A stretch of 64,000 nt of DNA. It comes from an uncultured Pirellulales bacterium (lineage in GTDB: Bacteria > Planctomycetota > Phycisphaerae > Sedimentisphaerales > SM23-30). The DNA lies in the NCBI GenBank assembly GCA_964482555.1, contig CAYZXY010000001.1, forward strand, positions 5,915 to 69,914. The letters run 5' to 3'. The position numbers and the translations under genes are program-made. The notes under the pieces were generated by a model. It was not told where the DNA came from, ran no database searches, and worked only from the letters and a program-made list of their open reading frames with translations. Positions 1-64,000 of this stretch are shown one piece after another. How positions within the stretch are numbered: position 1 is the stretch's first letter; each line of letters begins with the position of its first letter.

Positions 1-276
1 GTCGGTGAGGATCGGTCCGTCCCAGCTCATAAACCCATGCAAACCGCCGAACGCTTCCACGACATCCGGCCCCGGCCGCAGGAGCAGATGGTAGGTGTTG
101 GCGAGAATGATCTGTGAACCGGCCTGACGAACCTGTTCGGGCAGCAGCCCCTTGATGGCCCCGCGCGTACCGACGGGCATGAAGGCCGGCGTCTCCACCA
201 TCCCGTGCGGGGTCTGGAGCGACCCGAGACGAGCCCGGGTATTAGAACAGCTTGTCGTTAATGAATATGAAAACAT
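1..276 (-). CDS. tgt: queuine tRNA-ribosyltransferase (tRNA-guanine transglycosylase), N-terminal 92 codons; remainder lies beyond the window start
   Basis: Own translation of the minus strand from the ATG at complement 274-276: [92 protein letters not shown]. This matches the conserved Tgt N-terminus (TPxFMPVGT, ILxNTYHLxLRPG, GGLHxFMxWxxPILTD). It is absent from the ORF track because it runs off the edge. Confidence 0.85.
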
Positions 277-294
277 GATCCTGCCGCCACGGCG

Positions 295-1593
295 TTAATA
301 GGCTCGCAGCAGAACTGAATCCGGATAGTAATGTTGCAGGATATCGATACAGTCGAAGCCCTGATCGGCCATACTTTGGCAGCCGTACTGGCAAAGCCCG
401 ACACCGTGCCCCCAGCCATGTCCGTTTTCGAAACGCCAGCTATCGCCGGCATCCCGTAACTCGAACCAACTGCTGAGAACAGGAGTTTCGCTTGTGGTCA
501 CCGCCAGCCGGAGATCTTCGCCGCGGATGCGGCTGACCTTGCCGTTGACGCCGACCAGTTCAACCTTCTCGATACGTCCGTAATCGCTTCGCTGAACGAT
601 GTTGATAGCTGCAATTTTCTTCAATGGTTTCAGTTCCGCAAACCGTTCCATGAGTAAACTATTTACCTGATTTTTATCGATAGAGACGCTGGCCCAGCGA
701 TACCGCCCGGCCGGCGCCGTTGTTCTGCAATAGTCACAGTTACAGCCACGCAGCGGCGGGAGCTGCTTACCGAAAACCGGGGCGGCGTTCTGGGTATGAC
801 CGCCGCAGATCGCGCTGTAGTATGCCGGTATGATCTTTTCACCTCCAGCCAGGCCGTAGGTGATAACGATGCCCCGCGTTTCCCGCACCAGTTGGCGCAG
901 GCGGTCAGTTTCGCGAGTGACGCCGCCGTAAACCTGACTGGCCTGGGTACTGCCGATGTCCCAGAGATATTTGCTGCGCCGGATGTGCACATTGTACAGG
1001 GCGTAGGTGCGGGCGGCGATACACTGAGCCCGCAGAGCGGCGCTGGGCCAGTGGTTGGGCATCTCCGAGCCCAGAACGCCAGCCAGATAACCTTCCAGAT
1101 CGACGTCGTTGACCACGGCGAACTCGCCGTCATCCTGACTGTAACAACGCAATGTGCCGCGATAATGGATCATCGAGCTCTGGCCGGTCGCCAGAATACC
1201 GGGTGACCGGGTATGAAACTCAAGAATCGGATACGAAAAAACCTGACCGTTCCATAGAGACTTACCCTGTTTGTCGTGCAGTTGCCAGGTATTGTTCGAT
1301 CTGACCAGTCGGTATTCGCGACGTTGGAGTAAACGGATCAGCTCGCGTTGCGAAGCGGCATCGACCAGAGAAAAATCCGCCTCGGAACAACTGAACCAGC
1401 CCTCCCGGTCTTTGTACAATAACACGTTGATGGGAACCCGTCGTGTGGGGGCGGCAGCCGCCAGCGGTTCGGCAAACGTTATTGCGCCCGGTTCGGACGC
1501 CGCGGGCTGACGGTCACAGCCGACGACCCCGCAAAAAATCATCCATAAAAGCAATCCTGCATCATAAGTTTTACGAATGCTTTCAGAGGGCAT
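295..1593 (-). CDS. SpoIID/LytB-domain protein, probable lipoprotein
   Basis: 432-aa ORF. N-terminal signal with lipobox-like FCGVVGC. Family motifs AYYSAICGGHT and GHGVGLCQYG in the C-terminal half. Confidence 0.8.
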   Translation of the reverse strand: MPSESIRKTYDAGLLLWMIFCGVVGCDRQPAASEPGAITFAEPLAAAAPTRRVPINVLLYKDREGWFSCSEADFSLVDAASQRELIRLLQRREYRLVRSNNTWQLHDKQGKSLWNGQVFSYPILEFHTRSPGILATGQSSMIHYRGTLRCYSQDDGEFAVVNDVDLEGYLAGVLGSEMPNHWPSAALRAQCIAARTYALYNVHIRRSKYLWDIGSTQASQVYGGVTRETDRLRQLVRETRGIVITYGLAGGEKIIPAYYSAICGGHTQNAAPVFGKQLPPLRGCNCDYCRTTAPAGRYRWASVSIDKNQVNSLLMERFAELKPLKKIAAINIVQRSDYGRIEKVELVGVNGKVSRIRGEDLRLAVTTSETPVLSSWFELRDAGDSWRFENGHGWGHGVGLCQYGCQSMADQGFDCIDILQHYYPDSVLLRAY

Positions 1594-1614
1594 GATTCAT
1601 CTCTCGCATTGGTT

Positions 1615-1675
1615 TACTCGTTCTGATTGAAATCTTCCGGTTTGCCCTGACCAGGATAAACCGGTTTGCCCGTCG
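1615..1675 (+). repeat. truncated or rearranged copy (left end only) of the 101-bp MITE-like element
   Basis: TACTCGTTCTGATTGAAATCTTCCGGTTTGCCC matches the element left end TACTCGTTCCGATTGAAAATCCCCGTTTTGCC. It is followed by a local CCGGTTTGCCC duplication. It lies 21 nt upstream of the SpoIID-like start codon. Confidence 0.45.
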
Positions 1676-1681
1676 CTATCG

Positions 1682-3022
1682 CTAATCATCCAGTCGCCGC
1701 AAATTGAGATTGTGTTTCTCCAGGCTCTGTTTGATTTCGGTCAGGCTGGTCATGCCGAAATTCTTGCAGCCCAGCAGTTCGGCTTCCGTACATTTGGTTA
1801 ATTCGCCGACGGTATTGATGTTCAATCTCTCCAGGCATTTCCGCGAACGGACCGACATCTCCAGTTCTGACACCGACAGGTTCAGCACGGCATTTTCTTC
1901 ACTGGCCGGTTTTTCCGGATTGTTGCGTTTTTTATTGTTGTTCTTATGCTCTTCGAGCATCTGACCCAACCGCAGGCCTTTCGTGTTCAGGATCGTCTTG
2001 ATTTCATGCAGGCTGGTTTCGCCGAAATTCTTATACGCCAGCAGTTCCGATTCGGTAACTCTGAGCAGATCACCTAGCGTTCTGATGTTCATCTTCTTAA
2101 GACAGTTCCGCGACCGGACCGACAGTTCAAAATCAGAAATCGGAATCTCCAGCACCTTGTTCCGGCGATCCAACCGGCGCTCCTGGTCTTCATCATAGTA
2201 CATGATCATGCTGGCCTGAATATCTTTGAGGAACATGCGGGCCCGTTCATGATTAGGATAGCAGGCCAGAACCTGCTTAACACACTTTTCCGCCAGACCA
2301 TAATCTTCATGATCCTCATAGAGCACCGCTAGGTTCAGCATGGCGCTCACCGGAGCGTTGCCGCATTCAATGCAGCGATTGTAAAACTGTATCGCTTCCT
2401 GGTCGTCGCCGTAGAGATCGGTGATGTAAGCCAGCTGGAACTGGGCTTCGGCATGTTGCGGATCGAGACTGACCGCCTGTTCGAACTCGGCGAGAGCTTC
2501 TTCATGTCTGCCGGTATCCTGCATAAGCCGGCCCAGTTGATAATGATATTCCGCACGGATGTCGCCCATGCGGGATACACTTTTTAATTTTTCCTCCGCT
2601 TCTTCCAGTCGGCGGGCGCGACGCAGGCAATCGACAATCTTGACAGTAATATCGAAACTGTCACTGCCTTTTTCTTCCGCTTTCGCGAAGGCCGAAATAG
2701 CGTCATCATAGCGACCAAGACTGCGACAGGCCAATCCCCGCAGATAGAACTGCTGAGGTCCTTCGCCCGATTTATCCAGCCAGGTAATCGCCGCGGCGTA
2801 ATCATGAAGACCATAACAAGCCTGGGCCGTTTTAAACGCCATGACGGCATCGCCGGCCAGCTCCGAATCCCGCTGTGACAGCGTCTCCTGAAAGTAGTTC
2901 CGGAATTTCTCACGCTCCAGAGCGGATTGATTCAGCCGGGCTAACAGTTCTTTAAAACGTTCCTGCGATAAGGGTTCCGCATTATCCAATAGGGACAGAG
3001 TGTCCGAGGTCGCGGTTTGCAT
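1682..3022 (-). CDS. TPR-repeat protein with two tandem C-terminal RNA polymerase alpha-subunit CTD-like (HhH) domains
   Basis: 446-aa ORF. The N-terminal ~270 aa are TPR-like helical repeats. Two repeats, ISDFELSVRSRNCLKKMNIRTLGDLLRVTESELLAYKNFGETSLHEIK and VSELEMSVRSRKCLERLNINTVGELTKCTEAELLGCKNFGMTSLTEIK, match the alpha-CTD signature (LSVRxxNCLK...I.TxGDL...E.ELL...NFGKKSL.EI). Confidence 0.8.
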   Translation of the reverse strand: MQTATSDTLSLLDNAEPLSQERFKELLARLNQSALEREKFRNYFQETLSQRDSELAGDAVMAFKTAQACYGLHDYAAAITWLDKSGEGPQQFYLRGLACRSLGRYDDAISAFAKAEEKGSDSFDITVKIVDCLRRARRLEEAEEKLKSVSRMGDIRAEYHYQLGRLMQDTGRHEEALAEFEQAVSLDPQHAEAQFQLAYITDLYGDDQEAIQFYNRCIECGNAPVSAMLNLAVLYEDHEDYGLAEKCVKQVLACYPNHERARMFLKDIQASMIMYYDEDQERRLDRRNKVLEIPISDFELSVRSRNCLKKMNIRTLGDLLRVTESELLAYKNFGETSLHEIKTILNTKGLRLGQMLEEHKNNNKKRNNPEKPASEENAVLNLSVSELEMSVRSRKCLERLNINTVGELTKCTEAELLGCKNFGMTSLTEIKQSLEKHNLNLRRLDD

Positions 3023-3358
3023 AATGGGCCATCTCCCTTTTTTACTAAATGTTACTTGTTCGGAAAATATACTTTCAATATCATGTTAAGTACAAACAGA
3101 GTATTATAATGCTGAAATGAAATCTTGCAACCTAAAAAACCGCAATCACAGGACTTCAAAGTGTATTTAACGTTACCTGAGGATTATGAAACACCGTTTC
3201 TCTTTTGTGAATCTCCTTTTATAAAAGTTGGAAACAACTGCTTATTTTATCATCTATAAATATTATAATATTTTGTTACTTAATATACATACATTAGAAT
3301 TATTTAAATTTTATTTAATGCGACATATACAGGGAATCAGCGTTAACGTTTTATTTTA

Positions 3359-3459
3359 TGCTCGTTCTGGTTGAAAATACCCCTTTTGTCGGAACGTAAT
3401 TATATGCGAACAAAAAGCTTACGCCCGGCCCTGCCCGGTGCTTTCTACCCGTTGGGGTA
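3359..3459 (+). repeat. 101-bp MITE-like element, copy in F orientation
   Basis: Alignable end to end with the copies at 22449 and 10678. Flanked by TA (3357-3358) and TA (3460-3461). The right end lies 23 nt upstream of the GTG start at 3483. Confidence 0.8.
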
Positions 3460-3482
3460 TAAAACAGTTACGGAGTTAAAGG

Positions 3483-4436
3483 GTGAAGCCCTTATATACA
3501 TTTGTCATTAATCCCAAATCAGGTTCCCGCTCCGATGCCGCATCTGTCCGGCAGTTGAAAAATTACCTGATCGGCCGGGATTGCCGGGTTAAGATTTATC
3601 AGACGCAGTCTCTCGAACATGCGGCCGAACTGGCCCGCAAAGCTGTGGAAGATAATGCGGAAATGGTTATTGCCGCCGGTGGAGACGGGACAATCCGGCA
3701 TGTGGCTGAGGGGCTCGCAGATTCAAATATTCCTATTCTGATTGTACCTACGGGAACAGAAAATCTGCTCGCCCGGGAAATCAATCTGGACGGCACAGTC
3801 GATCAGGAGCTTAACGCTTTGACACACGGTCACTTACGTAATCTTGATCTGGGGATGGTTAATGGCCGCTGTTTCATTTCCGTGGTGGGGGTGGGCTTTG
3901 ATGCCGAAACCGTCCGGCGGGTTCACGGGAAAAGGCGGTCCCATATTACACACATGAGCTATGTCTGGCCAATTTGCCGGACATTCTGGGAGTACCAGAT
4001 TGAGCATGTACGGGTAGAGGCTGATGGCCGTTTGCTGTGCGACGAGCCGGCGCTGGTGTTTGTGAGTAATAATCCGCGTTATGCCGTCGGGCTGCAGCTG
4101 ACACCGGATGCCGACACCAGCGATGGATTGCTGGATTTATGTATTTATAAGTGTGCGAATCGCTGGGAGCTGATCTGGCATTCAATTCTGACGCTGTTTC
4201 GACTGTCGCAGAAATTTCCCCGGCGGGTTATCCGGACGCGCTGCCGGCAGGTGCATATTTCCAGCGATGTCGCCCGAATGCTTTCGCAGGTGGATGGCGA
4301 CCCTGGACCGCCGCTGCCGTTGAAGATTGAGGTAATGCCGGCCCGGGCCCGGCTGTTGGCCCCGCCGGAGCAGGGAAAAGATTACTATTACCGTCCCCGG
4401 CGTATGTATCATCTGCGGCGCTGGCTGTTTCGGTGA
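3483..4436 (+). CDS. diacylglycerol/lipid kinase family protein (YegS/BmrU-like)
   Basis: 317-aa ORF with a GTG start. DAGK catalytic-domain motifs: FVINPKSGS, IAAGGDGTI, VPTGTENLLA. Confidence 0.8.
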   Translation: MKPLYTFVINPKSGSRSDAASVRQLKNYLIGRDCRVKIYQTQSLEHAAELARKAVEDNAEMVIAAGGDGTIRHVAEGLADSNIPILIVPTGTENLLAREINLDGTVDQELNALTHGHLRNLDLGMVNGRCFISVVGVGFDAETVRRVHGKRRSHITHMSYVWPICRTFWEYQIEHVRVEADGRLLCDEPALVFVSNNPRYAVGLQLTPDADTSDGLLDLCIYKCANRWELIWHSILTLFRLSQKFPRRVIRTRCRQVHISSDVARMLSQVDGDPGPPLPLKIEVMPARARLLAPPEQGKDYYYRPRRMYHLRRWLFR

Positions 4437-4487
4437 AAGAGTTGAGAAGTTAATAAGTAGATGAGGAAGCATAAAGTAACGGACGAT

Positions 4488-5186
4488 TTATTTTGTAACG
4501 TTGTATAAAGAGTGGATGACTTTTGCCGGTTCGGGATTATCAAAAATATAACTGCCGGCTACGAGCGTATCAGCGCCAGCGTTAACGATTTCTGGTGCGG
4601 TTTCGAGGTTGATGCCGCCGTCCACTTCCAGCCGCTGATCGTCACGCAGCATGGCGCGGAGTTCGCGGGCGCGATCAAGACTCTCGGGGATGAAAGACTG
4701 GCCGCCGAAACCCGGCTCGACGGTCATCAGCAATACCATATCCACCTCGGCAATAATATCCCGCAAGGCCGCAACGGGTGTCGCCGGTTTTATGGAGAGA
4801 CCGACGGCAACGTCTTTCTCCCGCAGCAGCCGGATGACTTCGCGCGGATCGTCGTTGGCCTCCAGATGAAAGGTGATGCCGTCCGCGCCGGCGGCGATGA
4901 ACATCGGGCCGATATGCAGCGGATCGGTCACCATGATATGCACATCAAAATAAAGCCCGCTCACCCGCCGAATCTTGCGAACGACCGGCGGCCCGATCGT
5001 CAGGTTCGGTACAAAATGCCCATCCATCACATCCAGATGCAGCATCCGCACTTCCGGCTCGACCGCGGCGATATGCTCACCCAGCCGCGCGAAATCAGCG
5101 CTCAGAATCGACGGGGCTACTTCCACCGTACCCGCCGGAGGTAATGTGCGTTTCATGTTTGCACCTGCCTTTTCCAACATACTCAT
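4488..5186 (-). CDS. rpe: ribulose-phosphate 3-epimerase
   Basis: 232-aa ORF with motifs APSILSADFARLGE, HLDVMDGHFVPNLTIGP, MTVEPGFGGQSF, EVDGGIN. Confidence 0.92.
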   Translation of the reverse strand: MSMLEKAGANMKRTLPPAGTVEVAPSILSADFARLGEHIAAVEPEVRMLHLDVMDGHFVPNLTIGPPVVRKIRRVSGLYFDVHIMVTDPLHIGPMFIAAGADGITFHLEANDDPREVIRLLREKDVAVGLSIKPATPVAALRDIIAEVDMVLLMTVEPGFGGQSFIPESLDRARELRAMLRDDQRLEVDGGINLETAPEIVNAGADTLVAGSYIFDNPEPAKVIHSLYNVTK

Positions 5187-5266
5187 AACTCGTTCTTGTT
5201 TAGATGCATTATTCTAATGCTTCTGATAAATGCCGCAAGAATTATTTATGCGTAAACGCATCGCCC

Positions 5267-5992
5267 TTAGTCGGTTGTCCGGGCGAATTCGTCGATGAGG
5301 GCGACGATGTTGCTGTGGCCGTTGTTGGCGGCGAAGTCGCGGGCGGTATCACCGTCCACGTCGACGATGCGCCAGTCGGCAGAGTTCTCCAGCAGCAGGC
5401 GTACGTTGGCGGAGTGCCCTTCGGTGGCCGCGAACATCAGTGCGGTAAAGCCTTCGCTTTTTTCGACGATGTTCACCTCGGCCCCGCCGGCCAGCAGAAC
5501 TTTGATGGTATCATAAAATGGGCCGCTCGCGGCGAACATCAGCGCCGTCTGTCCCATGCTGTTCTTATGATTGACATCAGCTCCGCGTTCGAGGAGGATT
5601 TCGACCAGGGCGGTATGGCCATTATAGGCGGCCAGCATCAGGGCGGTATTGTTTATCTCACCGACGGCATTCACATCTACCCCCTCGTTGAGCAGCCGGC
5701 GGACCGTTCGCAAGTCGCCTTGCAACGCCGCTCTGAAAAAGGCTTCTCCGGCCGGTTGAACAGATTCCGATGTTTCAGCCGTCTTCCGCGTTTGTTCCGG
5801 AATTGGTTCCGGTTTCACTTCCGGTTCCGGGGCGGCAGCCGTCCCAGAGCTGTTTTCGGTTGCGGCCTGCGGCGCCGATTGCACCGGCGGCTTTTCGGGC
5901 GGAGCGGGCGGCTGCTTTGAATCACAACCGCATATATACAAAAGACCTGAGATGAAAAGACAAAACGTCATTTGATAAGTTGTTTGCCACAT
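5267..5992 (-). CDS. ankyrin-repeat lipoprotein
   Basis: 241-aa ORF. Signal plus lipobox (LLYICGC), a Pro/Glu-rich linker, then at least 4 ankyrin repeats (TALMLAAYNGHTALVEILLERGADVNHKN and others). Confidence 0.8.
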   Translation of the reverse strand: MWQTTYQMTFCLFISGLLYICGCDSKQPPAPPEKPPVQSAPQAATENSSGTAAAPEPEVKPEPIPEQTRKTAETSESVQPAGEAFFRAALQGDLRTVRRLLNEGVDVNAVGEINNTALMLAAYNGHTALVEILLERGADVNHKNSMGQTALMFAASGPFYDTIKVLLAGGAEVNIVEKSEGFTALMFAATEGHSANVRLLLENSADWRIVDVDGDTARDFAANNGHSNIVALIDEFARTTD

Positions 5993-6127
5993 AGTTCTAC
6001 CTTATCCGGTAAGACCGGAATGTCGATGGATCATGTTTAATTCTTAGCCTTTACCCTCGTTCCGTCGGTTGAGGCTAGACCGTTGCATCGCGGCTGATAC
6101 TCTTCCGCTTTAAGCCTGGACGCCTCT

Positions 6128-6520
6128 TCATGAAACCGCCTTCAAGACATGCTCAGCCACAAACACCGGCATACTGTTCACCACACCCAGAGCGATCGCA
6201 TCGCTCGGCCGTGAATCCACCTCGATCAGATCCTTTCCCCGACGGATCAGCAGCCGGGCATAAAACGTATGGTCCCGCAAATCGTTAATCACGATTTTCT
6301 CAAGCTGACCTTCCAGATCGACAATCACATTAAACAAAAGGTCATGCGTCATCGGCCGGGCAGGCAGTTCCCCCCTCAATCGCCGGTTGATCGCCAGCGC
6401 TTCGGAAATCCCGATTACAATCGGGAAAGAGCGATCGCCGAATTTCTCCTTCAACACGATAATCTGCTGTTCCGAGTTCTCCTGTATAATAATCTGGGAC
6501 AGCTCCATTTCCACTTCCAT
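6128..6520 (-). CDS. bifunctional nuclease family protein (DUF151/BFN domain)
   Basis: 130-aa ORF. FPIVIGISEALAI...RPMTHDLL...RPSDAIALG is the typical BFN-domain pattern. Confidence 0.7.
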   Translation of the reverse strand: MEVEMELSQIIIQENSEQQIIVLKEKFGDRSFPIVIGISEALAINRRLRGELPARPMTHDLLFNVIVDLEGQLEKIVINDLRDHTFYARLLIRRGKDLIEVDSRPSDAIALGVVNSMPVFVAEHVLKAVS

Positions 6521-6558
6521 AGTCTTACCTCGTTAATTAATTTTATTATAATGGGATG

Positions 6559-9500
6559 TTATTCCAGATCCGCTAGATTCTTCTTCACGCTCGCCAACTG
6601 CTCCTTGAGCTGGGCCAGCCGTTCCCGCTCCCGCTCGACCACTTCCGGTTTCGCCCGGCTGATAAAATTCTCATTTGCCAGTTTCTTCTCGCTCCCGGCA
6701 ATGCCTTTAGTCAACTCTTCCTGCTGCTTCTCCAATCGTTTCTTCTCCGCTGCCGGATCGATAACATCATCGACATAGATTTCCATCTCCTCGCTGACCG
6801 CCGTTGCCGCCCGCAAAGGCTTCTCGCAATTCGGACCAGCGACAAACGCGCTCGATGCCGTCATATTGCATATCACATGCTGCTGCTCGTTCAGCAGACT
6901 CGCCAGTGACTCATGGGTTCTTACCGACACATTCAGCTTCTTCTTCGGCGGAACCTGGTATTGAGTCCGGACGTCGCGAATCGCGCGAATCGTCGCCTGC
7001 AGGATGCCCATCTGCTGTTCCGCTTCTGCGTCGTAAAACTCCGACAGACGCTTCGGCCACTCCGCCGTAATCAACAACTCCGAACTCTCCAGTTTCGCCA
7101 GATTGCCCAGCCCGCGACCCGAACACATCTTATGCAGCTGTTGATAAATCCCTTCCGTAATAAACGGCAGGAAAGGATGCAGCAGCCGCAGACAATTATC
7201 CAGTACAAACGCCAGCAACCGCTGAGCCGTCGGCTTCAACTCCTCGTCCCGCATCCGCGGCTTGATCAGTTCCAGATACCAGTCGCACAACTCATTCCAG
7301 AAAAAACGATAAAGCTGGTTGATCGGTTCACTGAATTTGAATTCCTCCAATTGCGTCGTAACCTTGTCAATTGTATCCGCCAGCCGTGACAAAATCCACT
7401 GGTCTTCCAGGGTCATGTGCGATGGCTCGAAAGGTCCGGTTGGCGGATCTTCCAGATTTCCCAATGCAAACCGCGATGCATTCCAAAGCTTGTTACAAAA
7501 ATTCCGCCCGATGTCGAACTTGGGACTCGTATTCACCACCCGCCCGTCCGGCAGCGCCATTTCCTCCACCGGCATCCGCACATCCTGCGTCTGCGTCGTC
7601 ATGCTCGCCAGCGCAAAACGCATCGCGTCCGCCCCGTGGCTGTCGATCGCCACCAGCGGATCGATCCCGTTGCCCAGGCTCTTGCTCATCTTGCGTCCCT
7701 GCCCGTCCTGAATCATCGCATGAATAAACACATCCTTAAACGGAATATCCCCCGCGCAATACTGCCCCATCATCACCATCCGCGACACCCACAGCGTGAT
7801 AATCTCCCGTGCCGTACACAGCACGCTGCCCGGATAATAATGCTTCATCAACGCCTCGCCGTCAACCCCTTCTTCCGGCCAGCCCAACGTACTGAACGGC
7901 CACAACGCCGATGAAAACCACGTATCCAATACATCCGAATCCCGCTGCCAGCCGTCCGCCTCCAATTTCTGCTCAATATCAATATGTTCCTTGCCCACAC
8001 ACACAAAGGTCTTAGCACCTTCATCGGTGTCTATGCTAAAAGATTTGACATGGTCGCCATATTCAGAAAAAACATATCCGCTCCCCGCCTTCGACCACAC
8101 CGGAATCTGATGCCCCCACCACAACTGACGACTGATCGGCCAGTCCCGCAGATTCTCCAGCCACGTCTGATACGTCTTCGCGTACCGCTCCGGAATGAAC
8201 CGCAACCGCCCGTCCAGCAGCGGCTTCAGAGCCAGGCCCGCCAGCGAATTCACCGGCACATCCGTCCCCTCGATCGTACCGCCGCCGATGGTCTCCGCCA
8301 GATGCTCGATCGGCTTTTTCACCGCGATATACCACTGATCCGACAAATACGGCTCAATCGGTACATGACTGCGATAGCTATGCCCCACATCATGGGTATA
8401 ATCTCGCACCTTCTCCAGCAAATCCTCCTGCCGGAACCACTCAACAATCGCTTCACGGGCCTCAAACCGGTCCATCCCCAGAAAGGCCTCCGCCTCACTA
8501 TCTTCGCCCCTGGCGTCCTCCCAGCCATATTTGTCGCTGATCGAGCCATCCGGAGCCATCACATTAATCACCGGCAAACCATGCCGCAGCCCGATTGCCC
8601 AGTCATCCGGATCGTGCGCCGGGGTGACTTTCAAAAATCCCGTCGAATATTTCGCCTTCTCCTCCGAACTCTCCGGGTCCGGCAGTACCACATGCTCATC
8701 CGCGATAATCGGAATCAACCGCCCTACGATCGGCAGCCGTACCATCTTGCCCACCAGCGCCCCCGCCCGCGGATCGCGCGGGTTCATCGCCACCGCCGTA
8801 TCACCCAGCATCGTCTCCGGCCGCGTCGTCGCTACAGTTACGTGTGTTATTGTATCGCAGGCATCTTGCCCCCCCCATAATTCATCCCGGTCAAAACAAC
8901 CTATCCATTCCCATTCCTTCAATCCCGCTTTTTCCGGATTCTCCAATACATAAGCTACTTGATTCTCAAAATCTGATTCATCACATATCAAATGATCATG
9001 ATATTCAACCATCCAAAGATTACCGGTACGATTCAATACTTTATTTATCTCATCAGCTGAAAAAGACTTCCAGGAATGGACTATTTCACTAAGTTCATTA
9101 TCTCCCAACGGCCGAACGACAACATGAACATGATTAGGCATAATAACCCAAGCAACCAATTCATACCGGTTCCCATGAAAATACAATAATGCATCTTGCA
9201 CGATTTTCGCTGCTTTTGAATCTTTTAAAACACACTCGCCATGACCTGCATTTAAATAAGACTCAATTTTATCTGAGAACAAATGCTTCAATTCCATCAC
9301 TTCATGAATTGTTAGTTCTCGATTTTGCTGTTTCGCTCTATCAATAATATCCTTACGTTCCTGCTGCCATTGTTCTGACACATCAGCCGGCACAGAATCC
9401 CCTAAGCGAAAAGTAACTGCATAAGTCGCACCTTCCCTAATCCAATGCGGAATATACGCCCCTCTCCGTTTGGATATCCTCTGTACCACGGGCATCTTGC

Positions 9501-10200
9501 CCATGTTTTCTCTTTCCTCATTATTTTCCACGGGCTGGAAGCCCGTGTTACACTCCACCGCCTCCACCAGCGGATACTTCATGTACCAGAAATGACCTTG
9601 CACCGTCTCGTATTCCACTTCATCATCCGCCAGCACCGTCTGTGTCGCCGGATCCCAGTTCACCAGCCGCTTGCCCCGATAAATCAATCCATCCCGAAAC
9701 AGATTGAAAAAATTCGCCCGCACAGCCTTTGCGCACACTTCATCCATCGTGAACCGCACTCGCTCCCAGTCGCACGAACATCCCATTTTCTTAAGCTGCT
9801 CGATAATCTTTGCCTCATACTCATCCTTCCACGCCTGTACCCGTTCCACAAACTCATCCCGCTCGAAATCCGTTCGTCGCTTGCCTTCTTCCGCCAATAT
9901 CCGCTTCTCCACGACCGTCTGCGTCGCAATCCCCGCATGGTCCGTCCCCGGCATCCACAGCGTGTGATACCCCTGCATCCGCCGCCAGCGTATCAGAATA
10001 TCCTGCAATGTATTGTTCAGCGCATGACCCAGATGCAGCGCCGCCGTCACATTCGGCGGAGGGATAACAATGGTATAGGTCGGACCAGAATCCGCCCCAT
10101 CGGGAATGCCGGCATGGAAAGCATTCGCCCGGTTCCATATCTCATTGGCGTTTTCTTCGATCTCTTGCGGTGCGTATAACTTGGGCATCTCATCCAGCAT
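6559..10200 (-). CDS. valS: valine--tRNA ligase carrying an in-frame insertion of ~235 codons
   Basis: 1213-aa uninterrupted ORF. Class I motifs HLGHA (HIGH) and KMSKS, editing motif [11 protein letters not shown], and a C-terminal coiled coil. Residues ~217-450 are foreign (see the mobile_element feature). Confidence 0.95.
   Translation of the reverse strand: [1213 protein letters not shown]
8857..8874. repeat. REP-like hairpin (imperfect) at the 3' border of the embedded RayT gene
   Basis: The plus strand reads GCAGGCA-TCT-TGCCCCCC. The 14-mer GCAGGCATCTTGCC is identical to 61988-62001. The 12-mer GGCATCTTGCCC (8860-8871) repeats directly at 9491-9502. Confidence 0.6.
9487..9505. repeat. 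REP-like hairpin overlapping the internal ATG of the embedded RayT gene
   Basis: CACGGGCA-TCT-TGCCCATG. The same arms occur at 46032-46049 (CACGGGCA-AGC-TGCCCAT). Confidence 0.6.
9529..9547. repeat. perfect 8-bp hairpin at the 5' border of the insertion
   Basis: CACGGGCT-GGA-AGCCCGTG. It shares the CACGGGC arm with the 9487 and 46032 hairpins and lies inside the valS reading frame (NTGFQPVEN). Confidence 0.55.
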
Positions 10201-10242
10201 ATGCGGTATTACTTTCTTAAGTGTTTTGTTTACATGCGATTA

Positions 10243-10345
10243 TAATCGTCATGATTTAATGTACCCGTTTTGACCAAACGTAATTATTTGCGGATAAAAC
10301 ACTTACGATTGGCACTGACGGGCATCCACAGAAAACCTTAATTAT
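10243..10345 (+). repeat. diverged copy of the MITE-like element
   Basis: TAATCGTCATGATTTAATGTACCCGTTTTGACCAAACGTAATTATTTGCGGATAAAACACTTACG aligns with the consensus. The right third has diverged. The left end lies 42 nt upstream of the valS ATG. Confidence 0.6.
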
Positions 10346-10677
10346 AAGTGACTGATACCCCTTGTCAAGCAACCGCTTTCCCGTCCACCATGGGCAGTAT
10401 GCACATCCCGCCTTATCAGACGTCATGGTCCACTTACAGTTTTTTCTATGTCAGAACCCTTAACACTTGGCCCGGATAAACTGAAAATCCGAAATAGAAG
10501 ATGTTCTCTGGTGTTATGATGATTTACAGTGAAATGCTTTATGGACGTCATGCCTGATATGCGGAAACAACCCTCCGAGGCATCATTTTCGCCAGTACTC
10601 ATTTTTATTGATTTAGCATTTTTCTGTAAGCGTTTTGGCGTTCCGCAGGGTCTGTTAAGCCTTTTCCTGAAATGTTA

Positions 10678-10778
10678 TACTCGTTCCGATGGATAATTCC
10701 CGTTTTGCCCAAACGTAAATATATGCGGGAAAATCTTTAACGTCTGGCCCTGGCGGGAACTCTTATACCTTTTGGGTA
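10678..10778 (+). repeat. 101-bp MITE-like element, F orientation
   Basis: Full-length alignment to the consensus. TA at 10676-10677 and at 10779-10780. Confidence 0.8.
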
Positions 10779-10906
10779 TATCACAATAAAAAGTGCGAAC
10801 TCGCACACTCATAAGTGATTCAAAATAAAGAACGCCCTTTTCGAGAGCCACCATTGTCTCGATCAGGGCGCTATGTCTAGGCGATATATTTAAAAGCGTT
10901 ACTGCT

Positions 10907-11647
10907 TCAACGTTTTCTTCCGAAAAGAAAAATACTCGATCCCAGCAGGATCATGCTGAACGTCGCTGGTTCCGGAACGTAAATCTGATCGAATGTCTGC
11001 GAAATATTTTCCAGTTTGACCGTGCCGTCATCAGCGGCAAAAATAATATCTTTCTCCACCAGGATATTCTTTTCCGCCGTTTCTTCACCATTGACACTGA
11101 AAATCACAGAACTATTCAGATTCTCAGATAATGCACCATTAACCATACCTGCGAAAACACCAAAATCAGCGATCGGATCTAATTTGAAATTCGGCTCGCC
11201 ATCTATAATCGGATGGATGTTTTCCGAAATACCGATGGTACCGTTTTGCACATTGGCAAAACTGTACGCCACCAGACTCATGTTGGCGCCGGAGATAAAA
11301 TAATCGGGATATGCATTCAGAATTTTAACGGAAAAAGAAATCTGAGCGTCAAGCGTTGCGCCAGATACTGCCCAGTCATCGGGAAATTGAATATCAATGC
11401 CGGGAGCTGCTCCCGGAATCGGCACAATGATGAATTGCTCCAGATCGCTGGATAAGCTTTCGCTGCTTACCACAAAATCATAAAAGAGCTTGTCTTCGAT
11501 TTCAATCCCGCCGGCGTCATTGATCGCCGCCATGGTCATAGATTCTTCCAGCGACTCACTATCGGCAATGGATCCATATGCCGGAATTCCCTGTAACCCC
11601 CATATCAAAAAACCTGCAAACAAACAAGCAAATATAAACGTCTTCAT
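10907..11647 (-). CDS. PEP-CTERM sorting-domain secreted protein
   Basis: 246-aa ORF with a signal peptide. The C-terminus VPEPATFSMILLGSSIFLFGRKR is the PEP motif plus a TM helix plus a basic tail. Confidence 0.85.
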   Translation of the reverse strand: MKTFIFACLFAGFLIWGLQGIPAYGSIADSESLEESMTMAAINDAGGIEIEDKLFYDFVVSSESLSSDLEQFIIVPIPGAAPGIDIQFPDDWAVSGATLDAQISFSVKILNAYPDYFISGANMSLVAYSFANVQNGTIGISENIHPIIDGEPNFKLDPIADFGVFAGMVNGALSENLNSSVIFSVNGEETAEKNILVEKDIIFAADDGTVKLENISQTFDQIYVPEPATFSMILLGSSIFLFGRKR

Positions 11648-11713
11648 ATCTCTCTCCCAACTAATCAGGTTTATCTGCCCCTGTTAAAACTAAAACAAGG
11701 TTTTTAGTCTGGA

Positions 11714-12493
11714 TTACTGATGACGCTGTCGGCGTAAACCTAACACGCCGCCCAGTCCCAGCAACGCCAGACTAAACGGTTCGGGAATGACGAACTGATG
11801 AAAAGTCTGTCCTATGCCGCTCAGATGGGTAAAGCCGCCGTCACCGGAAAGCAGAATGTCCTTTTCGACATATATCGATTTCGTCAGCACCATCTCATCG
11901 TCAGCATAAAAGGAGGCTTCGTCGTAGGTGGATTGTGTCTTCTTACCGTCATCGACCCCGGCAAAAACGCCTAAAGTCGCAATAGGATCTTCCGAAAACG
12001 GGTTTCCTTCATCATCACTACGATGAATGTTTTCCGAAATGGCAATAGCCCCGTTTTCCACATTCGTGAAACTGTAGTTCTTCTGTTTCAGACTGGCGCC
12101 GACAATGAAGTTGTCCACGTATTCATCCAGCACCGTAACATTGAAAGAAATCTGTGCATCTTCATCACCTTCACCCAGAATAAACCATGGCATCAGGAAC
12201 TGGATGCCATGACTGCCGTCGATGCTGAAATCCGTAACGCTGACATTATCGGACAATCCTGTTGCCAGGACGACAAAATCCGTATAGATTTTATCACCGA
12301 CAATCAGACCTCCATTGGCATTAATCTCCTCAATCGAATAGACATCGTCTTGAGAAGATGGACCTGCCGACAACGCACCGCCTGCCTGACCAACAGCCAT
12401 GCACAACACGATCAATAAACTGCTTACTTCCCTGAGATTCTTCATAATGACTCTCTCTCCCATTCTAAATATTAAAAAACTAACCCTGGACAC
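11714..12493 (-). CDS. PEP-CTERM sorting-domain secreted protein, tandem paralogue of 10907-11647
   Basis: 259-aa ORF. The C-terminus is IPEPFSLALLGLGGVLGLRRQRHQ. Internal motifs are shared with its neighbour (DAQISFxV, ISENIH, VFAG). Confidence 0.85.
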   Translation of the reverse strand: MSRVSFLIFRMGERVIMKNLREVSSLLIVLCMAVGQAGGALSAGPSSQDDVYSIEEINANGGLIVGDKIYTDFVVLATGLSDNVSVTDFSIDGSHGIQFLMPWFILGEGDEDAQISFNVTVLDEYVDNFIVGASLKQKNYSFTNVENGAIAISENIHRSDDEGNPFSEDPIATLGVFAGVDDGKKTQSTYDEASFYADDEMVLTKSIYVEKDILLSGDGGFTHLSGIGQTFHQFVIPEPFSLALLGLGGVLGLRRQRHQ

Positions 12494-12544
12494 TCGTTTC
12501 TAATTGAGATCGAATAAAAAAATTAATCTCTTTCTTCCTGAAGC

Positions 12545-13549
12545 TTATGCTTGACGCCCCCGGCGACGCAGTCCCAGCAACCCGCTTCCCATCAGGATAA
12601 GAAGCGATGCCGGTTCCGGTATAGCCGCCTGAGAATGCATCACGGGTACGACCGGATCGGAACTATACGGATTAACCAGAATCTCAGCCCCCTGATCGGC
12701 TCCAAGAATGTTTACTTCACTGGCATATTCGATATTAATAGTTTCTTCCAATCCTGGAATGGTTTTAAATTTATATTTGAAATCGATATCTTTAAAATCA
12801 ATAAAAAATTGATTACCCCCCAGCATAATATTTTTGAAATCCCTTTTGGAAATGGCCTTAACGGTTTCTCCGTCAACCTCGATCGTTTCATTCTCATTAC
12901 CGATGGACTTAATTGACTGCTTGCTGATACCTTTAGTTTTTACCTTAACCAGCCCTTTCTTGTTAGCGGCCAGAAAGATCAACCCGCGGGCAAGCTTCTT
13001 TTCAATAGTCTTGGATTTGGTTCCGGCTTTATTCGTTTTCTCGAATTCCCGGTTGACTACGATATCCAGCATGGCGGTTACGCCCTGCAGATTACCGCCG
13101 GCCAGAGCAAAGGTCGTATCGAGATCGATGCCGTTCTGTACCAGGATTCTCTTATTACCGGTGCTGTTTTCGTCAAAATAAAGCGTCTTTCGTGTACCGG
13201 TAACATTGTGGGTTTCATATTGATTATCAATTCCCGGCAAGTTAAAAGCAAAGACGTGCTGAGTAACTTTGGAATCGGTTGATGATGAACCGCTGTGAGC
13301 GATGGATTTGTTAAGATAGACATCCTCAATATATTTGTAAGATGTATCTTCGGGTTTGGTGGAAGGAAGCGGTTGATTCAGGGACGTCATATTCCGTTCG
13401 ATGAAGTTGTTAGAAGGGCTCCACGGAACCGGATTGACGTTAATCACCTGAGCCTGCAAACTCACCGTCAGCAGCATGGACAATGCGGCAACGCTGATCG
13501 CTAACTTAGTACTACCTCTTTTCGATGTAAACATATCTCTCTCTCCCAA
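12545..13549 (-). CDS. PEP-CTERM sorting-domain secreted protein
   Basis: 334-aa ORF with a signal peptide. The C-terminus is IPEPASLLILMGSGLLGLRRRGRQA. Confidence 0.85.
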   Translation of the reverse strand: MGERDMFTSKRGSTKLAISVAALSMLLTVSLQAQVINVNPVPWSPSNNFIERNMTSLNQPLPSTKPEDTSYKYIEDVYLNKSIAHSGSSSTDSKVTQHVFAFNLPGIDNQYETHNVTGTRKTLYFDENSTGNKRILVQNGIDLDTTFALAGGNLQGVTAMLDIVVNREFEKTNKAGTKSKTIEKKLARGLIFLAANKKGLVKVKTKGISKQSIKSIGNENETIEVDGETVKAISKRDFKNIMLGGNQFFIDFKDIDFKYKFKTIPGLEETINIEYASEVNILGADQGAEILVNPYSSDPVVPVMHSQAAIPEPASLLILMGSGLLGLRRRGRQA

Positions 13550-14341
13550 ATTGAAACAAATACACTACCTGCAGCATGGACAATGCACACATGCGCATAC
13601 ATTCCATCTGCCTTTATTAGATGTGTTTACAAAGAGGCTTACCGATTTGAAAAACGACAGATTCAACAACCCTCTCTCCAGTGGTTGCCAATTCTTTCTT
13701 TCGTCGGTTTTCAATCTTGGGAGGTCTCTCTCTCTCCCTCCCAGGCTTGCTCTCAAGGCAAACACGGTCACGCTTACCACCAGCATTTATGTATGCACAC
13801 AAATACTCTCTACTGCGTAAATATAAGCTTCCGTGCTAAGTCGGGATTGGGTGTTGACAAAATAAATTCCTTTTTGGAATCTAATTCACAGGAGGGTAGC
13901 TCACTCTCTCTGCCCTCTGCACCCTAAATACTTCCATGCTAAATCTATGCTCTCTCAATAAATCGGTTTTAAAATTTCTATACCGATTACTCTTAAGAAT
14001 TATAGCAAATTATATTCCCTGTTCAAGAAAAAAAATATAAAGTATAAATCTATTTATAAGTTACTGTAAAATAACAATTTACAAAACCTCCTCAGCAGCG
14101 GTTTTTTTTGAAACGGCCAAAAAATTCTGCCGGGTGTTATAAAAACCAACGCATCAAAACGCTAATATTTTGTAAGAGATTGTTATATATGCAGTTATGT
14201 GTTGTTTCGCAAAAGCATCGTTTGTGGCGAATTTGATTCATTTTTAAGACGTAAAATGTCATTTTTATGATATTATACCCCCTGAAATGACTAATAATAT
14301 ATAAGAAATGGTTAGAATTTAAACAGGAATTTAAAGCAATA

Positions 14342-15193
14342 ATGGCATCAAGTTTAAATTTCCAGTTCAAAGCCGGTGGAAAAACTGGTATTCCCAGACA
14401 GATAGATCTGGGCGGCCAGACCTATCAAAGAGAAAAAGTCTTTAAACATGACTTTTTTGCCGGAACTGCCCTATATATAAAGGATAGTGATGCGAAGGGT
14501 GGGCCCGATAAAATTATCCTCAAACTTGGGCGTACAGGGGATTTTCTGGGCGTTCCTCTGTCCTGGGCCGGCAGAATGCTGATAGAACATGAATACAACC
14601 TGTTAATGATGTTGCAGGGAATAAAAAATGTGCCGCAACTGATTGGAAAATATGGCCGGTCCGGTTTTGTCTATGAATATATTCAAGGTTGTTCGCTGGA
14701 CGAAAAGCCGGATTTATCGGACGAGTTTTTTTTCAGGCTGAACGAGATAGTAAGTGCCATTCATCAAAAAAACATTGCTTATATCGATTTGAACAAAAGA
14801 GGTAATATCTTACTGGGCATGGACGGACAGCCCTATCTGATAGATTTCCAAGTTTCACAATATATCGAATGGCCAAAACCTTTTGCCGGATTTGGGCGTT
14901 TTATACTTAAATGTTTACAAGAAGAGGACAGTTATCATATTAATAAGCACAAACGTCACCTGGCCCGCCATCTCATGAGCGATGCGGAAATTACTGCATC
15001 CCGTCAGAAATCCAGCTTAGTCAAGCTGCATCGGTTCCTCTTTAGACCACTGATTGTTGGGCGCCGCTGTATTTTGGCCTACCTCTTTCAGCAGGGGCAT
15101 TTGCGAACGGATGACGTGGAGCATGAAGTGCCGGAAAATGATCCGGGCAGGTGGATCAAAAAGAGAAAGAGACACATAAAAAAAACAGGATGA
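14342..15193 (+). CDS. protein-kinase-like fold protein (Kdo/WaaP/RIO-like phosphotransferase)
   Basis: 283-aa ORF. ILKLGR (the VAIK-lysine-like position), YIDLNKRGNILL (catalytic-loop DxxxxN) and LIDFQVS (DFG-like) suggest a kinase-like fold. The substrate is unknown. Confidence 0.5.
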   Translation: MASSLNFQFKAGGKTGIPRQIDLGGQTYQREKVFKHDFFAGTALYIKDSDAKGGPDKIILKLGRTGDFLGVPLSWAGRMLIEHEYNLLMMLQGIKNVPQLIGKYGRSGFVYEYIQGCSLDEKPDLSDEFFFRLNEIVSAIHQKNIAYIDLNKRGNILLGMDGQPYLIDFQVSQYIEWPKPFAGFGRFILKCLQEEDSYHINKHKRHLARHLMSDAEITASRQKSSLVKLHRFLFRPLIVGRRCILAYLFQQGHLRTDDVEHEVPENDPGRWIKKRKRHIKKTG

Positions 15194-15245
15194 GCTTTCA
15201 GTCGCCCATCCTGTTTAACGTGCTTAAATTGAATCCAATATGATG

Positions 15246-16763
15246 TTACAGCCCCTTGGCGAGCATGTAATACATTTCGTTCCAGCGAAGCTGGTTTTTA
15301 AAGTCGCGAATATTGGTGTTTTCGTCGATCACGACGCATTCAATGTCGGCGATGCTGGCGTAATCTTCCAGGCATTCTGTCGTGATGGCCTGCGTAAAGC
15401 TGGTATGATGAGCGCCGCCAGCATGAATCCAGGCAGCCGCGCCGATCTTCAGATCTGGCTTGGGCACCCAGACGACACGTGCGACCGGCAGTTTGGGGAA
15501 GGCCGCTTCGGGGGCCAGGGCATCTACTTCATTAATGATCAGGCGGAAACGGTTGCCCATGTCCACCAGTGACGCGTTAAGCCCGGGGCCGGAGGTCGTA
15601 TTAAAGACCAGGCGAACCGGATCTTCTTTGCCGCCGATACCCAGCGGGTGCACTTCCAGCGAGGGCGAGTTTTCCGCGATCGTCGGGCAGACTTCCAACA
15701 TGTGGGCGCCGAGTACTCTCATCCCTGACGGATCGAGGTGATAGGTATAGTCTTCCATGAACGAGGTACCGCCCTTGAGACCCTGCGACATGACTTTCAT
15801 TGAGCGAACCAGGGCCGCGGTTTTCCAGTCGCCCTCAGCACCGAAGCCGTAACCATCCGCCATCAGTCTCTGTACCGCCATCCCCGGCAACTGGGCCAGA
15901 CCATGGAGATCTTCGAACGTGGTGGTAAAGCCCTGGAAGCCGCCATTTTCCAGAAAAGCTCGCATTCCGAGTTCAATACGGGCAGACTCTTTCAGGGAAA
16001 CGCGATGCGATCCCCCTTCTTTGACGTTATCTGCCAGAGAGTAAATACCTTCATATTCTTTGACCAGCTTATCGACATTGGCATCAGCAATACTGTTAAC
16101 GCATTCTACCAGATCGCCGACGCCGTACCCGTCAACCGAGTATCCCAGTTTCATCTGAGCTTCGACCTTGTCGCCTTCGGTAACGGCTACATTACGCATG
16201 TTGTCGCCGAAACGGGCGATTCTGCCCCCCTGGGCGTCATGCCAGGCGGCCGCGGCTCTTGACCAGGTTCCCAGCTGGTTCTGGACGTCATCCTCCTGCC
16301 AGTGGCCGACAACGACTTTACGGTCGCGCCGCATACGGGTCAGCATGAATCCATATTCTCGTCCGCCGTGGGCCGACTGGTTCAGGTTCATGAAGTCCAT
16401 ATCGATGGATTCGTAAGGGAGATCGCGGTTGTATTGCGTATGCAGGTGCACGATCGGTTTTTGCAGGCATTTCAGACCGGCAATCCACATCTTGGCCGGC
16501 GAGAAGGTATGCATCCAGGTAATCAGCCCGATGCAGTTGGGAGCCGTGTTGGCTTCCATACAAAGTTTCGTAATGGCATCCGGCGTCGTCAGGACCGGCT
16601 TGAAAACGATTTTAACCGGGATATTTGCCGAATTTGAGAGGGCATCGGCGATTTCCTGTGAATGTTTGGCAACCTGCTTGAGGGTTTCTTCGCCATACAA
16701 GTGCTGGCTGCCGGTGACAAACCAGGCTTCGAGCTGTTTCAGATCGGGCATCATAGTAGTCAT
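15246..16763 (-). CDS. araA: L-arabinose isomerase
   Basis: 505-aa ORF. The N-terminus [21 protein letters not shown] and its overall length are typical of AraA. Confidence 0.9.
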
Positions 16764-16940
16764 CTCCTTATTCCGTAGTTCTTTAAACGGTTTACCTGTA
16801 TAAACTCAAACCCTGTCGGTTCGGGCAATCCCGATAAAAGTCGGGACGAGCTATAAATAATTATAGGAAGCTACCATGTTCACCGCTGAAAGTCAAAAGA
16901 TTCGTGCGGAATTCAGTTAATTTGTGATGAATTATGGTCG

Positions 16941-17954
16941 ATGTTGGACAGGAGAAGCTGGAGAGAAAGCATTGCGGTAAATATTACCGGAACAAATACT
17001 TCGACAGGATATCTCATGGAAAAATGCGTAACCCGACTGCTGACCGAACATTTCTATAAGACCTTGTTGGACAGTATTTTCGATGCCGTCTATGTCGTCG
17101 ATAATCTGGGCCGGGTGATGTACTGGAATGACTGCTGTGCCCGAATCACCGGCTACATGCCAGAAGAAATGGTGGGCAAGCATTATACAGAAACTCCATT
17201 TGTGGGTATGGAGAAAGCGGAAAATGTCAATTGCAGTCAGCACGGCGGAATTGCGATTGCACTGGATGCCGGGATGCCGGGAACATGGAAAGGAAATGTG
17301 CAGCGTAAAAACGGCCAGTTGCTGCCAATCGAGTCGCATGTTTCCGAAATTCGGGATGAGAAAGGGAATATCGTCGGGGCGGTTGAGGTTTTTCGCGACA
17401 TTTCGGCATACGTGTCGCTCGAGCAAGCACACCGTGAACTCTTGCAGCTATCGCGCAAGGACCAGCTGACCAGTATGAATAATCGGGCGGCTATTACCGA
17501 TTTTCTTAAAGCAGAGATTGAACGGGCGCATCGCTATCGAACGCCTTTGTCAGTAGTTATGGTGGATATCGATCATTTCAAGCGGATCAATGACCGGTAT
17601 GGCCACGAGGCCGGTGACAAGGTTCTGGCTAAGATAGGTAGTATTTTGCAATATAATATTCGTAAGCCCGATATGGTCGGCCGGTGGGGCGGCGAGGAAT
17701 TTTTGATTATCACTCCCAACAGCACCGCAACGAACGCCGGCAAGCTGGCCGAACGTATCCGATTGTTAATAAAGGAGATACCGGATGGCGACCTGCCCGA
17801 GACCATTACAGCGAGCTTCGGAGTGGCAGAATTTTCCCATGAAGCCGGTATGGATAAAATGCTGTATCATGCGGATATGGCGATGTACAACGCCAAAGAG
17901 GGCGGCCGCGATCGGGTGGAAATCGCCGGTGTGCATAAAGCCGAAAAAAATTGA
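16941..17954 (+). CDS. PAS-domain diguanylate cyclase (GGDEF)
   Basis: 337-aa ORF. PAS region (DAVYVVDNLGRVMYWNDCCARITGY), GGDEF domain with an intact GGEEF motif and RxxD-like context. An alternative start at ATG 17016 (MEKCV) is possible. Confidence 0.85.
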   Translation: MLDRRSWRESIAVNITGTNTSTGYLMEKCVTRLLTEHFYKTLLDSIFDAVYVVDNLGRVMYWNDCCARITGYMPEEMVGKHYTETPFVGMEKAENVNCSQHGGIAIALDAGMPGTWKGNVQRKNGQLLPIESHVSEIRDEKGNIVGAVEVFRDISAYVSLEQAHRELLQLSRKDQLTSMNNRAAITDFLKAEIERAHRYRTPLSVVMVDIDHFKRINDRYGHEAGDKVLAKIGSILQYNIRKPDMVGRWGGEEFLIITPNSTATNAGKLAERIRLLIKEIPDGDLPETITASFGVAEFSHEAGMDKMLYHADMAMYNAKEGGRDRVEIAGVHKAEKN

Positions 17955-18037
17955 GAGCTTCTAAGTGCCTGCTATACGAGCTCCGTTGAAGTCCCCCTGT
18001 TTTCTCCAATCATTTTTTATATATGGGTGTATGCCTA

Positions 18038-18166
18038 TACGATTCAATCGGCATCGATTCATGCCTGCCGTGTTTGAGCCAGGCTTGCCTCTTCCACGTT
18101 CTGCGTCTTACGTCCCACCTGGCACATTCGCCTGGCTCTGCCAGGAGCTTTTTACCCGATTGGGTA
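18038..18166 (+). repeat. 129-bp rearranged variant of the MITE-like element
   Basis: The right half, CTTACG...CCTGGCTCTGCCAGGAGCTTTTTACCCGATTGGGTA, aligns with the consensus and has a ~19-nt insertion. The left half is rearranged. TA precedes it (18036-18037) and TA follows it. Confidence 0.5.
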
Positions 18167-18218
18167 TATAACTCAACAAGCCCAAACAAACGCCTCAATG
18201 CAACATCGCATTATCGCC

Positions 18219-19121
18219 TCACCCTTTCCGGTTGATCAGCATACCTGCCAGGTGGCGGAGTGGGACGGCGGCATCGCCGAGGGCGTCGATGATGGTGATC
18301 GCTTCGTTCAAGAGGCGGTCGGCATGTTGACGAGATTCCTCGATGCCGACAACGGAGGGGTAGGTCAGTTTGCCGGCCTGTTCGTCTTTACGGGTGGCCT
18401 TGCCGGTTTCTTCCTGGGTGCCGGTCAGATCAAGCAGATCGTCCACGATCTGGAACGCCAGGCCCAGTTTCAAGCCGTAGTCGCCCAGTTTGTCCACGAT
18501 TTTCTGCGCCGCCCCGCCGCAAAGCGCGCCCATACGCATCGCCGCCCGGAACATCATTGCCGTTTTATGGGTGTGAATATACTTGACTGTGTCCAGATCG
18601 CCGGGCGTGTTTTCCCAGGTCAGATCGCGCACCTGGCCGCCGATCATGCCCGCGGAGCCCGAGGCGTTGGCCAGTTCCAGAATCAGCTGCCGAACGAGCT
18701 TATCTTCACGCACGTGATGCGCAAGCACCTTGAAGGCGTAGGTCAGCAGGGCATCGCCGGCGAGAATCGCAACACCTTCGCCATAAACTTTATGGTTAGT
18801 CAGTTTGCCCCGGCGGTAGTCGTCGTTGTCCATCGCCGGAAGGTCGTCGTGAATGAGTGAATAGGTATGCACCATTTCGATCGCCGTAGCCGCAGGCATG
18901 GCCATGACCTCTTCGCCGCCGCACACTTCACATGCCAGCAGCACCATCACCGGCCGCAGCCTTTTACCACCCGACTGCAGGCTGTACATCATAGATTCAA
19001 GCAGAATCTCCGGCACACCGGGGTCATGAGAAAGATACCCTTCCAGTGTGTTTTCAATGGCCAGGACAATGTTGTCATATCTGCTCTTGAACGTTGCGTC
19101 GATATTCCATACTTGTATCAT
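18219..19121 (-). CDS. polyprenyl diphosphate synthase (FPP/GGPP synthase family)
   Basis: 300-aa ORF. First Asp-rich motif LIHDDLPAMDNDDYRRG and second motif FQIVDDLLD. Confidence 0.88.
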   Translation of the reverse strand: MIQVWNIDATFKSRYDNIVLAIENTLEGYLSHDPGVPEILLESMMYSLQSGGKRLRPVMVLLACEVCGGEEVMAMPAATAIEMVHTYSLIHDDLPAMDNDDYRRGKLTNHKVYGEGVAILAGDALLTYAFKVLAHHVREDKLVRQLILELANASGSAGMIGGQVRDLTWENTPGDLDTVKYIHTHKTAMMFRAAMRMGALCGGAAQKIVDKLGDYGLKLGLAFQIVDDLLDLTGTQEETGKATRKDEQAGKLTYPSVVGIEESRQHADRLLNEAITIIDALGDAAVPLRHLAGMLINRKG

Positions 19122-19718
19122 AACATACTGCCTTAATTGCCTGAGTTAAATAGTAGGATCGGTATTCTAACTTTATTCCCGCCTGTTTTCAAATCTAACC
19201 CGGGCAATCTTGCAAAAAACTGTTGGCGACCGGATGGTTATGTCTCTGGAATTTCATCCGGATTCGGCAGCAACAGGTGCTTATGACTTAAATCTCACAC
19301 AAAAAGGACAAGAAAATTCAGAATGACGAAACCAGAATGATGAATCAATGACGAAAAAACAATGCAACGGAGGGTTGTTTCCGCGTATCGGCCAAGACAG
19401 CTACAATGGTATTGCCGGATAAATCTCTATGGTACAAAGAGTTGCGACGATATACCTTTCAGGGTTCGTCATGGGGACGTTATTTCGTCATTAGAATTTC
19501 TTAAGGGTGCCTCTAATAATGGCTTTTGAGGCGAAAGCGAAGATTTTTTTGTCTGACAAGAAATGCAAAACCGGGCATATGGGTGACTATTCACGGTTTT
19601 TCATGACGAAGGCCAGAGGAAAAAAAGATCGCTTGCAGCCCAAAATGAATTTTTAGCGGTGCCCTTAATTCGAAATTCCGGTTCATCCGGGTCAGGCATT
19701 ATATGACACAAAGTTAGG

Positions 19719-20165
19719 TCAATCGCCGCTTTTTTTGTTTTTGGAGGATTTTTTGCCGAAAACAGCCTGATCTATGGAAATCCTGCCCGGTCCGCTGATG
19801 ACGATCGCCAGCGCCATTAACAGCAATGCCAGCGGAAATTCGATGCCGCCATCTTTAGCAGCAAAGGTATCGATACCGTGAACGACAAAGATCGCGACCA
19901 GCATCACGACGACGTGCCCCAAACCCCAGATACGGCTCAAAAACCCGACCAATATTAAGGCCCCGCCCACAAATTCTGAAATCGCGGCCAGCCAGCCCAG
20001 CACTTCAGGCATGGGAGCCCCTTTGTCTGCCATCATTTTAGCAATGTTGGCATGACCGCCCTGGAACATCTTGCTGTACCCGTGGAACATAAAGATGACA
20101 CCCAGGCCGATACGAATAAGAAATGGGCCAATGTCTCTTATAGAAACTTTATTCTCGCCTGTCAT
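19719..20165 (-). CDS. DoxX family membrane protein
   Basis: 148-aa ORF with four predicted TM helices. The N-terminal pattern LIRIGLGVIFMFHGYSKM is typical of DoxX. Confidence 0.7.
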   Translation of the reverse strand: MTGENKVSIRDIGPFLIRIGLGVIFMFHGYSKMFQGGHANIAKMMADKGAPMPEVLGWLAAISEFVGGALILVGFLSRIWGLGHVVVMLVAIFVVHGIDTFAAKDGGIEFPLALLLMALAIVISGPGRISIDQAVFGKKSSKNKKSGD

Positions 20166-20308
20166 GATTTTTCCCTCTATATTTTGTTAGAAAATAACTT
20201 AAAACTGATGAATTATAGTCCTCTCACGAGGAAAAATCATCCCCGCGGGAAAAAAATTCTCCCCGGAGAGACGGCCTAACTTATTGATTAGCAAAGGGAT
20301 AAATATTT

Positions 20309-21226
20309 ATGAAAGTATGGTTTGCGAAAATTAAGGCGCTGCTGCAGATGATTCGTTTTTCGCATTCGGTATTTGCGCTGCCTTTTGCACTTCTGGCGAC
20401 GTTTCTGGCAGGCCGGAACGGCGAGCCGGGATTTTGCGGCTGGGAAAAACTTTTTCTGATTGTCTGGTGCATGGTGTGGGCCCGGAGTGCGGCGATGACC
20501 TTTAACCGGATTGTCGATGCGAAACTGGATACGAAGAATCCGCGGACAGCCGAGCGGGCGATACCGGCGGGCAAAATTTCGATGAGACAGGCGTGGCTTT
20601 TCTGGGGGGCATGCGCAAGTCTTTTTATATTAGGTGCTTATGTATTTTGGCGGCCGATTTTAGGGATCGGGGGGTTTGGAAATGTTATGCCGATTATGCT
20701 GGTTATCCCGGTTTTAGCGTTTATTTGCGTGTATAGTTATACAAAGCGTTTTACCTGGATGGCCCATTTTTGGCTGGGGGCATCGCTGATGCTGGCGCCG
20801 GTTAGCGCGTGGATAGCTGTCAGCCCGCCAGCCGGGCCAGTGATATCTGTAGAAGTAGTGGTTTTAGGGGCGGCGGTGCTGCTGTGGACTGCCGGATTCG
20901 ACATTATTTACGCCTGCCAGGATATTGAAGTGGACCGGCGGGACGGCTTGTATTCCGTGCCGTCACGGTTGGGCGTGAACCGGGCGTTATGGCTCAGCAG
21001 GATTTGCCATACATTGACGGTAGCGGCATTTATCGCATTGGGTAGCTTTGCAGATATGGGGACTATTTATTATGCTGCGTTGGGTGCGGTGGTAGTGTTG
21101 ATCTGTATCGAACACATCCTGGTTGCCGGCGGTAAGATGGCTCACATCAAAATCGCCTTCGCAACGCTAAACGGCATCATCAGCATCCTGCTTTGCACGG
21201 CGTCGATATTGGATATATTGGTGTAA
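20309..21226 (+). CDS. UbiA-family aromatic prenyltransferase (4-hydroxybenzoate or menaquinone-precursor polyprenyltransferase-like)
   Basis: 305-aa polytopic ORF with motifs ARSAAMTFNRIVDAKLDTKNPRT and DIIYACQDIEVDRRDG (the two Asp-rich UbiA motifs). Confidence 0.8.
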   Translation: MKVWFAKIKALLQMIRFSHSVFALPFALLATFLAGRNGEPGFCGWEKLFLIVWCMVWARSAAMTFNRIVDAKLDTKNPRTAERAIPAGKISMRQAWLFWGACASLFILGAYVFWRPILGIGGFGNVMPIMLVIPVLAFICVYSYTKRFTWMAHFWLGASLMLAPVSAWIAVSPPAGPVISVEVVVLGAAVLLWTAGFDIIYACQDIEVDRRDGLYSVPSRLGVNRALWLSRICHTLTVAAFIALGSFADMGTIYYAALGAVVVLICIEHILVAGGKMAHIKIAFATLNGIISILLCTASILDILV

Positions 21227-21327
21227 CTATTTCCTGCCACGAAAACACACAGGACAAACAGAAAGAACCGCTGAAACCTGGCAGAATGTGAGCTGTTTCA
21301 TGTTCACGAGGAAGTCAAAAAGCGGCG

Positions 21328-22443
21328 TTATTGCGTGGGAACGGAAACCTTTTCCGAAGAGCCATTTGATCTGAGCCGTGAGAAGATATCTCGTCCAGTG
21401 TAGAAAGCCAGCAGTGCGATAAGCACAATCGCAGAGGCGATGTGGAGCCAGCTTGCTTCATGATGATGGTGTATGACTTCGGTGGTTGTCGCGGCGAGCA
21501 GCTGGTTGAAAAGCATACCGAGGCCGACGCTCATCACGGCAACAGTGATAAGGTAAATTGAGGTCGCTTTACGGCCAAAGGTTTTCAAGATGGCGCCGAT
21601 GGTGGCCAGATTGGTTGTAGGGCCGGCCATGAGCAGTACAAGTGCCGCACCAGGTGGCATCCCACCGGCAATCAGCGACGCCGCCAGAGGTACTGAAGCT
21701 GTCGCACAAATATACATCGGCATGGCAATAACGAACATCAACAACATGCCCCAGATGCCCTGAGCCCAGCTCTTGTCACTGAAAAAACCTTCGGGGGTGA
21801 GGGTACTGATGGCCGCGGCGGCGAGTATGCCGACGATCAGCCAGCGGTAAATATCCCGCAGCAGGTCATTGAACGCGAATTTCAGAACGCCGCTCAATTT
21901 GTTTGTCTTGGTAAATTGTGATTCATGTTCAGGTTCCTGCCCATGTTCGCATTCATGAGCGCTCTGAGCCAAAGTTTTATGACAGCAACAGCCTTTTGCT
22001 TTTTCGGAAGTTGTATCTGCCGGCGGTTGGTCGTCTTCTTTTTCCGCCGCGCTGACAAGCAAGCCGCCTGTCAGGCCGCTGACCAGGGCGGCTCCGACTT
22101 TAAACAACGCAAAGGGCCATCCCAGAAAGGTGGCTGAGACCAGCATCGAATCAACGCCGGTCTGGGGGGTGCTGATAAGAAAGCCCATCGAAGCACCTTT
22201 GCTGGCCCCATCTTTGCGCAGGCCTATAGTTGTCGGGATAACACCGCAGGAACACAACGGCATAGGTATACCCACGGCGCATGCCCGAAAAACAGCTCCG
22301 AAACCCTTGCCGCCCAGATGTTTACGGACGAATCCTTCCGGCAGCAAGGCATGAAGAATGCCCGCGATCACCATGCCGCCCAGCAACCAGGGCGAGAGTT
22401 CCAGCATAATCTGCCACAAATCCTGTAAATAGTGATAAATCAT
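21328..22443 (-). CDS. predicted permease (DUF318/ArsP-like; SO_0444-type metal transporter) with a Cys/His-rich loop
   Basis: 371-aa polytopic ORF with the conserved PLCSCGVIPT motif and a central loop KGCCCHKTLAQSAHECEHGQEPEHE. Confidence 0.65.
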   Translation of the reverse strand: MIYHYLQDLWQIMLELSPWLLGGMVIAGILHALLPEGFVRKHLGGKGFGAVFRACAVGIPMPLCSCGVIPTTIGLRKDGASKGASMGFLISTPQTGVDSMLVSATFLGWPFALFKVGAALVSGLTGGLLVSAAEKEDDQPPADTTSEKAKGCCCHKTLAQSAHECEHGQEPEHESQFTKTNKLSGVLKFAFNDLLRDIYRWLIVGILAAAAISTLTPEGFFSDKSWAQGIWGMLLMFVIAMPMYICATASVPLAASLIAGGMPPGAALVLLMAGPTTNLATIGAILKTFGRKATSIYLITVAVMSVGLGMLFNQLLAATTTEVIHHHHEASWLHIASAIVLIALLAFYTGRDIFSRLRSNGSSEKVSVPTQ

Positions 22444-22448
22444 TATTA

Positions 22449-22549
22449 TACTCGTTCCGATTGAAAATCCCCGTTTTGCCGGAACGTAATTATTTGCGGA
22501 TAAAAAGCTTACGCCCGGCCCTGCCGGGAGTTTTCATACCCTTTGGGTA
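22449..22549 (+). repeat. 101-bp MITE-like element, F orientation (reference copy)
   Basis: TACTCGTTCCGATTGAAAATCCCCGTTTTGCCGGAACGTAATTATTTGCGGATAAAAAGCTTACGCCCGGCCCTGCCGGGAGTTTTCATACCCTTTGGGTA. TA occurs on both sides (22447-22448, 22550-22551). The left end lies 5 nt from the permease ATG. Internal hairpins are CGTTCCG/CGGAACG, CCCGGC/GCCGGG and ATACCC/GGGTAT. Confidence 0.85.
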
Positions 22550-22665
22550 TATTAAGAGTTTAGCAGGGAATTGACTGATATTCAAATCACTAAAAAAACC
22601 TCCTTATCGCAAAGTATGGAGGTTGAATATATCAACGATTCAAAGCCTGAGTGTTTCAGGCTGTT

Positions 22666-23478
22666 CTACAATTGTACATTCATGGCGGTCAGCTTGACGG
22701 CGACGTCGGCGATGTCGGCCCGGCTGGACATGTCGAGAACGCCGGCGTGTACAGGAACGGCCGCGTATTTTTCGCCGAGTTTTTCGATGGTGTATTGCAC
22801 GGCGTCGGGCAGTTCGAGTTCGCCGCGGGCCGAGGGCTGGATATTCCGACAGCCCTCGAAGATCGACGGGCCGAATCGCCAGCAGTTCATGCTCACACAA
22901 ATAGGCTCCGGTAAAGCGGCAATGACATCCTCGCCGGGCTTTTCGATGATTTCGGTCATAAAGCCGTCAGCATCGGATTTGACGACAGAGAATTTTGTGA
23001 TGCGATCGGCGGGAATATTGCTGTTGGCGATCAGGCTTTCGCGTACGAACGCCGCCAGGCCGGGGGTAGATAATTCGCTAAGGCTGGTCAGGGCTTCCAG
23101 TGGATAATGATTGTCGGAATTGATAACCAGAATGGGGTCGTCGCCGGCGAACGCTTCTGCCGCGGCGACGGCATCCGCCGTACCGAGCGGTTTCTCCTGA
23201 ACGGCAAATGAGAAGGACAGACGCCGGGCATCGACAGTATTGCCGTAATATTCACGGACCTGGCCGTGTTCCGGACCCACCACCATACAAATCTGCTTGT
23301 AACCGGCATCCGCCAGTGTACTCAGCACGTAATCAAGAAACGGCCGGTCGCCCATCGGGATCAGGGCCTTGACGCCTGTTTCCGCGATGGCTGCCTGTTC
23401 CGATGACATAGCCGCATCCGCATCCTGTTTACGCATGCGTGTCCCCAATCCCCTCGCTAAAATCACTGCTTTGTCCAT
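22666..23478 (-). CDS. sugar-phosphate nucleotidyltransferase family protein
   Basis: 270-aa ORF. The N-terminal AVILARGLGTRMR is the G-x-G-T-R signature of NTP-transferases. Confidence 0.7.
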   Translation of the reverse strand: MDKAVILARGLGTRMRKQDADAAMSSEQAAIAETGVKALIPMGDRPFLDYVLSTLADAGYKQICMVVGPEHGQVREYYGNTVDARRLSFSFAVQEKPLGTADAVAAAEAFAGDDPILVINSDNHYPLEALTSLSELSTPGLAAFVRESLIANSNIPADRITKFSVVKSDADGFMTEIIEKPGEDVIAALPEPICVSMNCWRFGPSIFEGCRNIQPSARGELELPDAVQYTIEKLGEKYAAVPVHAGVLDMSSRADIADVAVKLTAMNVQL

Positions 23479-23614
23479 AGAATCTTTCCTCCTGAATATT
23501 GTTTAAGACTGAATTCGCATACTTTGTCGGATACGGTCTCATTTTCGGCAGCACTTTGCATGCTCGCAGAATAAGATATCCTTTGCAAAACGGCTGTGCG
23601 GAACAAATAATCTG

Positions 23615-24301
23615 CTATGCTTTTGGAGGCCGACCGACGGGCAGAGGATGCAGCCTCTGTTTGAATTTCCGTTCCAGTTCGTCAATAAATTTATCGCCGC
23701 CGAGCGGGCGGCCGGTCTGGGTGAAGGTGCGAATCCTTTCCCGGATTTCCTCGTGGAGTTTCTCTTTGAGGAAATCGCTCCACTTGTTCAAAAGGCGTTT
23801 CGGCGGCCAGACATGCAGCGACAACACCTGCAGCTCGTCCCGACCGGCAACATGCGCCGACGCACTGGACCAGGGATAGTTCTCCGGTTTTCTGACCATC
23901 TTTTCGTACACCGGTTGATTTTCGACGTATTTGACGGCCAGCTTCAAGTATTTATCATCAAGGGCACAGGACTGAAAACGGTTGCGCCACAATTGTCCCT
24001 CTTTTTTGCGGCGGTTATTAAGGTAATGCGTGTACGAAAAATTCGTCCGGCCGACTGTACGGGACAGGGCATTGTTTTTTCTGGGTATCCCCACCAGATA
24101 GAACCCCTTGTCCAGCAGGCAGTAAGCCAGAATGTCAAAACTGTACTTCTGTGCCTGTTCGGTGAGAATCTCCAGAAACATCAAACGGTCTTTATCCGTA
24201 TGAAATGCCTTTAATCCGGGCATCGCTATCTGGAAAATATGGTGTGGTGCGTCTATTACTGTTATTCTGGCTCGTCTTGGCATGGGGGATATTCTAGCCA
24301 T
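23615..24301 (-). CDS. IS200/RayT-like Y1 transposase homologue lacking the HUH motif (probably catalytically inactive)
   Basis: 228-aa ORF. The family scaffold is present (PRRARI...HHIFQ...DKDRLMFLEIL...ILAYCLL, GQLWRNRFQSCALDDKYLKLAVKYVENQPV...YPWSS). The expected LMxNHxHLL is replaced by LLDKGFYLV, which has no histidines. Confidence 0.6.
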   Translation of the reverse strand: MARISPMPRRARITVIDAPHHIFQIAMPGLKAFHTDKDRLMFLEILTEQAQKYSFDILAYCLLDKGFYLVGIPRKNNALSRTVGRTNFSYTHYLNNRRKKEGQLWRNRFQSCALDDKYLKLAVKYVENQPVYEKMVRKPENYPWSSASAHVAGRDELQVLSLHVWPPKRLLNKWSDFLKEKLHEEIRERIRTFTQTGRPLGGDKFIDELERKFKQRLHPLPVGRPPKA

Positions 24302-24367
24302 GAGGGCAAATATATCAAGCCCAAAATCAAAAATAAATTCAGGGACATTCTTTGAGCAGTTAACTTA

Positions 24368-25105
24368 TTATGAACCCGGCTTTTTGCCCACGGTGGCCAG
24401 GTAAATGACAAACTGATTCTGCCCGTCGAGCTCGAGCAACTCGTTCATGGCGTCGTCATCGAACGCCGCCACGGCGCAAACGCCGCAGTCGACAGCCGCC
24501 GCCGCCAGATATAGGTTCTGACAAACATGACCGGCATCAAGAAAAAGATAGCGGTATCCTCGCTGCTGGTACCGCCAGCTCATTCGTTCGACGACCGCGA
24601 CCCAGATAAAGACGGCCCCGCTGTATTGAATCATCGCCTGGTCCATGCAGGCCGCACGCATGCTTCGCGCCAGGGTGTCGTCCGGTTTCACCTCCGCCAG
24701 TCTGTGCTCCAGGGCGAGATAGCGATGGAGACCGTTGGCGACTCCTTCTACCTTATTGGCCAGAAGATATGTTTCGAACGCGTGGCGGGCGCCGGCAGAG
24801 GGGACGGTCCGGAAGGTGTGGCCGGACGCCACCTGTTTAACGCCCTGCGTGCACCATAACAGCAAGGACAGCTCATTCAGACTGAGCGGTTCCCGGGCAT
24901 ATCTCCGAACGCTCTGGCGGTTCTGAATGATTCGTCCGATGGCGCCACCAGACTCTGCGGCTTTCGGCAGATCGACATTTTTGTCGTATCGCTCGATAGG
25001 CGACTCCAACGGCGGCATCGGCACACCCTGCTGTTGCGGGGAAAAGCCGGCATATTTGTATTTGGTAAGTTCGATAAATTTCTGTCCGATCGATTGCATA
25101 ATCAC
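24368..25105 (-). CDS. SagB/ThcOx-family nitroreductase-fold dehydrogenase
   Basis: 245-aa ORF with RQSVRRY, PSAGARHAFETYL and LDAGHVCQNLYLAA, typical of the SagB-type subfamily. Confidence 0.7.
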   Translation of the reverse strand: MIMQSIGQKFIELTKYKYAGFSPQQQGVPMPPLESPIERYDKNVDLPKAAESGGAIGRIIQNRQSVRRYAREPLSLNELSLLLWCTQGVKQVASGHTFRTVPSAGARHAFETYLLANKVEGVANGLHRYLALEHRLAEVKPDDTLARSMRAACMDQAMIQYSGAVFIWVAVVERMSWRYQQRGYRYLFLDAGHVCQNLYLAAAAVDCGVCAVAAFDDDAMNELLELDGQNQFVIYLATVGKKPGS

Positions 25106-25132
25106 ATCCTGCCCCGGCTAAACCGGAAGGTG

Positions 25133-25210
25133 TACTGTTTCCGATTGAGATATCGCTTACGCGGCTCTTCGTGTTCCGTTTTCTCCAATCGGCTCCATAC
25201 CCTTTGGGTA
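25133..25210 (+). repeat. 78-bp internally deleted variant of the MITE-like element
   Basis: Left end TACTGTTTCCGATTGAGA and right end TCCATACCCTTTGGGTA, followed by TA. The left end lies 27 nt upstream of the SagB-like ATG. Confidence 0.6.
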
Positions 25211-25332
25211 TAAAATGCGGGCCAAACTCAGTTGTCTCTGACGGACCTTAAACGCCATCGAGAACGTCTATGACAAATTCTATCCGTGAATTTAGGTGAA
25301 AGCTATTTTTTTGGCTATGCCAGTTTACGGGT

Positions 25333-26574
25333 TCAATGCAGGAAGGGGGTGACATCAAAATCACCGATGCGGGCAATATGCATTTCCGGATGCTGCATCA
25401 GATCGATGTCGTTGGTGTCATCTTCGGCTTCGCTGTTTTTCTGGTCGGGTCTGGTGGCTTTGTCCGGATCGATCGGGCGTACGATCGGCCGGCAGGGTTC
25501 ATCATCGTTTATCTCCGTGACAACGCCGGTTTGTCCGTTATTGAGGATCACCTGATCGCCGGGCGCAAAAGCCGGCATGGCTTCGGTAAACGCCCGATAG
25601 ACCGTCGGGTCAAACCATTTGACATAACCGGGATTTTTCATGCGTTTCAGGGCAACGATAGTGGGGGCTTTGCGTCCGTCAGGCAGATAGCGAAAACCTT
25701 CGAAGCGATCGGCTACGCAGGCAATCCGGCAAAATATGTGGATATCATCCCCCATAAGCGGCATATTGGGTTCATCGGAGCCGGGCATGGTCTTGCGGAA
25801 CGGAAAGCCGCTGCCGTCGTAATGTTGATGGTGGTTGAGCACCACCTGGGCCGCGCAGGCATCCAGCCCGCCCTTGATCATTTCCAGCCCGATTTCAGTA
25901 TGCTTCTGCCATTCCCGCGTGCCCATGTCGTGAGCGGTGATATGGAAATTGCGCAGTTCTTCAGGCAGTTTGAGTTTGCCCATGTCATGCAGCAGGGCGC
26001 CTACGCCCAGCTGGGTCAGATCCAGAGCCATAGTCATGGACAGATTGGAGCGGGTACGCAGCAGATAATTTTCCAGCCGCAGCCCGATCAGCAGCGACAG
26101 AGAAGCGACCGCAATGCCATGGAGTAAGATGTCTTCCGATTCGCCCTGCAGTTCCGTTACGAACAGGGATGATTTATTGCTGGAAAGCAGCGTCTTGAAC
26201 ATCCTGGTCATAAGGGTGACGTAATCGTTATAATCGATTTTTGTCAGCCCTTGTTCCTGGACTTCACAGAACTGAGTTTTCAGCGATTTGTGCAGTTCTT
26301 TCTGCTGCTCGATCAATTGCGGATCCAGCAATTCGTCCAGAAAATCAAGGCCGGGATAAATAACCCAGACGTTGGCGATATTGAAAGATTTCAGCCGCTG
26401 TATGTGATCGGTGTCCAGTTCAAATCCCGCTTTGAGCAGAACATGATCCAGCTTATTCGGAGTGGCCACAGAACGGGCCAGGACCATTCCCGGCTTGGTT
26501 TGTTCGATCGGCACACGCAGCATGATTATTTTCTCTCTGAAAGGTTTTGTCTTAGCGCTATACAGCTCTTGCAC
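25333..26574 (-). CDS. HD-GYP domain c-di-GMP phosphodiesterase-like protein
   Basis: 413-aa ORF with GALLHDMGK (HD) and HHQHYDGSGFP (GYP-like) motifs. An alternative start at 26523 (MLRVPIEQ) is possible. Confidence 0.8.
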   Translation of the reverse strand: MQELYSAKTKPFREKIIMLRVPIEQTKPGMVLARSVATPNKLDHVLLKAGFELDTDHIQRLKSFNIANVWVIYPGLDFLDELLDPQLIEQQKELHKSLKTQFCEVQEQGLTKIDYNDYVTLMTRMFKTLLSSNKSSLFVTELQGESEDILLHGIAVASLSLLIGLRLENYLLRTRSNLSMTMALDLTQLGVGALLHDMGKLKLPEELRNFHITAHDMGTREWQKHTEIGLEMIKGGLDACAAQVVLNHHQHYDGSGFPFRKTMPGSDEPNMPLMGDDIHIFCRIACVADRFEGFRYLPDGRKAPTIVALKRMKNPGYVKWFDPTVYRAFTEAMPAFAPGDQVILNNGQTGVVTEINDDEPCRPIVRPIDPDKATRPDQKNSEAEDDTNDIDLMQHPEMHIARIGDFDVTPFLH

Positions 26575-26840
26575 AGCTTAAATAGTTATCGGAACAAATC
26601 GGTATAGCTATTCCTTTTTCATTTTGTTTCATCGGTATATCTGGGATGCAACTTTGACACTTTGTTTACTGAAAAAACCAGGGAGGAAAAAAGTACCCCA
26701 GAATAAATTATCTGTGTGCGATACGAAAAAATCCTGCAAGCACCCTTCGTTACCCGCAGGTTTTGACAAATATGAATTTTTCTACCCAATTGGGCAGCAA
26801 GCTCCGGACAAGGCCGGGAAATTGATAATCGCGTATTGCT

Positions 26841-27443
26841 TCACAAATTATTGCCTTTATTTTCCGGATCAAGGACCTGCATGCCCAACTGGTAAGCCTC
26901 CTGGAGAGCGGCAGGGTACTTTCGGATAGCGCCTTTTTCATCGCACCCTTCAAAGAACAGGTTGCCCCAGTAATCGAGCTCGAGAGAATCGAACAGCCAC
27001 CGGTAGGTGATTCTGGTGCCGGTAAAAACGGTCTTGCCCCGGGTGGCGCCGACGGAAAGAACCACGCCGCGGCGGATATCCCCTTCGGCCCGGCTGATCT
27101 TTTCGCCCAGATGATATTTGCGGGCCCAGAAAATCTGGCAGCGATCGATGAGCATTTTGGTCTGGCCTGGCGGCCCCATGAAGTAAACCGGGCTGGCGAA
27201 AACAATCACATTGGCCTGTTCGATTTTTGGATAGAGTTTATCCATATCGTCCGGCACACAGCAATGCCCGCCCTGCAGGCAGAAATCACAATGGAGGCAT
27301 GCTTTACAGGTCAGATCGATGGCGTAGATTTTCTCCACTTCACCCCCGGCCTCTCGAACACCTTGCAGGAATTCATCGAGCAGGATATCGGTGTTGCCTT
27401 TCTTACGGGGGCTGCCGGCTATGCCAAGTACTTTATAGATCAT
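26841..27443 (-). CDS. flavodoxin-like iron-sulfur flavoprotein / NADPH-dependent FMN reductase family
   Basis: The start was moved to ATG 27443 (MIYKVLGIAGSPRKKGNT), because the 35-codon upstream extension in the ORF track is translated from the MITE copy. Cys cluster CKACLHCDFC. Confidence 0.75.
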   Translation of the reverse strand: MIYKVLGIAGSPRKKGNTDILLDEFLQGVREAGGEVEKIYAIDLTCKACLHCDFCLQGGHCCVPDDMDKLYPKIEQANVIVFASPVYFMGPPGQTKMLIDRCQIFWARKYHLGEKISRAEGDIRRGVVLSVGATRGKTVFTGTRITYRWLFDSLELDYWGNLFFEGCDEKGAIRKYPAALQEAYQLGMQVLDPENKGNNL

Positions 27444-27459
27444 TAGTTTCGTGTAATTA

Positions 27460-27560
27460 TACCCAATGGGGTAGAAAGCTCCCAGCAGGGCCGGGCGTAA
27501 GATCTTTATCCGCAGACAATTACGTTCCGACAAAGCGGGTATTCTCAATCGGAACGCGTA
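27460..27560 (-). repeat. 101-bp MITE-like element, R orientation
   Basis: The plus strand reads TACCCAATGGGGTAG...CAATCGGAACGCGTA. TA at 27458-27459 and 27561-27562. It lies 16 nt from the flavoprotein ATG. Confidence 0.8.
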
Positions 27561-27618
27561 TAAAAATTGCGTAGATCATAAAAATATGCATTTTTACGCT
27601 TAGACGCATGTCATTGAG

Positions 27619-27635
27619 GCAGGCAGGATGCCTGC
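27619..27635. repeat. REP-like hairpin
   Basis: GCAGGCA-GGA-TGCCTGC, a perfect 7-bp stem, intergenic. Its arms are the same as at 61988-62004. Confidence 0.55.
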
Positions 27636-27698
27636 GTAACAGCCTTTGCAACAGGATCAAACTAAATTGTCTTTCAGCATTATAAGTGAATAATGCCC

Positions 27699-27726
27699 AA
27701 AAAAAAAGCCTCCAATAGGAGGCTTT
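27699..27726 (-). terminator. rho-independent terminator of the sigma-factor gene
   Basis: The minus strand reads AAAGCCTCC-TATT-GGAGGCTTT followed by a T-run, ~67 nt after the stop at 27793. Confidence 0.75.
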
Positions 27727-27792
27727 AGCGCATTTATGCTCAAATTCGAAAAGTATGACTTCTTTAAGGAGTTACGAATTTTGCTATTGTTG

Positions 27793-28683
27793 TTATGCTG
27801 TCAGCATTCTTTCTTCGGCGACGGTTCGTAATTTTGTCAGGGCCTTGTTCTGAATCTGACGGATGCGTTCCTTGGTCAGACCCAGCCGGGCGCCAACCTG
27901 TTTAAGAGTCATGGGAACCGCCTGCTCTTCCCGCAGCGAAAACCGCATTTCGACGACGGATTTTTCAATCTCCGAAAGATCAGCCATATTATTGTTCATG
28001 ATGGCCTGGACTTCATCAATCAGGTTTTCCTGGACTCCCTGCCGTTCACGTTCCAGCTTGTTGTCTTTTTCCATTGAAGTTTCAAGCTGGGTCGGGAACA
28101 GATTGCGGTATCTGTAATTCTGTTTGGCAGCACGCGAAAAACCCTTCAGAATTGCTCGGCAGGCATAGGTACTGAACTTAAACCCGCGCGAACAATCGAA
28201 TTTTTCCACCGCCCGCAGCAGCGCCATACTGCCTTCACTGATCAGATCGGCGAATTCGACGCCCGGATAGGATACTTTCTGGACCATTGAGAGAACCAGT
28301 CCCATGTTGCAGGATACAATTTTGCTGCGATAATCAAGCTGCAATTTATTCCAGTACAGCAACGGCTCAACGTCAGCGACACGCCAGTCTTTCTTGCGCA
28401 GCAACCGGCGGCGAACCTGACATAGTTTATGCCGGCAGTAATTCATCTGCAGGAAGATGATTTCCTCTTCCCCGGCATCAAGTGAAATATTAGGTATTAC
28501 CTCAACTTTTTTCTCCATAATCGGTTCCATCTGCGTTTTCTTGTTAAAACGATCTTCCGGAATGTACGAAATTGGAGAAGACATCAAATCGTAAAGGGTT
28601 TCTTTTTCACCTGGATTGATGTTGAGTTTTTCAATCTTTTCTTTCAAACGATTCGATACGGCATTATTATCACTTTTATTCAT
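27793..28683 (-). CDS. sigma-70 family RNA polymerase sigma factor (regions 2-4 present)
   Basis: 296-aa ORF. Region 2 (GLVLSMVQKV...DLISEGSMALLRAVEKFD...FSTYA) and region 4 HTH (LTLKQVGARLGLTKERIRQIQNKALTKLR). Confidence 0.85.
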   Translation of the reverse strand: MNKSDNNAVSNRLKEKIEKLNINPGEKETLYDLMSSPISYIPEDRFNKKTQMEPIMEKKVEVIPNISLDAGEEEIIFLQMNYCRHKLCQVRRRLLRKKDWRVADVEPLLYWNKLQLDYRSKIVSCNMGLVLSMVQKVSYPGVEFADLISEGSMALLRAVEKFDCSRGFKFSTYACRAILKGFSRAAKQNYRYRNLFPTQLETSMEKDNKLERERQGVQENLIDEVQAIMNNNMADLSEIEKSVVEMRFSLREEQAVPMTLKQVGARLGLTKERIRQIQNKALTKLRTVAEERMLTA

Positions 28684-29283
28684 GTTACTCGCCTTCCTTT
28701 CGGAATATATTGTTTATTCAGATGCTTTTGTCATTATTTCGAATATTGCAATATTTATGCCAGAAGGATAGCTCAGGAGCAGCATTGCTCTTAATTTGTT
28801 TAATTAAAGAATTTTACGAATTATATTATTTAAAACCCGGCAAATCCTGTTTAGGTAATGTCAATTAAAATGACACACATTTTTTTAAATCTGTTTTCTA
28901 TCAAAGGGCTTAAATCCGCTCTAAGCGGCATAAACGGTCCTGTTTTTTGTGTGCCACGAGGAAAACGTGTATCAAATAAACAAATGACACACTCCGGCTT
29001 TGGCGGCCGTTCCGGTCTGATTTTTTGTTATTATCTGATAATAAAGGAAATACCAAAATTTCACTTCACGTTATTCAGCTTGCTGCATATTGTGTATCAA
29101 TAATAATGGTACACATTAATAGTGATGTTTTATGGGACCCTCTTCATGCACAAATTTTTAAGTTCTTTTCTGGCAGTAGGATAGAGATTATCCGGGTCGA
29201 GATTTCTCTTTTGGTATAAGTTTTGTTATTATGGGTTATAGCAGAAAAGTATAAAATCATCTTGTCTTTAAGGAAAATACACC

Positions 29284-29544
29284 ATGTGTCAAGAATGCAA
29301 TAAATACATCATTGAAGCTTTAGAATTGTCCCGGCGGCTTATTGATCTGGCTGATAAAGGCGATTCTGAGCGTGAAGACGTGGGATGCGGGATTTTATTC
29401 GGAACAATGAGAGATTACGGTTACAAATTAATGGCATTATCGAACGCCGAAATTGCAAACCACAAAAAAGCGGGCATCTGGGACCTGGACAGGGTGCCGG
29501 TAGTGCCCAGCGGTTCCGTAAGTTATTTGTCTGAAATAGATTAA
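29284..29544 (+). CDS. hypothetical small protein (86 aa) heading the nifU-nifS operon region
   Basis: ORF preceded by AAGGAAAA. It contains CQEC near the N-terminus. No family was recognised. Confidence 0.4.
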   Translation: MCQECNKYIIEALELSRRLIDLADKGDSEREDVGCGILFGTMRDYGYKLMALSNAEIANHKKAGIWDLDRVPVVPSGSVSYLSEID

Positions 29545-29701
29545 ATCTTTTTGTCAGTCTGGATCATTTCAAGTATTTCGGGAAAATAATCGCTTTTCAT
29601 TCGAAATAGGTCTATTATCTTGCAGGAAATGTGTATTTATACATTGAGTGATTATATAATTTGCCGTAAGATTAACATACTACTTAAAACAGGTGATTTG
29701 A

Positions 29702-30559
29702 ATGTGGGACTATACAGAAAAGGTTAAAGAACATTTTTTCAATCCACGTAATGTGGGTGAGGTGGAAAATCCCGATGGCGTGGGGGAAGTCGGGTCGCTG
29801 GCTTGCGGCGATGCCTTGCGTTTGACATTTAAACTGGATAAAAACGGCCGGATTGAAGAGGCGAAATTTAAGACTTTTGGATGCGGCAGTGCCATTGCTT
29901 CTTCTTCGGCCTTGACCGAGCTGATAAAAGGCATGACCGTTGAAGAGGCGGAAAAAGTATCTAATCAGAATATTGCGGAGTATCTAGGCGGTCTTCCCGA
30001 ACAGAAGATGCACTGTTCCGTTATGGGGCGCGAGGCTCTGGAAGCTGCTATCGCATACTATCGGGGCGAAGAATTTACGCCGCATCACCTGGAAGGCAAT
30101 GTCGTTTGCACCTGTTATGGCGTAACAGATCATGAAATCGAGCGGGTGGTCCGTGACAATAATCTCAAAACGGTAGAGCAGGTGACGAATTACTGCAAGG
30201 CCGGCGGTGGCTGCGGCGGCTGTATTCCGGATATCGAAGAAATTATCAATAAAATTGAAGATGAAAAATTACAGCAGGCCAAGGAAGCTAAACCCGTTGA
30301 GCAACCGAAAAAGCCGCTGACCAACCTGGAAAAGATCAAACTGATTGAAAAGACACTGAATGAAGAGGTCCGACCGGCGTTGCAGGCGGACGGTGGGGAT
30401 ATCGACCTCATTGACGTTAACGGAAACAAGGTGATTATCTCATTCCGCGGGACCTGTTCGAAATGTAAAGTTGCCGGTTTTACCATGACCGAGGTGATCC
30501 AAAAGCCCTTGCGGGAGTTTGTCAGTCCGGATATCGTGGTTGAAGAACAGAAAGTTTAA
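29702..30559 (+). CDS. nifU: NifU-type Fe-S cluster scaffold (IscU-like N-domain + BFD-like [2Fe-2S] domain + NifU C-domain)
   Basis: 285-aa ORF. Scaffold cysteines in LACGDA, FGCGSAIASS and MHCSV. Central CTCYGVTD...CKAGGGCGGC. C-terminal GTCSKCKV. Confidence 0.9.
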   Translation: MWDYTEKVKEHFFNPRNVGEVENPDGVGEVGSLACGDALRLTFKLDKNGRIEEAKFKTFGCGSAIASSSALTELIKGMTVEEAEKVSNQNIAEYLGGLPEQKMHCSVMGREALEAAIAYYRGEEFTPHHLEGNVVCTCYGVTDHEIERVVRDNNLKTVEQVTNYCKAGGGCGGCIPDIEEIINKIEDEKLQQAKEAKPVEQPKKPLTNLEKIKLIEKTLNEEVRPALQADGGDIDLIDVNGNKVIISFRGTCSKCKVAGFTMTEVIQKPLREFVSPDIVVEEQKV

Positions 30560-30592
30560 TGTCAAAAGTCAATACAAGATCAAGCGGGAAGT

Positions 30593-31810
30593 GTGAAGAT
30601 TATGAAAACAGTTTACCTGGACAATAACGCAACGACCCGGATGGCGAATGAAGTTCTGGAAGCCATGCTGCCGTATTTTACGGATAAATATGGTAATTCT
30701 TCCAGTATGCACAGCTTCGGTGGACAGAACCATCAGCAGATTGAAAAGGCCCGGGAACAGGTCGCCGACCTACTGGGCTGCGAGCCGGATGAAATTATAT
30801 TCACCAGCGGCGGTACGGAAAGCGATATTACCGCGATAGAGGGTGTGCCGGCAAGTCATCCTGAAAAGAAACATATCATAACCTCGCGCGTGGAGCATCC
30901 GGCAGTGCGGGTGCCCTGCCGGCGGATGCAGAAAAAAGGGTACTGGCTGACGGAGTTGTCGGTTAATGATGCCGGACAGTTGAACCTGGATGAATTGAAC
31001 GATGCCATTACGGATGACACGGCACTGGTGACCGTGATGTATGCCAATAACGAAACAGGCGTGCTGTTTCCCGTTGAGCGGGTGGCTCAGATTGTCAAGG
31101 CGCGCGACAGCGTGTTTCATTGCGACGCAGTCCAGGCGGTAGGGAAAATACCGCTCGATATGAAAAATTCCGCGATTGACATGCTGAGCCTGTCCGGTCA
31201 TAAGCTGCACGGGCCCAAAGGCATCGGTGCTCTTTATGTCCGGCGGGGTACGCGGTTTCTGCCGTTGATGATCGGCGGTCATCAGGAGTCCGGCAAGCGC
31301 GCCGGCACGGAAAACGTTCCGGCTATTGTCGGTCTGGGCAAGGCGTGTGAACTGGCGAAAAAGTATATGGATGATGAGAACCAGCGGGTGCGCCGCCTGC
31401 GGGACAAACTGGAGAAGGAATTGGTGACCGGTTGCCCGAATGCCCGAATCAATGGCGACCTGGAGAACCGTCTGCCGAATACAACGAATATCAGCTTCGA
31501 GTATATCGAGGGCGAAGGGATTCTGCTGATGCTGGATCAGTTGGGGATTTGCGCTTCGAGCGGTTCGGCTTGTACGAGCGGGTCGCTGGAGCCGTCGCAT
31601 GTGTTACGGGCGATGGGCGTGCCTTTTACGGCAGTGCATGGCTCGATCCGGTTCAGCCTGAGCCGATATACCACGGATGAAGAAGTCGCTTACACGATTG
31701 AGAACGTACCGAAGATCATCGAGCGTCTGCGAGGTATGTCCCCCTTTTCGCCCGAACGCGATGCCACCCCGGAAGCACCGATTGAGCGTCAGCCGGAACT
31801 GCGGGTTTAA
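30593..31810 (+). CDS. nifS: cysteine desulfurase, NifS/IscS class
   Basis: 405-aa ORF with YLDNNATT, the PLP lysine in SGHKLHGPKG and the active-site loop SSGSACTSG. The start could instead be ATG 30602. Confidence 0.9.
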   Translation: MKIMKTVYLDNNATTRMANEVLEAMLPYFTDKYGNSSSMHSFGGQNHQQIEKAREQVADLLGCEPDEIIFTSGGTESDITAIEGVPASHPEKKHIITSRVEHPAVRVPCRRMQKKGYWLTELSVNDAGQLNLDELNDAITDDTALVTVMYANNETGVLFPVERVAQIVKARDSVFHCDAVQAVGKIPLDMKNSAIDMLSLSGHKLHGPKGIGALYVRRGTRFLPLMIGGHQESGKRAGTENVPAIVGLGKACELAKKYMDDENQRVRRLRDKLEKELVTGCPNARINGDLENRLPNTTNISFEYIEGEGILLMLDQLGICASSGSACTSGSLEPSHVLRAMGVPFTAVHGSIRFSLSRYTTDEEVAYTIENVPKIIERLRGMSPFSPERDATPEAPIERQPELRV

Positions 31811-32049
31811 GGACGGAAAGTCCGAAGGCATGAGAATCTTAATGTTAGAAGGCCCAACGATCTCAGGACATGAATGGTTGCCATCTCACGTAACAGACTG
31901 AAAGCTGCCTTGCATACCGCTTTCGATTGAATTTAAGTTTAAGCGGCTTATCCTGCCCCGTTTTATCCGACCATAACTACATACATTAAAAACGGTTAAA
32001 CATGGCAGCCATCCCCACTTCCGTTGGGTAAGGCCCATGTGACAAAGCG

Positions 32050-33033
32050 TTACGATGCATTCGCGGTTTCGATTTCGCGGAACATGCCTTCGAAGAGCGG
32101 TCCGGTAAGATAACGCTCGGCGGCATCGGGCAGGACGACGACAATGGTCTTGCCGGCGAATTCGTCCAGATGAGCCAGGCGGTCGGCCACACAAGCGGCG
32201 GCCCCGCAGGATATGCCGGCGAGGATGCCCTCTTCGCGGGCCAGACGGCGACCGTACTCAATCGACTGTTCGTTGGTGACGGCTTCCACGCGGTCAATCA
32301 GCGAGAGATCAAGCACTTCGGGTATGAAGCCGGCACCGATGCCCTGAATTTTATGCGGTCCGGGCATGAGGTTTTCCTTATTGAGAGTCTGAGCGATGAC
32401 AGGACTGTCAATCGGCTCAACGGCAACGGAAAGCAACGGGTGCTTTTTCGTGTTCTTGAAGAAACGCGAAACGCCGGTGATCGTCCCGCCGGTCCCCACA
32501 CCGGCCACAAAAACATCCACCTTGCCGTCGGTATCGTCCCAGATTTCCGGGCCGGTTGTCTTTTCGTGAATCTCCGGATTGGCGGGGTTGTTGAACTGCT
32601 GCGGCATGAAGTATTTATCAGGATCGGACTCAACGATTTCCTCGGCTTTGGCAACGGCGCCTTTCATACCTTTGGTGCCGTCGGTAAGTATGAGGTTGGC
32701 ACCCAGAGCGATCAGGATCTTGCGGCGTTCCATGCTCATGGTTTCGGGCATAGTCAGATTAACTTTGTAGCCGCGGGCGGCACCGACAAAAGCCAGAGCG
32801 ATGCCGGTATTGCCGCTGGTCGGTTCGACAATTTCCTTACCCTGTCCCAGAAGCCCTTTCTTCTCGGCATCCCAGATCATACTGGCGCCAATACGGCATT
32901 TAACGGAATAGGCCGGATTGCGGCCTTCGATCTTGGCTAATATGGTGGCGGAGGTGTCGGCTCCAATACGGTTAAATTTGACAAGCGGGGTTTTACCGAT
33001 AGTAAACGAATTATCATCATAGAAATTAGCCAT
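32050..33033 (-). CDS. cysK: cysteine synthase A (O-acetylserine sulfhydrylase)
   Basis: 327-aa ORF with [23 protein letters not shown] (PLP lysine), [12 protein letters not shown] and [10 protein letters not shown]. Confidence 0.92.
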
Positions 33034-33254
33034 TTTTTCCCTCTTTTCAAAATCTCAGCCGGTTTTTAAAGTAAGACATTGTATGGTAATAGTCACGTCC
33101 AACAAACAGCCGCAAGGCATGTACCTGTTAATTGGTATCCAAAACACTCTAAATGGATATTAAGTTTGTCGGAAAACAAAGTCAAGTTTTTAGTAATTAT
33201 ATCGAATTGCGAAAGCTTTGACACGGGCATCTGGCTCGCAGTTATGAATTTTTA

Positions 33255-33352
33255 TACTGTTCCTATTGAATTTTCCGTTGTGTCGGGACGTAAACATTTG
33301 CGAATAAAACGGTTACGCTCATCCCCATCCGGAATATCTACCCCATGGGGTA
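33255..33352 (+). repeat. MITE-like element, diverged full-length copy, F orientation
   Basis: TACTGTTCCTATTGAATTTTCCGTTGTGTCGGGACGTAAACATTTGCGAATAAAACGGTTACGC...CTACCCCATGGGGTA, preceded by TA (33253-33254). Confidence 0.65.
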
Positions 33353-33418
33353 CCAGACACGGATTTTCTTCTCAAATTCGTTTTTGCGATAACAGAAAGC
33401 CCTCACTAAATAACATAT

Positions 33419-34270
33419 TTATTTTTCTTCGATGGCGGCTTTGAGTTTTTCGGCATCGACGAAATCTTCGAGGGCTTTTTCTTTTTTCTGCCGGGTCAGT
33501 TCGCGGATGATGTCATCCCGGATTTCTGCGAGTTCGGCGACGTGGGCGGGGTGTTTTTCGGTTACGGTGGCGATATGGAAGCCGAATTCAGTCTGGAAGA
33601 CGTCGCTGATCTCGCCAACCTCCATGTTAAATACCACATCTTCAAATTCCGGGACCATCTGGCCGCGAGGAAAATAGCCCAGATCACCGCCGCTTTCGGG
33701 ACACTCCGAATACCGGCGCGCCAATTCGGCAAAATCAGCCGCACCGCTGCGCAGCTGCTGCAGGGCTTCCTGAAGCTCGCGGCGGATAGCAGCAACGTCT
33801 TCGCCGGAAGTGAGATGCTTGACAATGTGGGAGGCTCGCACGGCTTCGGGGCGCATGAACCTGCTCTTATTTTCCTGGTAGAACTGATTAATATCATCTT
33901 CGGCAGGATCGGCGATATTCTGCGTGATTTTTTCCATCAGCCGCTCGATTTTCAGTTTTTCCGCCACTTCATGCTTAAAGACCTCTTCATCCATGTCGGT
34001 TTCGGAAATGTCGGGGGAGGTGTTTTGCTGCCGATAATCCTGCCAGATTTTTTCGAGCTGCTCAGCCGGAAACGGCTCGGGGTCATTCTGGGCGGCCTGG
34101 CGGATCAGCTCCCGCTCGATAAGATTTTCCCGGGACCATTCGCGCAGCTGATTCTGCATTTCCTCCGAACAGGCGTCCGCGATCATTTCTTCATAATGCG
34201 GGCGTAATCGCTCCATTTCCTGTTGAATGTCTTGATCTTCAATTTTTTGGCCATTGATGTAAAGCGTCAT
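33419..34270 (-). CDS. parvulin-type peptidyl-prolyl cis-trans isomerase (PpiC/SurA-like)
   Basis: 283-aa ORF. PpiC domain: ASHIVKH...FAELARRYSECPESGGDLGYFPRGQMVPEFEDVVF...FGFHI. Confidence 0.8.
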   Translation of the reverse strand: MTLYINGQKIEDQDIQQEMERLRPHYEEMIADACSEEMQNQLREWSRENLIERELIRQAAQNDPEPFPAEQLEKIWQDYRQQNTSPDISETDMDEEVFKHEVAEKLKIERLMEKITQNIADPAEDDINQFYQENKSRFMRPEAVRASHIVKHLTSGEDVAAIRRELQEALQQLRSGAADFAELARRYSECPESGGDLGYFPRGQMVPEFEDVVFNMEVGEISDVFQTEFGFHIATVTEKHPAHVAELAEIRDDIIRELTRQKKEKALEDFVDAEKLKAAIEEK

Positions 34271-34370
34271 ATGGAACCCTTTAAAAGCGGTTGGTTTTGC
34301 GGGGAATTCATAACATCATACTCATAGAATTGACATGTTATGAAAAATGAGGATGAATAGCAATGTTTTA

Positions 34371-34470
34371 TACCCAACGGATATGGGATGTCCGCCAGGG
34401 CCAAGCGTAAGTGTTTTACCCGCACATAATTATATTTTCCCAACTTGAACATATTCATTCGTTACCAGTA
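34371..34470 (-). repeat. MITE-like element, diverged copy, R orientation
   Basis: TACCCAACGGATATGGGATGTCCGCCAGGGCCAAGCGTAAG...CATTCGTTACCAGTA. TA at 34369-34370 and 34471-34472. Confidence 0.65.
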
Positions 34471-34557
34471 TATAAACTGCTTCCCATTGAGTTTCCCGTT
34501 CGCAGGAAGCAGATGCGGACCTGCTGGAATATGCGTGGGAGAAAACCGGATGAGCGG

Positions 34558-35556
34558 TCAGGCGTCCTTGTCATCCGGAGCGGACTTGGCGGGGACCGTA
34601 ATATCCATGAATGAAACGGGCTGGCCGGTTTGCTTATACATGGAAAAGCGGGTGGCGAAGAGGTTTTCCTGAATGAGCTTGCGGTTGGCGCTGATCAGAT
34701 CGGCCAGAAAACCGATAACAAAAAGCAGAAACGAAGCGTTTAATATCACCGAGGCCATGATCAGCGAAGGGTAATGCCCTGACGCACCCAGCAGCAGCCA
34801 ACGCACCAGTAGAATCAAACCGAGGAGGCCAACGACGATTCCGGACACAACGAACGTCCGCAATGGGCGGTAATAGAGATAGGAGCGGAGGATGATCGTG
34901 CCGGAGCGCCAGATATAGCCGGGGATGGAGCTTATCAGACGTGATTCTCGGGTTTGGGGATTGACCTTGATCGGCACATGAGCGATCTTCATATTCATGT
35001 GGCCGGCCTGGATGATGGTTTCGAGGGTATAGGTATAGCTGTTAAATACATGCAGCCGCATGGCGGCCTCGGCCGAATAGGCCCGAAAGCCGCTGGTGGT
35101 ATCGGGAATGTCGGTATCGGAAAACTGCCGGACGACGCCGGAGCCGAGCCGCTGGAGCCTTTTCTTGAGCCAGGAAAAATGTTCGATGTTGTCTATGGGG
35201 CGGACGCCGACGACGATATCCATGTGTTCGTTGACGATCGGGGCGATAAGATTGCCGATACACCGGCCCTGATACTGATTGTCGCCGTCGGTGTTGACGA
35301 TGATGTCAGCGCCAAGCTCGAGACAACGCCTCATGCCGGCCAGAAAAGCGCGCGCCAGGCCCTGATTCCGGCCCTGCCGGACGACATGATGCACGCCCAG
35401 CCGCCGGGCCACCTCGACGGTGTTATCGGAACTGCCGTCGTCGATGATGAGATACTCGATCCGGTCCACACCTGGCAGCTCGCGCGGCAGGTCCCGCATG
35501 ACCTCGGGTAGCGTCTCTTCTTCATTATAACAGGGTATCTGGATGATCAGCTTCAT
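34558..35556 (-). CDS. family 2 glycosyltransferase with a C-terminal membrane anchor (polyprenyl-phosphate sugar synthase-like)
   Basis: 332-aa ORF with QIPCYNEEETL, IIDDGSSDNT, TDGDNQY and two C-terminal TM helices. Confidence 0.8.
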   Translation of the reverse strand: MKLIIQIPCYNEEETLPEVMRDLPRELPGVDRIEYLIIDDGSSDNTVEVARRLGVHHVVRQGRNQGLARAFLAGMRRCLELGADIIVNTDGDNQYQGRCIGNLIAPIVNEHMDIVVGVRPIDNIEHFSWLKKRLQRLGSGVVRQFSDTDIPDTTSGFRAYSAEAAMRLHVFNSYTYTLETIIQAGHMNMKIAHVPIKVNPQTRESRLISSIPGYIWRSGTIILRSYLYYRPLRTFVVSGIVVGLLGLILLVRWLLLGASGHYPSLIMASVILNASFLLFVIGFLADLISANRKLIQENLFATRFSMYKQTGQPVSFMDITVPAKSAPDDKDA

Positions 35557-35787
35557 GACTTTTACACATTAAATTAAGATAACAGGACCGCCTGAATATA
35601 GCCGGACTGGTTCAATTAGTCAATATCATTTATCGTAACCATTCACAGGAAATAACCCCTCACATGAAGTGAGGGGTGGTTATGGGCTAATATGACGACC
35701 CCCCGATGTGACATCGCGGGCTATTGTGTTCAATTAATCAAAAAATCATAATCGAATGAAAATTCTACAAATGGTTTCCATTCAACT

Positions 35788-37266
35788 TTATGACTGCTTG
35801 AACAAATGCGCAGGATTCCGCAATATTTTCAGCTCCTCGGCTGAAAAAGAGCGGGTAGCCAGCAAAACCGCAAACGAAAGGGCGACAAACAGCACCCCTT
35901 TAATCAACAGGAAAAGTAACAGTGAACTGACGGGCAAGGGACACAGCCAGGCCGCCAGGCCGCAACCGGTGAAGATCGCCAGCAGGCGGACATGTTCCCC
36001 CCAGCGCATAACCTGACGAAACGAAATGTTCATGATGGATTTTAGCTTAACGAGCATATAAATCCAGGCCACCCAGCCAGCCAACACCATGCCGATCGTC
36101 GGACCAACGAAGGCGAGCAAGGTATTGCCGCCCAGATACAGCAGAGACAAACTGATTAAGAAATTGATCACTAGTTCCAGAACTGCGTTGTATGCTATGT
36201 ATTTATTCTTATTGACCACCCGAAACATGGTCGCGTAAACAGCGATACGGATAGGCATGGAGAACAGGAAGATTCGGAAGGGCCAGCTTGCCAGGCTGTA
36301 ATCTTCGCCAAAACAGAAAACGATGATTTCATGGGCGAAAAACAGCAGAAAGACAAAGCAGGGAAAAATAACGAAACTGCTTTTGCGGGCCGCCTCCTGC
36401 CAGGTCCCCAGGGCACGCATCAGATGCCCTTCCTTGTACATTCGCACCAGATCGGGCAGAATCGCGTTGGTGAGGCTGAAAGTCACGATGGTCACAAACG
36501 GCAGCTCAATCGTCCCGACATCATACACGGCATATTTCTCAGGGGAAAAGAAGAGGGAGATCAAAATTTTATTCAATTGCAGATTAGTGACGCCGACGAG
36601 ATTGGCGGCCAGCAGCGGCAGGACATACATCAACTGTTCGCACCAAAGCTTTCTATCGATACCCCAGGACCGCCCTTCTGTCAGACGGTACATGTGGATG
36701 AGACTGACCGCCGCCAGAATGACGCCAAAGCCGATAACGGCCCATAAGGCGGTAACGAGATCGTATCCCAGCAGAAAGACCGCCGTAACGGTCAGGATTC
36801 TGCCCAGGGACGCGGCCAGACTGTACAGGCCGGCACTGACGGCTTTGTCCATACTAATCATGAAAGAGGGTGTGATAAAGAAAAGCCGTTCGACAAAGGG
36901 ATACAGGGCGAAGATCCGGCACAAGAGGGCCAGCCGGGGATTATCAAAATACTGAGCGATAAAGCCCGAGGCGAAGAACATGAGCGCGGCGATGACCAGA
37001 GAGATAACGCAGGAGGTATAAATCGTCTGCGTTAACAGATAACGTCGCGACAGGGGATTCAGTTGAGGAATGAAATAATAAAAGCTGTTTTGCAGCTGCA
37101 TGGACAGCAAACCGGCCAGCGTCAGATAAACGAGATTCACCTGTCGAAAAGTGCCGTAAGTCTCCTGCGTGACGATTCTGACCAGAACGATACTGAGAAT
37201 CAGCGTCGAGGCCTTAAGAATCCCCTGGCTGAGCATAATGATAACGCTGCGGGTACGGATATTCAT
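35788..37266 (-). CDS. oligosaccharide flippase (Wzx/MOP superfamily polysaccharide biosynthesis protein)
   Basis: 492-aa ORF with ~12-14 TM helices, located in the glycan cluster. Confidence 0.7.
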   Translation of the reverse strand: MNIRTRSVIIMLSQGILKASTLILSIVLVRIVTQETYGTFRQVNLVYLTLAGLLSMQLQNSFYYFIPQLNPLSRRYLLTQTIYTSCVISLVIAALMFFASGFIAQYFDNPRLALLCRIFALYPFVERLFFITPSFMISMDKAVSAGLYSLAASLGRILTVTAVFLLGYDLVTALWAVIGFGVILAAVSLIHMYRLTEGRSWGIDRKLWCEQLMYVLPLLAANLVGVTNLQLNKILISLFFSPEKYAVYDVGTIELPFVTIVTFSLTNAILPDLVRMYKEGHLMRALGTWQEAARKSSFVIFPCFVFLLFFAHEIIVFCFGEDYSLASWPFRIFLFSMPIRIAVYATMFRVVNKNKYIAYNAVLELVINFLISLSLLYLGGNTLLAFVGPTIGMVLAGWVAWIYMLVKLKSIMNISFRQVMRWGEHVRLLAIFTGCGLAAWLCPLPVSSLLLFLLIKGVLFVALSFAVLLATRSFSAEELKILRNPAHLFKQS

Positions 37267-37270
37267 ACGA

Positions 37271-38104
37271 TCACGCTTTTCGTCCGGTAATGAGCAGAAT
37301 GCTTCTCCAGGGAACTACAACAGAAGTCAACAGCAGCCTCATCAAACGCGGAATTTTTTTCGTCATGCCGGAACAGAACCGCCATGACGCCAGCTCCTGC
37401 GTTTTTAGATATCTCTTTTTGGAAATCCTGAATCCTGCCTGCTCCATTGATGTTGATAATTCTGACATCGTATATTCTCTAATATGCATAATTAGATCTG
37501 TGATATGGTTCATACCTTCATCGTTATCAGGAAAAGGTTCCATGATATTTCTGCCCAACATAAGCATCGCTATATTATTCAACCTTGCGATATTTGGCGT
37601 CGTAAGAACAAGATAGCCATTGGGTTTTAATATCCTATACAATTCTCCTAAAACTCTCAGGGGGGACATGCGTAAATGCTCCAGCACTTCTGACAATATG
37701 ACTATGTCGAAACTTTCATCTGGAATAGACTCGCCAGGTTGAAAAATATTATAGGGAATAACTGGAATATCATATTTCCTCGGGAGATGGCAATACAAAT
37801 CGATGTTTTCTGAAAGATCAGCGCCGGTCACGTCAAAATTATAACATTTCTTAAAGACGATATCGTAAAAACCATAGGCGATCCCAATATCAAGAATCTT
37901 CTTACCAGATGCTACCGGGGCCAAAAGCTTCACCATTTCATGAATTCTATAGTAACTGTCATAAAAATATCTCTTGGCGCTGTCCGAAGAAATAATATTC
38001 GATCTGTAATCTCTTCCTGAACTTTTAAATACTTCATCGATTTCATGCACTATTTCATGTAGTGTGTTGTCAATTATTATCATGGCATACGATCCAATAG
38101 TCAC
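37271..38104 (-). CDS. class I SAM-dependent methyltransferase
   Basis: 277-aa ORF with motif I ILDIGIAYGFY and a post-I acidic residue, plus VILSEVLEHL. The gene is AT-rich. Confidence 0.7.
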   Translation of the reverse strand: MTIGSYAMIIIDNTLHEIVHEIDEVFKSSGRDYRSNIISSDSAKRYFYDSYYRIHEMVKLLAPVASGKKILDIGIAYGFYDIVFKKCYNFDVTGADLSENIDLYCHLPRKYDIPVIPYNIFQPGESIPDESFDIVILSEVLEHLRMSPLRVLGELYRILKPNGYLVLTTPNIARLNNIAMLMLGRNIMEPFPDNDEGMNHITDLIMHIREYTMSELSTSMEQAGFRISKKRYLKTQELASWRFCSGMTKKIPRLMRLLLTSVVVPWRSILLITGRKA

Positions 38105-38138
38105 AGTATGGACTAATCAAGTAAATATTGTGTGATTT

Positions 38139-39341
38139 TTAAAATAACGATGTATAGATACTGTCGAGTAGCTTTTTCGTATGTTTACTAGTTCGATTTT
38201 GAATGATTGTCCTTCGAGCATTTTTACAAATCGAATTCAATGAATCATAATGGTCTAAAATAAAGATAATTTTTTCAACCAATGATTTAGAGACCCCTTT
38301 TTCGTAAACAATGCCGTTTTCATTATTAACCAACAATTCAGTTATACCTTTGACATTACTTCCCAATACTATTTTTTCCATAGCCATTCCTTCCAATATT
38401 TTGGAGGGATTACTACATTCAGCAACCCAGGAAGGCATCATCGGCACAACCAGCACATCAATCGCTTTATAATATCGAGGCATTTGGTCATATGGAACCT
38501 GGCCTAATAGTTCTAATAGTTCAGGTTCAGTATTTCGATATTTTTCAATCTCATTGACCAGCGGACCTCTCCCGCAAATGACAACTTTCATTATGTTCTT
38601 ATGTTGCTCAGAAATATGCTTGAGTGACTCAAGGAAAAAAAGGACGCCATTACTGGGATGTAGCAATCCGCTATACATAAAAACTATCTTATCTTCCCAG
38701 CCATATTTATGACGTAAATATGCTCTGTCATCTTCATATTTTTTTGAATCAAATATTGCTTCATTAACAGCGGCTGGTATGATTCGTATCTTGTCTGAAT
38801 CAATCCTGAATAATTCAATAAGACGTTCCTTTTTCATTTTGGTTTGAACAATAATGCGATCCGCCTTTTGTATAAAAGAAGCCTCTTCGATCAAAGAAGC
38901 TTTTTTAATAACTGGCTTGAAAAAAGGGGAAATATTGGGATTTATCTCAACGCTGTCAAACGGCAATTGATGGTATTCATAAATTAACGGTAACTTTTTT
39001 TTTCGAGCGACGTTTAGTGCTGCTCGATAATACACAGCAGGATTATGTCCGTGTACAATATCATAATTCCCTTGAGAGGCTTTTTTTGCCATGCATCCGG
39101 CATTCATGATGGATATGGGATCAATAAGCGGAGGTGAAAACATAAGTTTTTTCCTTAAGCAATGCCTGAATACTTTTACATTGTCATACTCGCTCTGTTC
39201 CGGGATTACTTCACATTTTAAATCAGGATAAGGTACGTGAAGGTAATGGGTGTTCTCGTCACCTGTCAACATGTACAATAATCTGGAGGTCGTACCTCCA
39301 TACTGGGGTATAAAAGAATGTGCAAAATGGAGGATTTTCAA
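38139..39341 (-). CDS. GT-B glycosyltransferase (family 4-like)
   Basis: 400-aa ORF. The C-terminal domain pattern (VVPMMPSWVAECSNPSKILEGMAMEKIVLGSNVKGITELL) resembles the E-x7-E GT4 motif region. The gene is AT-rich. Confidence 0.7.
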   Translation of the reverse strand: MKILHFAHSFIPQYGGTTSRLLYMLTGDENTHYLHVPYPDLKCEVIPEQSEYDNVKVFRHCLRKKLMFSPPLIDPISIMNAGCMAKKASQGNYDIVHGHNPAVYYRAALNVARKKKLPLIYEYHQLPFDSVEINPNISPFFKPVIKKASLIEEASFIQKADRIIVQTKMKKERLIELFRIDSDKIRIIPAAVNEAIFDSKKYEDDRAYLRHKYGWEDKIVFMYSGLLHPSNGVLFFLESLKHISEQHKNIMKVVICGRGPLVNEIEKYRNTEPELLELLGQVPYDQMPRYYKAIDVLVVPMMPSWVAECSNPSKILEGMAMEKIVLGSNVKGITELLVNNENGIVYEKGVSKSLVEKIIFILDHYDSLNSICKNARRTIIQNRTSKHTKKLLDSIYTSLF

Positions 39342-40564
39342 GCCGTTTCTTTCCTTATGTTCGTCTTCCGGCTCAGGTTATGCCGGTATAAATCGAGCAG
39401 GGGCCGGACGGTCTGACTCCAGTTATAGCGGTCCAGGACCGCCGTTTTGCCTTTCTTTCCACGCTGGACGCGCGTCGTATCCCGGTAAACCTCCAGCACT
39501 GTTGCCGCCAGAGAATTTTCATCGTCCACCTGAAAAATATAGCCGCAACCGGCATCGTTAACGACCCGCATCATGGGGCGCGTACTGCTGACGATGACCG
39601 GTTTTTCGAGCATCATATATTGAAATATTTTATTGGGCATGGTCGTTTCGATATGAGGCGTCGAGATATGCGGGATCAGGCCCACCTGACACGCTTCAAT
39701 GTAAGACGGCAATCTGGTAAAAGATTGATAGCCGGTAAATTCAACCCGGTCGCCGAGATTCATCGACCGACTCAATTCTTCGATTTCGTTTTTACTGGGA
39801 CCGTCTCCGACAATCAATAGCTTTGCGCGAGGAATTTCTTTTATAATCAAAGGCATCGACCTGACAGCCGTATCCAAACCGCGCAAAGGACAAATGGCGC
39901 CAGTGTACAATATAACAAAATCGTCCTTGTATTGCTCAACAATCGAGGCATCTATCTGTAACCCGGAGAAATAATCTATATCGTCGGTGTTCGTAATTTC
40001 TATAATATCTTCCGGGCTTTTGTTTAAACTGACGATTCTGGGAATATGCTCACGGGCGACAACGATGATTTTATCCGACCAGCGGCAGGCGAACCTTTCT
40101 TCCAGGTTAAGCAGACTCAACAAAATAATTGCAAAAGGTTTAAACTTCTGATATGTTTTCGCCTTAAAACTGTGTTGCAGCATTTCGGTGTAATGCTCAT
40201 GCATATCGAAAACGATCGGGAGACCTGCAACCTTACCCGCCAGCGTTGCCGCAAAGGCATAAGGCAAATCATGAACATGCAGGGCATCGATACGATATTT
40301 CCAGCAGGCATAAAGGATTAGAAAAAACATAAAATATCGTTGAAAAAAGAAATAGATCAAATCCGAAATAGCTTTCTTCCACTGGCATGGCAACTCCACA
40401 CGTATGACATTGATGCCATCGATACATTCTTCACGCGGCTGCCCGGGTATGCGCCGGGCCATCAAATACACCTGATGACCGTCGCGAATCAGATCGCGGG
40501 CCTCGCGCTCGACACGACGGTCGGGTGGGAAACGATTGGTTGACAGTACCATCAATAGATTCAT
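39338..40564 (-). CDS. GT-B glycosyltransferase (family 4-like)
   Basis: 408-aa ORF with LIVGDGP...VEFTGY...GLIPH...NKIFQYMMLEKPVIVS. There is a 4-nt overlap with the downstream GT gene. Confidence 0.75.
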   Translation of the reverse strand: MNLLMVLSTNRFPPDRRVEREARDLIRDGHQVYLMARRIPGQPREECIDGINVIRVELPCQWKKAISDLIYFFFQRYFMFFLILYACWKYRIDALHVHDLPYAFAATLAGKVAGLPIVFDMHEHYTEMLQHSFKAKTYQKFKPFAIILLSLLNLEERFACRWSDKIIVVAREHIPRIVSLNKSPEDIIEITNTDDIDYFSGLQIDASIVEQYKDDFVILYTGAICPLRGLDTAVRSMPLIIKEIPRAKLLIVGDGPSKNEIEELSRSMNLGDRVEFTGYQSFTRLPSYIEACQVGLIPHISTPHIETTMPNKIFQYMMLEKPVIVSSTRPMMRVVNDAGCGYIFQVDDENSLAATVLEVYRDTTRVQRGKKGKTAVLDRYNWSQTVRPLLDLYRHNLSRKTNIRKETA

Positions 40565-40821
40565 TAGTTATCCATAAAAACCAGGCCAATAACTCAATAC
40601 AGTACGTTTGAATAACTAAATAAAGTAACGAAAAAATGATGAAATTAAAAGTTTTTTATATGCGGGCAGCGTAAACTAATCTACAGCCGAAAGGGTCGTA
40701 ACCTTTTTTTATGCATACACATACGTTCCTGATAAGTTTCATTTCCGGATTATTAATCGTTAATTGCATTTCAATGAACATTACTGTAACATGCCCTAAA
40801 AAGATTACAGGAGGTCAAACT

Positions 40822-41922
40822 ATGGCAGTACCAATGCTGGATTTGCGGGTGCAGTTTGGTCCGTTGCGGGATGAGATTATAGCGGAAGTGACGGACGTGC
40901 TGGACTCCCAGATGTGCGTCGGCGGGCCAAAGGTGGCGAAGTTGGAGCAGCAGGTGGCGGCGGCGTGCGGATGCCGGTACGGTGTGGGGGTCTCCAGCGG
41001 GACCGATGCGATACTGAACAGCCTGATGAGTCTTGAGATCGGATCGGGGGATGAAGTGATAACTTCGCCGTTTACGTTTTTCGCGACGGTAGGCTGCATT
41101 GTTCGGTTGGGGGCAAAGCCGGTTTTCGTGGATATTGATGAGAAAACATACAATATCGACGCCGGGCAGATCGAAGGGGCAGTAACGGAACGGACGAAGG
41201 CGATTATGCCGGTGCATCTGTATGGGCAGATGGCGGATATGGATACGATCATGCAAGTGGCTGAAAAGCATGGACTTAGCGTGATAGAGGATTGCGCCCA
41301 GGCTATCGGCAGCACCTATAAGGACCGCCCTGCCGGGAGTATTGGGACCGCGGGCTGTCTGAGCTTTTACCCGACAAAAAATCTCAACGGGGCCGGCGAC
41401 GGCGGCATGCTGGTGACGAACGATGAATCACTGCATCATCGGGCGATGATCATGCGGAATCACGGCATGGAGCCGAAATATTATCATAAATTTGTCGGGG
41501 GCAATTTCCGGCTGGACGCGATGCAGGCGGCGGTGCTGCTGTGCAAGCTGCCGCATCTGGCGGCCTGGAACGAAAAACGCCGTCAGAACGCGGCGATTTA
41601 TGACGAGAAATTCGCGGGAACAGACATTATAACTCCATATATATCAAATGATTGCGCATCGACTTATCATCAGTATTGTATTCGGGCACCGCGTCGGGAC
41701 GAGCTGGTCAGCCACCTGAGGGAAAATCAGATCGGTTGTGATATTTATTACCCGGTTCCACTGCATTTACAGGTATGTTTTGCTGATTTAGGGTATAAAA
41801 AGGGTGATTTCCCGGTATCCGAGGCGGTTTCAGAGGATATTCTGGCCCTGCCAATCTATCCGGAACTGACCGAAGTTATGCTGGAAGAAGTGGCGGACAC
41901 AATCATAAGCTTTTACAAATAA
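40822..41922 (+). CDS. DegT/DnrJ/EryC1/StrS-family sugar aminotransferase
   Basis: The start was moved to ATG 40822 (MAVPMLDL), preceded by AGGAGG at 40809-40814. Motifs: GSGDEVITSPFTFFAT, PVHLYGQ, SFYPTKNL (PLP lysine). Confidence 0.88.
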   Translation: MAVPMLDLRVQFGPLRDEIIAEVTDVLDSQMCVGGPKVAKLEQQVAAACGCRYGVGVSSGTDAILNSLMSLEIGSGDEVITSPFTFFATVGCIVRLGAKPVFVDIDEKTYNIDAGQIEGAVTERTKAIMPVHLYGQMADMDTIMQVAEKHGLSVIEDCAQAIGSTYKDRPAGSIGTAGCLSFYPTKNLNGAGDGGMLVTNDESLHHRAMIMRNHGMEPKYYHKFVGGNFRLDAMQAAVLLCKLPHLAAWNEKRRQNAAIYDEKFAGTDIITPYISNDCASTYHQYCIRAPRRDELVSHLRENQIGCDIYYPVPLHLQVCFADLGYKKGDFPVSEAVSEDILALPIYPELTEVMLEEVADTIISFYK

Positions 41923-41942
41923 GAAATTTAGACGATATTGCT

Positions 41943-42977
41943 TTAAAGCTCTTCGCCGTGGGCGGCTTTTTCCAGTGTTTCAACGATGAAAGACGTCATG
42001 TCGATTTTATCGCGAAGGAGTTTTTCGCGGGCGGCCCGGGCGTTTTCAGTCGTACCGGGCTGCTGAAGCAGAGATACGGCTTTGTTCTGGATGTCGTCCA
42101 TATCGAGCGATTGCCAGAGCAAGCCATAATCTTCCATCATATTGAGGTAGCCCAGCTTGAGCGAATTGACATAGATCGTCGGTACGCCCAAAACGCAGGC
42201 TTCCGAAGCGACCGTCGCCCCCTCAGCCACGCACAGGGATGCGAAAGCCAGCAGGTGGTGAATGTGATGCACCGGCACGGTCATGCGATAGGGTTCAAGT
42301 TCATGGGGCAAAGGGCCTTCGGATGTAATATAAGGCCGGGCATAGCGGGCAATTTCATTAACAAAGACGATTTTTTTCTTCTCATCGAGGCCGCGCTGGC
42401 CGACATCATGTATCGCGCCCCAGCTTACCATGCGAATAACACAGTATCTGCTGTCAGGATCAATGTCGTTTTGACGGAGAACGTCGGGATCGGGAGTAAA
42501 ACGTCGGGGGTGCAGATAGGCGAGTTCGTGACAGCCGGGGTAGGTTCGCTGCTTTTTACCGGCCGATTTGGTGTAACAATCAGGGGTCAAGACATACCTG
42601 GCAAACGGCCAGGTGAGGATATGAATCTGTTTCTGATGCTCGGTATCGTCCCAGACGACGGCAGGCTTACCGGTGAGAAAACCGGCATGCGAGGCAAAAA
42701 CACCGCTGACGCTGGTCAGAACGTCCGGCTTGAACTGCCGGCAGAACCGCCAAAGCTTATAATCCCGCATGAGCATTTCCACGAACAGGCCGGCGGGCCC
42801 TTTGCCGACGTGGGTGAGCTTTACGAAGGGAATCCGGTAGTTTTCGAGCAGCGGAATGGCGACATCTTTTTCGCGTGCCGTCACGGCGACATTATGGCTG
42901 CGCTGCTGCAATTCGGCAATGGCCAGCCGGAAAAAATGGACATCGCCGGGATGTATGATCTCGAATAAAAAGTTCAC
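41943..42977 (-). CDS. DUF354-family protein (GT-B/epimerase-like; glycan cluster member)
   Basis: 344-aa ORF. From memory, the N-terminus FEIIHPGDVHFFRLAIAELQQRSHNVAVTAREKDV fits the DUF354 pattern. Confidence 0.55.
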   Translation of the reverse strand: MNFLFEIIHPGDVHFFRLAIAELQQRSHNVAVTAREKDVAIPLLENYRIPFVKLTHVGKGPAGLFVEMLMRDYKLWRFCRQFKPDVLTSVSGVFASHAGFLTGKPAVVWDDTEHQKQIHILTWPFARYVLTPDCYTKSAGKKQRTYPGCHELAYLHPRRFTPDPDVLRQNDIDPDSRYCVIRMVSWGAIHDVGQRGLDEKKKIVFVNEIARYARPYITSEGPLPHELEPYRMTVPVHHIHHLLAFASLCVAEGATVASEACVLGVPTIYVNSLKLGYLNMMEDYGLLWQSLDMDDIQNKAVSLLQQPGTTENARAAREKLLRDKIDMTSFIVETLEKAAHGEEL

Positions 42978-43114
42978 AAATCGCTCCTGAACCTATAATT
43001 TGTTGTTTTGCCATCGATCATAAAACCGGCTAAAATGTAAATTATTATGGATATGATTGCAAGCAGTTAAATGAAGGACTGAAACGGCCGCCGGGCGGCA
43101 TCCAATGAACCGTT

Positions 43115-44417
43115 ATGATGAAATCATTTACAAGATGGCTGGTTCGCAGGTGCATCAAGGACCATGCGCAGGTAAGCAATCCTGAAGTACGGGGCAGATA
43201 CGGCCGGCTGGCGGCGACGATCAGCATCGTGCTGAATGTCCTGCTGTTCATCATCAAGGGAACGATGGGCATCATGCTGCACAGTGTGGGATTGATTGCC
43301 GATGCAGTGCATACCCTGACAGATTCGGGTACCTCCATCATCATTTTTATCGGGTTTCATCTGGCTCAGAAGCCGGCCGACAAAGAGCATCCCTTCGGGC
43401 ACGGGCGGGCGGAGTCTATCGCGGCCCTGGTAGTGGCACTGATTCTGATTGTTACGGGTATCGAAATATTGAAATCATCGGTGATTAAGATTTTCGATCC
43501 GGTAATACAATCAGACAAGATAAATGCCGTGGTCGTTGTTATTTTAACCGCTACGGTAGTTCTCAAGGAGCTGATGGCGCGGCTGGCCGTGACGATGGGC
43601 GATATGATCGAATCTATACCCAAAGGGTATGAAAATTCCCGGCAGGGCCGGGCGTAAGCTTTTTATCCGCAAATAATTACGTTCCGGCAAAACGGGGATT
43701 TTCAATCGGAACGAGTATAAAACGCTCACGGCGGATGCCTGGCATCATCGCAGCGACGCCTTTTCGACGGTCATGGTATTGCTGGCAATGCTGGCGTCTT
43801 ATTTAGGCATTCATAATCTGGACGGGGTAGCGGGAACGGCGGTATCTTTGATCATCATGTACAGCGGCTATATTATTGCACGGGACACGATGAGCCCCTT
43901 GATGGGCGAACGGCCGAGCAAGAACATGATCTATCGCATAGAAGATCTGGCACGAAGAATTCCGGGAGTATGGGGAGTGCACGATGTGATAGTGCATCAT
44001 TACGGTCACACGAAACTGGTATCGCTGCATATCGAAGTGGATGACCGGGAAAAGGCGATTGATCTTCATGAGATATCAGACCGGGTGGAATATTTCATTG
44101 AAAAGGAAACCGGAGCCGCGACGGTGGTGCATGTCGATCCGCTGAACGTCCGGCATGCCCGGTACGGCGAGATTTACCAGACAATTCGGGATACCGTCGC
44201 CGAAAATGACAACATCAGCAATTTTCATGAATTGCGCATTATCGGTCAGGGCGAGAAAGTCATCGCGGATTTTGAAATCACCTTGTCGGAAAGCGCCGAT
44301 CGCCGTCGTAAAAAATCGATAATCGCCAACCTGCAGAAAGATCTGGCCCTGCGGCTGACGGGCGTACAGGCCCGTATCAAGGTCGATCCCCTCTTTGTTT
44401 CCAACACACCGGAATGA
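43115..44417 (+). pseudogene. cation diffusion facilitator (CDF) family transporter split by a MITE insertion
   Basis: The first ORF (43115-43657) ends in element-derived IPKGYENSRQGRA*. The second frame resumes at TLTADAWHHRSDAF (43722 onward). Deleting 43617-43719 (103 bp) gives ...GDMIESKTLTADAWHHRSD..., a single 399-codon ORF with CDF motifs (ADAVHTLTD, HPFGHGR, DAWHHRSD) and a C-terminal cytoplasmic domain. Confidence 0.8.
43617..43717 (-). repeat. 101-bp MITE-like element inserted inside the CDF gene, R orientation
   Basis: About 95% identical by eye to the reverse complement of the 22449 copy. TA at 43615-43616 and 43718-43719. Confidence 0.9.
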
Positions 44418-44539
44418 TAAGTCGCTGCCAGGAGTTATCGGACAGCGGAAATGTCGATATATTTTAACGGTGATGTATAAAACAGGTCGATATCTACGGC
44501 TGTACCAATGATCGTTCCGCCAGAGCAGTATGGCATTAA

Positions 44540-44639
44540 TACCCAAAGGGTATGAGAATTCCCGCCAGGTCTGGACGTAAAAGCTTTACCCGCTCATATT
44601 AACGTTTGGATAAACGGAAATAATCAATCGGAACGAGTA
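44540..44639 (-). repeat. MITE-like element, R orientation
   Basis: TACCCAAAGGGTATGAGAATTCCCGCCAGGTCTGGACGTAAAAGC...CAATCGGAACGAGTA, followed by TA. The left end of the element (in its own orientation) lies 12 nt upstream of ATG 44652. Confidence 0.75.
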
Positions 44640-44651
44640 TAAGCATACGCT

Positions 44652-45944
44652 ATGAAAGCAATTTTTAATACAATAGTTTGCCATAAACGGAGTTTCGGGT
44701 TTATCATCGTTCTGATGGTTATCCTGCGTCTGGCGGGATTGGGGCTAGGCGGTAAGCTGGCTTGGCGCGACGGCGACGAAATGGTCATGATCGCGCAGCG
44801 TATTGTTGACGGTTACGGCTACAGCAATCCTTACGTGCCGCCGGAGGATTCACCAACCGCGGTCGTACCACCGCTTTATGTATGGGTGCTTAGCGGAGTA
44901 CTTTACCTGTTCGGCAGCGAAGGGCGGCTTTTCTACCTGGCAATCCAATTGTTGAATATCGCTCTGCAGGCAGGAACGGTTTGGATTATGATGATAATAC
45001 TCCGACGAAAAATCGGACCCAGGCCGGCTTTGCTATACGGATTACTGTTTGCCGTCAGTCCCTCTCTGATCTTAGTATCGGGCCAGGCCTGGGAAACAGC
45101 GCTGACGCATTTACTGCTGACGCTGCTGGCTGCGATTATCATTCTATATTGGGAAGCCCCGGTCCCTTTATACTGGTTCATCTTGACTGGCGGTCTGATG
45201 GGGCTTATATCGCTGAGTAATCCGGGCTGGACACTTTGCTGGCCGTTTATCGGACTGCTGGGATTATGGCGGTTGTTTCGATGGGACATCAAAAAGATGC
45301 TGCTGCCGGGATTGCTGCTGATCATGGGATTTGCTGCTGTCGCGGCGCCCTGGACAGTGCGTAATTATCGTGAGTTCGATAAATTCCTGTTTGTGCGCAG
45401 CATGGTAGGGCCGGAAATGTTCTGCGGTAATCATCCCGACGCCCGCGGCGGGCACGGCCGCGGCTTCACGCAATATCAGTTACTGTATCGCAAAGATCTG
45501 GCGGAGAAACTGGAGGAGATGGGTGAAACGGCATACGATCAATGGATGTGGCAGCGGTCGCGGGAAGCCATATCGAGCGACCTGCCGGGGTATATAAAAA
45601 AATGCGGGCTGCGGGTGATCATGTTCTGGATGGGTGATTTCGATCGCATTCATTTATCCATCCAGCGCGGCAGCACGACCAATACGATTTTACTGTTGAT
45701 GCTGTCATTGTATTTATCGGTCGAGACGATAGCCGGTTTATGGGGATGGGCGGTGAACAGACAGGCGCGGCAGATATTCTGGATACTGGGAGTGTACTGC
45801 CTGGTCATGCCGCTGCCATACTATTTAATCATAGTGGGTTTTCGTTTTCGCGCTGCGCTCTCGCCGTTCATGCTGGTCTGGGTCACGATGGGTATATTGC
45901 GAATACTGGAGAAATGGACCGATAACGAACCTGCGTCCGAATAA
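44652..45944 (+). CDS. GT-C fold membrane glycosyltransferase (family 39 / ArnT-PMT-like)
   Basis: 430-aa polytopic ORF. The N-terminal loop GDEMVMIAQRIVDGYGYSNPY...VVPPLYVWVL fits the GT39 pattern. Confidence 0.6.
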   Translation: MKAIFNTIVCHKRSFGFIIVLMVILRLAGLGLGGKLAWRDGDEMVMIAQRIVDGYGYSNPYVPPEDSPTAVVPPLYVWVLSGVLYLFGSEGRLFYLAIQLLNIALQAGTVWIMMIILRRKIGPRPALLYGLLFAVSPSLILVSGQAWETALTHLLLTLLAAIIILYWEAPVPLYWFILTGGLMGLISLSNPGWTLCWPFIGLLGLWRLFRWDIKKMLLPGLLLIMGFAAVAAPWTVRNYREFDKFLFVRSMVGPEMFCGNHPDARGGHGRGFTQYQLLYRKDLAEKLEEMGETAYDQWMWQRSREAISSDLPGYIKKCGLRVIMFWMGDFDRIHLSIQRGSTTNTILLLMLSLYLSVETIAGLWGWAVNRQARQIFWILGVYCLVMPLPYYLIIVGFRFRAALSPFMLVWVTMGILRILEKWTDNEPASE

Positions 45945-46031
45945 ATTTCAGATACCGTTTCATGCTGTAAGCCTTTCTATCTATATCCGGGACATCAGCG
46001 AATCGAATAACCGAGTTGAAATCAACTCATT

Positions 46032-46049
46032 CACGGGCAAGCTGCCCAT
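46032..46049. repeat. REP-like hairpin
   Basis: CACGGGCA-AGC-TGCCCAT, intergenic. It is immediately preceded by a second perfect hairpin, GAGTTGA-AA-TCAACTC (46013-46028). Confidence 0.5.
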
Positions 46050-46176
46050 AATACATTTTCATAACAGGAGGAATTATCCGCATAATCGTAATAAATATCA
46101 TGAATTCACCATCATTTATGCCGATATGACAGTTAGTGCGAATTGATAATATACTTATGTATTAAGGTAACCAGGC

Positions 46177-47586
46177 ATGTTTCTCCTGCGTGACCCATTT
46201 ATTGTGAGCCTGCTGTCATTAACGATCGCGGGGCTGGTGATATTACTGCAACCAACCCGGCGGCCGTACTGGTGGCTGTTTATATTGACGATTGTATTTT
46301 TCGCGTTCCCGCGCGCGGGATTCACGCTGGAGAAGAACCTGCTCCCTCTGCCGATACCGCATATCCTGACGGCTATACTGGGGGTTGAGTGGTTTCTGCG
46401 GCGGCATCACTCCGAGGTCGGACCGCCTTTTTTCAAAAAGCTGGTTATTGTCTTTGCTCTGACCGCCTTTTTCAGCGCCTGTTACGGCTTATGCATGGGC
46501 GGACGACCGCTGATGGTTTTTCTGGATTTGTGCTTTTATTTCTTTTCATTGACGATTTTCTTTTTCTGCATCGACACCTTTCGAGAACGAAGGCAATTCA
46601 ATGTTTTTATCGGACTGATATTGTCGATTTCCATGCTGGTCAGCGTTTATGGACTTTTGCAGGTTTTTTGGGGCACGGATATTCTCATTCCCAATATCAC
46701 CCACAATACCGGCGGCGGTGATTATTCTAAAGCTTACCTCCAGGGCAATGACATAAACTATATGCGAGTGTTGAGCAGTTACGGCGATCCGAACGTATTA
46801 AGTTCACAGCTTTTACTTTTTATAGGCATTGCATTTTCGATAATGATCGGTCATGGCATCCGACTCAGATACCGGCTGTTTTGTGTGCTGGTGGTGGTAT
46901 GTAATATCGTTTGCCTGGTGTTGACCGGTTCGCGTGCGGCGATGATATGCCTGCCGCTGGTTATCATCATTTTGCTGTGCCTGAAAAGCAGATGGGTCCG
47001 GTTTACGGTCCTGTTTCTGATACCGATGGGAATGATTCTTATGCATGAGCATCTGTTTGCGTTCCTGAACTCTCCCATGCTCATGATTATAAATGACGAG
47101 CGGTTATCCTATCCGCAGAAGCTGGTCGAATTGCTGCTGACCTCTCCATTCGGCTCCGGACTGGGCAACAACATCTATCTCGGAACGCCGGATGGCGACA
47201 GTTCATTGATCTTCAAAAACGCCTCCAATGTTTTTGACAGTTGGAATTCGTTCTGGATGAACCTGGTGGCCCGCATGGGGATTCAGGGCTTTCTTTGTTT
47301 CGTTTTCCTGCTGGGCACCTTGTGGCATTATATCTGGCGTCAGTCACGACATATACATCACCCGCTGGTTCAGGCATCTCTGCTGGGAGGGCTGGCCGGC
47401 ATGAGCGTCCAGATGTTGATCTGGCTGGTCAATAATACATATATGCTGCCGGGAGGCGGTCTGAATTTCTGGTTCATGATGGGCATGATGGTCGTCGGCT
47501 GCCATGCCTATACGCATGCGCCGGAACCAATGATGGTCCCCTGTCAGCCGATGTGGACACAAAAGAGAGTTGTTCCAACGACATAG
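46177..47586 (+). CDS. O-antigen ligase/polymerase-like membrane protein (Wzy_C domain family)
   Basis: 469-aa ORF with ~11 TM helices and the characteristic LTGSRAAMI segment followed by a large loop. Confidence 0.65.
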   Translation: MFLLRDPFIVSLLSLTIAGLVILLQPTRRPYWWLFILTIVFFAFPRAGFTLEKNLLPLPIPHILTAILGVEWFLRRHHSEVGPPFFKKLVIVFALTAFFSACYGLCMGGRPLMVFLDLCFYFFSLTIFFFCIDTFRERRQFNVFIGLILSISMLVSVYGLLQVFWGTDILIPNITHNTGGGDYSKAYLQGNDINYMRVLSSYGDPNVLSSQLLLFIGIAFSIMIGHGIRLRYRLFCVLVVVCNIVCLVLTGSRAAMICLPLVIIILLCLKSRWVRFTVLFLIPMGMILMHEHLFAFLNSPMLMIINDERLSYPQKLVELLLTSPFGSGLGNNIYLGTPDGDSSLIFKNASNVFDSWNSFWMNLVARMGIQGFLCFVFLLGTLWHYIWRQSRHIHHPLVQASLLGGLAGMSVQMLIWLVNNTYMLPGGGLNFWFMMGMMVVGCHAYTHAPEPMMVPCQPMWTQKRVVPTT

Positions 47587-47619
47587 TTTTCCAGACAGAA
47601 TAAACATGAGGAAATCCGG

Positions 47620-47639
47620 AGTGCGATTTCGCACTTTTT
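47620..47639 (+). terminator. rho-independent terminator after the O-antigen-ligase-like gene
   Basis: AGTGCGA-TT-TCGCACT followed by TTTTT, 34 nt after the stop. A second hairpin, AAGGCC-TTACAG-GGCCTT-TT, lies at 47661-47680. Confidence 0.7.
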
Positions 47640-48007
47640 CTTGTGGTATCATTAACTGATAAGGCCTTACAGGGCCTTTTGTCAGCGATGCAACGTTTTT
47701 TTGCGATTTTCGATCACTTATCCGAAAGTGAATCATAATATCGTCGGGCTTAAAAGACCCTGCGGAACGCCAAAGCGTTATCAAAAAAATGCGAAGGTTA
47801 AGTTTGGATACCTGCCAAAGTCAATCTTAATTACTCAAAGGGACCGATTCTATTGAAGGAGTCAGGAACCAAGAGTTAGAAGCCAGTACGACATACCACA
47901 ATAAACGCGACGATGGGTTTTCGTCCCTCATACAGTCGACCTGTTTAGGAAATGGCATACCAGGAGTAATGATTTACAGATTCATTTGTAACGAGTAGAA
48001 CAGCACT

Positions 48008-49459
48008 ATGAATATCGTATTTCTGAACGGCCCATTTCGCGGTCTGCCCTATTCCCGCAGCAGCCGCTCACCGGCGGTGACCAAGAGCGGCACGCTCTAT
48101 TATCCGCTCTGGCTGGCGTATGCCGCGGGCTATGCGGCTCGTTCACAACCGTTTAACGTTGATCTCATCGATGCGGTTGCCCGCGGCTGGCAAATCGGCG
48201 ATGTCACATATTATCTTCGGGCCAATCCCCCAGCAATGATATTCTGCGACACCTCAACCCCAAGCATATCCGAAGACCTGCGCACCGCCAGCAGTCTCAA
48301 AACGGCATTCCCTGAAACATCGGTCTTTCTGGTCGGTACGCATGCAACTGCCTGTGCCGAGGATTTACTGCGTAACCACCCTTTTCTGGACGGCATTGTC
48401 CGGGGAGAATATGACCAGACCTGTGTCGATCTGGCGATCAACAGGCGAGACGGGGGAAGCCGGGAGCATATCGCCGGGTTTTCGTTCCGACGGGAGGGGC
48501 AAATTGTCCACAACCATGACCGGGAGCTGCTCCTCGATCTCGACAGACTGCCCTGGGCGGGCGAAATTTACCGGCAGTATCTGAACGTTAACGATTATTT
48601 CTTCGCAGCGGCCCGGTTCCCCATGCTGATGACCATCACCTCGCGCGGCTGTCTGCATCGCTGCCGCTGGTGTCTGTATCCGCAGGTCATGCACCGGGGG
48701 AAATATCGCATGCGCTCCGCGGAAAACGTCGCGGCAGAGTTCGCGTGGGTCGCGGAGGAGATGCCGGAAATCAAGGAAATCGGCATCGAAGATGATCTCT
48801 TTACAGGCGACAAGAACCGGCTACGGAACATCTGCGAGCGTCTTATCCGTCAGAGAAATACCTTGCCGTTCTGGTGCGATACCCGTGTGGATCTGGATTA
48901 TGAGACTATGCGATTGATGAAATCCGCGGGCTGCCGGCTGTTGATAGCCGGTTTTGAGAGCGGCAGCCAGAGCATTCTGGATAGCATTAACAAAAAAACT
49001 CATGTTGATCAGGGCCGTGAATTTATGGCCAATGCGCGGCGGGCGGGTCTGCTGGTGCATGGCTGCTTTGTGGTGGGCAACCCCGGCGAAACCCGGGAAA
49101 CCATGCAGGATACACTGCGACTGGCCAAGCAACTCAATCCCGATACGGTGCAGTTTTTTCCCATGATCGTTTATCCCGGAACGCAGTTATATGACTGGTC
49201 GCGGGAGCAGGGGTATCTGCGAACGAACGATTACGAGCACTGGTTGACCGCTGAGGGGCTGCATAACTGCACGGTCGATCTGCCGGGACTGCAGGGTGAA
49301 GAAATTCTGCGATTCTGCAACCATGCCCGGCGCGACTATTATCTTCGCAGAAAGTATCTGTTCCGTAAGCTTGGACAGTCGCTGACAAATTATCATGAAG
49401 CCAAACGGAACGTCAAAGCCTTCCGCACTTTCGCCCGCCACCTGGTAAAGACATCATGA
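48008..49459 (+). CDS. B12-binding-domain radical SAM protein (class B rSAM)
   Basis: 483-aa ORF. N-terminal Rossmann-like B12 domain, then SRGCLHRCRWCLYP (CxxxCxxC). Confidence 0.8.
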   Translation: MNIVFLNGPFRGLPYSRSSRSPAVTKSGTLYYPLWLAYAAGYAARSQPFNVDLIDAVARGWQIGDVTYYLRANPPAMIFCDTSTPSISEDLRTASSLKTAFPETSVFLVGTHATACAEDLLRNHPFLDGIVRGEYDQTCVDLAINRRDGGSREHIAGFSFRREGQIVHNHDRELLLDLDRLPWAGEIYRQYLNVNDYFFAAARFPMLMTITSRGCLHRCRWCLYPQVMHRGKYRMRSAENVAAEFAWVAEEMPEIKEIGIEDDLFTGDKNRLRNICERLIRQRNTLPFWCDTRVDLDYETMRLMKSAGCRLLIAGFESGSQSILDSINKKTHVDQGREFMANARRAGLLVHGCFVVGNPGETRETMQDTLRLAKQLNPDTVQFFPMIVYPGTQLYDWSREQGYLRTNDYEHWLTAEGLHNCTVDLPGLQGEEILRFCNHARRDYYLRRKYLFRKLGQSLTNYHEAKRNVKAFRTFARHLVKTS

Positions 49460-50379
49460 CCATCGTTGCTGTTGACAAACCATCATTTTCCGTTGTGCCG
49501 GAAATCGCCTGGGAGCGGATTGCGTGCAATCTGTGCGGTTCGGACAAAACCCGACCGTATCATCGGGAAACCCTGCCCTATTTTGACCGCAAGCTCACAT
49601 TCGACATTGTCAAATGCCGGGTCTGCGGGCTGGTCTATACCAATCCGCGGCTGGTGGATTATAACGCGCCTTATTTATATGAATCGGATAGCAGCCATGC
49701 AAACTACGCCGAACATGATAAAGCCAAACAGCCAGTTTTTCTGGCGGCGCTGGCACGAATCACAGGTTTGCTGGCAAATAAGAACGAAGGGAAACTTGCA
49801 AAATTATTGGACATCGGATGCGGTTCCGGCTTTTTTTTGCACCTGGCACGGAAGAAGCACTTCCAGGTGAGCGGTATAGAACCCGCCGGGGCGTTCGCCC
49901 ATTTCGCGATGGAATATTACGGATTGCCCGTTGAGCAGTCGGATATTTATGAGGCAAGGCTGCCGGAAAATGAATTTGACGTCATTACGGCATGGGATGT
50001 CATCGAGCACGTTCCCGATCCGCGGCTTTTTCTCAGACAATGCCGACAATGGCTCCGGCCCGGCGGCATCATGGCGTTGCGTTTTCCCGGCGACCGCTGG
50101 CAGAAAATAAAGGGTTTTCTGCTGCATCAGGTGCTGGGGTCGGAGCGGGCGGCTTTTGGTCCGACCATGCATCTGTATTTTTTCAATGAACAGACCTTCA
50201 GGAAGTTGGCCGAACAGGCCGGTCTGCAATTGATTCATTTTCAGACCACGCCCACAGAAAACAATGCCGGCTCACCCGCGATTAACCGTTTGAAAACGCT
50301 CAGCCACAAGGTATTGCGTGCGGTGGAATCGGTCAGCGGCCGAACGCTGGGCAACCTGGAAGTCTATTGCCGAAAGTAA
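49456..50379 (+). CDS. class I SAM-dependent methyltransferase with an N-terminal Cys4 zinc-ribbon
   Basis: 307-aa ORF with CNLCGS...CRVCGLVYTNP followed by LLDIGCGSGFFL. Its ATG overlaps the rSAM stop (ATGA). Confidence 0.75.
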   Translation: MTIVAVDKPSFSVVPEIAWERIACNLCGSDKTRPYHRETLPYFDRKLTFDIVKCRVCGLVYTNPRLVDYNAPYLYESDSSHANYAEHDKAKQPVFLAALARITGLLANKNEGKLAKLLDIGCGSGFFLHLARKKHFQVSGIEPAGAFAHFAMEYYGLPVEQSDIYEARLPENEFDVITAWDVIEHVPDPRLFLRQCRQWLRPGGIMALRFPGDRWQKIKGFLLHQVLGSERAAFGPTMHLYFFNEQTFRKLAEQAGLQLIHFQTTPTENNAGSPAINRLKTLSHKVLRAVESVSGRTLGNLEVYCRK

Positions 50380-50454
50380 AAAATGTTCTTAATTGCGACT
50401 CATTAAATGACGACAAAACAGGGGAACGAACTCGAGATGTTAAGGTAATCTTTT

Positions 50455-51654
50455 ATGGGCGATACGGCTCAGACAATCTGGAAAATCATCTTCTGGCTCT
50501 GCCTGGGAGCGACAGTCTATACCTATTTTCTCTACCCGCTACTGATTTATATTATCGGACGAATGACGCTGCTGGTCCGCGTTTTTAAGGCGAACCGAGG
50601 GGTATCTGAGATGTTTCCGATTGCCGAGGCGGATCTGCCGACGGTAACGATGGTCATCAGCGCGTTCAATGAGGAAAACGTCCTGCCGGAGAAAATCGCC
50701 AATTGCCTTGCGCTGGATTATCCACGGGGCAAACTAAACTTTCTCATCGGCTCGGATGGATCAACGGATAGGACCGGGGCCATTCTGGAAACGATACAAA
50801 ATGATCGTTTTCATACATTGCATAATCAATACCGCTCAGGTAAAGTTCGGATGCTGAACCAGCTGATGCCGATGGTCAAAAGCGATATTGTCGTTTTTTC
50901 CGATGCCAATACGCTCTTCAGGACCGACGCGGTACGCCGGCTGATCCAGCATTTTCGTGAACCGCGTATCGGGTGTGTGAACGGCAAACTCGAACTGGTG
51001 TCCGCCGAAGGCAATCCGGATACCTGTCAACCGGAAGGGCTTTACTGGCGCTATGAAAACTGGATCAAGCAGAAGGAAAGTCATCTGGGCGTGGTGCCGA
51101 CAATCAATGGCGGTATCTTTGCGATACGTCGGCACTTGTTCCAGAAGCTGCCGGACAATGCCGTCACTGAAGACCAGGTTCAGGGCATGAAGATCATGAC
51201 GCAGGGGTATCGCTGTAAGTTTGCGGATGATGCCCATGCGAGCGAGACGATTTCAAGCTGGACGGGCGAACTGCGGCGGCGTATCCGCATCAGCGCGGGA
51301 AATTTCCAGTCGCTGCTGCTGGTACCGAAGATTCTCGATCCGCGGTGCGGATGGGTCAGTTTCTGTTTCATCAGTCATAAACTGTTGCGCTGGCTGGTGC
51401 CGTTTTTCCTGGCGGGGATTCTGACGGCGAATCTGATACTGGCGGGTCAGCCCTTTTATGGCAGTACACTGCTGCTGCAGAGCGTCTTTTATCTGACAGG
51501 GATAATCGGCACGATTTTGCCGAAACTGGGCTCCGCGTTCAAGATTCTCAGCGTACCGAAATATTTCATTACGATGAATATCGCGATTTTCCTGGGGCTC
51601 ACGCGATTTCTGGCCGGCCGTCAACAGGTCACCTGGAAAAAAGCTGCACGATAA
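50455..51654 (+). CDS. membrane-integrated family 2 glycosyltransferase (processive synthase-like)
   Basis: 399-aa ORF with VISAFNEE, GSDGSTD, FSDANT, TEDQ and a QxxRxxF-like GYRCKF. It has an N-terminal TM helix and 3-4 C-terminal TM helices. Confidence 0.8.
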   Translation: MGDTAQTIWKIIFWLCLGATVYTYFLYPLLIYIIGRMTLLVRVFKANRGVSEMFPIAEADLPTVTMVISAFNEENVLPEKIANCLALDYPRGKLNFLIGSDGSTDRTGAILETIQNDRFHTLHNQYRSGKVRMLNQLMPMVKSDIVVFSDANTLFRTDAVRRLIQHFREPRIGCVNGKLELVSAEGNPDTCQPEGLYWRYENWIKQKESHLGVVPTINGGIFAIRRHLFQKLPDNAVTEDQVQGMKIMTQGYRCKFADDAHASETISSWTGELRRRIRISAGNFQSLLLVPKILDPRCGWVSFCFISHKLLRWLVPFFLAGILTANLILAGQPFYGSTLLLQSVFYLTGIIGTILPKLGSAFKILSVPKYFITMNIAIFLGLTRFLAGRQQVTWKKAAR

Positions 51655-51724
51655 CCGACCTGTCATCAGCGATAAATCAAGCCATTCCTTTAATCCGTCA
51701 TAGCCGGAAATCCGAACACGGTCT

Positions 51725-54700
51725 TTATTCCCTCCTGAGCAAACGGTAGATCGGATTTTCACGGCCGAGTTCGTCGATACCGGCATTTCGGGTTTCCATA
51801 CCGATCATAAATCGGCCGACAATGAAGCTGTGGGTTTCAAAAATGGGAATGCGCAGGATTTCGCGGGAACCCTCGAAACGACCGCCGCGTTCGATACTGA
51901 CCAGAGCGCCGACGATATAATCCGCCTCGGAAACCGGCAATCGCTCACCCCGCCGATGACGTTCGAGCAATCCTTCCAGACCGGCGATGCGGTCCTGTAA
52001 GCGTTGCCGCCAGCGTTCTTCGAGTTTAGCGCCTTCAGCAGAGAGCTTCTCCCGGTCCTGCCGCAGATCGCCGCGAATCATTTCAATAACACGTTCATAT
52101 TTGTCCGGGTCGTCCACGGCTTCGTTCATGCCGTTGATATAAATATTGTAACGTTTGCCGTTAAAGACCATGTGGTTTTGCTTGCGGCCGTCTCCAAAAC
52201 TTTCATAATCGTTCGTCATGCGTTTCCATGGGTATTCGACCAGTTCCAGGCCCGGAAACACGCGAATCATCCAGCCGGGACCGCCGGGACCGAACAGCAT
52301 GCCGCCGTTGCAGGTTGTCGTGCCTGTGCCTTTCCAGTCGCAGCGGCCCGCGAACAGACATCGCATTTCAGCGGTCATATCGAAACGCTGACTGAGCCGG
52401 CCGCTGATTTCCATGCCGGGGAACTCGCTTTCGACCAGCGGCGCGATCGCCTCATCGGCAGCGATGACGCGGGCAAGCCGCTGATAGCGGGCCTGTCCGC
52501 CGGGCACGGTCAGGTCGAACGTATAATGTTCCTCCAGAACCCCGCCGTTCAGAGCGGCCGTCAGATCAATCCGGCCCAGCCCTTCCGTTAAGCCGAATTC
52601 GCAAAGGAGCCGGTCCGGCTCGATCATCGCGCCGCTGACCTTATCATAAAATCGCAGCCGGTCCACCTGCAGCGACCCCGTGATGTCGGCGCGGGCCCAG
52701 GTCGCCAGAACATCGTCGTATTCACAAGTTTCCGTATCAGCAGCCGGACGGGCGGCGGCATTAGGCTCAGCGGGCGAACTCGATAATCGCTCAACCACAG
52801 ACTTGATAATCGCGGTCAGCTCTTCGATATCCAGCGTATGACTGATCATGTCAAGTCGGCCGCGGGGAACGCGATTGGGATCGAGAATCCGGGGACAGCA
52901 AAAGGCCGGATCGCGCAGCTCGCCGACCAGCGTCAGGTCGCTGTTGCCCAGTTTGATATCAGCGGTATCGACATGCATCAGATCCGGTTCAACAAGCAGA
53001 TTATCCACCCGCAGCGCCAATGGTTTCTCCTGCCACAGAGCCTGGAGGTCGGCATTGGCGCTGACCCGCCCCAGACGAACTTTCGGCGCTGGTGTTGAGT
53101 CGCCGGTAACGGTGAAAAACAACGACAGCGATCCGCGCGGATCGGCAAAAAGAATATCGCTGACATCTTCGGCGGCAAACCAGCGATACAGCTCAGCCAG
53201 TTCATCGATCTGAACCGTAACCTCCGCCGCGAAATGGTCCCACGGCATTTGACTGTCCCCTTTATGCCAATGACTCATTTTCACATTCTGTACAGCCCCG
53301 AAAGCGCCCACTTGAGCATGCGGCAGATCAAGAGTGCCTCGCTCGATAATCAGGTCCCGGCCGCCCTGCGTCGAACGCAAAGTAGCGTTTAACGCCAGAG
53401 CATCGCCCAAAGGTTTATGAAGCCTTACTCCCGCGCTCGCCGACGATGCGACAATTTCCATCTCCCTCAGATCAACGCCGGCATTACCCGCCCAGACGTT
53501 CGAACGCCTGTCCCAGTTCCAGTCCAGATAATACGTTGTTCGGCCCTCCATTTTCTCTATGCCCGGAGAAACGGGATTCACATCCAGAAAACGGCGCCAT
53601 CGTTCATGCCCGGCAAGATAACCGGCGGCGGTAAGCCGAATCTTCGCGACAGTCATCAGCCGGCTGATATCCAGACTATCGCGCACCTGCCGTAACAGCG
53701 GCAGCTTGCCGTTGGGCCAGGCAGCAGGAAAATCACCCGCCGCCCAGAAATCAAGCCGGGAGCCGCACCAGTCAATTCGCCCCTCTTGCAGTTCCAACCG
53801 ACACGGCTGCAGCGACAGCCACGGCAGTGCCAGCGGATTAAAACGTGTGCCGGGATTGTTCTTCTGGTACATCTTGACATGAAACCGGGCCGGTTCGCCG
53901 CTGGTCTTGTGCCATTGATACATCGCATCGTCTGATGCAATCCCGGTATTGATTATCCGAAACGCCATATCCGTGCCGTCGCCGGTCAGCGCCATCCGCC
54001 AACCGAACGGCTGCCGCTGCAAAGCGCCGTCGAACCGCACCGCTCCCCGCAAGTCCCGACACGCCAATACGTCTCCCGTTAATGATGACAACGTTGCCAC
54101 ACCTTCCGGCAGGAATTCAGCCGCTTCTTCAAGCCCCTCGCCCTTGAACGTAAAAGTCAGCCGGCAAGGATCAGGCATGCCTTTCGGCGGCGACCAGCCC
54201 GGATCATATTGCCCCGCTCCGGACAACTCAGCCGTCAAACGGTCCAGCCTGACAGTGGACTCGCACTGCCAGTCGCGAGTCGGCTTATCGGCATTGATAT
54301 CAATTGCAACAAATCCTTCGACTCCCGCCGGCTTATCGAGCCAGAATACGTCAAGATCTTTTCCAACAGGCTTCGTTTCGCTTAGCATCTTTTTAATCCG
54401 CAAATCCAGCTCGTCACCCGCGAATATAAAATGACCCCGGAAGCGCTCTTTCGCATCCAGCACCCGCATAACGCCGCTGCAGCTTCCCTCCGGCATAATG
54501 CCATTCTCCCGCAGCCACAGATCCACATCCGGCATGGTGTTCAGCAGTTTTGCAACCTCCCGGATCTGCCACTCCGCACTCACTTCATAATGCCCATCCC
54601 TCCCGTTGAATTCACCACCGACGGTCGTATCCTCCAGAACGAAGGTATATGTCCCCTGTTGGCTCATGCCGTTCATGTTTCCGGAAACAGCAAGCGTCAT

Positions 54701-55942
54701 CGCCTGTCCGGAGATTTTGTGCCATCGAAATGTCTGGCCATTCACTCTGAAGCCCGACAAAGCCAGCCCGGTAGCATCCATCTCAAGATAACCATCTACC
54801 ACACTGGGGTTGGTAATCCGGCATTGTCCGCTCAAAGCCACTTTACCGCCGTCCCCAATGACATACTCATTCGTTTTTCCCAGCACCGGCATCATCTCCA
54901 GCAGCGGCCGCGGTTCGATAACGGCTCCAACCAGCGTCACTGCCAGCGGGCCCGACTGCTCTTCATTTAATGGATAATCGGCGCGGCATCGCATCTCAAC
55001 GCCCGGCCCGCGGACATCCAGCTCCTCTAACTGCACTCGCCAGTCCGTTCCCTGCGCCGACGCCAGCACGACCCCCCGCACTACGAAATCATGCAGTGAA
55101 AAATCACCTTCCTTTGTACCGACCGCTGCCAGCTCCTGCACCCGGCATGCCCCCCGCAGCTGCGACAACATATAATCCCGTACCTCCACCGTCACTTCCA
55201 GCGAGGCCCGCCCTTGCATAAGGGAAAAAAACGGCATTTCATGCGAGAATAAACGCCCCACAATTCGATTACTGACATGCGCCGCGCTGTACTGCTCCAG
55301 GTCCATATCGGAAATAATGATACTCCCGGAGCCTGTGCCGTTTTCCTCGATTTCACCCTTAGTGGTCATGCTCATTCCCGGACTGGCCTCGCTGTAGCCC
55401 TGCGCCTGCCATTGCATGTCCCCTTCCAGTCCACGAAAAAGTTCAACATCCCGCAAAGTAAACTTACTGACCGGCAGCAGCGGTGCCGCCATATCGCTGA
55501 ACCAGAGATTCACACTGTCTGCTTTGAGACGAAACGGCTCCGATTCCGTTTCCGGCAAATCAGTGATATTTATCTGGCCATCCTCTCCTGTCACAATATG
55601 AAGGTCAGCGCTCTGCACCACGATTTCATTGACCTTCTTTTTCAGAATATCCCCCGGACGCAGCGGCATGGTCACACCATTTAAATGCAGCAGCGGCCCC
55701 GTGCCATACATCGGCTTTTTTTCCAGGACGGCATACTCAATATAAACCCCCTCATCCCAACTCATCTCCAGCCCGCCAATACTGACCGCCCGGTCAAACT
55801 GACGGCTCAAATGGTCGGCCACCAACGCGCTCACCAGTTTTTTGGGCAGCCACCACGGCAGCAGCAGCCAGGCCGCCACTGAGAAAATTGACAGAATCAG
55901 TACTGTAATTCCTGCCCTGATTAACAATTTACTTTTTTTCAT
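51725..55942 (-). CDS. very large N-terminally anchored envelope protein, AsmA/TamB-like
   Basis: 1405-aa ORF. It has a single N-terminal TM helix followed by LVADHLSRQFDRAVSIGGLEMSW, which resembles AsmA-family N-termini. The rest was not recognised. Confidence 0.4.
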   Translation of the reverse strand: MKKSKLLIRAGITVLILSIFSVAAWLLLPWWLPKKLVSALVADHLSRQFDRAVSIGGLEMSWDEGVYIEYAVLEKKPMYGTGPLLHLNGVTMPLRPGDILKKKVNEIVVQSADLHIVTGEDGQINITDLPETESEPFRLKADSVNLWFSDMAAPLLPVSKFTLRDVELFRGLEGDMQWQAQGYSEASPGMSMTTKGEIEENGTGSGSIIISDMDLEQYSAAHVSNRIVGRLFSHEMPFFSLMQGRASLEVTVEVRDYMLSQLRGACRVQELAAVGTKEGDFSLHDFVVRGVVLASAQGTDWRVQLEELDVRGPGVEMRCRADYPLNEEQSGPLAVTLVGAVIEPRPLLEMMPVLGKTNEYVIGDGGKVALSGQCRITNPSVVDGYLEMDATGLALSGFRVNGQTFRWHKISGQAMTLAVSGNMNGMSQQGTYTFVLEDTTVGGEFNGRDGHYEVSAEWQIREVAKLLNTMPDVDLWLRENGIMPEGSCSGVMRVLDAKERFRGHFIFAGDELDLRIKKMLSETKPVGKDLDVFWLDKPAGVEGFVAIDINADKPTRDWQCESTVRLDRLTAELSGAGQYDPGWSPPKGMPDPCRLTFTFKGEGLEEAAEFLPEGVATLSSLTGDVLACRDLRGAVRFDGALQRQPFGWRMALTGDGTDMAFRIINTGIASDDAMYQWHKTSGEPARFHVKMYQKNNPGTRFNPLALPWLSLQPCRLELQEGRIDWCGSRLDFWAAGDFPAAWPNGKLPLLRQVRDSLDISRLMTVAKIRLTAAGYLAGHERWRRFLDVNPVSPGIEKMEGRTTYYLDWNWDRRSNVWAGNAGVDLREMEIVASSASAGVRLHKPLGDALALNATLRSTQGGRDLIIERGTLDLPHAQVGAFGAVQNVKMSHWHKGDSQMPWDHFAAEVTVQIDELAELYRWFAAEDVSDILFADPRGSLSLFFTVTGDSTPAPKVRLGRVSANADLQALWQEKPLALRVDNLLVEPDLMHVDTADIKLGNSDLTLVGELRDPAFCCPRILDPNRVPRGRLDMISHTLDIEELTAIIKSVVERLSSSPAEPNAAARPAADTETCEYDDVLATWARADITGSLQVDRLRFYDKVSGAMIEPDRLLCEFGLTEGLGRIDLTAALNGGVLEEHYTFDLTVPGGQARYQRLARVIAADEAIAPLVESEFPGMEISGRLSQRFDMTAEMRCLFAGRCDWKGTGTTTCNGGMLFGPGGPGWMIRVFPGLELVEYPWKRMTNDYESFGDGRKQNHMVFNGKRYNIYINGMNEAVDDPDKYERVIEMIRGDLRQDREKLSAEGAKLEERWRQRLQDRIAGLEGLLERHRRGERLPVSEADYIVGALVSIERGGRFEGSREILRIPIFETHSFIVGRFMIGMETRNAGIDELGRENPIYRLLRRE

Positions 55943-56868
55943 GATTCTATAATTTTAGACATACCTGCGGAATCATTCAATATTGAATAAAGTATACCAT
56001 CTCACAAAACCATCTGGGCGTACCGTTGGCGATTGCAACAAGAACTCATCGATAAATAAGTTTTAAGTCCGATATAGTATCACTCTTGTCCAAGATAAGT
56101 TTTAATCGGAGTACCAGAGGCACTCTAAAAGCTTGATAATCTGCCAATTATAGGCACTTACGAGCTAATTTATGATTCTTTTGTTTTGGACAGCATAATG
56201 AATAACCTGAACCTGAAAATGCCGAAATCCGTCCTAAATGCCTTATTGATAGCTTATTATGGACGTTTTTTATGCTTCATATTTTTATCTTGGACAGCAA
56301 TGATATAGTATATAAAACTAAGGATAATAAATACATGTTCATATTTCATACCTTGATTCACTTTAATCGCCAGAACAATAATTAACGCTCTAAGTTTAGT
56401 TATTATGTTCGCATAGAACCATCGGCCGCATCGTTCATGCGCGGGCGGACCTGGTGCTTTTGTATCATATAACCCCATAATATTGGGGACATTTATTTTA
56501 ATTTTTCTTATTACCGGTACCATTTTTCCTCCACGTCGGTTTAATACACCCAATCGGGTAAAAATTTCAGACAAGTCCGAATCTAACCGTTTTCTGTGTA
56601 AGTAGTTATGACTAATAAAAACCGGATAACTCACTTAGAGACCGCATAATAAATACGACTTCAATGCTCCAACCAAGCCGATGAATTCAGGATTAGTGCA
56701 CTTTCATAATAAATTAATGGTTTTATGCATATAAGGGACATATAACTAATGTTATCATTTTATATTTGTCCCTGTTTTTATGGCCGCTAAATTCGATATC
56801 CATACTGACCAATATACATATAATCTTTTGCGTAAACTATTTATCTTATTTAAATTAAACCATTATCG

Positions 56869-56888
56869 AGTGCGATTTCACACTTTTT
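56869..56888 (+). terminator. orphan terminator-like hairpin, near-copy of the 47620 terminator
   Basis: AGTGCGA-TT-TCACACT followed by TTTTT. About 24 nt are nearly identical to 47618-47641. No annotated plus-strand gene lies upstream. Confidence 0.35.
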
Positions 56889-57109
56889 ATGGTGATAACA
56901 TTTTTTAGGAAAAGGCTAACCTCGAATATATAAAAAATATCACCATTATGTGAGTAATGGACAAGATAATCCTTGCAATCTGACATAAATCGTGTTTAAT
57001 AATATGGGTTTGAGACAGGCACAGAGATCGGTGAAACGAAAAATTTTGATAACAGCGACAGTCGCCGTATTGTCTGTTTTAGATATGTATATATAACGTT
57101 TTAGTTGCA

Positions 57110-57967
57110 ATGCATGACAACACACAACTTTTTAAATGGATGGAACAAAAAATGGCATTTGCAAAAGTACAAAAATTTGGCGTGAACCCTACGCAAGTCA
57201 GAGACACAAATCATTATGTACATGAGTATGTAGAAACCCTGGTAGAAAAATGGGATCAGTTGATCGACTGGGATTCCCGGTCCGAAAGCGAAGGACAATT
57301 TTTCATTGAACAACTGCGCAATCGCGGCGTGAAAAATGTGCTTGACGTCGCGACGGGCACAGGATTCCATTCCGTCAAACTGCTCGAAGCGGGCTTTAAT
57401 GTGGTCAGCGCCGACGGCAGCCCCCAGATGCTCACCAAAGCCTTCGAAAACGCCAAAAGACGCGGACATATTCTGCGCACGGTCCAGGCGGACTGGCGCT
57501 GGCTGAACCGCGACATACATGGCGAGTTCGATGCGGTCATCTGTCTGGGTAATTCGTTCACACATCTTTTCTGCGAGCGCGACCGGCGGAAAGCGCTGGC
57601 GGAATATTATGCCGCCCTTAAACACGACGGTATTCTGATTCTCGATCAGCGGAATTACGATTCCATACTGGACAACGGCTTTTCCAGCAAACATACCTAT
57701 TACTATTGCGGCGATCAGGTAATCGCCGAGCCCGAACATATCGATGAAGGGCTGGCGCGTTTCGTGTATAAGTTCCCGGACGATAGCACGTATCATTTGA
57801 ACATGTTCCCGCTGCGCAAAGAATATACTCGCCGCTTGATGCAGGAAGTCGGCTTCCAGCAGATAGAGACTTACGGCGATTTCAAGGAAACATATCGCCT
57901 TGACGACCCGGACTTTTATATCCATATCGCAGAAAAAATATATTTTGAAGACTCATCCTGCAAATAG
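57110..57967 (+). CDS. glycine/sarcosine N-methyltransferase
   Basis: 285-aa ORF. VRDTNHYVHEYVETLVEKWDQLIDWDSRSESEGQFFIEQL...VLDVATGTGFHSVKLLEAGFNVVSADGSPQML...ILRTVQADWRWLNRDIHGEFDAVICLGNSFTHL closely follows the GSMT sequences of halophilic bacteria and cyanobacteria, as recalled from memory. Confidence 0.85.
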   Translation: MHDNTQLFKWMEQKMAFAKVQKFGVNPTQVRDTNHYVHEYVETLVEKWDQLIDWDSRSESEGQFFIEQLRNRGVKNVLDVATGTGFHSVKLLEAGFNVVSADGSPQMLTKAFENAKRRGHILRTVQADWRWLNRDIHGEFDAVICLGNSFTHLFCERDRRKALAEYYAALKHDGILILDQRNYDSILDNGFSSKHTYYYCGDQVIAEPEHIDEGLARFVYKFPDDSTYHLNMFPLRKEYTRRLMQEVGFQQIETYGDFKETYRLDDPDFYIHIAEKIYFEDSSCK

Positions 57968-57981
57968 TAAGAGAGGCGTTT

Positions 57982-58830
57982 ATGACTAATCAAAATTCTC
58001 AGGCAGTCGATGTCGCCCGTAATTATTACAACAGCGAGGATGCCGATACCTTTTATTTTACGATCTGGGGCGGCGAAGATATCCATATCGGCTTATACGA
58101 CGATGAACATATTTCCGTCTTCGAGGCCAGCCGGCGGACAGTCGATCGCATGGCCGCGATGTGCCGGAATCTGGAAGATGGCACTGTTTCAGAAGAGGTG
58201 CGGGTGCTGGACATCGGCGCTGGCTATGGAGGCGCGGTGCGTTATCTGGCGGAAAGATTCGGCTGTCAGGTCGTGGCTCTGAATCTCAGCGAAATTGAAA
58301 ACGAACGTGATCGTCAGATGAATAAAGAACAGGGACTCGACCATCTCATCACCGTCGTAGACGGCAACTTCGAAGAACTGCCTTTTGAGAACGACAGCTT
58401 TGATGTGGTCTGGTCTCAGGATGCTATTTTGCACAGCAGCCGGCGCGATCAGGTCATCAAGGAAGCGGCCCGCGTGCTCAAAGCCGGGGGCGAACTGGTC
58501 TTCACCGACCCGATGCAAAGCGATGACTGCCCCGAAAACGTCCTGCAGCCTATTTACGACCGCATCCACCTGTCGTCTCTGGCTTCGCCGGAATACTACA
58601 AAAAGACGGCACGGGCGGCCGGTCTGGAATTCGACACGTTTGAAGATTTGACCGAACAGCTGCCCCGTCATTATCACCGGATTCTTAAAGAAACCCAGGC
58701 CCACGAACCCCGCCTGGAAGGTAAAATCAGCCGCGAATATATCGAAAATATGAAACGCGGCCTGCAACACTGGGTGGACGGCGGCAACAACGGCTACCTG
58801 GCCTGGGGGATATTCCGGTTCGTAAAATAA
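57982..58830 (+). CDS. sarcosine/dimethylglycine N-methyltransferase
   Basis: 282-aa ORF. ARNYYNSEDADTFYFTIWGGEDIHIGLY and VLDIGAGYGGAVRYLA match the SDMT family. It lies directly downstream of GSMT. Confidence 0.85.
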   Translation: MTNQNSQAVDVARNYYNSEDADTFYFTIWGGEDIHIGLYDDEHISVFEASRRTVDRMAAMCRNLEDGTVSEEVRVLDIGAGYGGAVRYLAERFGCQVVALNLSEIENERDRQMNKEQGLDHLITVVDGNFEELPFENDSFDVVWSQDAILHSSRRDQVIKEAARVLKAGGELVFTDPMQSDDCPENVLQPIYDRIHLSSLASPEYYKKTARAAGLEFDTFEDLTEQLPRHYHRILKETQAHEPRLEGKISREYIENMKRGLQHWVDGGNNGYLAWGIFRFVK

Positions 58831-59230
58831 ACCGGCATCAAATTTCAAGAAAAATGAGGAGTCAAAATGATTATATTTGACTCCTCGCAAGTTCCAGATC
58901 AAATTGTACAATAATCCATGAACGCTTATATATACTATAAGCGTTCATTTTTTAACAATTTCCATTGTCTATTTCCGCCGCAGCAAAATCGCCAGCGCAA
59001 TGCCGGCGGCGACTGAACCGGCTGTCCGGAGCCGCTTGAACCATTTCTTTTTTTTCGCCGCTGCGCGGCTGGGCTTTTCATTTTTCATGGAATGCCTAAA
59101 CTCACTATTTTTATACTGCTTTCGATTGAGTTTTCGCTTACACGGATCTTCGTGTCCCTTATTCTACAATTATAACTACCGCAGAAAACAGACACTTTCA
59201 ATCGGCACGACTATAACGTGATAAAACGCG

Positions 59231-60190
59231 TCAACGCGACCCTCTCCAGGGGAAGGGCTGGATATCACCAATTAATTCTTCAACACGATTGTTGACGATC
59301 ATTTCCTTTTGTGATTTCCAGGCATCAATAGTATGCTGACGGGATTCGAGACGCTCCTGAAAATTCCCGTCGCCAAAACCGCGGCCGCCCCGGTCGCCAT
59401 CTCCGCCGCGTCCAAATCCGCGTTCGCCACCAGCTCCGGGGCCGCGTCGCCCCCTGTCGCCAAATCCCTGACCGCCTTCACGGCCGTTCCGGAAGCGATT
59501 TCGTCGCCCTTCACCATCTGCCTGCCCGGTATCGCCTTGCTCATTACTCTGCCACTGGGCCAGTCGTTCCTGCCAGTTGTTCAATCGCAATTCTTCCTGC
59601 TGAATCACGATATCAAACATAGCGCTGACCTCGTTTTTCAATTTCGACCTGATGGCGTCTTTATCGCTTTGACTTTCCGTGACGTTGTATTCCTGAACCA
59701 ACTGTTCGATCTTCAGCGTCTGACGGACCAGTTTCAGGCTGACCTGGCCTATTGCCGGATCGAATCGCATTTGCATCATCACCGGCCCGTAAAGCCTGCC
59801 GACCATGGCCATTTGCCGCTGAAACTGCCGGGGATCCTGCTGCTGCAGATCCAGCAGTTTCTGATGCAATTCAGGCTCATACTGGTGCAGAAACGTCATC
59901 AATTCTACCGGATCGGTCTGCCCCCACCGCGACTGGTCCTGAAAACCTCTTCCCTGGCCGTCAGCGGGACCGCCGAAACCGCGACGCTCCTGTAAATCTG
60001 CCCCACCGCCAAATCCGCGACGCCCACGCTGGCCGCGATTGAAATCACCTTGATTGCCGAAATCACCTTCTTCCTGCATGGACTCATCATACCCCTGATC
60101 AGACTGTCCGAACTGACTATATGTCGCCGGTACAGCCCATAAACCTGCCAAAACGGTCAAACACATCATGTTAAGCCAGACATTTTTCAT
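59231..60190 (-). CDS. secreted helical protein with RG/RGG-rich low-complexity flanks (possibly a Spy/CpxP-like periplasmic partner of the ECF system)
   Basis: 319-aa ORF. Signal peptide, then RGFGG repeats on both sides of a Gln-rich helical core. It overlaps the anti-sigma gene by 20 nt. Confidence 0.45.
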   Translation of the reverse strand: MKNVWLNMMCLTVLAGLWAVPATYSQFGQSDQGYDESMQEEGDFGNQGDFNRGQRGRRGFGGGADLQERRGFGGPADGQGRGFQDQSRWGQTDPVELMTFLHQYEPELHQKLLDLQQQDPRQFQRQMAMVGRLYGPVMMQMRFDPAIGQVSLKLVRQTLKIEQLVQEYNVTESQSDKDAIRSKLKNEVSAMFDIVIQQEELRLNNWQERLAQWQSNEQGDTGQADGEGRRNRFRNGREGGQGFGDRGRRGPGAGGERGFGRGGDGDRGGRGFGDGNFQERLESRQHTIDAWKSQKEMIVNNRVEELIGDIQPFPWRGSR

Positions 60191-60740
60191 AATTACTTTC
60201 CTTTCGTGTAGTGTTGTTGCTAGAACCGTCTTTATTGGACTCGGTTAGCCAACTTGAAATGGCCGATATGGCCAGATCATCATGTTCCGCCGGGTATTCG
60301 CTCTCACGCAGAGCCAGGTCCCAGATTATCGTCATATCGTCCCAGACGCTATCTTCAGTGACAGCGGTCATTTTATCGCTTTCGTCCCCACCGCTATTAA
60401 CCGCATTTGTTCCCTGCCCGGTATGAAACTGATAGAGACCTACCGCCAGAAGCAAAGCCGCGGCTGCCGAAGCCAGATGCAACCGCCATCGATGGCCGCC
60501 GGCTCGGCCAAACCTGCCCGGGGCCGCCCGCCCCGCGGGTGAACTTTCGGATAAATGGCCCTTGAGCATTTTTGCCAGATTATCACGCATATTTCCGGGC
60601 ATTGAGACCGCATCGGCTTTATCCGCCTGCTTCATCATCTCTTCACCTCGGCTGATTTCCTGGAGCATCCGGCGGGCTTCAGCTTCATCAACGCCGCAAG
60701 CGTGCATTATCTCCCTGATGTTCAAATCGTTACGACTCAT
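60171..60740 (-). CDS. putative anti-sigma factor (single-pass membrane protein)
   Basis: 189-aa ORF overlapping the ECF sigma gene by 11 nt. It has a cytoplasmic N-domain and one TM helix (LHLASAAAALLLAVGLYQF). Assigned by context. Confidence 0.55.
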   Translation of the reverse strand: MSRNDLNIREIMHACGVDEAEARRMLQEISRGEEMMKQADKADAVSMPGNMRDNLAKMLKGHLSESSPAGRAAPGRFGRAGGHRWRLHLASAAAALLLAVGLYQFHTGQGTNAVNSGGDESDKMTAVTEDSVWDDMTIIWDLALRESEYPAEHDDLAISAISSWLTESNKDGSSNNTTRKESNYEKCLA

Positions 60741-61308
60741 TTTCGGTCACCTGTGTCATTATTTTATTTAATTTCTTCATGCCGCGATGAACTTTCGACA
60801 ACACCGTACCCAGCGGCAAGCCGTATTGTTCGGCTATATCCTTATAATTCAAGCCGCTGTAGTGTCGCAAAACGATCATTTCCCGTTCTTCCCTAGCCAG
60901 CCGCTTCAGAGCCATTTGCAGTATATCAACCTGTTCGGCGGTTTCCAGCCTGTCGAACTGCTCGTCTGCGACATCACTCACCGCCGGCATAATATCGCCG
61001 TCCGGCATCGCTGCTGTTTTTATCTGACGCTGACGGCTGCGAAAAAAATCCCGCACCATATTTGCCGCCACCCGAAACAACCAACTGTCAAACTTGTTTT
61101 CATGCCGATAGCTACGTATCTTGAGCAGCAGCTTCACAAACAAATCCTGCAAAAGATCTTCGGCCAGATCCGGCGAACCGCAAACCCGATAGAAATACTG
61201 ATACAGTTTGGGACTGTACGCATCGACCAGCCAGACAAAGGACTCGCGGTCGCCCTGTTGACATTGTCTGATTACCTCCGCAAGCTTGTCGTTTTCAAAT
61301 CTATCCAT
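60730..61308 (-). CDS. ECF-type RNA polymerase sigma factor (sigma-24 family)
   Basis: 192-aa ORF with region 2 (DLLQDLFVKLL...FDSWLFRVAANMVRDF) and region 4 (YKDIAEQYGLPLGTVLSKVHRGMKKL). Confidence 0.88.
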   Translation of the reverse strand: MDRFENDKLAEVIRQCQQGDRESFVWLVDAYSPKLYQYFYRVCGSPDLAEDLLQDLFVKLLLKIRSYRHENKFDSWLFRVAANMVRDFFRSRQRQIKTAAMPDGDIMPAVSDVADEQFDRLETAEQVDILQMALKRLAREEREMIVLRHYSGLNYKDIAEQYGLPLGTVLSKVHRGMKKLNKIMTQVTENES

Positions 61309-61564
61309 GGCCGGTCATTTCTAATATACAAAACGTATCTGTTGGCTTGTTATTGCCGGATGCGATTAAAAATACAAAATAATTTTCCACATATTTTTCG
61401 TTCTGCCAGTATTTTTATCGCAAATACAAGCTAAATCTCTTTATAATAACGACTTAAAAATTTCTCGCCTTTAAGGCCCCCTTCCAAAAAACTCTTGCAT
61501 TCCTGTAATTTTCGGATAGAATCGCTGGTCTTTAGCACATTAAAAAGATTAAGGAGATAGCGAT

Positions 61565-61834
61565 ATGGCTCGTGTTTGTCAATTTACCGGAAAACGCACC
61601 CGTGCCGGCAACAGTGTTGCTCGACGTGGTAAGGCCAAATACCTCGGCGGTGTCGGCCGTAAGACCACCGGCGTTACCAAACGGAAGTTCAAACCCAACG
61701 TCCAGAAAGTCCGGGCCCTCGTGGATGGTAAAATTGTCCGCGTCAAAGCCTCGGCCAAAGCCATCAAGCAGGGCATGGTCGTCAAACCGCCTAAACGCAA
61801 CTGGAAACCGGAAACTGAGCAGGCGGAATCCTGA
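61565..61834 (+). CDS. rpmB: 50S ribosomal protein L28
   Basis: 89-aa ORF. MARVCQFTGKRTRAGNSV...RKFKPNVQKV is the L28 signature. Confidence 0.9.
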   Translation: MARVCQFTGKRTRAGNSVARRGKAKYLGGVGRKTTGVTKRKFKPNVQKVRALVDGKIVRVKASAKAIKQGMVVKPPKRNWKPETEQAES

Positions 61835-61910
61835 CCATAATCTATATAATTGATAAAACTTTATCGCTATAAACACGGCATTCCATTCATGATGGAAAGT
61901 TTCGATATTC

Positions 61911-61939
61911 GAGCGAGGCACAACGCCTCGCTTTTTTTA
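61911..61939 (+). terminator. rho-independent terminator of rpmB
   Basis: AGCGAGGC-ACAAC-GCCTCGCT followed by TTTTTTT. Confidence 0.8.
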
Positions 61940-61986
61940 TAGCCAAAGAACGCCCGATAACTCGTTCTTGTTGCGGAAACATATAT

Positions 61987-62005
61987 TGCAGGCATCTTGC
62001 CTGCA
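61987..62005. repeat. REP-like hairpin
   Basis: TGCAGGCA-TCT-TGCCTGCA, a perfect 8-bp stem. The 14-mer GCAGGCATCTTGCC is identical to the valS insertion border at 8857-8870. Confidence 0.6.
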
Positions 62006-62125
62006 TTTAATCACGCTTAAATGTTTGAAATTCGATAATGTTGTATTATGAGATACGTCAAAAAATGTATCAGCAACAGAAACTAACTAGTCGAAATCCC
62101 GGTTAGCAGAATCACCGGTAATCAT

Positions 62126-63019
62126 ATGACCCGGCATCGCAAAAAACTCGTACTGCAAACCTTCCTGATCGTCTTAATTCTAATTGCGGCAGCAGGATTC
62201 ATTTTACGAATCGGCTACGACAAGAACCATTCCCTGGCGAATCTGCTTATTTGCGTCGGGTTTTCAGGGCTCGTCGGGCAGCTCACCAATAAGCTGGCAA
62301 TCCGCATGATTCTGGATTATGTGCATATCCCTTTGGGCCGCAAGCGGTTACGGGTGCCAGGCTCAGGGCTCCTGCAACGAAATCTGCCCCAGCTTATTGA
62401 TTTCATCAGCGAAGGGGCTGCCCAGATTCTCAGTGAAGAGGTCATCAAACGGGAATTCCGCGAACAGCAGGTCGTCAACCGCCTGCTTGAAGTGATTCGG
62501 GTGCAGCTTGAAGCAGAAGATGCCCCGGACCGTATGATGATTCCTGTACTGCGTCTGGTCGAGAAAGCCCTGGAACAGGAAGCGTTTTACCTGCTGCTGC
62601 GGGACCGGATCGTCAAGGGATACGCTAGCGAACAACCCCTCATGCAACTGGCGAATGTCACCGGGATTATCGATTATGACGACCTGACCTACCGGATCAT
62701 TGGGGCTTTACAGCGGCGGCTTTATGAATTGCAATCCTCACCGGAAGCCCATCGAGAAATCGGCAGGCTCCTGCCGGGGCTCTGGGACGAGCTCCAGGCC
62801 CGCAGCGTTCATCTGGAAGAGAGCCTCTTCGAAATGGCCGGCACCCTGCTAGCCCGCTTTGACCTCGCGGCCGCTGTCCGCAACCGATTACTGGAATTCA
62901 CCCCCGCAGAAATACGCGACAAGGTCGAAGAAGGCGCCGCCGACTACCTCGGCTGGATCGAACTCTGGGGCGGCCTCCTGGGCGCCGTTGTCGGCTTGCT
63001 GATGGCCATGATACTGTAA
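62126..63019 (+). CDS. DUF445-like membrane protein
   Basis: 297-aa ORF with N- and C-terminal TM helices. TNKLAIRMIL...GSGLLQRNLPQLIDFISEGAAQIL resembles the DUF445 pattern. Confidence 0.45.
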   Translation: MTRHRKKLVLQTFLIVLILIAAAGFILRIGYDKNHSLANLLICVGFSGLVGQLTNKLAIRMILDYVHIPLGRKRLRVPGSGLLQRNLPQLIDFISEGAAQILSEEVIKREFREQQVVNRLLEVIRVQLEAEDAPDRMMIPVLRLVEKALEQEAFYLLLRDRIVKGYASEQPLMQLANVTGIIDYDDLTYRIIGALQRRLYELQSSPEAHREIGRLLPGLWDELQARSVHLEESLFEMAGTLLARFDLAAAVRNRLLEFTPAEIRDKVEEGAADYLGWIELWGGLLGAVVGLLMAMIL

Positions 63020-63051
63020 GAGACTAATCCCGCCTTCGGGTCGGCATCAAA

Positions 63052-64000
63052 TCATGGACAGACATCAACTACTCGCGTCTCATCAAAACCGCCGAACTTC
63101 AAACCGAAATTTACCGTACAGCCCTGCTCGCCAATGGGAGCGTTTTTGATAATGATGCGAAACGCACCCCGGTCAAAATCAAACTGAGCCAGCGCCACCG
63201 GCCCCGACTCACCACGAGGCAAGTTATACAGATATACATGACGATTGTCCAGCCGCTGCATATCGTCGGCGGGAATAACGGCCGTATAGCTGCCGAAAGT
63301 CAACGAAACATCCTGCCCCGTCAAATCGGTTTCGCCCGCTCCGGCCGCAGTCAATTCCCCCATAACGACCAGACTGTCCAGCCCGGTCTTATGGTTGGGC
63401 TTAAATTTTACCACACTCACGGTCAGACTGTCGGCATAATTCATCAGCAGTTGTGCCGGCATCGGCCGGGCGCCATTCACCACATCACCCGCTTCCCCTT
63501 CGCTGTCATCATATGCCTGTCCCACGCCGGTAACATCGCCAATCGTCACCGTTGCCGTCATCGGACTATCCAGTCCCGTCAAATCAATATTATTCGCCAG
63601 CAGCAGCAGCGAATGCCGCTCAATATCGATCATCAGCATCTTCACCGCCGACGTTTTACTTTTGAGAATGAACCGTCCTTTTTTGTACGCAAAGACCGGT
63701 TTCCCGCCATCCGATTCCAGTAAAAGGCTCTCCTGCAGCACGCTTTCATTATGGCTGTTCTTAAGTTCGATGTGTATGCTCTCGCTGCCCAGCACGGTCG
63801 CCTCATCGACCACAAACGCACTGCCGAAAATCATAATGGAATCACGATAGACCTCTCGGGTCGGATCACGGTTCGGCTCCGCTTTTACCAGACATTTATC
63901 AATCACAAACGGTCTCTCTTCCGGCAGCGATTCGCCAAAACTGACCGTTATTTTTTTTTCGGGAACGTCCGCATATTCAATAACCGGGATATCCCCCTGC
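63052..64000 (-). CDS. hypothetical protein, 5'-partial (the frame stays open to the window end)
   Basis: The ORF track starts at GTG 63906, but the same frame stays open upstream to 64000 (…QGDIPVIEYADVPEKKITVSFGESLPEERPF-VIDK). No family was recognised. Confidence 0.5.
   Translation of the reverse strand, partial: QGDIPVIEYADVPEKKITVSFGESLPEERPFVIDKCLVKAEPNRDPTREVYRDSIMIFGSAFVVDEATVLGSESIHIELKNSHNESVLQESLLLESDGGKPVFAYKKGRFILKSKTSAVKMLMIDIERHSLLLLANNIDLTGLDSPMTATVTIGDVTGVGQAYDDSEGEAGDVVNGARPMPAQLLMNYADSLTVSVVKFKPNHKTGLDSLVVMGELTAAGAGETDLTGQDVSLTFGSYTAVIPADDMQRLDNRHVYLYNLPRGESGPVALAQFDFDRGAFRIIIKNAPIGEQGCTVNFGLKFGGFDETRVVDVCP

Follow-up and report, generated by a model that had tools for sequence, protein, structure and literature searches.

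What are the short repeats of about 100 bp that recur throughout a 64-kb stretch of planctomycete DNA (the window, as the whole of the analysed sequence is called here), and how did they come to be there? A previous reading made from the sequence alone had described them as a dense family of structured elements and had placed two models side by side, a TA-duplicating element of the IS630/Tc1-mariner type and an element mobilized by Y1 (RayT-like) enzymes through its subterminal hairpins. Our results support the first of these, through an insertion of 101 nt plus TA in a transporter gene and through the homology of the element ends to IS630 remnants. The repeat is a real and previously undescribed family of ~100-bp non-coding MITEs in a Phycisphaerae-like planctomycete, and its members, which fall into at least two sequence families, F1 and F2, are most probably non-autonomous DNA transposons (MITEs) of IS630/Tc1-mariner type moved by an IS630-family transposase encoded outside the window (probability about 0.8).

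Two families of short elements with common ends

Repetition is observed directly. F1 comprises 8 full copies of 98-101 nt, which an HMM built from those same copies recovers with nhmmer at E values of 3.8e-21 to 6e-32, and all eight lie at the coordinates previously proposed for them; the 30-nt core of the family had zero matches in 100 shuffled sequences. The consensus given earlier is exactly the copy at 22449-22549 (100%), from which copy 43617-43717 differs by 1 nt (99.0% identity), and the remaining F1 copies show 56-85% pairwise identity. The two near-identical copies are recent and the others are old and decaying, and because most copies are only 56-85% identical, the greater part of the family may have been inactive for a long time. 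The F1 copies are as follows.

3359..3459, + strand: copy of 101 nt (nhmmer E 3.6e-27), TA on both sides
10243..10325, + strand: copy covering model positions 4-83 (nhmmer E 3.5e-16) and lacking the palindrome of the right end, TA on the left
10678..10778, + strand: copy of 101 nt (nhmmer E 1.5e-27), TA on both sides
22449..22549, + strand: young copy, identical to the consensus (nhmmer E 8e-32), TA on both sides
27460..27560, - strand: copy of 101 nt (nhmmer E 1.2e-28), TA on both sides
33255..33352, + strand: diverged copy of 98 nt (nhmmer E 3.8e-21), TA on the left only
34371..34470, - strand: most diverged copy, 100 nt (nhmmer E 6.9e-22), TA on both sides
43617..43717, - strand: young copy inside the CDF gene (nhmmer E 6e-32), TA at 43615-16 and 43718-19
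44540..44639, - strand: copy of 100 nt (nhmmer E 1.1e-25), TA at the element's left end only, TT opposite

Copies are found in both orientations and in all kinds of intergenic context, with one inside a gene; copy 3359-3459, for instance, lies between divergently oriented genes, 23 nt ahead of ORF 3483.

Four further stretches had been listed as variants or remnants. Two of them hold, 10243-10345 as a true copy without its right end and 1615-1665 as a weak left-end remnant. From 18038-18166 only the right 39 nt (18128-18166) belong to the family; they contain the terminal palindrome and hairpin 2 in the form CCTGGC/GCCAGG. The remainder, 18038-18127, is other sequence, within which lies a left-core motif in inverted orientation. 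The fourth, 25133-25210, is not an F1 remnant but a member of F2, a second family whose ends are common with F1 and whose body is different. Two more F2 elements (31915-32030 and 59114-59213) and two remnants (26783-26818 and 56548-56610) had not been described before.

25133..25210, + strand: F2 copy of 78 nt, with the left end and the right-end palindrome of F1 but another body; TA is found only on the right
31915..32030, + strand: decayed F2 copy of 116 nt, no TA flanks
59114..59213, no strand assigned: F2-type element, 100 nt, whose two ends are both of the left type and form a true inverted repeat, TACTGCTTTCGATTGAG / TAGTCGTGCCGATTGAAAG, TA on both sides
18128..18166, + strand: F1-like right-hand 39 nt (nhmmer E 2.6e-4), TA on the right
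1615..1665, + strand: weak left-end remnant (nhmmer E 1.1e-3; 81% over 32 nt)
26783..26818, - strand: weak right-end remnant (nhmmer E 5e-3)
56548..56610, - strand: weak F2-like remnant with decayed terminal palindrome (nhmmer E 3.6e-3)

The elements are thus short (78-116 nt), non-coding and multicopy: the 64 kb contain eight complete F1 copies and a truncated one, three F2 copies and several remnants. About 15 elements or remnants within the window also bear out the high density claimed earlier, and the six-frame translated consensus had no match among 5.8 G proteins. Two families that differ in internal sequence and have the same ends, together with one symmetric member, are typical of selection for transposase recognition only.

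Insertion into a cation transporter gene

The repeat is a mobile element, as shown by the young copy that interrupts a CDF transporter gene.

43115..44417, + strand: CDF gene (Cation_efflux and ZT_dimer, Pfam), split into ORFs 43115-43657 and 43773-44417

Removal of 43617-43719 (103 nt, that is, exactly 101 nt plus TA) restores an ORF of 399 aa, whose alignment to 12 homologues runs from one end to the other with no gaps. The junction, ...MIES|KTLTADAWHHRSD, lands on the invariant residues S167, L170, A172, D173, W175 and HH, and an invariant S-K-T-L spans it. The size of the insertion is therefore exact, and the empty site, deduced at the protein level, reads GAATC-TA-AAACG. At the DNA level no empty site was found: the organism's own Logan contigs stop within copies. 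The sole direct repeat compatible with the junction is the 2-nt TA, and the junction would look the same after a 103-nt insertion bringing in one TA with no duplication. The CDF gene is a pseudogene made by the MITE, broken by a recent insertion.

Structure of the ends

TA flanks can be read directly next to the elements. The earlier claim that most copies carry them on both sides stands for the left end, where TA adjoins all 8 full F1 copies, and for 6 of the 8 on the right. TA also flanks the F2 element at 59114 (both sides), the copies in a third MAG (L033), the element at locus L025 and all four contig ends of a repeat in a fourth MAG (CAYVUI), and the flank consensus, about TTTA|TAAA, is palindromic. 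F1 and F2 have the terminal sequence TA|TACTSNTTYCGATTGA in common, and the left end of F1 continues as TA|TACTSNTTYCGATTGA...CCCGTTTT.

The termini had been described as weakly inverted, and terminal inverted repeats are indeed present, imperfect in F1 (~15/25 matches, with the TAC tip and TGAAAAyyCCCG at positions 14-25), at 14/18 in the L025 element, and true over the first 17-19 nt, with few mismatches, in 59114-59213. The right end of F1 has a palindrome of 13-14 nt, TACCC-N3-4-GGGTA, in place of the outermost 13 nt of the inverted repeat; this palindrome keeps the TAC tip and has no counterpart among the IS ends seen. Its stem is well kept in nearly all copies and its loop is variable. 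Folded as ssDNA, the consensus does form the three hairpins noticed earlier (-17.8 kcal/mol, z -2.7), and each has (T)AC...GT(A) at its foot. Among the window copies these hairpins showed no covariation, since they pair in 74% of cells against 73% after shuffling, and a single change was double-sided.

Relation to IS630-family insertion sequences

A second scan of genome contigs returned 28 loci, mostly chance matches without a second end; the related ones were only L011, L015, L025, L030, L031, L033 and L034. One of these is L025, in the Phycisphaerae MAG BS750m-G59, a 415-bp TA-flanked element that is a deletion derivative of an IS630-family IS. Its ends, TACTGCTTCCGATTGAG... and ...TCAATCGGGAGCAGTG, align with the left ends in the window, with the terminal 18 nt nearly invariant, and its interior holds a frameshifted IS630 transposase N-terminus, a remnant of 106 aa. 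The remnant matches NCBIfam transpos_IS630 at E 2.5e-8 over positions 2-95 of 299, with a score under the full-length cut-off, the next-best NCBIfam family reaching E 0.066, and it scores 30.4 bits against Pfam HTH_29, over the cut-off. Its best plasmid tblastn match lies directly upstream of an annotated IS630 family transposase, of which it is the upstream half, and the ends of that element also read TA|TACCG.... L034 carries the same IS end followed by the first 15 transposase codons. The homology to IS630-family ends is a direct observation, made on remnants in other MAGs and not on intact elements. In L033 there are two F2-like MITEs, which have the terminal palindrome of the window elements, and the CAYVUI repeat, multi-copy and at contig ends, matches the left end.

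The sequence-only reading had suggested a search for IS630-family or IS200/IS605 transposases with matching ends, and IS630-family remnants with such ends were seen in related Phycisphaerae MAGs. It had also seen no cognate transposase in the window, in agreement with Pfam searches of ~50 ORFs, which gave no DDE transposase gene there; tblastn with the IS630 remnant gave no match and no transposase fragment in the window. The shared IS-end pattern had 0 matches in viral contigs. The F1 core pattern had 0 matches in genome contigs and 3 chance matches, with no extended similarity, in metagenome contigs, and by these scans F1 as such is not seen outside its source organism.

From these comparisons we infer the identity of the cognate transposase, its binding site in the source genome and any present activity. 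By analogy with known IS630-family elements, an IS630-family DDE transposase would bind the subterminal GATTGAAAAnnCCCG block, which is inverted at both ends, and would cut at the TAC.../...GTA tips, after which the element would be reinserted at a TA in AT-rich DNA with duplication of the TA. F1 is asymmetric, and its left 32 nt match the end of the IS located beyond the stop codon of the transposase. The ends define a probable, predicted transposase-binding motif.

Alternative explanations

The hairpins invite another explanation, in which a REP/BIME-like or IS200/IS605-type palindromic element is moved as ssDNA by a Y1 HUH (RayT-like) enzyme that reads them, next to a TTA-like target and without duplication. 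Like those systems, the window has short, dense, extragenic palindromes and Y1 homologues in the genome, two of them in the window itself and in a lineage where such modules abound. The hairpin feet, the conserved stem and variable loop of the terminal palindrome, which recurs in L033, and the CDF junction, compatible with insertion without duplication, also agree with it, as do anecdotal compensatory changes (CG to GC in the left-end stem of the CAYVUI repeat, C:G to T:A in hairpin 2 of copy 18128), although the window copies as a set do not covary. The Y1 genes themselves argue against it. The free-standing gene at 23615-24301 scores 44.5 bits against REP_Tyr_transpos, with its cut-off of 80 (NCBIfam), has GFY in place of HUH, with the histidines lost, and has no element directly flanking it, so that it does not resemble the competent RayT flanked by REPs of a REPtron. 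The second homologue is an intact module embedded in-frame in ValRS, but on either side it has hairpins and a direct repeat of its own (CACGGGC-N5-GCCCGTG, 8851-8871 / 9482-9502), which are unrelated to the MITE hairpins, and ValRS::Y1 is conserved in relatives in which the MITE is absent from the 20 kb examined in each.

The elements differ from the Y1-dependent systems as well. IS200/IS605 elements have asymmetric ends, hairpins on one strand and a conserved target on the left only, whereas here symmetric inverted ends are seen in 59114-59213 and in the L025 element, and both flanks are conserved. REPtron palindromes are strictly extragenic, with a conserved 5' tetranucleotide and no duplication, whereas here the CDF gene contains one of the copies and TA occurs on both sides within a palindromic flank consensus; moreover, the left end shows homology to those of a DDE-type IS of the IS630 family. 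The loss of HUH, the different ValRS hairpins, the relatives without the element and the symmetric ends of 59114-59213 speak against the Y1/RayT model proposed earlier, which is unsupported and which we regard as very unlikely. It is more doubtful still that the 13-14-nt palindrome is a functional module, a hairpin end processed by an HUH/Y1 domain such as the one embedded in ValRS, with the family moving by a hybrid or alternative route and not by plain IS630 cut-and-paste.

Movement by another DDE family that produces short TA-containing duplications, such as IS5/IS427-type groups, would agree with the fact that the transposase of the source genome was not seen, and the IS630 assignment does come from a 106-aa N-terminal remnant that scores under the full-length cut-off. 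However, the best family of that remnant is transpos_IS630 by a wide interval in E value, the plasmid sequence homologous to it forms the upstream half of a transposase annotated as IS630 family, and strict 2-nt TA duplication is the signature of IS630/Tc1, all of which makes another DDE family quite improbable.

A structured ncRNA or cis-regulatory module (terminator or leader) kept for function and not by transposition is the least probable reading, very improbable in our view: terminator-like stems on both consensus strands, several copies 5-45 nt from predicted start codons and the fold z-score agree with it, but both orientations and varied contexts, one destroyed gene, the TA flanks and the IS-end homology do not, and it was dropped because the hairpins pair no more than shuffles. 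Rfam (gathering and E-value thresholds) and tRNA/tmRNA searches gave nothing, the best sub-threshold Rfam E value being 0.4-0.6, so the known, covarying ncRNA family that had been named earlier as grounds for rejecting a mobile repeat did not appear.

Comparison with known elements and implications

As IS630/Tc1-mariner-type MITEs, the window elements come closest in function to RUP of Streptococcus pneumoniae, a 107-bp MITE attributed to IS630-Spn1, whose terminal repeats resemble those of the IS630-family IS presumed to act on it in trans (PMC2229807). Like RUP, they are ~100 bp long, lack an ORF, are present in many dispersed copies inserted at TA and have terminal repeats similar to an IS630-family insertion sequence. 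The resemblance is functional, since there is no evident sequence relation and the host belongs to another phylum. In contrast to RUP, F1 has at one end an inverted repeat that is only partial, with a 13-nt palindrome as its cap, the ends are common to two families, and the matching IS is seen as remnants in other genomes and not in the same genome. The Correia/NEMIS elements of Neisseria also have TA termini and duplication, a size of ~100-155 bp, high copy number and strong secondary structure, with occasional effects on neighbouring genes (PMC2229807); the window elements agree with them in termini, duplication, size, copy number, secondary structure and the occasional effect on a gene. In contrast to the long (24-26 bp), good repeats of Correia, which have no known parent IS, the F1 inverted repeat is weak, yet its parent family can be named. 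With the IS630 family itself the elements have in common the TA target duplication, the ends TA|TAC..., found also in an Allochromatium IS630 copy, and, through the L025 element with the same ends, an N-terminal winged-HTH transposase remnant; unlike an IS630 IS, they encode nothing and are 8-10 times shorter, as derivatives or passengers would be. We know of no sequence similarity between the Correia ends and those in the window.

The element and its mechanism are of an ordinary kind in an unusual new host. Literature searches on MITEs in Phycisphaerae/Planctomycetota found no description of such elements, and their end sequences were likewise unmatched there. For these groups the window adds a clearly bounded MITE family whose parent IS family can be named. 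Its copies are dense enough to fragment short-read assemblies of this organism, with practical consequences for MAG contiguity and annotation. Among the short-read Logan contigs of the same organism, L008 breaks inside 22449-22549 and L006/L007 start in 44540-44639, and breaks in young copies are what would be expected of multi-copy near-identical repeats; copy 33255-33352 is also found in L001/L002.

Literature searches on RayT in aminoacyl-tRNA synthetases found nothing relevant. The in-frame Y1 insertions, of which the module in ValRS is the example here, are more surprising biology of this window than the MITE family. Y1 modules are rampant in this lineage, and two proteins considered as free-standing Y1 relatives, P0128 and P0136, are actually pieces of frameshifted ValRS::Y1 genes.

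Repeat families in the window

The dense repeat family proposed in the sequence-only reading is borne out, since the 30-nt core of its consensus was found three times in the window (at most 3 mismatches) and not once in 100 shuffles, and mechanical repeat finding recovered the family on both strands. A profile HMM built from the eight copies claimed there re-found all of them (E 3.8e-21 to 6e-32), together with a ninth copy and several weak remnants. The consensus offered earlier is the sequence of copy 22449-22549, from which copy 43617-43717 differs by a single base, whereas the remaining copy pairs share 56-85% identity; this ~101-nt family (F1) therefore consists of two very young copies, the rest being old. 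Conservation along F1 is nearly flat (0.78-0.87 per segment), the two ends being slightly higher. A second family (F2) has a body unlike that of F1 but the same left end, and the right-end palindrome of F1 is also present in two of its three copies. In one F2 element, 59114-59213, both termini are of the left type and form a proper inverted repeat, and TA flanks the element left and right. In this window the local density is about 15 elements or remnants per 64 kb.

Further F1 and F2 sequences in the window
10246-10325, ninth F1 copy, without right end (HMM, E 3.5e-16)
18128-18166, weak remnant (HMM)
1615-1665, weak remnant (HMM)
56548-56610, weak remnant (HMM)
26783-26818, weak remnant (HMM)
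25133-25210, F2 copy
31915-32030, F2 copy
59114-59213, F2 copy

Insertion in a CDF transporter gene

F1 is an insertion with TA duplication. Copy 43617-43717 separates two ORFs that are the halves of a cation-diffusion-facilitator (CDF) protein, the first matching Pfam Cation_efflux positions 2-121 of 198 and the second ZT_dimer. The serine codon (S) before the copy has its last base at 43615, and the frame picks up again downstream at 43722, so exactly 103 nt have to be removed. Deletion of 43617-43719 in silico gave a stop-free CDF ORF of 399 aa, which spans 98-100% of homologues of 393-402 aa and whose junction, ...MIES/KTLTADAWHHRSD, aligns without gaps to the consensus MIxSKTLEADFWHHRSD, with invariant residues S167, L170, A172, D173, W175, H176 and H177 around it. 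The filled site reads GAATC-TA-[TACCC...GAGTA]-TA-AAACG and the inferred empty site GAATCTAAAACG; TA is the sole direct repeat that this junction permits, the element then being 101 nt long (TAC...GTA). Among the eight copies, TA flanks F1 on the left in 8/8 and on the right in 6/8, with a roughly palindromic flank consensus, TTTA/TAAA. Strictly, the CDF junction also fits a 103-nt insertion that brought one TA and duplicated nothing, against which stand the TA flanks of the F1 copies and their roughly palindromic consensus.

Shared ends and relatives outside the window organism

The F1 core pattern was absent from 185,579 species-representative genomes and gave chance matches only in JGI metagenomes. 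The shared left-end pattern (TATACTSNTTYCGATTGADWWW) was found at no fewer than 28 loci, the majority being chance matches without a second end; seven among the matches listed were informative. The Phycisphaerae MAG BS750m-G59 (locus L025) contains a TA-flanked 415-bp element with ends TACTGCTTCCGATTGAG... and ...TCAATCGGGAGCAGTG and, as its interior, a frameshifted ORF, MKDYALSKEKLAELETLHR/SIAVIALSKGWSAAQVSEFLLFDESTSRHYFERYQQGG...LLTENFHIQAA*. The ORF has a transpos_IS630 match in NCBIfam (E 2.5e-8, covering 2-95 of the 299 model positions) and an HTH_29 match in Pfam over the gathering score. By tblastn it has a single plasmid match, with an Allochromatium gene annotated as 'IS630 family transposase' directly downstream; the element there has TA/TACCG... 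at both ends and an ORF terminus ...LLTENFAIVGE*. In a Planctomycetota MAG (L034) the same end is followed by the first 15 codons and then by truncation, while two F2-like MITEs, both flanked by TA and carrying the terminal palindrome TACCCTTAAGGGTA / TACCCTAAAGGGTA, lie in the Phycisphaerae MAG CSMAG_1890 (L033). The other four loci (L011, L015, L030, L031) are contigs of one MAG, CAYVUI01 (labelled Pirellulales; study SRP141376), each ending in TA/TACTGCTTCCGATTGAAAATGCCCGTTTTTAAAGCCGGAAGC..., which agrees with the F1 left end and the adjoining TA at 28 of the 31 first aligned nt. The terminal 52 nt, TACTGCTTCCGATTGAAAATGCCCGTTTTTAAAGCCGGAAGCTCAACGAGTC, are identical in all four and have TA in front; this is a multi-copy repeat or element with a relationship to the left end of F1.

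Alignment of the ends of F1, F2, the IS remnants and the CSMAG_1890 MITE revealed 18 terminal positions with little or no variation, the sequence next to the target being TA/TACTSNTTYCGATTGA. The left 32 nt of F1 are the counterpart of the IS end located after the stop codon of the transposase gene. Reading inward, the F1 right end is TACCCAAAGGGTA-TGAAAACTCCCGG; the TGAAAAnnCCCG block that the IS ends have subterminally is present, with a 13-nt palindrome replacing TACTSNTTYCGAT. The putative binding site of an IS630-type transposase would be the GATTGAAAAnnCCCG block. We conclude that the F1 and F2 elements are IS630-type MITEs. An active transposase presumably resides in the genome of the window organism; the earlier remark that no cognate transposase is visible in the window agrees with Pfam scans of ~50 ORFs from it, among which there is no DDE transposase.

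RUP of Streptococcus pneumoniae (107 bp, ~108 copies) has TA targets and ends resembling those of IS630-Spn1 (PMC2229807). RUP is the nearest analogue of the present family. Correia/NEMIS elements have TA duplication, size and structure in common with F1, but differ in their long, good inverted repeats and in that their parent is not known. Set against RUP and Correia/NEMIS, the present family has as its own the asymmetric arrangement of one IS end with a palindrome-capped partial repeat, the same ends on two body families, the host phylum and the local density (~15 in 64 kb).

Alternative explanations

The sequence-only reading had proposed either an IS630/Tc1-mariner MITE or an element moved by a Y1 (IS200/IS605-type, RayT-like) transposase, two homologues of which lie in the window. 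The first half is supported, by ends homologous to IS630 remnants and by the TA flanks, and the second is not.

Y1 homologues in the window
23615-24301 (-), free-standing Y1_Tnp gene, 228 aa
6559-10200 (-), ValRS gene, 1213 aa, with an in-frame insert of ~230 aa at ~8866-9570 that is a complete RayT-like Y1 HUH module

The free-standing gene scores 44.5 bits against REP_Tyr_transpos (cut-off 80) and reads LLDKGFYLV where its relatives have MPNHVHxx, so that both HUH histidines are lost; the tyrosine-region motif is retained. Judged by these motifs it is probably catalytically dead or domesticated, and no element adjoins it in its flanks. The ValRS module looks intact, but its hairpins (CACGGGC-N5-GCCCGTG) and 21-nt direct repeat are unrelated to the MITE hairpins, and ValRS::Y1 relatives at two other loci (L009, L010) have no element copy in 20 kb each, whereas the window has two closely upstream of ValRS. 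Since some members also have symmetric ends, TA is found at both sides and the ends are homologous to a DDE-type IS, movement by a Y1 enzyme is improbable, at less than one chance in ten.

A structured RNA finds some favour in the consensus, which does fold into the three hairpins described earlier (-17.8 kcal/mol, z -2.7), but there was no Rfam match at gathering thresholds (only E>0.4 near one copy), a tRNA/tmRNA search found none, and across nine copies 74% of cells pair versus 73% in column shuffles, with one double-sided change. Outside that alignment, a CG to GC change in the left-end stem of the CAYVUI repeat and hairpin 2 as CCTGGC/GCCAGG in copy 18128 are compensatory, but these are anecdotes and no signal.

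Both consensus strands contain stems like those of intrinsic terminators followed by T-rich runs (22514-22537 on the plus strand and 22484-22460 on the minus strand, with the same positions in other young copies). Such predicted stems call to mind the side-effects on regulation reported for Correia elements.

The Y1 module in ValRS

The ValRS insert is placed between YMKYPL and ATTRPET, scores 75 bits against NCBIfam REP_Tyr_transpos and has the HUH motif and tyrosine intact (IPHW..., MPNHVHVV, AYVLENP). Neither a stop codon nor intein-like junction residues were seen in it. The insert has the look of an IS200-like unit whose insertion leaves the host ORF open.

Repeats bounding the ValRS insert in the DNA
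9529-9547, hairpin CACGGGC-N5-GCCCGTG
9487-9505, hairpin CACGGGC-N5-GCCCGTG
9482-9502 / 8851-8871, 21-nt direct repeat, in two different reading frames

The module (45-65% identical) is widespread, with 687 cluster representatives found at E<=1e-30. Of the 149 best of these 687, 40 lie inside a host protein that extends >100 aa to either side; the HUH histidines are kept in 147/149, and 138/149 have the tyrosine. Host proteins are ValRS, AlaRS, Sua5/TsaC, UvrA, DinG-like helicases and DNA methylases or type IIG-like enzymes, a range similar to that of inteins, and ValRS::Y1 was found repeatedly in several Planctomycetota/Phycisphaerae MAGs. A search of a library of papers found no description of such embedded modules, and the in-frame module in ValRS merits separate study.

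Genomic setting

The ~50 ORFs of the window that were scanned with Pfam encode ordinary housekeeping and envelope functions. Homologues of window proteins are named as Planctomycetota, Phycisphaerae and Sedimentisphaerales MAGs and the closest CDF homologue is only 54% identical, which points to a poorly sampled Phycisphaerae-like lineage. Logan assemblies SRR7048221, SRR7048222 and SRR7048224 contain the same organism, and its contigs there begin or end within element copies, as is expected of short-read assemblers at near-identical multi-copy repeats.

At several copies a gene reads away from the element with its predicted start codon only 5-45 nt from the copy's end; the starts come from mechanical longest-ORF calling, which makes the distances guesses at an upper bound. 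This closeness could reflect an AT-rich target preference or a promoter/leader effect.

Gaps between element and predicted start (longest-ORF starts)
22444-22448, ArsP permease
44640-44651, ORF 44652
25106-25132, nitroreductase
10201-10242, ValRS
1594-1614, SpoIID
3460-3482, DAGK-like ORF

The window also encodes, at 1682-3022 (-), a 446-aa protein with TPR repeats and, twice over, the C-terminal domain of RNA polymerase alpha (two stretches matching Pfam RNA_pol_A_CTD, E 4e-44), an architecture that is unusual outside RpoA.

Follow-up and report, generated by a model that had tools for sequence, protein, structure and literature searches.

The closest described relatives of the element that we report here are the RAYT/TnpA-REP proteins and the REPtrons (E. 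coli YafM, PDB 4ER8; Nunvar 2010; Bertels & Rainey 2011; Ton-Hoang 2012; Messing 2012). The proteins have a Y1 HUH fold with HUH and Y..NP motifs. In REPtrons, REP hairpins tagged with GTNN at their foot, often in inverted orientation, stand on both sides of the gene, and cognate REPs are dispersed in the genome. E. coli TnpA-REP is functional as a monomer (PMC3479197) and, according to PMC5581495, RAYTs typically occur in a single copy that is inherited vertically.

Inteins and homing endonuclease genes are selfish in-frame cassettes in conserved essential genes (aaRS, DnaE, helicases), where one site is occupied across lineages and empty alleles occur in close relatives, the history of the element is discordant with that of the host gene, and the flanking residues change with the insert. 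IStrons, which depend on a group I ribozyme, are found within ORFs that stay functional. Rickettsia palindromic elements, reportedly described by Ogata in 2000, and intragenic REPs are palindromic repeats read in frame within known, often essential, proteins; they are short and non-autonomous, and encode 20-80 residues. Di Nocera 2013 (PMC3733652) reports that intragenic REPs reach their highest numbers in the verrucomicrobium Opitutus terrae and in Rickettsia conorii, with many of the repeats lying in genes for replication and repair; a targeted search of that text brought up no mention of a RayT gene located in a host ORF.

In this work, we analyzed an insert in the valS gene of a 64-kb window (the whole stretch of DNA under study). 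Its best match in both sequence and fold is RAYT/TnpA-REP, and like a REPtron it has flanking hairpins with tags and cognate REPs elsewhere, here the copies in the window. In contrast to these systems, it is not a gene of its own (there is no conserved start, no stop and no promoter), its RayT domain and REPs are translated inside the host protein, between strand 1 and the HUH motif it has about 85 helical residues more than 4ER8, and its distribution is sporadic and homing-like. It includes a transposase, unlike the intragenic REPs and the Rickettsia elements. The features listed above for inteins and homing endonuclease genes apply to it as well, but it has neither a Hint domain nor splicing residues, it lies in a surface loop instead of an active-site motif and presumably stays in the mature protein, and its nuclease is, in contrast to those of homing endonuclease genes, a Y1 HUH ssDNA enzyme. 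With IS200/IS605 elements it shares the transposase fold (PDB 2XMA, 2F4F, 2VJV), a unit of about 0.7 kb and subterminal hairpins, whereas their TnpA proteins, encoded by genes with a start and a stop of their own, are obligate dimers. Like an IStron it is tolerated inside an ORF, but no ribozyme is detectable: an Rfam search of positions 8400-10000 at E <= 1 returned no family, group I and II introns included.

Results

The insert lies within an intact valS gene

6559 to 10200, minus strand: valS including the insert (ORF list; NCBIfam valS equivalog; Pfam tRNA-synt_1, Anticodon_1 and Val_tRNA-synt_C; independent assembly)
10341 to 10368, minus strand: sigma-70-like promoter, TTGACA-16-TATAAT, 12/12 (consensus scan, pattern match only)

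The preliminary description of this DNA had claimed a single intact valS gene interrupted by no stop codon, and the ORF list bears this out: valS is one uninterrupted reading frame of 1213 codons, insert included, with no frameshift, and its product contains HLGHA, KMSKS and ATTRPET. The protein scored 1056.6 bits against the NCBIfam valS equivalog (cutoff 704) and also matched Pfam tRNA-synt_1, Anticodon_1 and Val_tRNA-synt_C. The body of this ValRS, 76% identical to its nearest insert-free relative, is under strong constraint. The extra block does lie in frame between WYMKYPL and ATTRPET, but its size had been put too high, at about 235 codons: the gap between the two motifs is 245 residues here versus 16 in orthologues without the insert, which leaves about 229 extra codons, located in the hairpin loop where the CP1 editing domain begins. 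The Logan assembly of an independent run, SRR7048221, agrees with window positions 4559-10705 with one mismatch in 6147 nt and no gaps, and more than 120 other ValRS are filled at the same site. The promoter-like site upstream of valS likely transcribes the whole ORF, insert included; the consensus scan revealed no comparable site directly upstream of the insert on the same strand.

The insert is a RayT domain with conserved catalytic residues

8899 to 9468, minus strand: RayT (TnpA-REP-like Y1 HUH) core, codons 245-434 (Pfam, NCBIfam, homologues, AF2 model, PDB 4ER8)
9124 to 9132, minus strand: HUH motif, H357-V358-H359 (His conservation; alignment to the PEHMH of E. coli TnpA-REP)
8950 to 8952, minus strand: putative catalytic tyrosine Y417, in YVLENP (conservation; alignment to the YIYINP segment of 4ER8)

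The insert is a true RayT/TnpA-REP type Y1 HUH domain, as had been proposed from its motifs. Searched alone, it matched Pfam Y1_Tnp significantly (E 2.4e-7, 31.3 bits; gathering threshold 23) and NCBIfam REP_Tyr_transpos with 80.5 bits (cutoff 80), while the NCBIfam IS200 model gave only 23 bits (cutoff 55). More than 1800 homologues, 50-62% identical, are named RayT in their source. The AF2 model of the core reached a pLDDT of 87, and the best PDB match was 4ER8 (E. coli TnpA-REP; Foldseek E 1.1e-8, profile E 3.7e-8); the model of the full-length ValRS, with a pLDDT of 56, is too poor to place the domain as a free lobe.

Both histidines of the HUH motif and the catalytic tyrosine are kept in all 129 ValRS inserts compared, as well as in 39/39 embedded copies of the RayT-core set, which includes the ValRS loci. 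Besides these three residues, about 40 positions of the domain are at least 90% conserved, and pN for the core is 0.14-0.26 against a saturated pS of 0.72-0.93. The domain has probably retained its catalytic function. No second RayT copy is present within the 64-kb window.

Composition of the insert

8833 to 9456, minus strand: low-GC3 tract, codons 249-456 (best two-state segmentation)

The insert had been described as AT-richer than the rest of valS and compositionally foreign, which the numbers support: GC content is 0.36-0.38 inside versus 0.55-0.62 in the flanks. The low-GC3 tract spans the RayT core, the 3' REP and the flanking ITHVTV codons; its GC3 is 0.31 versus 0.69 in the remaining valS, a difference that suggests a recent lateral gain of this insert, and other genes of the window mostly range from 0.55 to 0.70. 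GC3 is lower in the insert than in the host gene at 9/11 loci, and part of this depression could stem from codon selection being weaker in a passenger domain instead of from foreign origin.

REP hairpins mark both junctions

9529 to 9553, minus strand: 5' junction REP hairpin A, GTGTAA tag + CACGGGC-TTCCA-GCCCGTG, peptide NTGFQPV (perfect 7-bp stem)
9482 to 9505, minus strand: 5' junction REP hairpin B, CATGGGC-AAGAT-GCCCGTG + GTACA tail, peptide MGKMPVV (inverted repeat, direct repeats)
8851 to 8873, minus strand: 3' junction REP, GGGGGC-AAGAT-GCCTGC + GATACA tail, peptide GGQDACDT (direct repeat, REP variant search)
27619 to 27641, plus strand: intergenic REP variant, GCAGGC-AGGAT-GCCTGC-GTAACA (pattern search)
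61982 to 62004, minus strand: intergenic REP variant, GCAGGC-AAGAT-GCCTGC-AATATA (pattern search)
9502 to 9519, minus strand: SD-like GAGGAAAGAG and in-frame ATG between the two 5' REPs (sequence; not conserved)

The hairpins and the 12-nt direct repeat that had been noticed on either side of the insert are indeed there, and can now be identified as REP elements. Without tag and tail, the 5' hairpins fold at 9529-9547 (A) and 9487-9505 (B) and together form an inverted, REPIN-like REP doublet. The direct repeat extends to 21 nt (8851-8871 and 9482-9502, 18/21 matching), its two copies being hairpin B and the 3' junction REP, which are read in different frames because they are spaced by 631 nt. 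The 5' arm of the 3' REP is eroded in the window's copy. At orthologous 3' junctions the hairpins are perfect and the stem changes compensatory; orthologous junctions keep perfect 7-bp hairpins (CGAGGGC, CATGGGC, CACGGGC, CGCGGGC and CAGGGGC, each with its paired complement), and CAA and GAT codons are retained there in genes with a GC3 of 0.85-0.9. Hairpin A and its GFQP(V/M) peptide recur at the 5' junctions of inserts in ValRS, LeuRS, DnaE and TatD of other lineages, and lone REP peptides occur in other ValRS loops too. Altogether, 113 junction-type hairpins were observed in the fetched loci versus 3 expected, and the variant at the window's 3' junction had 3 matches in 64 kb, the two additional ones both intergenic, versus 0.00 expected. 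The REP ends are evidently constrained as DNA, beyond the level of the peptide. Consensus REPs contain zero stop codons across all six frames.

Between the 5' hairpins, the SD-like GAGGAAAGAG (9519-9510) precedes an ATG (9504-9502) as previously pointed out, with a spacer of 5 nt and not 6. The complete gene with its own translation start that the preliminary description had imagined proved not to be conserved: a Met within 40 residues upstream of the xPHW motif is found in only 30/129 ValRS inserts, and the insert has no promoter-like site of its own. The SD-like sequence and ATG are possibly the leftover start of a once free-standing RayT.

The ValRS site is filled and empty among close relatives

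The arrangement is not a singular one: at least 128 ValRS of Phycisphaerae have an insert at this site, and the same RayT subfamily occurs in dozens of unrelated proteins. We compared 128 filled with 121 empty ValRS, and the block turned out to be polymorphic among close relatives. Empty close relatives, with a loop of 16 residues, are about as numerous as filled ones, 14/39 clusters at a body distance of 0.15 are mixed, and there are pairs 93-95% identical elsewhere of which one is filled and the other empty, with differences in the insert-adjacent residues too. The window's copy is the sole filled member of a clade of 19 sequences, where its ValRS is sister to the insert-free P0240 (100/100 bootstraps). 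Among RayTs, the ValRS inserts group in a single clade. The correlation between insert and body distances is weak (r = 0.36), as illustrated by the pair L008/P0198 (0.16 for the insert versus 0.29 for the body). The 48 changes of state between filled and empty on the NJ tree are an upper bound, as the deep ValRS phylogeny is star-like and control indels look homoplastic on this tree too, and their direction (gain versus loss) is secure for tip cases only. The cassette at this site is old and widespread in the Phycisphaerae, with an inheritance that is more than simply vertical, and for the window's copy these data suggest a recent, lineage-specific gain by lateral transfer.

The same RayT subfamily occupies other host proteins

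In-frame copies flanked on either side by matching REP peptides were found in LeuRS, AlaRS, DnaE, DinG-like helicases, MetH, IspG, Ddl, GH38, FabZ, Sua5, TatD and restriction-modification methylases, and the domain with the same REP flanks is also embedded in CarB and PdxA. Among the best 150 RayT cluster representatives, 63 are longer than 400 aa, so that about 42% of the nearest representatives would be embedded in host proteins; the domain is found together with 62 Pfam families. Class I aaRS serve as hosts repeatedly (two distinct sites in ValRS, at least 3 times in LeuRS). In the RayT tree, a Ddl copy is nested in the ValRS clade and a DUF5107 copy in a MetH clade.

Discussion

Taken together, these results are likely to be explained by a REP-bounded, open-ended RayT cassette that is expressed as a passenger domain of ValRS and spreads between alleles in a homing-like manner. 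Of the three ideas put forward in the preliminary description, that of a selfish element surviving in an essential gene thanks to its frame fits best. In such a "nested REPtron", RayT and its cognate REP hairpins sit in frame at the tip of the beta-hairpin loop that leads into the CP1 editing domain, and the cassette, which has no conserved start, stop or promoter, would be transcribed and translated as an internal domain of the synthetase. In-frame insertion into this permissive surface loop would spare ValRS because the REP ends are stop-free in six frames and the RayT ORF is open, and the monomeric state of E. coli TnpA-REP is compatible with domain insertion of RayT. The domain may act as a monomeric ssDNA nuclease/transferase guided by REP hairpins; it would keep up the REPs scattered through the genome and, on rare occasions, mobilise the whole REP-RayT-REP unit. 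Transfer from valS to valS would rely on homologous recombination in the flanks, which are highly conserved, and nicking by RayT might stimulate it. The process would resemble intein or intron homing with co-conversion of the flanks; occasionally, the cassette would jump to other genes. Since REPs are sparse in the window (3 variant copies/64 kb), RayT activity may at present be low.

A fully domesticated host RayT, that is, a REP-processing enzyme residing within valS and inherited vertically, with empty alleles arising by occasional deletion, would account for the perfect conservation of the catalytic residues, the single clade of ValRS inserts, the lack of a second copy and the presence of cognate REPs elsewhere in the window, and it agrees with the copy number and mode of inheritance given for known RAYTs in PMC5581495. 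We nevertheless regard it as unlikely, given the alternation of filled and empty alleles among ValRS 93-95% identical, the isolated position and foreign GC3 of the window's copy, the weak correlation between insert and body distances, and the relatives in dozens of unrelated genes with host switches in the RayT tree. Exaptation specific to ValRS, another of the earlier ideas, in which the Y1 domain would have been recruited to the editing domain as an extra module for nucleic-acid binding or regulation, for instance in tRNA handling, is clearly less probable still. The insert does lie in CP1 beside the ATTRPET editing motif, has persisted for long in a large clade and has class I aaRS as recurrent hosts, but the same domain and REP flanks occur in MetH, IspG, Ddl, FabZ, GH38, CarB, PdxA and restriction-modification enzymes, it comes and goes between near-identical ValRS and is missing from about half of the close relatives, and neither the nuclease residues nor the junction hairpins, all of them conserved, would be needed for tRNA binding.

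There is little to recommend an inert relic, an old insertion with an idle domain whose frame stays open solely since a stop or frameshift would kill valS. This hostage logic, the partly eroded 3' REP and the sparse REPs of the window speak for it; missense decay, however, would be free, yet all 129 inserts retain H, H and Y, some 40 other positions are at least 90% conserved, pN is far below pS, and compensatory changes keep the junction hairpins paired. That the insert is removed before the enzyme matures, being spliced from protein or mRNA in the manner of an intein, an intron or an IStron, is brought to mind by the type of hosts (aaRS, DnaE, helicases), the occupancy of one site and the sporadic spread; we hold it to be very improbable, as Hint or intein families are absent from the Pfam and NCBIfam matches, the junctions are variable REP peptides without a conserved Cys/Ser ... 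His-Asn-Cys/Ser/Thr pattern, and Rfam has no match across 8400-10000. The sharp compositional step at the insert might signal a chimera, but an artefact (misassembly, chimeric join or decaying duplicate valS) has a negligible probability in view of the independent assembly, identical except for one mismatch in 6147 nt, the at least 128 other filled ValRS, and a body that exceeds the equivalog cutoff and retains 76% identity to its nearest insert-free relative.

A literature search yielded no published description of RayT cassettes in frame inside host genes, and the presence of this RayT subfamily inside many housekeeping genes, where it seems to come and go between close relatives, is apparently an undescribed habit. 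Under the preferred explanation of a selfish, homing-like cassette, residence in an essential gene would secure its expression and would protect it from deletion and from decay by frameshift or nonsense mutations.

Results

The valS gene and the identity of its insert

The features of the window on which the analysis bears are the following.

6559-10200, minus strand: valS, a single open frame of 1213 codons, insert included
6128-6520, minus strand: BFN-domain gene (PF02577), directly downstream of valS
10907-11647, minus strand: 246-aa open reading frame with a PEP-CTERM-like C-terminal sorting signal (VPEPATFSMILLGSSIFLFGRKR), judged by eye
37271-39272, minus strand: two neighbouring open reading frames of low GC3
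9482-9553: REPIN-like doublet at the 5' junction of the insert, with 24-nt arms and 23 nt between them
8851-8873: single further AAGAT-type REP at the 3' junction, its 5' arm eroded
8851-8871 and 9482-9502: 21-nt direct repeat
9519-9502: SD-like motif and ATG
27619-27641 and 61982-62004: two more copies of the junction REP variant, both intergenic
about 8640-8690: equivalent of the second-loop REP site of ValRS orthologues (VVLPN..DEKAKFSTGF)
about 7930-8110: WWGHxIP-DVLDTWFSS segment of ValRS

The preliminary description of valS as an intact, uninterrupted gene was borne out, as the 1213-codon frame passes the cutoff of the valS equivalog NF004349 (1056.6 bits against 704, NCBIfam). The product also exceeds that of TIGR00422 (914.5 against 612), contains the Pfam domains tRNA-synt_1, Anticodon_1 and Val_tRNA-synt_C, and carries the class Ia valyl-tRNA synthetase motifs HLGH, KMSKS and the CP1-editing ATTRPET, with 245 residues between WYMKYPL and ATTRPET compared with 16 in insert-free orthologues. 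The order valS-BFN is common to Anaerobaca lacustris and to the locus of P0240, an insert-free ValRS. A misassembly, a chimeric join or a decaying duplicate of valS could in principle produce such a frame. However, a second assembly, made independently from a different run, reproduced 6147 nt across valS with one mismatch and no gaps, which excludes misassembly; the probability of an artefact of any of these kinds is practically negligible.

The inserted residues alone matched Pfam Y1_Tnp significantly (31.3 bits, gathering threshold 23), as anticipated from their motifs, and NF047646 (REP_Tyr_transpos, NCBIfam) marginally, with 80.5 bits at a cutoff of 80 and 75.3 bits within the whole protein. 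The TnpA(IS200) equivalog NF033573 gave 23 bits, far under its cutoff of 55; with no other transposase copy in the 64-kb window and no start or stop of the block's own, an IS200/IS605 identity was rejected. The AF2 model of the insert (pLDDT 87) had as its top PDB match 4ER8_A, the E. coli TnpA-REP with a REP hairpin (Foldseek E 1.1e-8), with TM values of 0.49/0.61 that are moderate because of an extra helical insertion; 4ER8 was also the best solved relative by profile (hmmsearch E 3.7e-8). A full-length model (1147 aa, 47-sequence MSA) had too low a confidence (mean pLDDT 55.9, pTM 0.43) to show where the insert lies with respect to CP1. The HUH motif H357-V-H359 aligns to PEHMH of 4ER8, and Y417 (YVLENP), the tyrosine of the C-terminal helix, to YIYINP of E. 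coli TnpA-REP. Each of these three residues is kept in all 129 ValRS inserts, among which the xPHW and EYYDHLIRDE motifs are essentially invariant, and in 39/39 embedded copies of the RayT-core set, ValRS loci included. In the RayT core pN is 0.14-0.26; since synonymous sites are saturated in every available DNA pair, dN/dS was set aside and pN << pS is all that stands.

The block is AT-richer than its surroundings, as had been stated, both in GC (0.36-0.38 within, 0.55-0.62 outside) and in GC3 (0.31, compared with 0.69 for the rest of valS and mostly 0.55-0.70 for the other genes of the window). The best-fitting boundaries lie at codons 249 and 456, and the low-GC3 tract extends through ITHVTV to the invariant ATTRPET. 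Among open reading frames of at least 250 codons, the neighbouring pair at 37271-39272 (GC3 0.41 and 0.33, against the window norm of 0.55-0.70) has the lowest GC3 apart from the insert, and may also be foreign.

An internal start had been proposed from the SD-like motif and ATG. Both are present, but as a gene start they are doubtful, a Met shortly upstream of the domain being found in only 30/129 ValRS inserts. Consensus scans returned a sigma-70 match (12/12) upstream of valS and no promoter-like site directly before the insert. These three observations argue that the cassette is probably made within ValRS, rather than expressed as a separate gene. Neither start nor stop is conserved and the domain is embedded in valS, at variance with a stand-alone RAYT gene.

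REP hairpins at the junctions

The hairpins and direct repeat noticed around the block are real, and proved to be REP elements read as protein; the repeat, described as 12 nt long, is wider (21 nt, 18/21 matches). The 5' junction consists of two opposed hairpins, GTGTAA-CACGGGC-TTCCA-GCCCGTG and CATGGGC-AAGAT-GCCCGTG-GTACA. The AAGAT copies of the two junctions are spaced by 631 nt, which puts them in different reading frames (GKMPV and GQDA). The two intergenic copies in the window compare with 0.00 expected from shuffled sequence over the 64 kb scanned.

At the 11 orthologous valS loci the junctions contain one to seven such hairpins, whose stems vary while pairing remains perfect (CGAGGGC, CATGGGC, CACGGGC, CGCGGGC and CAGGGGC, each with its complement), with AAGAT/AGGAT, GGGAC/GAGAC or TTCCA loops and a GT(G/A)N tag at the foot on both sides. 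Such a tag is given as a hallmark of GTAG-class REPs in PMC3479197 and PMC3733652. The string GGG-CAA-GAT-GCC is kept at the junction even in genes with GC3 of 0.85-0.9, so the constraint acts on the DNA and not on the peptide alone. Over all fetched loci there were 113 hairpins of the junction design against 3 expected from shuffles. Covariation among the 111 collected hairpins would be circular, since they were picked by complementarity, and support comes from this enrichment and from the unselected orthologous junctions. The consensus REPs have zero stop codons over all six frames.

At the valS 3' junction of locus L013 (4001-5293), and also in the protein P0169, tandem REP hairpins, up to seven (CGCGGGCAGGATGCCCGCGACAC), are read as RGQD(A/G)RDT repeats within ValRS; REPs therefore multiply in place beside RayT. 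In some orthologues a lone REP peptide (NANNHGQDARAT or NSNEHGQDARAT), with no transposase, occupies the second ValRS surface loop, an in-frame insertion like the Rickettsia RPE.

Filled and empty ValRS alleles

A full-protein search recovered more than 100 ValRS of 1176-1371 aa, from Phycisphaerae, Sedimentisphaerales and Anaerobaca lacustris, all with a 229-291-residue insert at the same site, which refutes a singular event in the window. A second search, with the insert deleted from the query, brought up chiefly ValRS that lack an insert, about 980 aa long and 68-76% identical. Among 128 filled and 121 empty ValRS analysed together, the window protein is the sole filled member of a 19-sequence clade, its 14 nearest relatives are all empty, and it is sister to the insert-free P0240 in 100/100 bootstraps.

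Filled and empty alleles occur in pairs that are 93-95% identical outside the insert (P0159/P0250, P0136/P0278 and P0136/P0294), and 14/39 clusters at a body distance of 0.15 are of mixed state; the insert is thus sporadic among near-identical ValRS, at odds with the vertical inheritance taken as a mark of RAYT. In near-identical pairs the residues beside the insert differ too (ITY in filled, FEH or IEH in empty alleles), which together with the low-GC3 tract through ITHVTV resembles co-conversion of flanks as one allele replaces another. Distances of insert and body correlate weakly (r = 0.36), evolution is about twofold faster in the insert, and some ValRS pairs have inserts far more alike than their bodies. 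GGGCAA was found in 3/6 empty sites; its reading as a half-REP target or scar, although suggestive, was set aside. Given its position as lone filled member of its clade, the near-identical pairs, the low GC3 and the discordance between insert and body, the window copy is most readily explained as having been gained laterally, and recently, at the canonical site.

For gain and loss the analysis relies on near-identical pairs and not on the deep tree, which is star-like. A first NJ parsimony reconstruction, "ancestral insert with 5 losses", was discarded for its sample biased to filled alleles. The 48 state changes obtained by parsimony on the NJ body tree after adding the 121 empty alleles are not relied on, because control indels looked almost as homoplastic and group distances were all about 0.30.

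Another part of valS varies as well. The WWGHxIP-DVLDTWFSS segment mostly spans about 50 aa, and 100-130 aa in 44 ValRS, 40 of which also have the RayT insert; REPs are not the source of the long form. P0159 and P0250, 93% identical elsewhere, are unlike in this segment, so that valS alleles look mosaic.

RayT in other host proteins

Matches that had at first seemed free-standing were in fact fragments of Sua5 and LeuRS, with RayT in frame and the same REP peptide duplicated on both sides. Scanning species-representative genomes yielded 80 loci. At about 28 of the 64 RayT loci other than the canonical ValRS site, RayT lies inside a long open frame. Every embedded copy in the set of hosts below has lineage-specific REP peptides of its own on its flanks.

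Host proteins with RayT in frame, assigned from Pfam domains on either side of it
LeuRS: Akkermansiaceae and Sumerlaeota
ValRS: second site, Chthoniobacterales
AlaRS
DnaE
DinG-like helicases
IspG
Ddl
GH38
FabZ
TatD
MetH: two sites
MmeI/Eco57I-type and Type ISP restriction-modification enzymes
DUF5107-TPR protein

On the Chthoniobacterales contig L004 (1-1895), one open LeuRS frame holds RayT in its CP1 editing domain with KSGIGFQPM duplicated on both sides, a host that had been hidden because gene calling placed the protein start at an internal Met. Across 1.84 billion cluster representatives, an index-free search yielded 9360 matches; 63 of the best 150 exceed 400 aa, and 62 Pfam families co-occur with the domain in long proteins. 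The commonest hosts among long RayT-bearing representatives (P0356-P0492) are Eco57I/MmeI-type (12/62) and Type ISP (5/62) enzymes; as restriction-modification hosts are not essential, essentiality is not required for hosting.

Embedded copies are interspersed with free ones in the RayT tree, which also shows host switches such as Ddl within the ValRS clade, DUF5107 within a MetH clade and AlaRS within a FabZ clade. The RayT of the protein P0001 groups inside the ValRS-insert clade (NJ tree) and is followed by PP-loop-ATPase-like sequence (LLGISG..); it may reflect a move out of valS into another gene, in a putative host. Some genomes have two RayT copies of the subfamily (loci L026 and L067 in MAG JADLAK01, L041 and L058, L053 and L068), for example one embedded in AlaRS and the other free-standing, so the subfamily is not strictly single-copy.

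Discussion

REP-flanked RAYTs (REPtrons) are already known, and in-frame intragenic REPs, including those of a verrucomicrobium and Rickettsia, are described in PMC3733652. A full-text literature search, covering few subscription journals, found no description of a RayT/Y1 transposase in frame within an aaRS or other host genes; a large Y1 survey had left out "unexpectedly long proteins", taking them for fusions or errors (PMC6006769). We tentatively put forward, as a reading that may well hold but is short of probable, a distinct and so far unnamed class of mobile element: stop-free, REP-bounded RayT units that settle in permissive loops encoded by essential and housekeeping genes. Their only expression would be as passenger domains within the host protein, and they would spread between alleles in a homing-like manner, by RayT nicking, recombination and co-conversion of flanks. 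The simplest model, which we consider probable, is a REP-RayT-REP cassette whose ends and body, open in frame, allow it to live in ORFs; it would be expressed from the host gene, whose essentiality would guard it from loss, and over evolutionary time it would move between alleles and rarely between genes. Since E. coli TnpA-REP is a monomer (PMC3479197), activity as an inserted domain is plausible. We infer the enzyme activity, the contribution of RayT nicking to transfer and the fitness logic.

Other explanations were weighed against this proposal. The domain might have been exapted for a function specific to ValRS, which the wide host range contradicts and which we consider improbable; an inert trapped relic is less likely still, given that both the catalytic residues and the DNA hairpins are conserved. 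Removal of the block in the manner of an intein or an intron is scarcely to be expected. No Hint or intein family was detected in the window's ValRS (Pfam, NCBIfam), splice residues are not conserved, and the junctions are variable REP-encoded peptides; as to an IStron or self-splicing intron, no ribozyme core was detected, Rfam giving no match at E <= 1 in window positions 8400-10000. As far as sequence can tell, splicing-type removal is ruled out. Inteins are nonetheless the closest analogy to the lifestyle of the cassettes, which would be their non-splicing counterpart, built on a Y1 HUH transposase.

There is a substantial chance that these passenger RayT units should be recognised as a separate class. 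If true, this would be a new mode of persistence for a bacterial transposase, as a translated passenger in essential proteins, and such a lifestyle would bear on the maintenance of RAYT/REP systems and on their selfish or domesticated nature. The hosts provide a natural catalogue of permissive sites, in that loops of aaRS, DnaE, MetH, IspG and other enzymes accommodate a folded domain about 200 residues long, and it matters for annotation and phylogenomics that the markers valS, leuS, alaS and dnaE are mosaic in PVC, Armatimonadota and related phyla. It would also make a homing-like system with an ssDNA HUH nuclease open to experiment, Anaerobaca lacustris being a cultured carrier.

Follow-up and report, generated by a model that had tools for sequence, protein, structure and literature searches.

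The interrupted CDF transporter gene and its repair

Positions 43115-44417 of the 64-kb stretch of DNA that we analyzed, referred to below as the window, hold a metal-efflux transporter gene of the cation-diffusion-facilitator (CDF) family that is split by a 101-bp repeat with TA on either side. The features of the locus are as follows.

43115-44417, plus strand: CDF transporter gene, interrupted, whole locus
43115-43616, plus strand: native N-terminal part of the CDF gene, codons 1-167 and the first base of codon 168, encoding TM1-TM4 (Pfam Cation_efflux positions 2-121; homologue and 2qfi alignments)
43615-43616, no strand: left TA, first copy of an apparent 2-bp target-site duplication (sequence)
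43617-43717, plus strand: MITE inserted in the CDF gene, TACCCAAAGGGTA...CGGAACGAGTA, 101 bp (nhmmer E 2e-33)
43718-43719, no strand: right TA, second copy of the target dinucleotide (sequence)
43720-44417, plus strand: C-terminal part of the CDF gene, from the second base of codon 168 through the stop codon (Pfam, homologue and FieF 2qfi alignments)

The N-terminal part contains the TM2 motif ADAVHTLTD, and the C-terminal part holds the TM5 HxxxD motif ADAWHHRSD, TM6, the cytoplasmic ZT_dimer domain and an extra C-terminal extension. The MITE is non-coding and adds 13 foreign codons and a stop to the upstream ORF (43115-43657), which terminates in ...TMGDMIES-IPKGYENSRQGRA* with the stop codon at 43655-43657. 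The conserved downstream frame is offset by +1, because 103 mod 3 = 1; it is open from position 43677, and its earliest ATG, GTG or TTG is the ATG at 43773. The locus encodes pieces of 180 and 214 aa instead of one polypeptide. Excision of 103 bp (43617-43719) fused gaa-tct-a|aa-acg and gave a single ORF of 1200 nt, corresponding to 399 codons plus stop. Deletion of 43615-43717 or 43616-43718 led to the same repaired product because of the TA repeat.

The repaired protein matched Pfam Cation_efflux (PF01545) over profile positions 2-198 of 198 (E 1.9e-43) and ZT_dimer (PF16916) with E 1.5e-20, whereas the Cation_efflux match of the unrepaired N-terminal fragment ended at profile position 121; a full-length match to both domains was obtained only with the repaired protein. 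Since its ORF is split by the 103-bp insertion, the locus represents a disrupted CDF gene and not a working member of the family. The first-pass annotation had read the locus as a CDF gene into which a TA-targeting MITE had inserted, the limits of the inserted unit being exactly assignable, and this description was upheld in all tests run: the 13 terminal residues of the upstream ORF come from the element, the +1 shift of the downstream frame was confirmed, and the proposed removal of exactly 103 bp again restored one 399-codon frame, the product of which is full-length in Pfam.

When the repaired protein was aligned with 13 homologues (approximately 395 aa), no gap was found over the junction MIES|KTLTADAWHHRSD. 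Close to the junction, S167, L170, A172, D173, H176, H177, R178 and D180 are invariant in the query and the 13 homologues, and the same holds true for metal site A, formed by D63, H66 and D70 of TM2 and D173, H176, H177 and D180 of TM5. The metal-site motif residues align to ADMLHYQSD of FieF, and the comparison with the structure of E. coli FieF/YiiP (2qfi; E 2e-32, residues 29-311) places the insertion point eight residues ahead of the TM5 HxxxD metal site, i.e., of the equivalents of H153 and D157. The query deviates at seven of 88 otherwise invariant columns, with conservative replacements in all cases except E33A, and the other homologues deviate at 0 to 9. Apart from the insertion the gene shows no decay, and neither half carries secondary lesions. 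The repaired gene shares with FieF/YiiP-type CDF transporters the Cation_efflux plus ZT_dimer architecture and the conserved TM2 and TM5 motifs. In contrast to FieF, the subfamily found here is approximately 395 aa long with an additional C-terminal extension of approximately 88 aa, and the present gene is interrupted and sited in a conserved glycan-biosynthesis neighbourhood. The closest homologue among the matches listed showed 54% identity.

Upstream of the CDF gene lie genes for DegT, DUF354, two GT4 proteins, a methyltransferase, a Polysacc_synt flippase and GT2, and downstream those for Wzy_C, a B12-radical-SAM protein, a methyltransferase and GT2, so that the neighbours on either side confirm the earlier placement of the gene amid a glycan-biosynthesis cluster. 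In two syntenic loci the gene is intact and the element is absent: one has DegT, DUF354 and a CDF protein of 396 aa (L016), the other GT2, a CDF protein of 395 aa, Wzy_C, B12-radical-SAM, methyltransferase and GT2 (L017). The empty site rebuilt in silico matches these two intact orthologues and the 13 homologues without gaps. The first-pass annotation had asked whether orthologues are naturally split at the same point; both orthologues are intact, and the best 120 homologues are mostly single ORFs of approximately 385-435 aa, the exceptions being a few shorter or partial sequences. Because two relatives with the same gene neighbourhood have the gene intact, a natural two-gene arrangement is excluded, and a natural split gene was also rejected on the continuity of the CDF homologues. 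Readings as a programmed bypass or an intron were rejected as well, the insert being a dispersed TA-flanked repeat without match to any intron family. Exact-sequence look-ups of the repaired 399-aa and 398-aa proteins in the protein collection returned no conspecific intact allele, and the 26-mer of the intact junction was absent from the JGI metagenome contigs, giving no conspecific empty site there.

The 101-bp element and its copies in the window

An nhmmer search over the 64 kb revealed nine solid copies of the MITE, each 99-101 bp long, plus fragments, and a 30-mer of the element had three matches in the window compared to 0.00 expected from shuffles. The eight copies other than the one in the CDF gene are listed below.

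22447-22551, minus strand: sister copy with TA flanks, 99% identical to the CDF copy (nhmmer and sequence comparison)
44539-44641, plus strand: older copy, located past the CDF stop and ahead of the next gene, approximately 77-78% identical
27458-27562, plus strand: copy, 85% identical, whose overlap with the mechanical ORF 26841-27548 is limited to a probably over-extended TTG start
3357-3461, minus strand: intergenic copy, 83% identical
10676-10780, minus strand: intergenic copy, 80% identical
10241-10345, minus strand: intergenic copy, left end degenerate, 41 nt before the start codon of ValRS
34370-34472, plus strand: intergenic copy, approximately 72% identical, directly adjoined at 34473 by a solo end of a related family
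33254-33352, minus strand: diverged intergenic copy (nhmmer E 8e-12)

The CDF copy is the only one to interrupt a confirmed gene, the other eight lying outside confident coding regions. The right TA is present in all nine copies and the left TA in six. The sister copy at 22447-22551 differs from the CDF copy by a single base (99% identity over 106 nt), one mismatch being found in the 30-nt left end, and it stops 3 nt short of the ATG of a permease gene of the ArsP_1 family. The right end of the copy at 44539-44641 lies 10 nt ahead of the ATG at 44652, and its left flank is AA instead of TA. A second repeat family shares the termini of the MITE (common terminus TATACTSNTTYCGATTGA); its copy at 59112-59215 has a CGATTGA-type end at both sides, i.e., a true terminal inverted repeat.

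The end types of the MITE family are TATACTCGTTCCGATTGA and TATACCCAAAGGGTA. Including TA, the tips read TATAC...GTATA, and the ends are about 60% inverted-identical over approximately 42 nt with a good 12-bp block from nt 14, whereas the outermost 13 nt are poor mutual inverted repeats in which TAC and a few further bases match. The element in the CDF gene folds as a long imperfect hairpin (-19.5 kcal/mol, z -2.7), the pairing of which is retained across all copies (78.5% of cells compared to 31-48% with slid partners). Compensatory changes were not clearly above the shuffle control, as the covariation score was equalled or exceeded in 41 of 500 shuffles, and for this reason we do not claim a selected RNA structure. 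No Rfam family reached the gathering threshold over the window, and at E ≤ 1 the lone hit on the MITE was anti-hemB at chance level (14.7 bits versus a cut-off of 49.5). A promoter and terminator scan of the element gave weak terminator-like hairpins alone, one per strand; its right end, the TA and the A-rich flank form an outward TATAAN hexamer. The element fits the classic description of bacterial MITEs, which are <200 bp long, have 5′-TA-3′ termini, duplicate their target and fold into long stem-loops (PMC2229807).

The near-identity of the CDF and sister copies had been taken to suggest a recent event, and this view is borne out by the 99% identity over 106 nt and the undecayed CDF gene. 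Given that the inserted copy and one at a distance of 21 kb differ by a single base, and that the gene has no other lesion, the insertion is probably recent.

A further explanation is that the interruption is an assembly artefact, in which a repeat copy was misthreaded into an intact gene, the real genome having an unbroken 399-codon gene. A multi-copy element with a 99% identical sister is a sequence that confuses assemblers, short-read Logan contigs break at the MITE, and no independent assembly yielded the right junction or the C-terminal CDF half: searches for the 214-aa ORF and for nine possible partial products were negative, and the only 100% match came from the NCBI source contig itself (233,519 bp). 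Against this, the left junction gaatcta|tacccaaagggtatgaaaattcccggca is present in the Logan assemblies of two runs, SRR7048221 and SRR7048222, made with a different assembler; they extend from the N-terminal CDF half 28 nt into the MITE and stop only where the k-mer turns pure repeat, and an abundant intact allele in these samples would make the graph branch at the junction itself. Since the contigs of both runs are 100% identical to the window, they may derive from the same reads. Moreover, a complete 101-bp unit with exact TA flanks, the removal of which restores the reading frame to the base, is not what a mis-join would be expected to produce. An assembly error, named in the first-pass annotation as a way in which its reading could fail, appears extremely improbable.

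Mobilisation of the element

Our best guess for the mobility of the MITE is that a TA-specific DDE transposase of the IS630/Tc1-mariner type, whose gene would lie elsewhere in the genome, would act on it in trans. A comparable case is RUP (107 bp), which has been attributed to IS630-Spn1 (PMC2229807). Like the family described here, RUP and IS630-related MITEs are approximately 100-107 bp long and non-coding, insert at TA, have TA termini, occur in many mostly intergenic copies and occasionally inactivate genes by insertion (PMC2229807). For the IS630-family element ISY100, insertion at TA with duplication of TA has been shown biochemically, which corresponds to the apparent duplication seen here, and rare AA/TT sites have been reported, which resemble the AA-flanked copy at 44539 (PMC2170065). 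In contrast to RUP and its relatives, the family in the window is without sequence similarity to them and without a cognate IS630-type element found, its outer 13 nt are weakly inverted, and the host is a planctomycete rather than a firmicute. Its ends are less regular than those of a textbook IS630-derived MITE, with good symmetry from nt 14 only. Pfam scans of approximately 48 ORFs in the window revealed no DDE transposase and none with matching ends.

The Correia elements (NEMIS) of Neisseria are also similar in the length of their short form (approximately 107 bp), TA termini and TA target duplication, as well as in intergenic abundance near gene starts, long stem-loop transcripts and a mobilising transposase that is unknown (PMC2229807). 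They differ from the MITE by near-perfect terminal inverted repeats of 24-26 bp and an IHF site in the long form, and there is no sequence similarity between the two.

The family was searched elsewhere with a degenerate 31-nt core pattern matching all eight first-found copies, hits being checked by eye and with nhmmer. In 185,579 representative genomes and the JGI metagenomes the pattern gave chance hits alone, in viral contigs there was no match beyond chance, and blastn of the MITE against plasmids gave no match.

Alternatively, the MITE could belong to the palindromic elements of the REPIN/REP-like or IS200/IS605-derived type, with an HUH (Y1) tyrosine transposase, and not a DDE enzyme, mobilising it in single-stranded form. 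It would have inserted 3′ of TA without true duplication, and candidate enzymes would be the Y1_Tnp-like ORF 23618-24301 and an HUH domain in ValRS. By sequence alone, the TA on each side looks the same under duplication and HUH insertion, and flanking TAs are also expected from an HUH/Y1 transposase if the target and the right-end cleavage site both end in TA. The window holds two sequences resembling Y1_Tnp or REP-associated tyrosine transposases and zero DDE transposases, the element forms one long hairpin, and its termini are asymmetric, each being conserved across subfamilies. REPs and REPINs are likewise short palindromic repeats, mostly extragenic and occasionally inside genes (PMC3733652), and their RAYT-associated forms share with our case the presence of Y1/HUH transposase-like sequences in the same genome region. 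Three older copies have GGTAG near the left end, reminiscent of GTAG-tagged REPs (PMC3733652), and the ValRS gene carrying the HUH domain has two copies just upstream.

Several observations speak against movement as single-stranded DNA. The free-standing Y1 ORF 23618-24301 has lost the HUH histidines (LLDKGFYLV in place of MPNHVHVVV), reaches 44.5 bits against NF047646, under the cut-off of 80, and has no element-like or REP-like repeats at its flanks. The two youngest copies read GGTATG and lack the GTAG tag, and neither a conserved GTAG nor a CGTC tag characterizes the family, the unit of which is fixed at 99-101 bp with TA flanks, in contrast to the 20-40 bp palindromes of REPs or their doublets. 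IS200/IS605 enzymes normally recognise a target of 4-5 nt, whereas the left flank of the copies conserves TA alone, and genuine terminal inverted repeats are seen in one related copy (59112-59215). The HUH domain inside ValRS is kept in the 119 closest ValRS homologues, the named ones of which belong to Planctomycetota/Phycisphaerae, whereas the MITE family was found in 0 of 185,579 representative genomes, so that the two do not co-occur. We consider mobilisation by an HUH enzyme unlikely. Very unlikely, in our judgement, is the more specific version in which the family is a hairpin element moved single-stranded by a lineage HUH/Y1 enzyme, conceivably the ValRS HUH domain, and the CDF gene a reversible on/off switch at population level; under HUH mobilisation the gene would be restorable and a switch rather than dead, because excision would be seamless.

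The best named match of the ValRS was that of Anaerobaca lacustris (67% identity), and many further matches came from Sedimentisphaerales MAGs, which places the host, an uncultured planctomycete, in the class Phycisphaerae and near the Sedimentisphaerales. We found no paper on a ValRS-transposase fusion in the literature, nor one that mentions the SRR sequencing runs.

With respect to the TA-targeting MITE proposed in the first-pass annotation, the reading itself stood, with two refinements: the termini are merely weak inverted repeats, and the TA "duplication" alone is not proof of a DDE (IS630-type) mechanism.

Consequence of the insertion and significance

In the proposed course of events, the MITE would have landed on the TA where the codons for Ser167 and Lys168 (TCT-AAA) meet in a FieF/YiiP-type CDF gene for divalent-metal efflux, leaving TA on both sides, and would have shifted the frame by +1 with a stop after 13 foreign codons. 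The remaining coding capacity would be at most a 180-aa stub with TM1-TM4 and, if translated, a 214-aa fragment starting past the TM5 HxxxD motif. The transport site of CDF proteins requires TM2 and TM5 within one protomer, and for this reason the transporter has very probably been inactivated. The gene itself is very probably dead, because the break precedes the TM5 HxxxD motif by eight residues and there is no start codon before the motif.

The intactness of both CDF halves apart from the insertion, the outward TATAAN hexamer at the right end of the MITE and the in-frame ATG at 43773 might be taken to indicate that the split is tolerated or functional, either by reassembly of both fragments into a working transporter or by a new role of truncated products. 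However, there is no ATG, GTG or TTG before 43773 in the downstream frame, and since this is the first start, any C-terminal product would lack D173, H176/H177 and D180 of TM5. In addition, none of the homologues listed is naturally split at the break point, and the absence of decay is equally explained by a recent insertion, as judged from the single mismatch to the sister copy. A functional split therefore seems highly improbable. We favour as highly probable the explanation that a 101-bp MITE recently inserted at TA and inactivated the CDF gene, with mobilisation of the IS630/Tc1-mariner type as the most likely route.

As an example of how a small transposon has recently inactivated a gene, the interruption is clean but ordinary; we found no paper on a MITE inside a CDF gene in the literature. 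For annotation, it means that 43115-43657 and 43773-44417 should be treated as one pseudogene and not as two proteins, and near-identical copies of the MITE fragment short-read assemblies of the host organism. To our knowledge, few Phycisphaerae have been cultured, and hardly any mobile elements have been described in this class. The CDF locus provides a base-exact pair of filled and empty site, which sets the ends, the 101-bp size and the TA target of a previously undescribed MITE family of the Phycisphaerae, and the insertion indicates that this family has recently been active. In biological terms, the event would amount to a single loss of a metal exporter at strain level. The position of the CDF gene in the glycan cluster is conserved across relatives and may point to a connection between the export of metals and the synthesis of envelope glycans.

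Interruption of the CDF gene and repair of its reading frame

The cation diffusion facilitator (CDF) gene at 43115-44417 on the plus strand is split by a 101-bp miniature inverted-repeat element (MITE) into two open reading frames:

43115-43657, +, upstream ORF, 180 aa, C-terminus ...TMGDMIESIPKGYENSRQGRA followed by the stop codon
43773-44417, +, downstream ORF, 214 aa

ORF ends, frames and the proposed repair were recomputed and agreed in every point with the first-pass annotation: deletion of 43617-43719 (103 bp) left exactly 1200 nt in a single frame, i.e., 399 codons plus stop. Owing to the TA on either side of the unit, three equivalent deletions gave the identical product, and the inserted unit therefore consists of 101 bp plus one TA. 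From 43677 on, the downstream frame is open; no ATG, GTG or TTG precedes 43773, however, so that any C-terminal product would lack the metal-site motif of transmembrane helix 5 (TM5).

The repaired protein spanned the Pfam family Cation_efflux from profile position 2 to 198 (of 198; E 1.9e-43) and also matched ZT_dimer (E 1.5e-20). The Cation_efflux match of the 180-aa fragment ended at position 121, and the 214-aa fragment retained just the tail of the membrane domain. Among the best 120 homologues from 5.8 billion searched protein clusters, most were single proteins of about 385-435 aa and a few were shorter or partial; the closest was 54% identical. In an alignment with 13 homologues, the repaired junction (MIES|KTLTADAWHHRSDA) lay inside a gap-free block with S167, L170, A172, D173, H176, H177, R178 and D180 invariant nearby. 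The best match among solved structures was FieF/YiiP of E. coli (2qfi, E 2e-32), in which SQAVRADMLHYQSD aligned to SKTLTADAWHHRSD of the repaired protein. Transport site A of YiiP is formed by H153 and D157 on TM5 together with two Asp residues on TM2; the element thus breaks the gene eight residues before the TM5 portion of this site. From these features we infer that the function of the split gene is lost.

Orthologous loci and assembly of the junction

Two of the closest CDF homologues were followed back to their contigs, L016 (GCA_030611635.1, 1-12704) and L017 (JGI 3300033141, 1-17188), which were compared with 34500-51700 of the window. L016 carries DegT (+), DUF354 (-) and CDF (+, 396 aa), the window order left of CDF, and L017 carries GT2, CDF (395 aa), Wzy_C, B12-radical-SAM, methyltransferase and GT2, the order right of CDF. 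The loci are orthologous, and in both the CDF gene is single and whole rather than naturally split. The main element is absent from both, the homologous site reading TCG-AAG and TCG-AAA; the TA target in the window therefore exists solely through the coding of Ser167 by TCT.

The placement of the gene within a glycan-biosynthesis cluster, as first annotated, also applies to these relatives. CDF lies between the DegT/DUF354 and the Wzy_C/B12-radical-SAM/methyltransferase/GT2 blocks even where the CDF proteins are just 52-53% identical, which shows that this position is conserved and no accident of the source genome. Such placement may point to a functional link of this CDF subfamily with envelope glycan synthesis. 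A 430-aa membrane protein (44652-45944), missing from the corresponding position in L017, had no Pfam or NCBIfam match. The cluster is adjoined by a 1405-aa ORF (51728-55942, -) with no significant Pfam match, just a sub-threshold one to DUF748.

It is unlikely that the interruption is an assembly artefact. In the Logan assemblies of SRR7048221 and SRR7048222, contigs extend from the neighbouring genes across the N-terminal half of CDF and reach 28 nt into the element, so that the left junction was found in two runs. An intact allele, if common in the samples, should have branched the graph at the junction itself. Instead, both contigs end on the identical base, where the 31-mer turns into TA plus pure element. 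De Bruijn assemblers stop likewise at repeats having other identical copies, and the 34370 and 33254 copies, which are older and diverged, are read through by the same contig. These contigs match the window at 100% identity and may be drawn from the same reads as the source assembly, so that they serve as a control for the assembler, not the sample. In favor of an artefact, the right junction was not recovered from independent assemblies by protein look-ups. The exact repaired protein was absent from a collection of 15 billion sequences, as was the 26-mer of the intact junction from JGI metagenome contigs.

The four Logan contigs of the source organism, compared with window positions 43644 and 44540, ended exactly at the young copies and passed through the old, diverged ones. 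That the break falls on a 31-mer occurring only once in the window implies more identical copies elsewhere in the genome.

Copies, structure and age of the element

A profile built from eight copies and searched over the 64-kb window identified nine solid copies, about one per 7 kb:

3357-3461, -, MITE copy
10241-10345, -, MITE copy
10676-10780, -, MITE copy
22447-22551, -, MITE copy
27458-27562, +, MITE copy
33254-33352, -, MITE copy
34370-34472, +, MITE copy
43615-43719, +, MITE copy in the CDF gene
44539-44641, +, MITE copy

The first 30 nt of the element occurred three times in the window at ≤ 2 mismatches (0.00 expected from shuffles). All copies were 99-101 bp long, with TA after the right end in nine of nine, TA before the left end in six of nine and an A after the right TA in eight of nine. 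Eight copies lie outside confident coding regions, and only that in CDF interrupts a confirmed gene. In the mechanical ORF 26841-27548, the 27458 copy touches just the TTG start, which is probably over-extended; the Pfam domain of this ORF begins at residue 39.

In three of the eight non-CDF copies (22443-22451, 44639-44654, 10200-10245) the right end is aimed at a nearby start codon, lying 3 nt ahead of the ATG in an ArsP_1 permease gene, 10 nt ahead of the ATG at 44652 and 41 nt ahead of the start of the valyl-tRNA synthetase (ValRS) gene. Right end, TA and A-rich flank together form an outward-facing TATAAN hexamer, which is a perfect TATAAT in the 22447 and 10241 copies. This arrangement could affect expression or could be a mere target preference for AT-rich leaders.

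The element folds into a single long imperfect hairpin (-19.5 kcal/mol, z -2.7). Pairing was kept among copies in 78.5% of cells versus 31-48% with slid partners; compensatory change among the copies was not clearly above a shuffle control. The tips, TA included, are TATAC...GTATA. Over the following 10 nt the two ends differ (ACCCAAAGGGT, a small palindrome by itself, and TCGGAACGAG opposite), before good inverted symmetry sets in at nt 14 (TGAAAATTCCCG / CGGGGATTTTCA). No Rfam family matched the element. A second, shorter repeat family shares its termini (TATACTSNTTYCGATTGA and/or TACCCAAAGGGTA) with a different interior, and fragments and solo ends are also dispersed over the window:

25131-25212, second-family copy
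31913 to ~32040, second-family copy
59112-59215, second-family copy, CGATTGA-type end on both sides (a true inverted repeat), TA flanks
1613-1634, solo end
18127-18168, solo end
34473-34490, solo end, directly abutting the 34370 copy

Two further inverted-repeat pairs (43-49 nt, 81-86% identical; 10547-10661, 19356-19398, 47747-47795) relate two other intergenic sites to the repeat-rich spacer that precedes ValRS and may belong to additional small repeat families.

The near-identity of the CDF copy to that at 22447-22551, from which a recent event had been proposed, was borne out: one position differs, and the 106-nt pairing of 43615-43720 with 22446-22551 by the repeat finder shows 99% complementarity. 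The remaining copies are 70-85% identical to the CDF copy. No second frameshift or stop was present in the CDF gene. In a leave-one-out test over the 88 columns invariant among the other 13 homologues, the repaired protein departed at seven (E33A, I106V, F157L, L229M, E288D, I306V, D353E), all conservative except E33A; departures of the other homologues ranged from 0 to 9. Given the single-base difference and the otherwise undecayed gene, the insertion is recent, and in principle it could be polymorphic in the population.

Probable mobilisation of the element and Y1/HUH-like sequences in the window

Bacterial MITEs such as Correia/NEMIS, RUP and ERIC are about 100 bp long, lack an ORF, and have TA termini, a long stem-loop and many mostly intergenic copies (PMC2229807). 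The window element shares these features, including a demonstrable filled site. IS630/Tc1-mariner transposases are marked biochemically by insertion at TA and its duplication, and occasionally use AA/TT sites (PMC2170065); likewise, the 44539 copy is flanked by AA. By analogy, the element would most likely be moved in trans by a transposase of this type. Pfam scans of about 48 ORFs revealed no DDE transposase within the window, which does contain two sequences related to HUH/Y1 (IS200-like, REP-associated tyrosine) transposases:

6562-10200, -, ValRS, 1213 aa, in-frame insert of ~240 aa at ~aa 212-455
23618-24301, -, free-standing Y1_Tnp/REP-transposase-like ORF, 228 aa, Pfam E 3.9e-7

The ValRS insert sits where the editing domain starts, in the loop that joins YPL to VATTRPET, and matches Pfam Y1_Tnp and NF047646 (REP-associated tyrosine transposase; E 4e-21; 75 bits, with the cut-off at 80). 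It is present in 119 of the best 120 ValRS homologues, the named ones being Planctomycetota/Phycisphaerae including Anaerobaca lacustris, and the HUH histidines H357 and H359 and the catalytic Y417 are invariant in all insert-bearing sequences. The free-standing ORF scored 44.5 bits with NCBIfam, under the cut-off, has KGFYL in place of the HUH motif and is flanked by no REP- or TIR-like repeats; it is probably an inactive, domesticated relative.

As the main rival reading, a Y1 enzyme inserting 3' of TA and excising seamlessly might have moved the element, whose right end is also TA-terminated, and the same sequence picture would result. We consider this improbable, since the free-standing ORF lacks the HUH histidines and related flanking repeats, only two flank bases are conserved, and the GTAG tag, a feature of REPs (PMC3733652), is missing in the young copies. 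Moreover, the HUH domain occurs in the 119 closest ValRS homologues, yet the element family was found in none of 185,579 representative genomes, nor in JGI metagenomes, viral contigs or plasmids. Mobilisation by an IS630/Tc1-mariner-type enzyme remains the favored reading.

The conserved HUH domain, a seemingly catalytically intact nuclease domain retained within an essential aminoacyl-tRNA synthetase, is the most interesting thing in the window, although incidental to the CDF question; a literature search on the insert found no paper.

A Logan protein matches ValRS at 100% identity. Among named relatives the best is Anaerobaca lacustris (67% identity), alongside many Sedimentisphaerales/Phycisphaerae/Planctomycetota MAGs. 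The named CDF homologues are mostly from Planctomycetota, Phycisphaerae and Sedimentisphaerales, with few from other phyla, and the source species is apparently absent from the representative genomes. The initial reading as a CDF gene split by a MITE is supported and the finding is real. It is a textbook case of recent gene inactivation by a MITE, from an undescribed element family and in a lineage that is under-studied; its value lies in an element defined to the base and in the correct annotation of the gene as a pseudogene.
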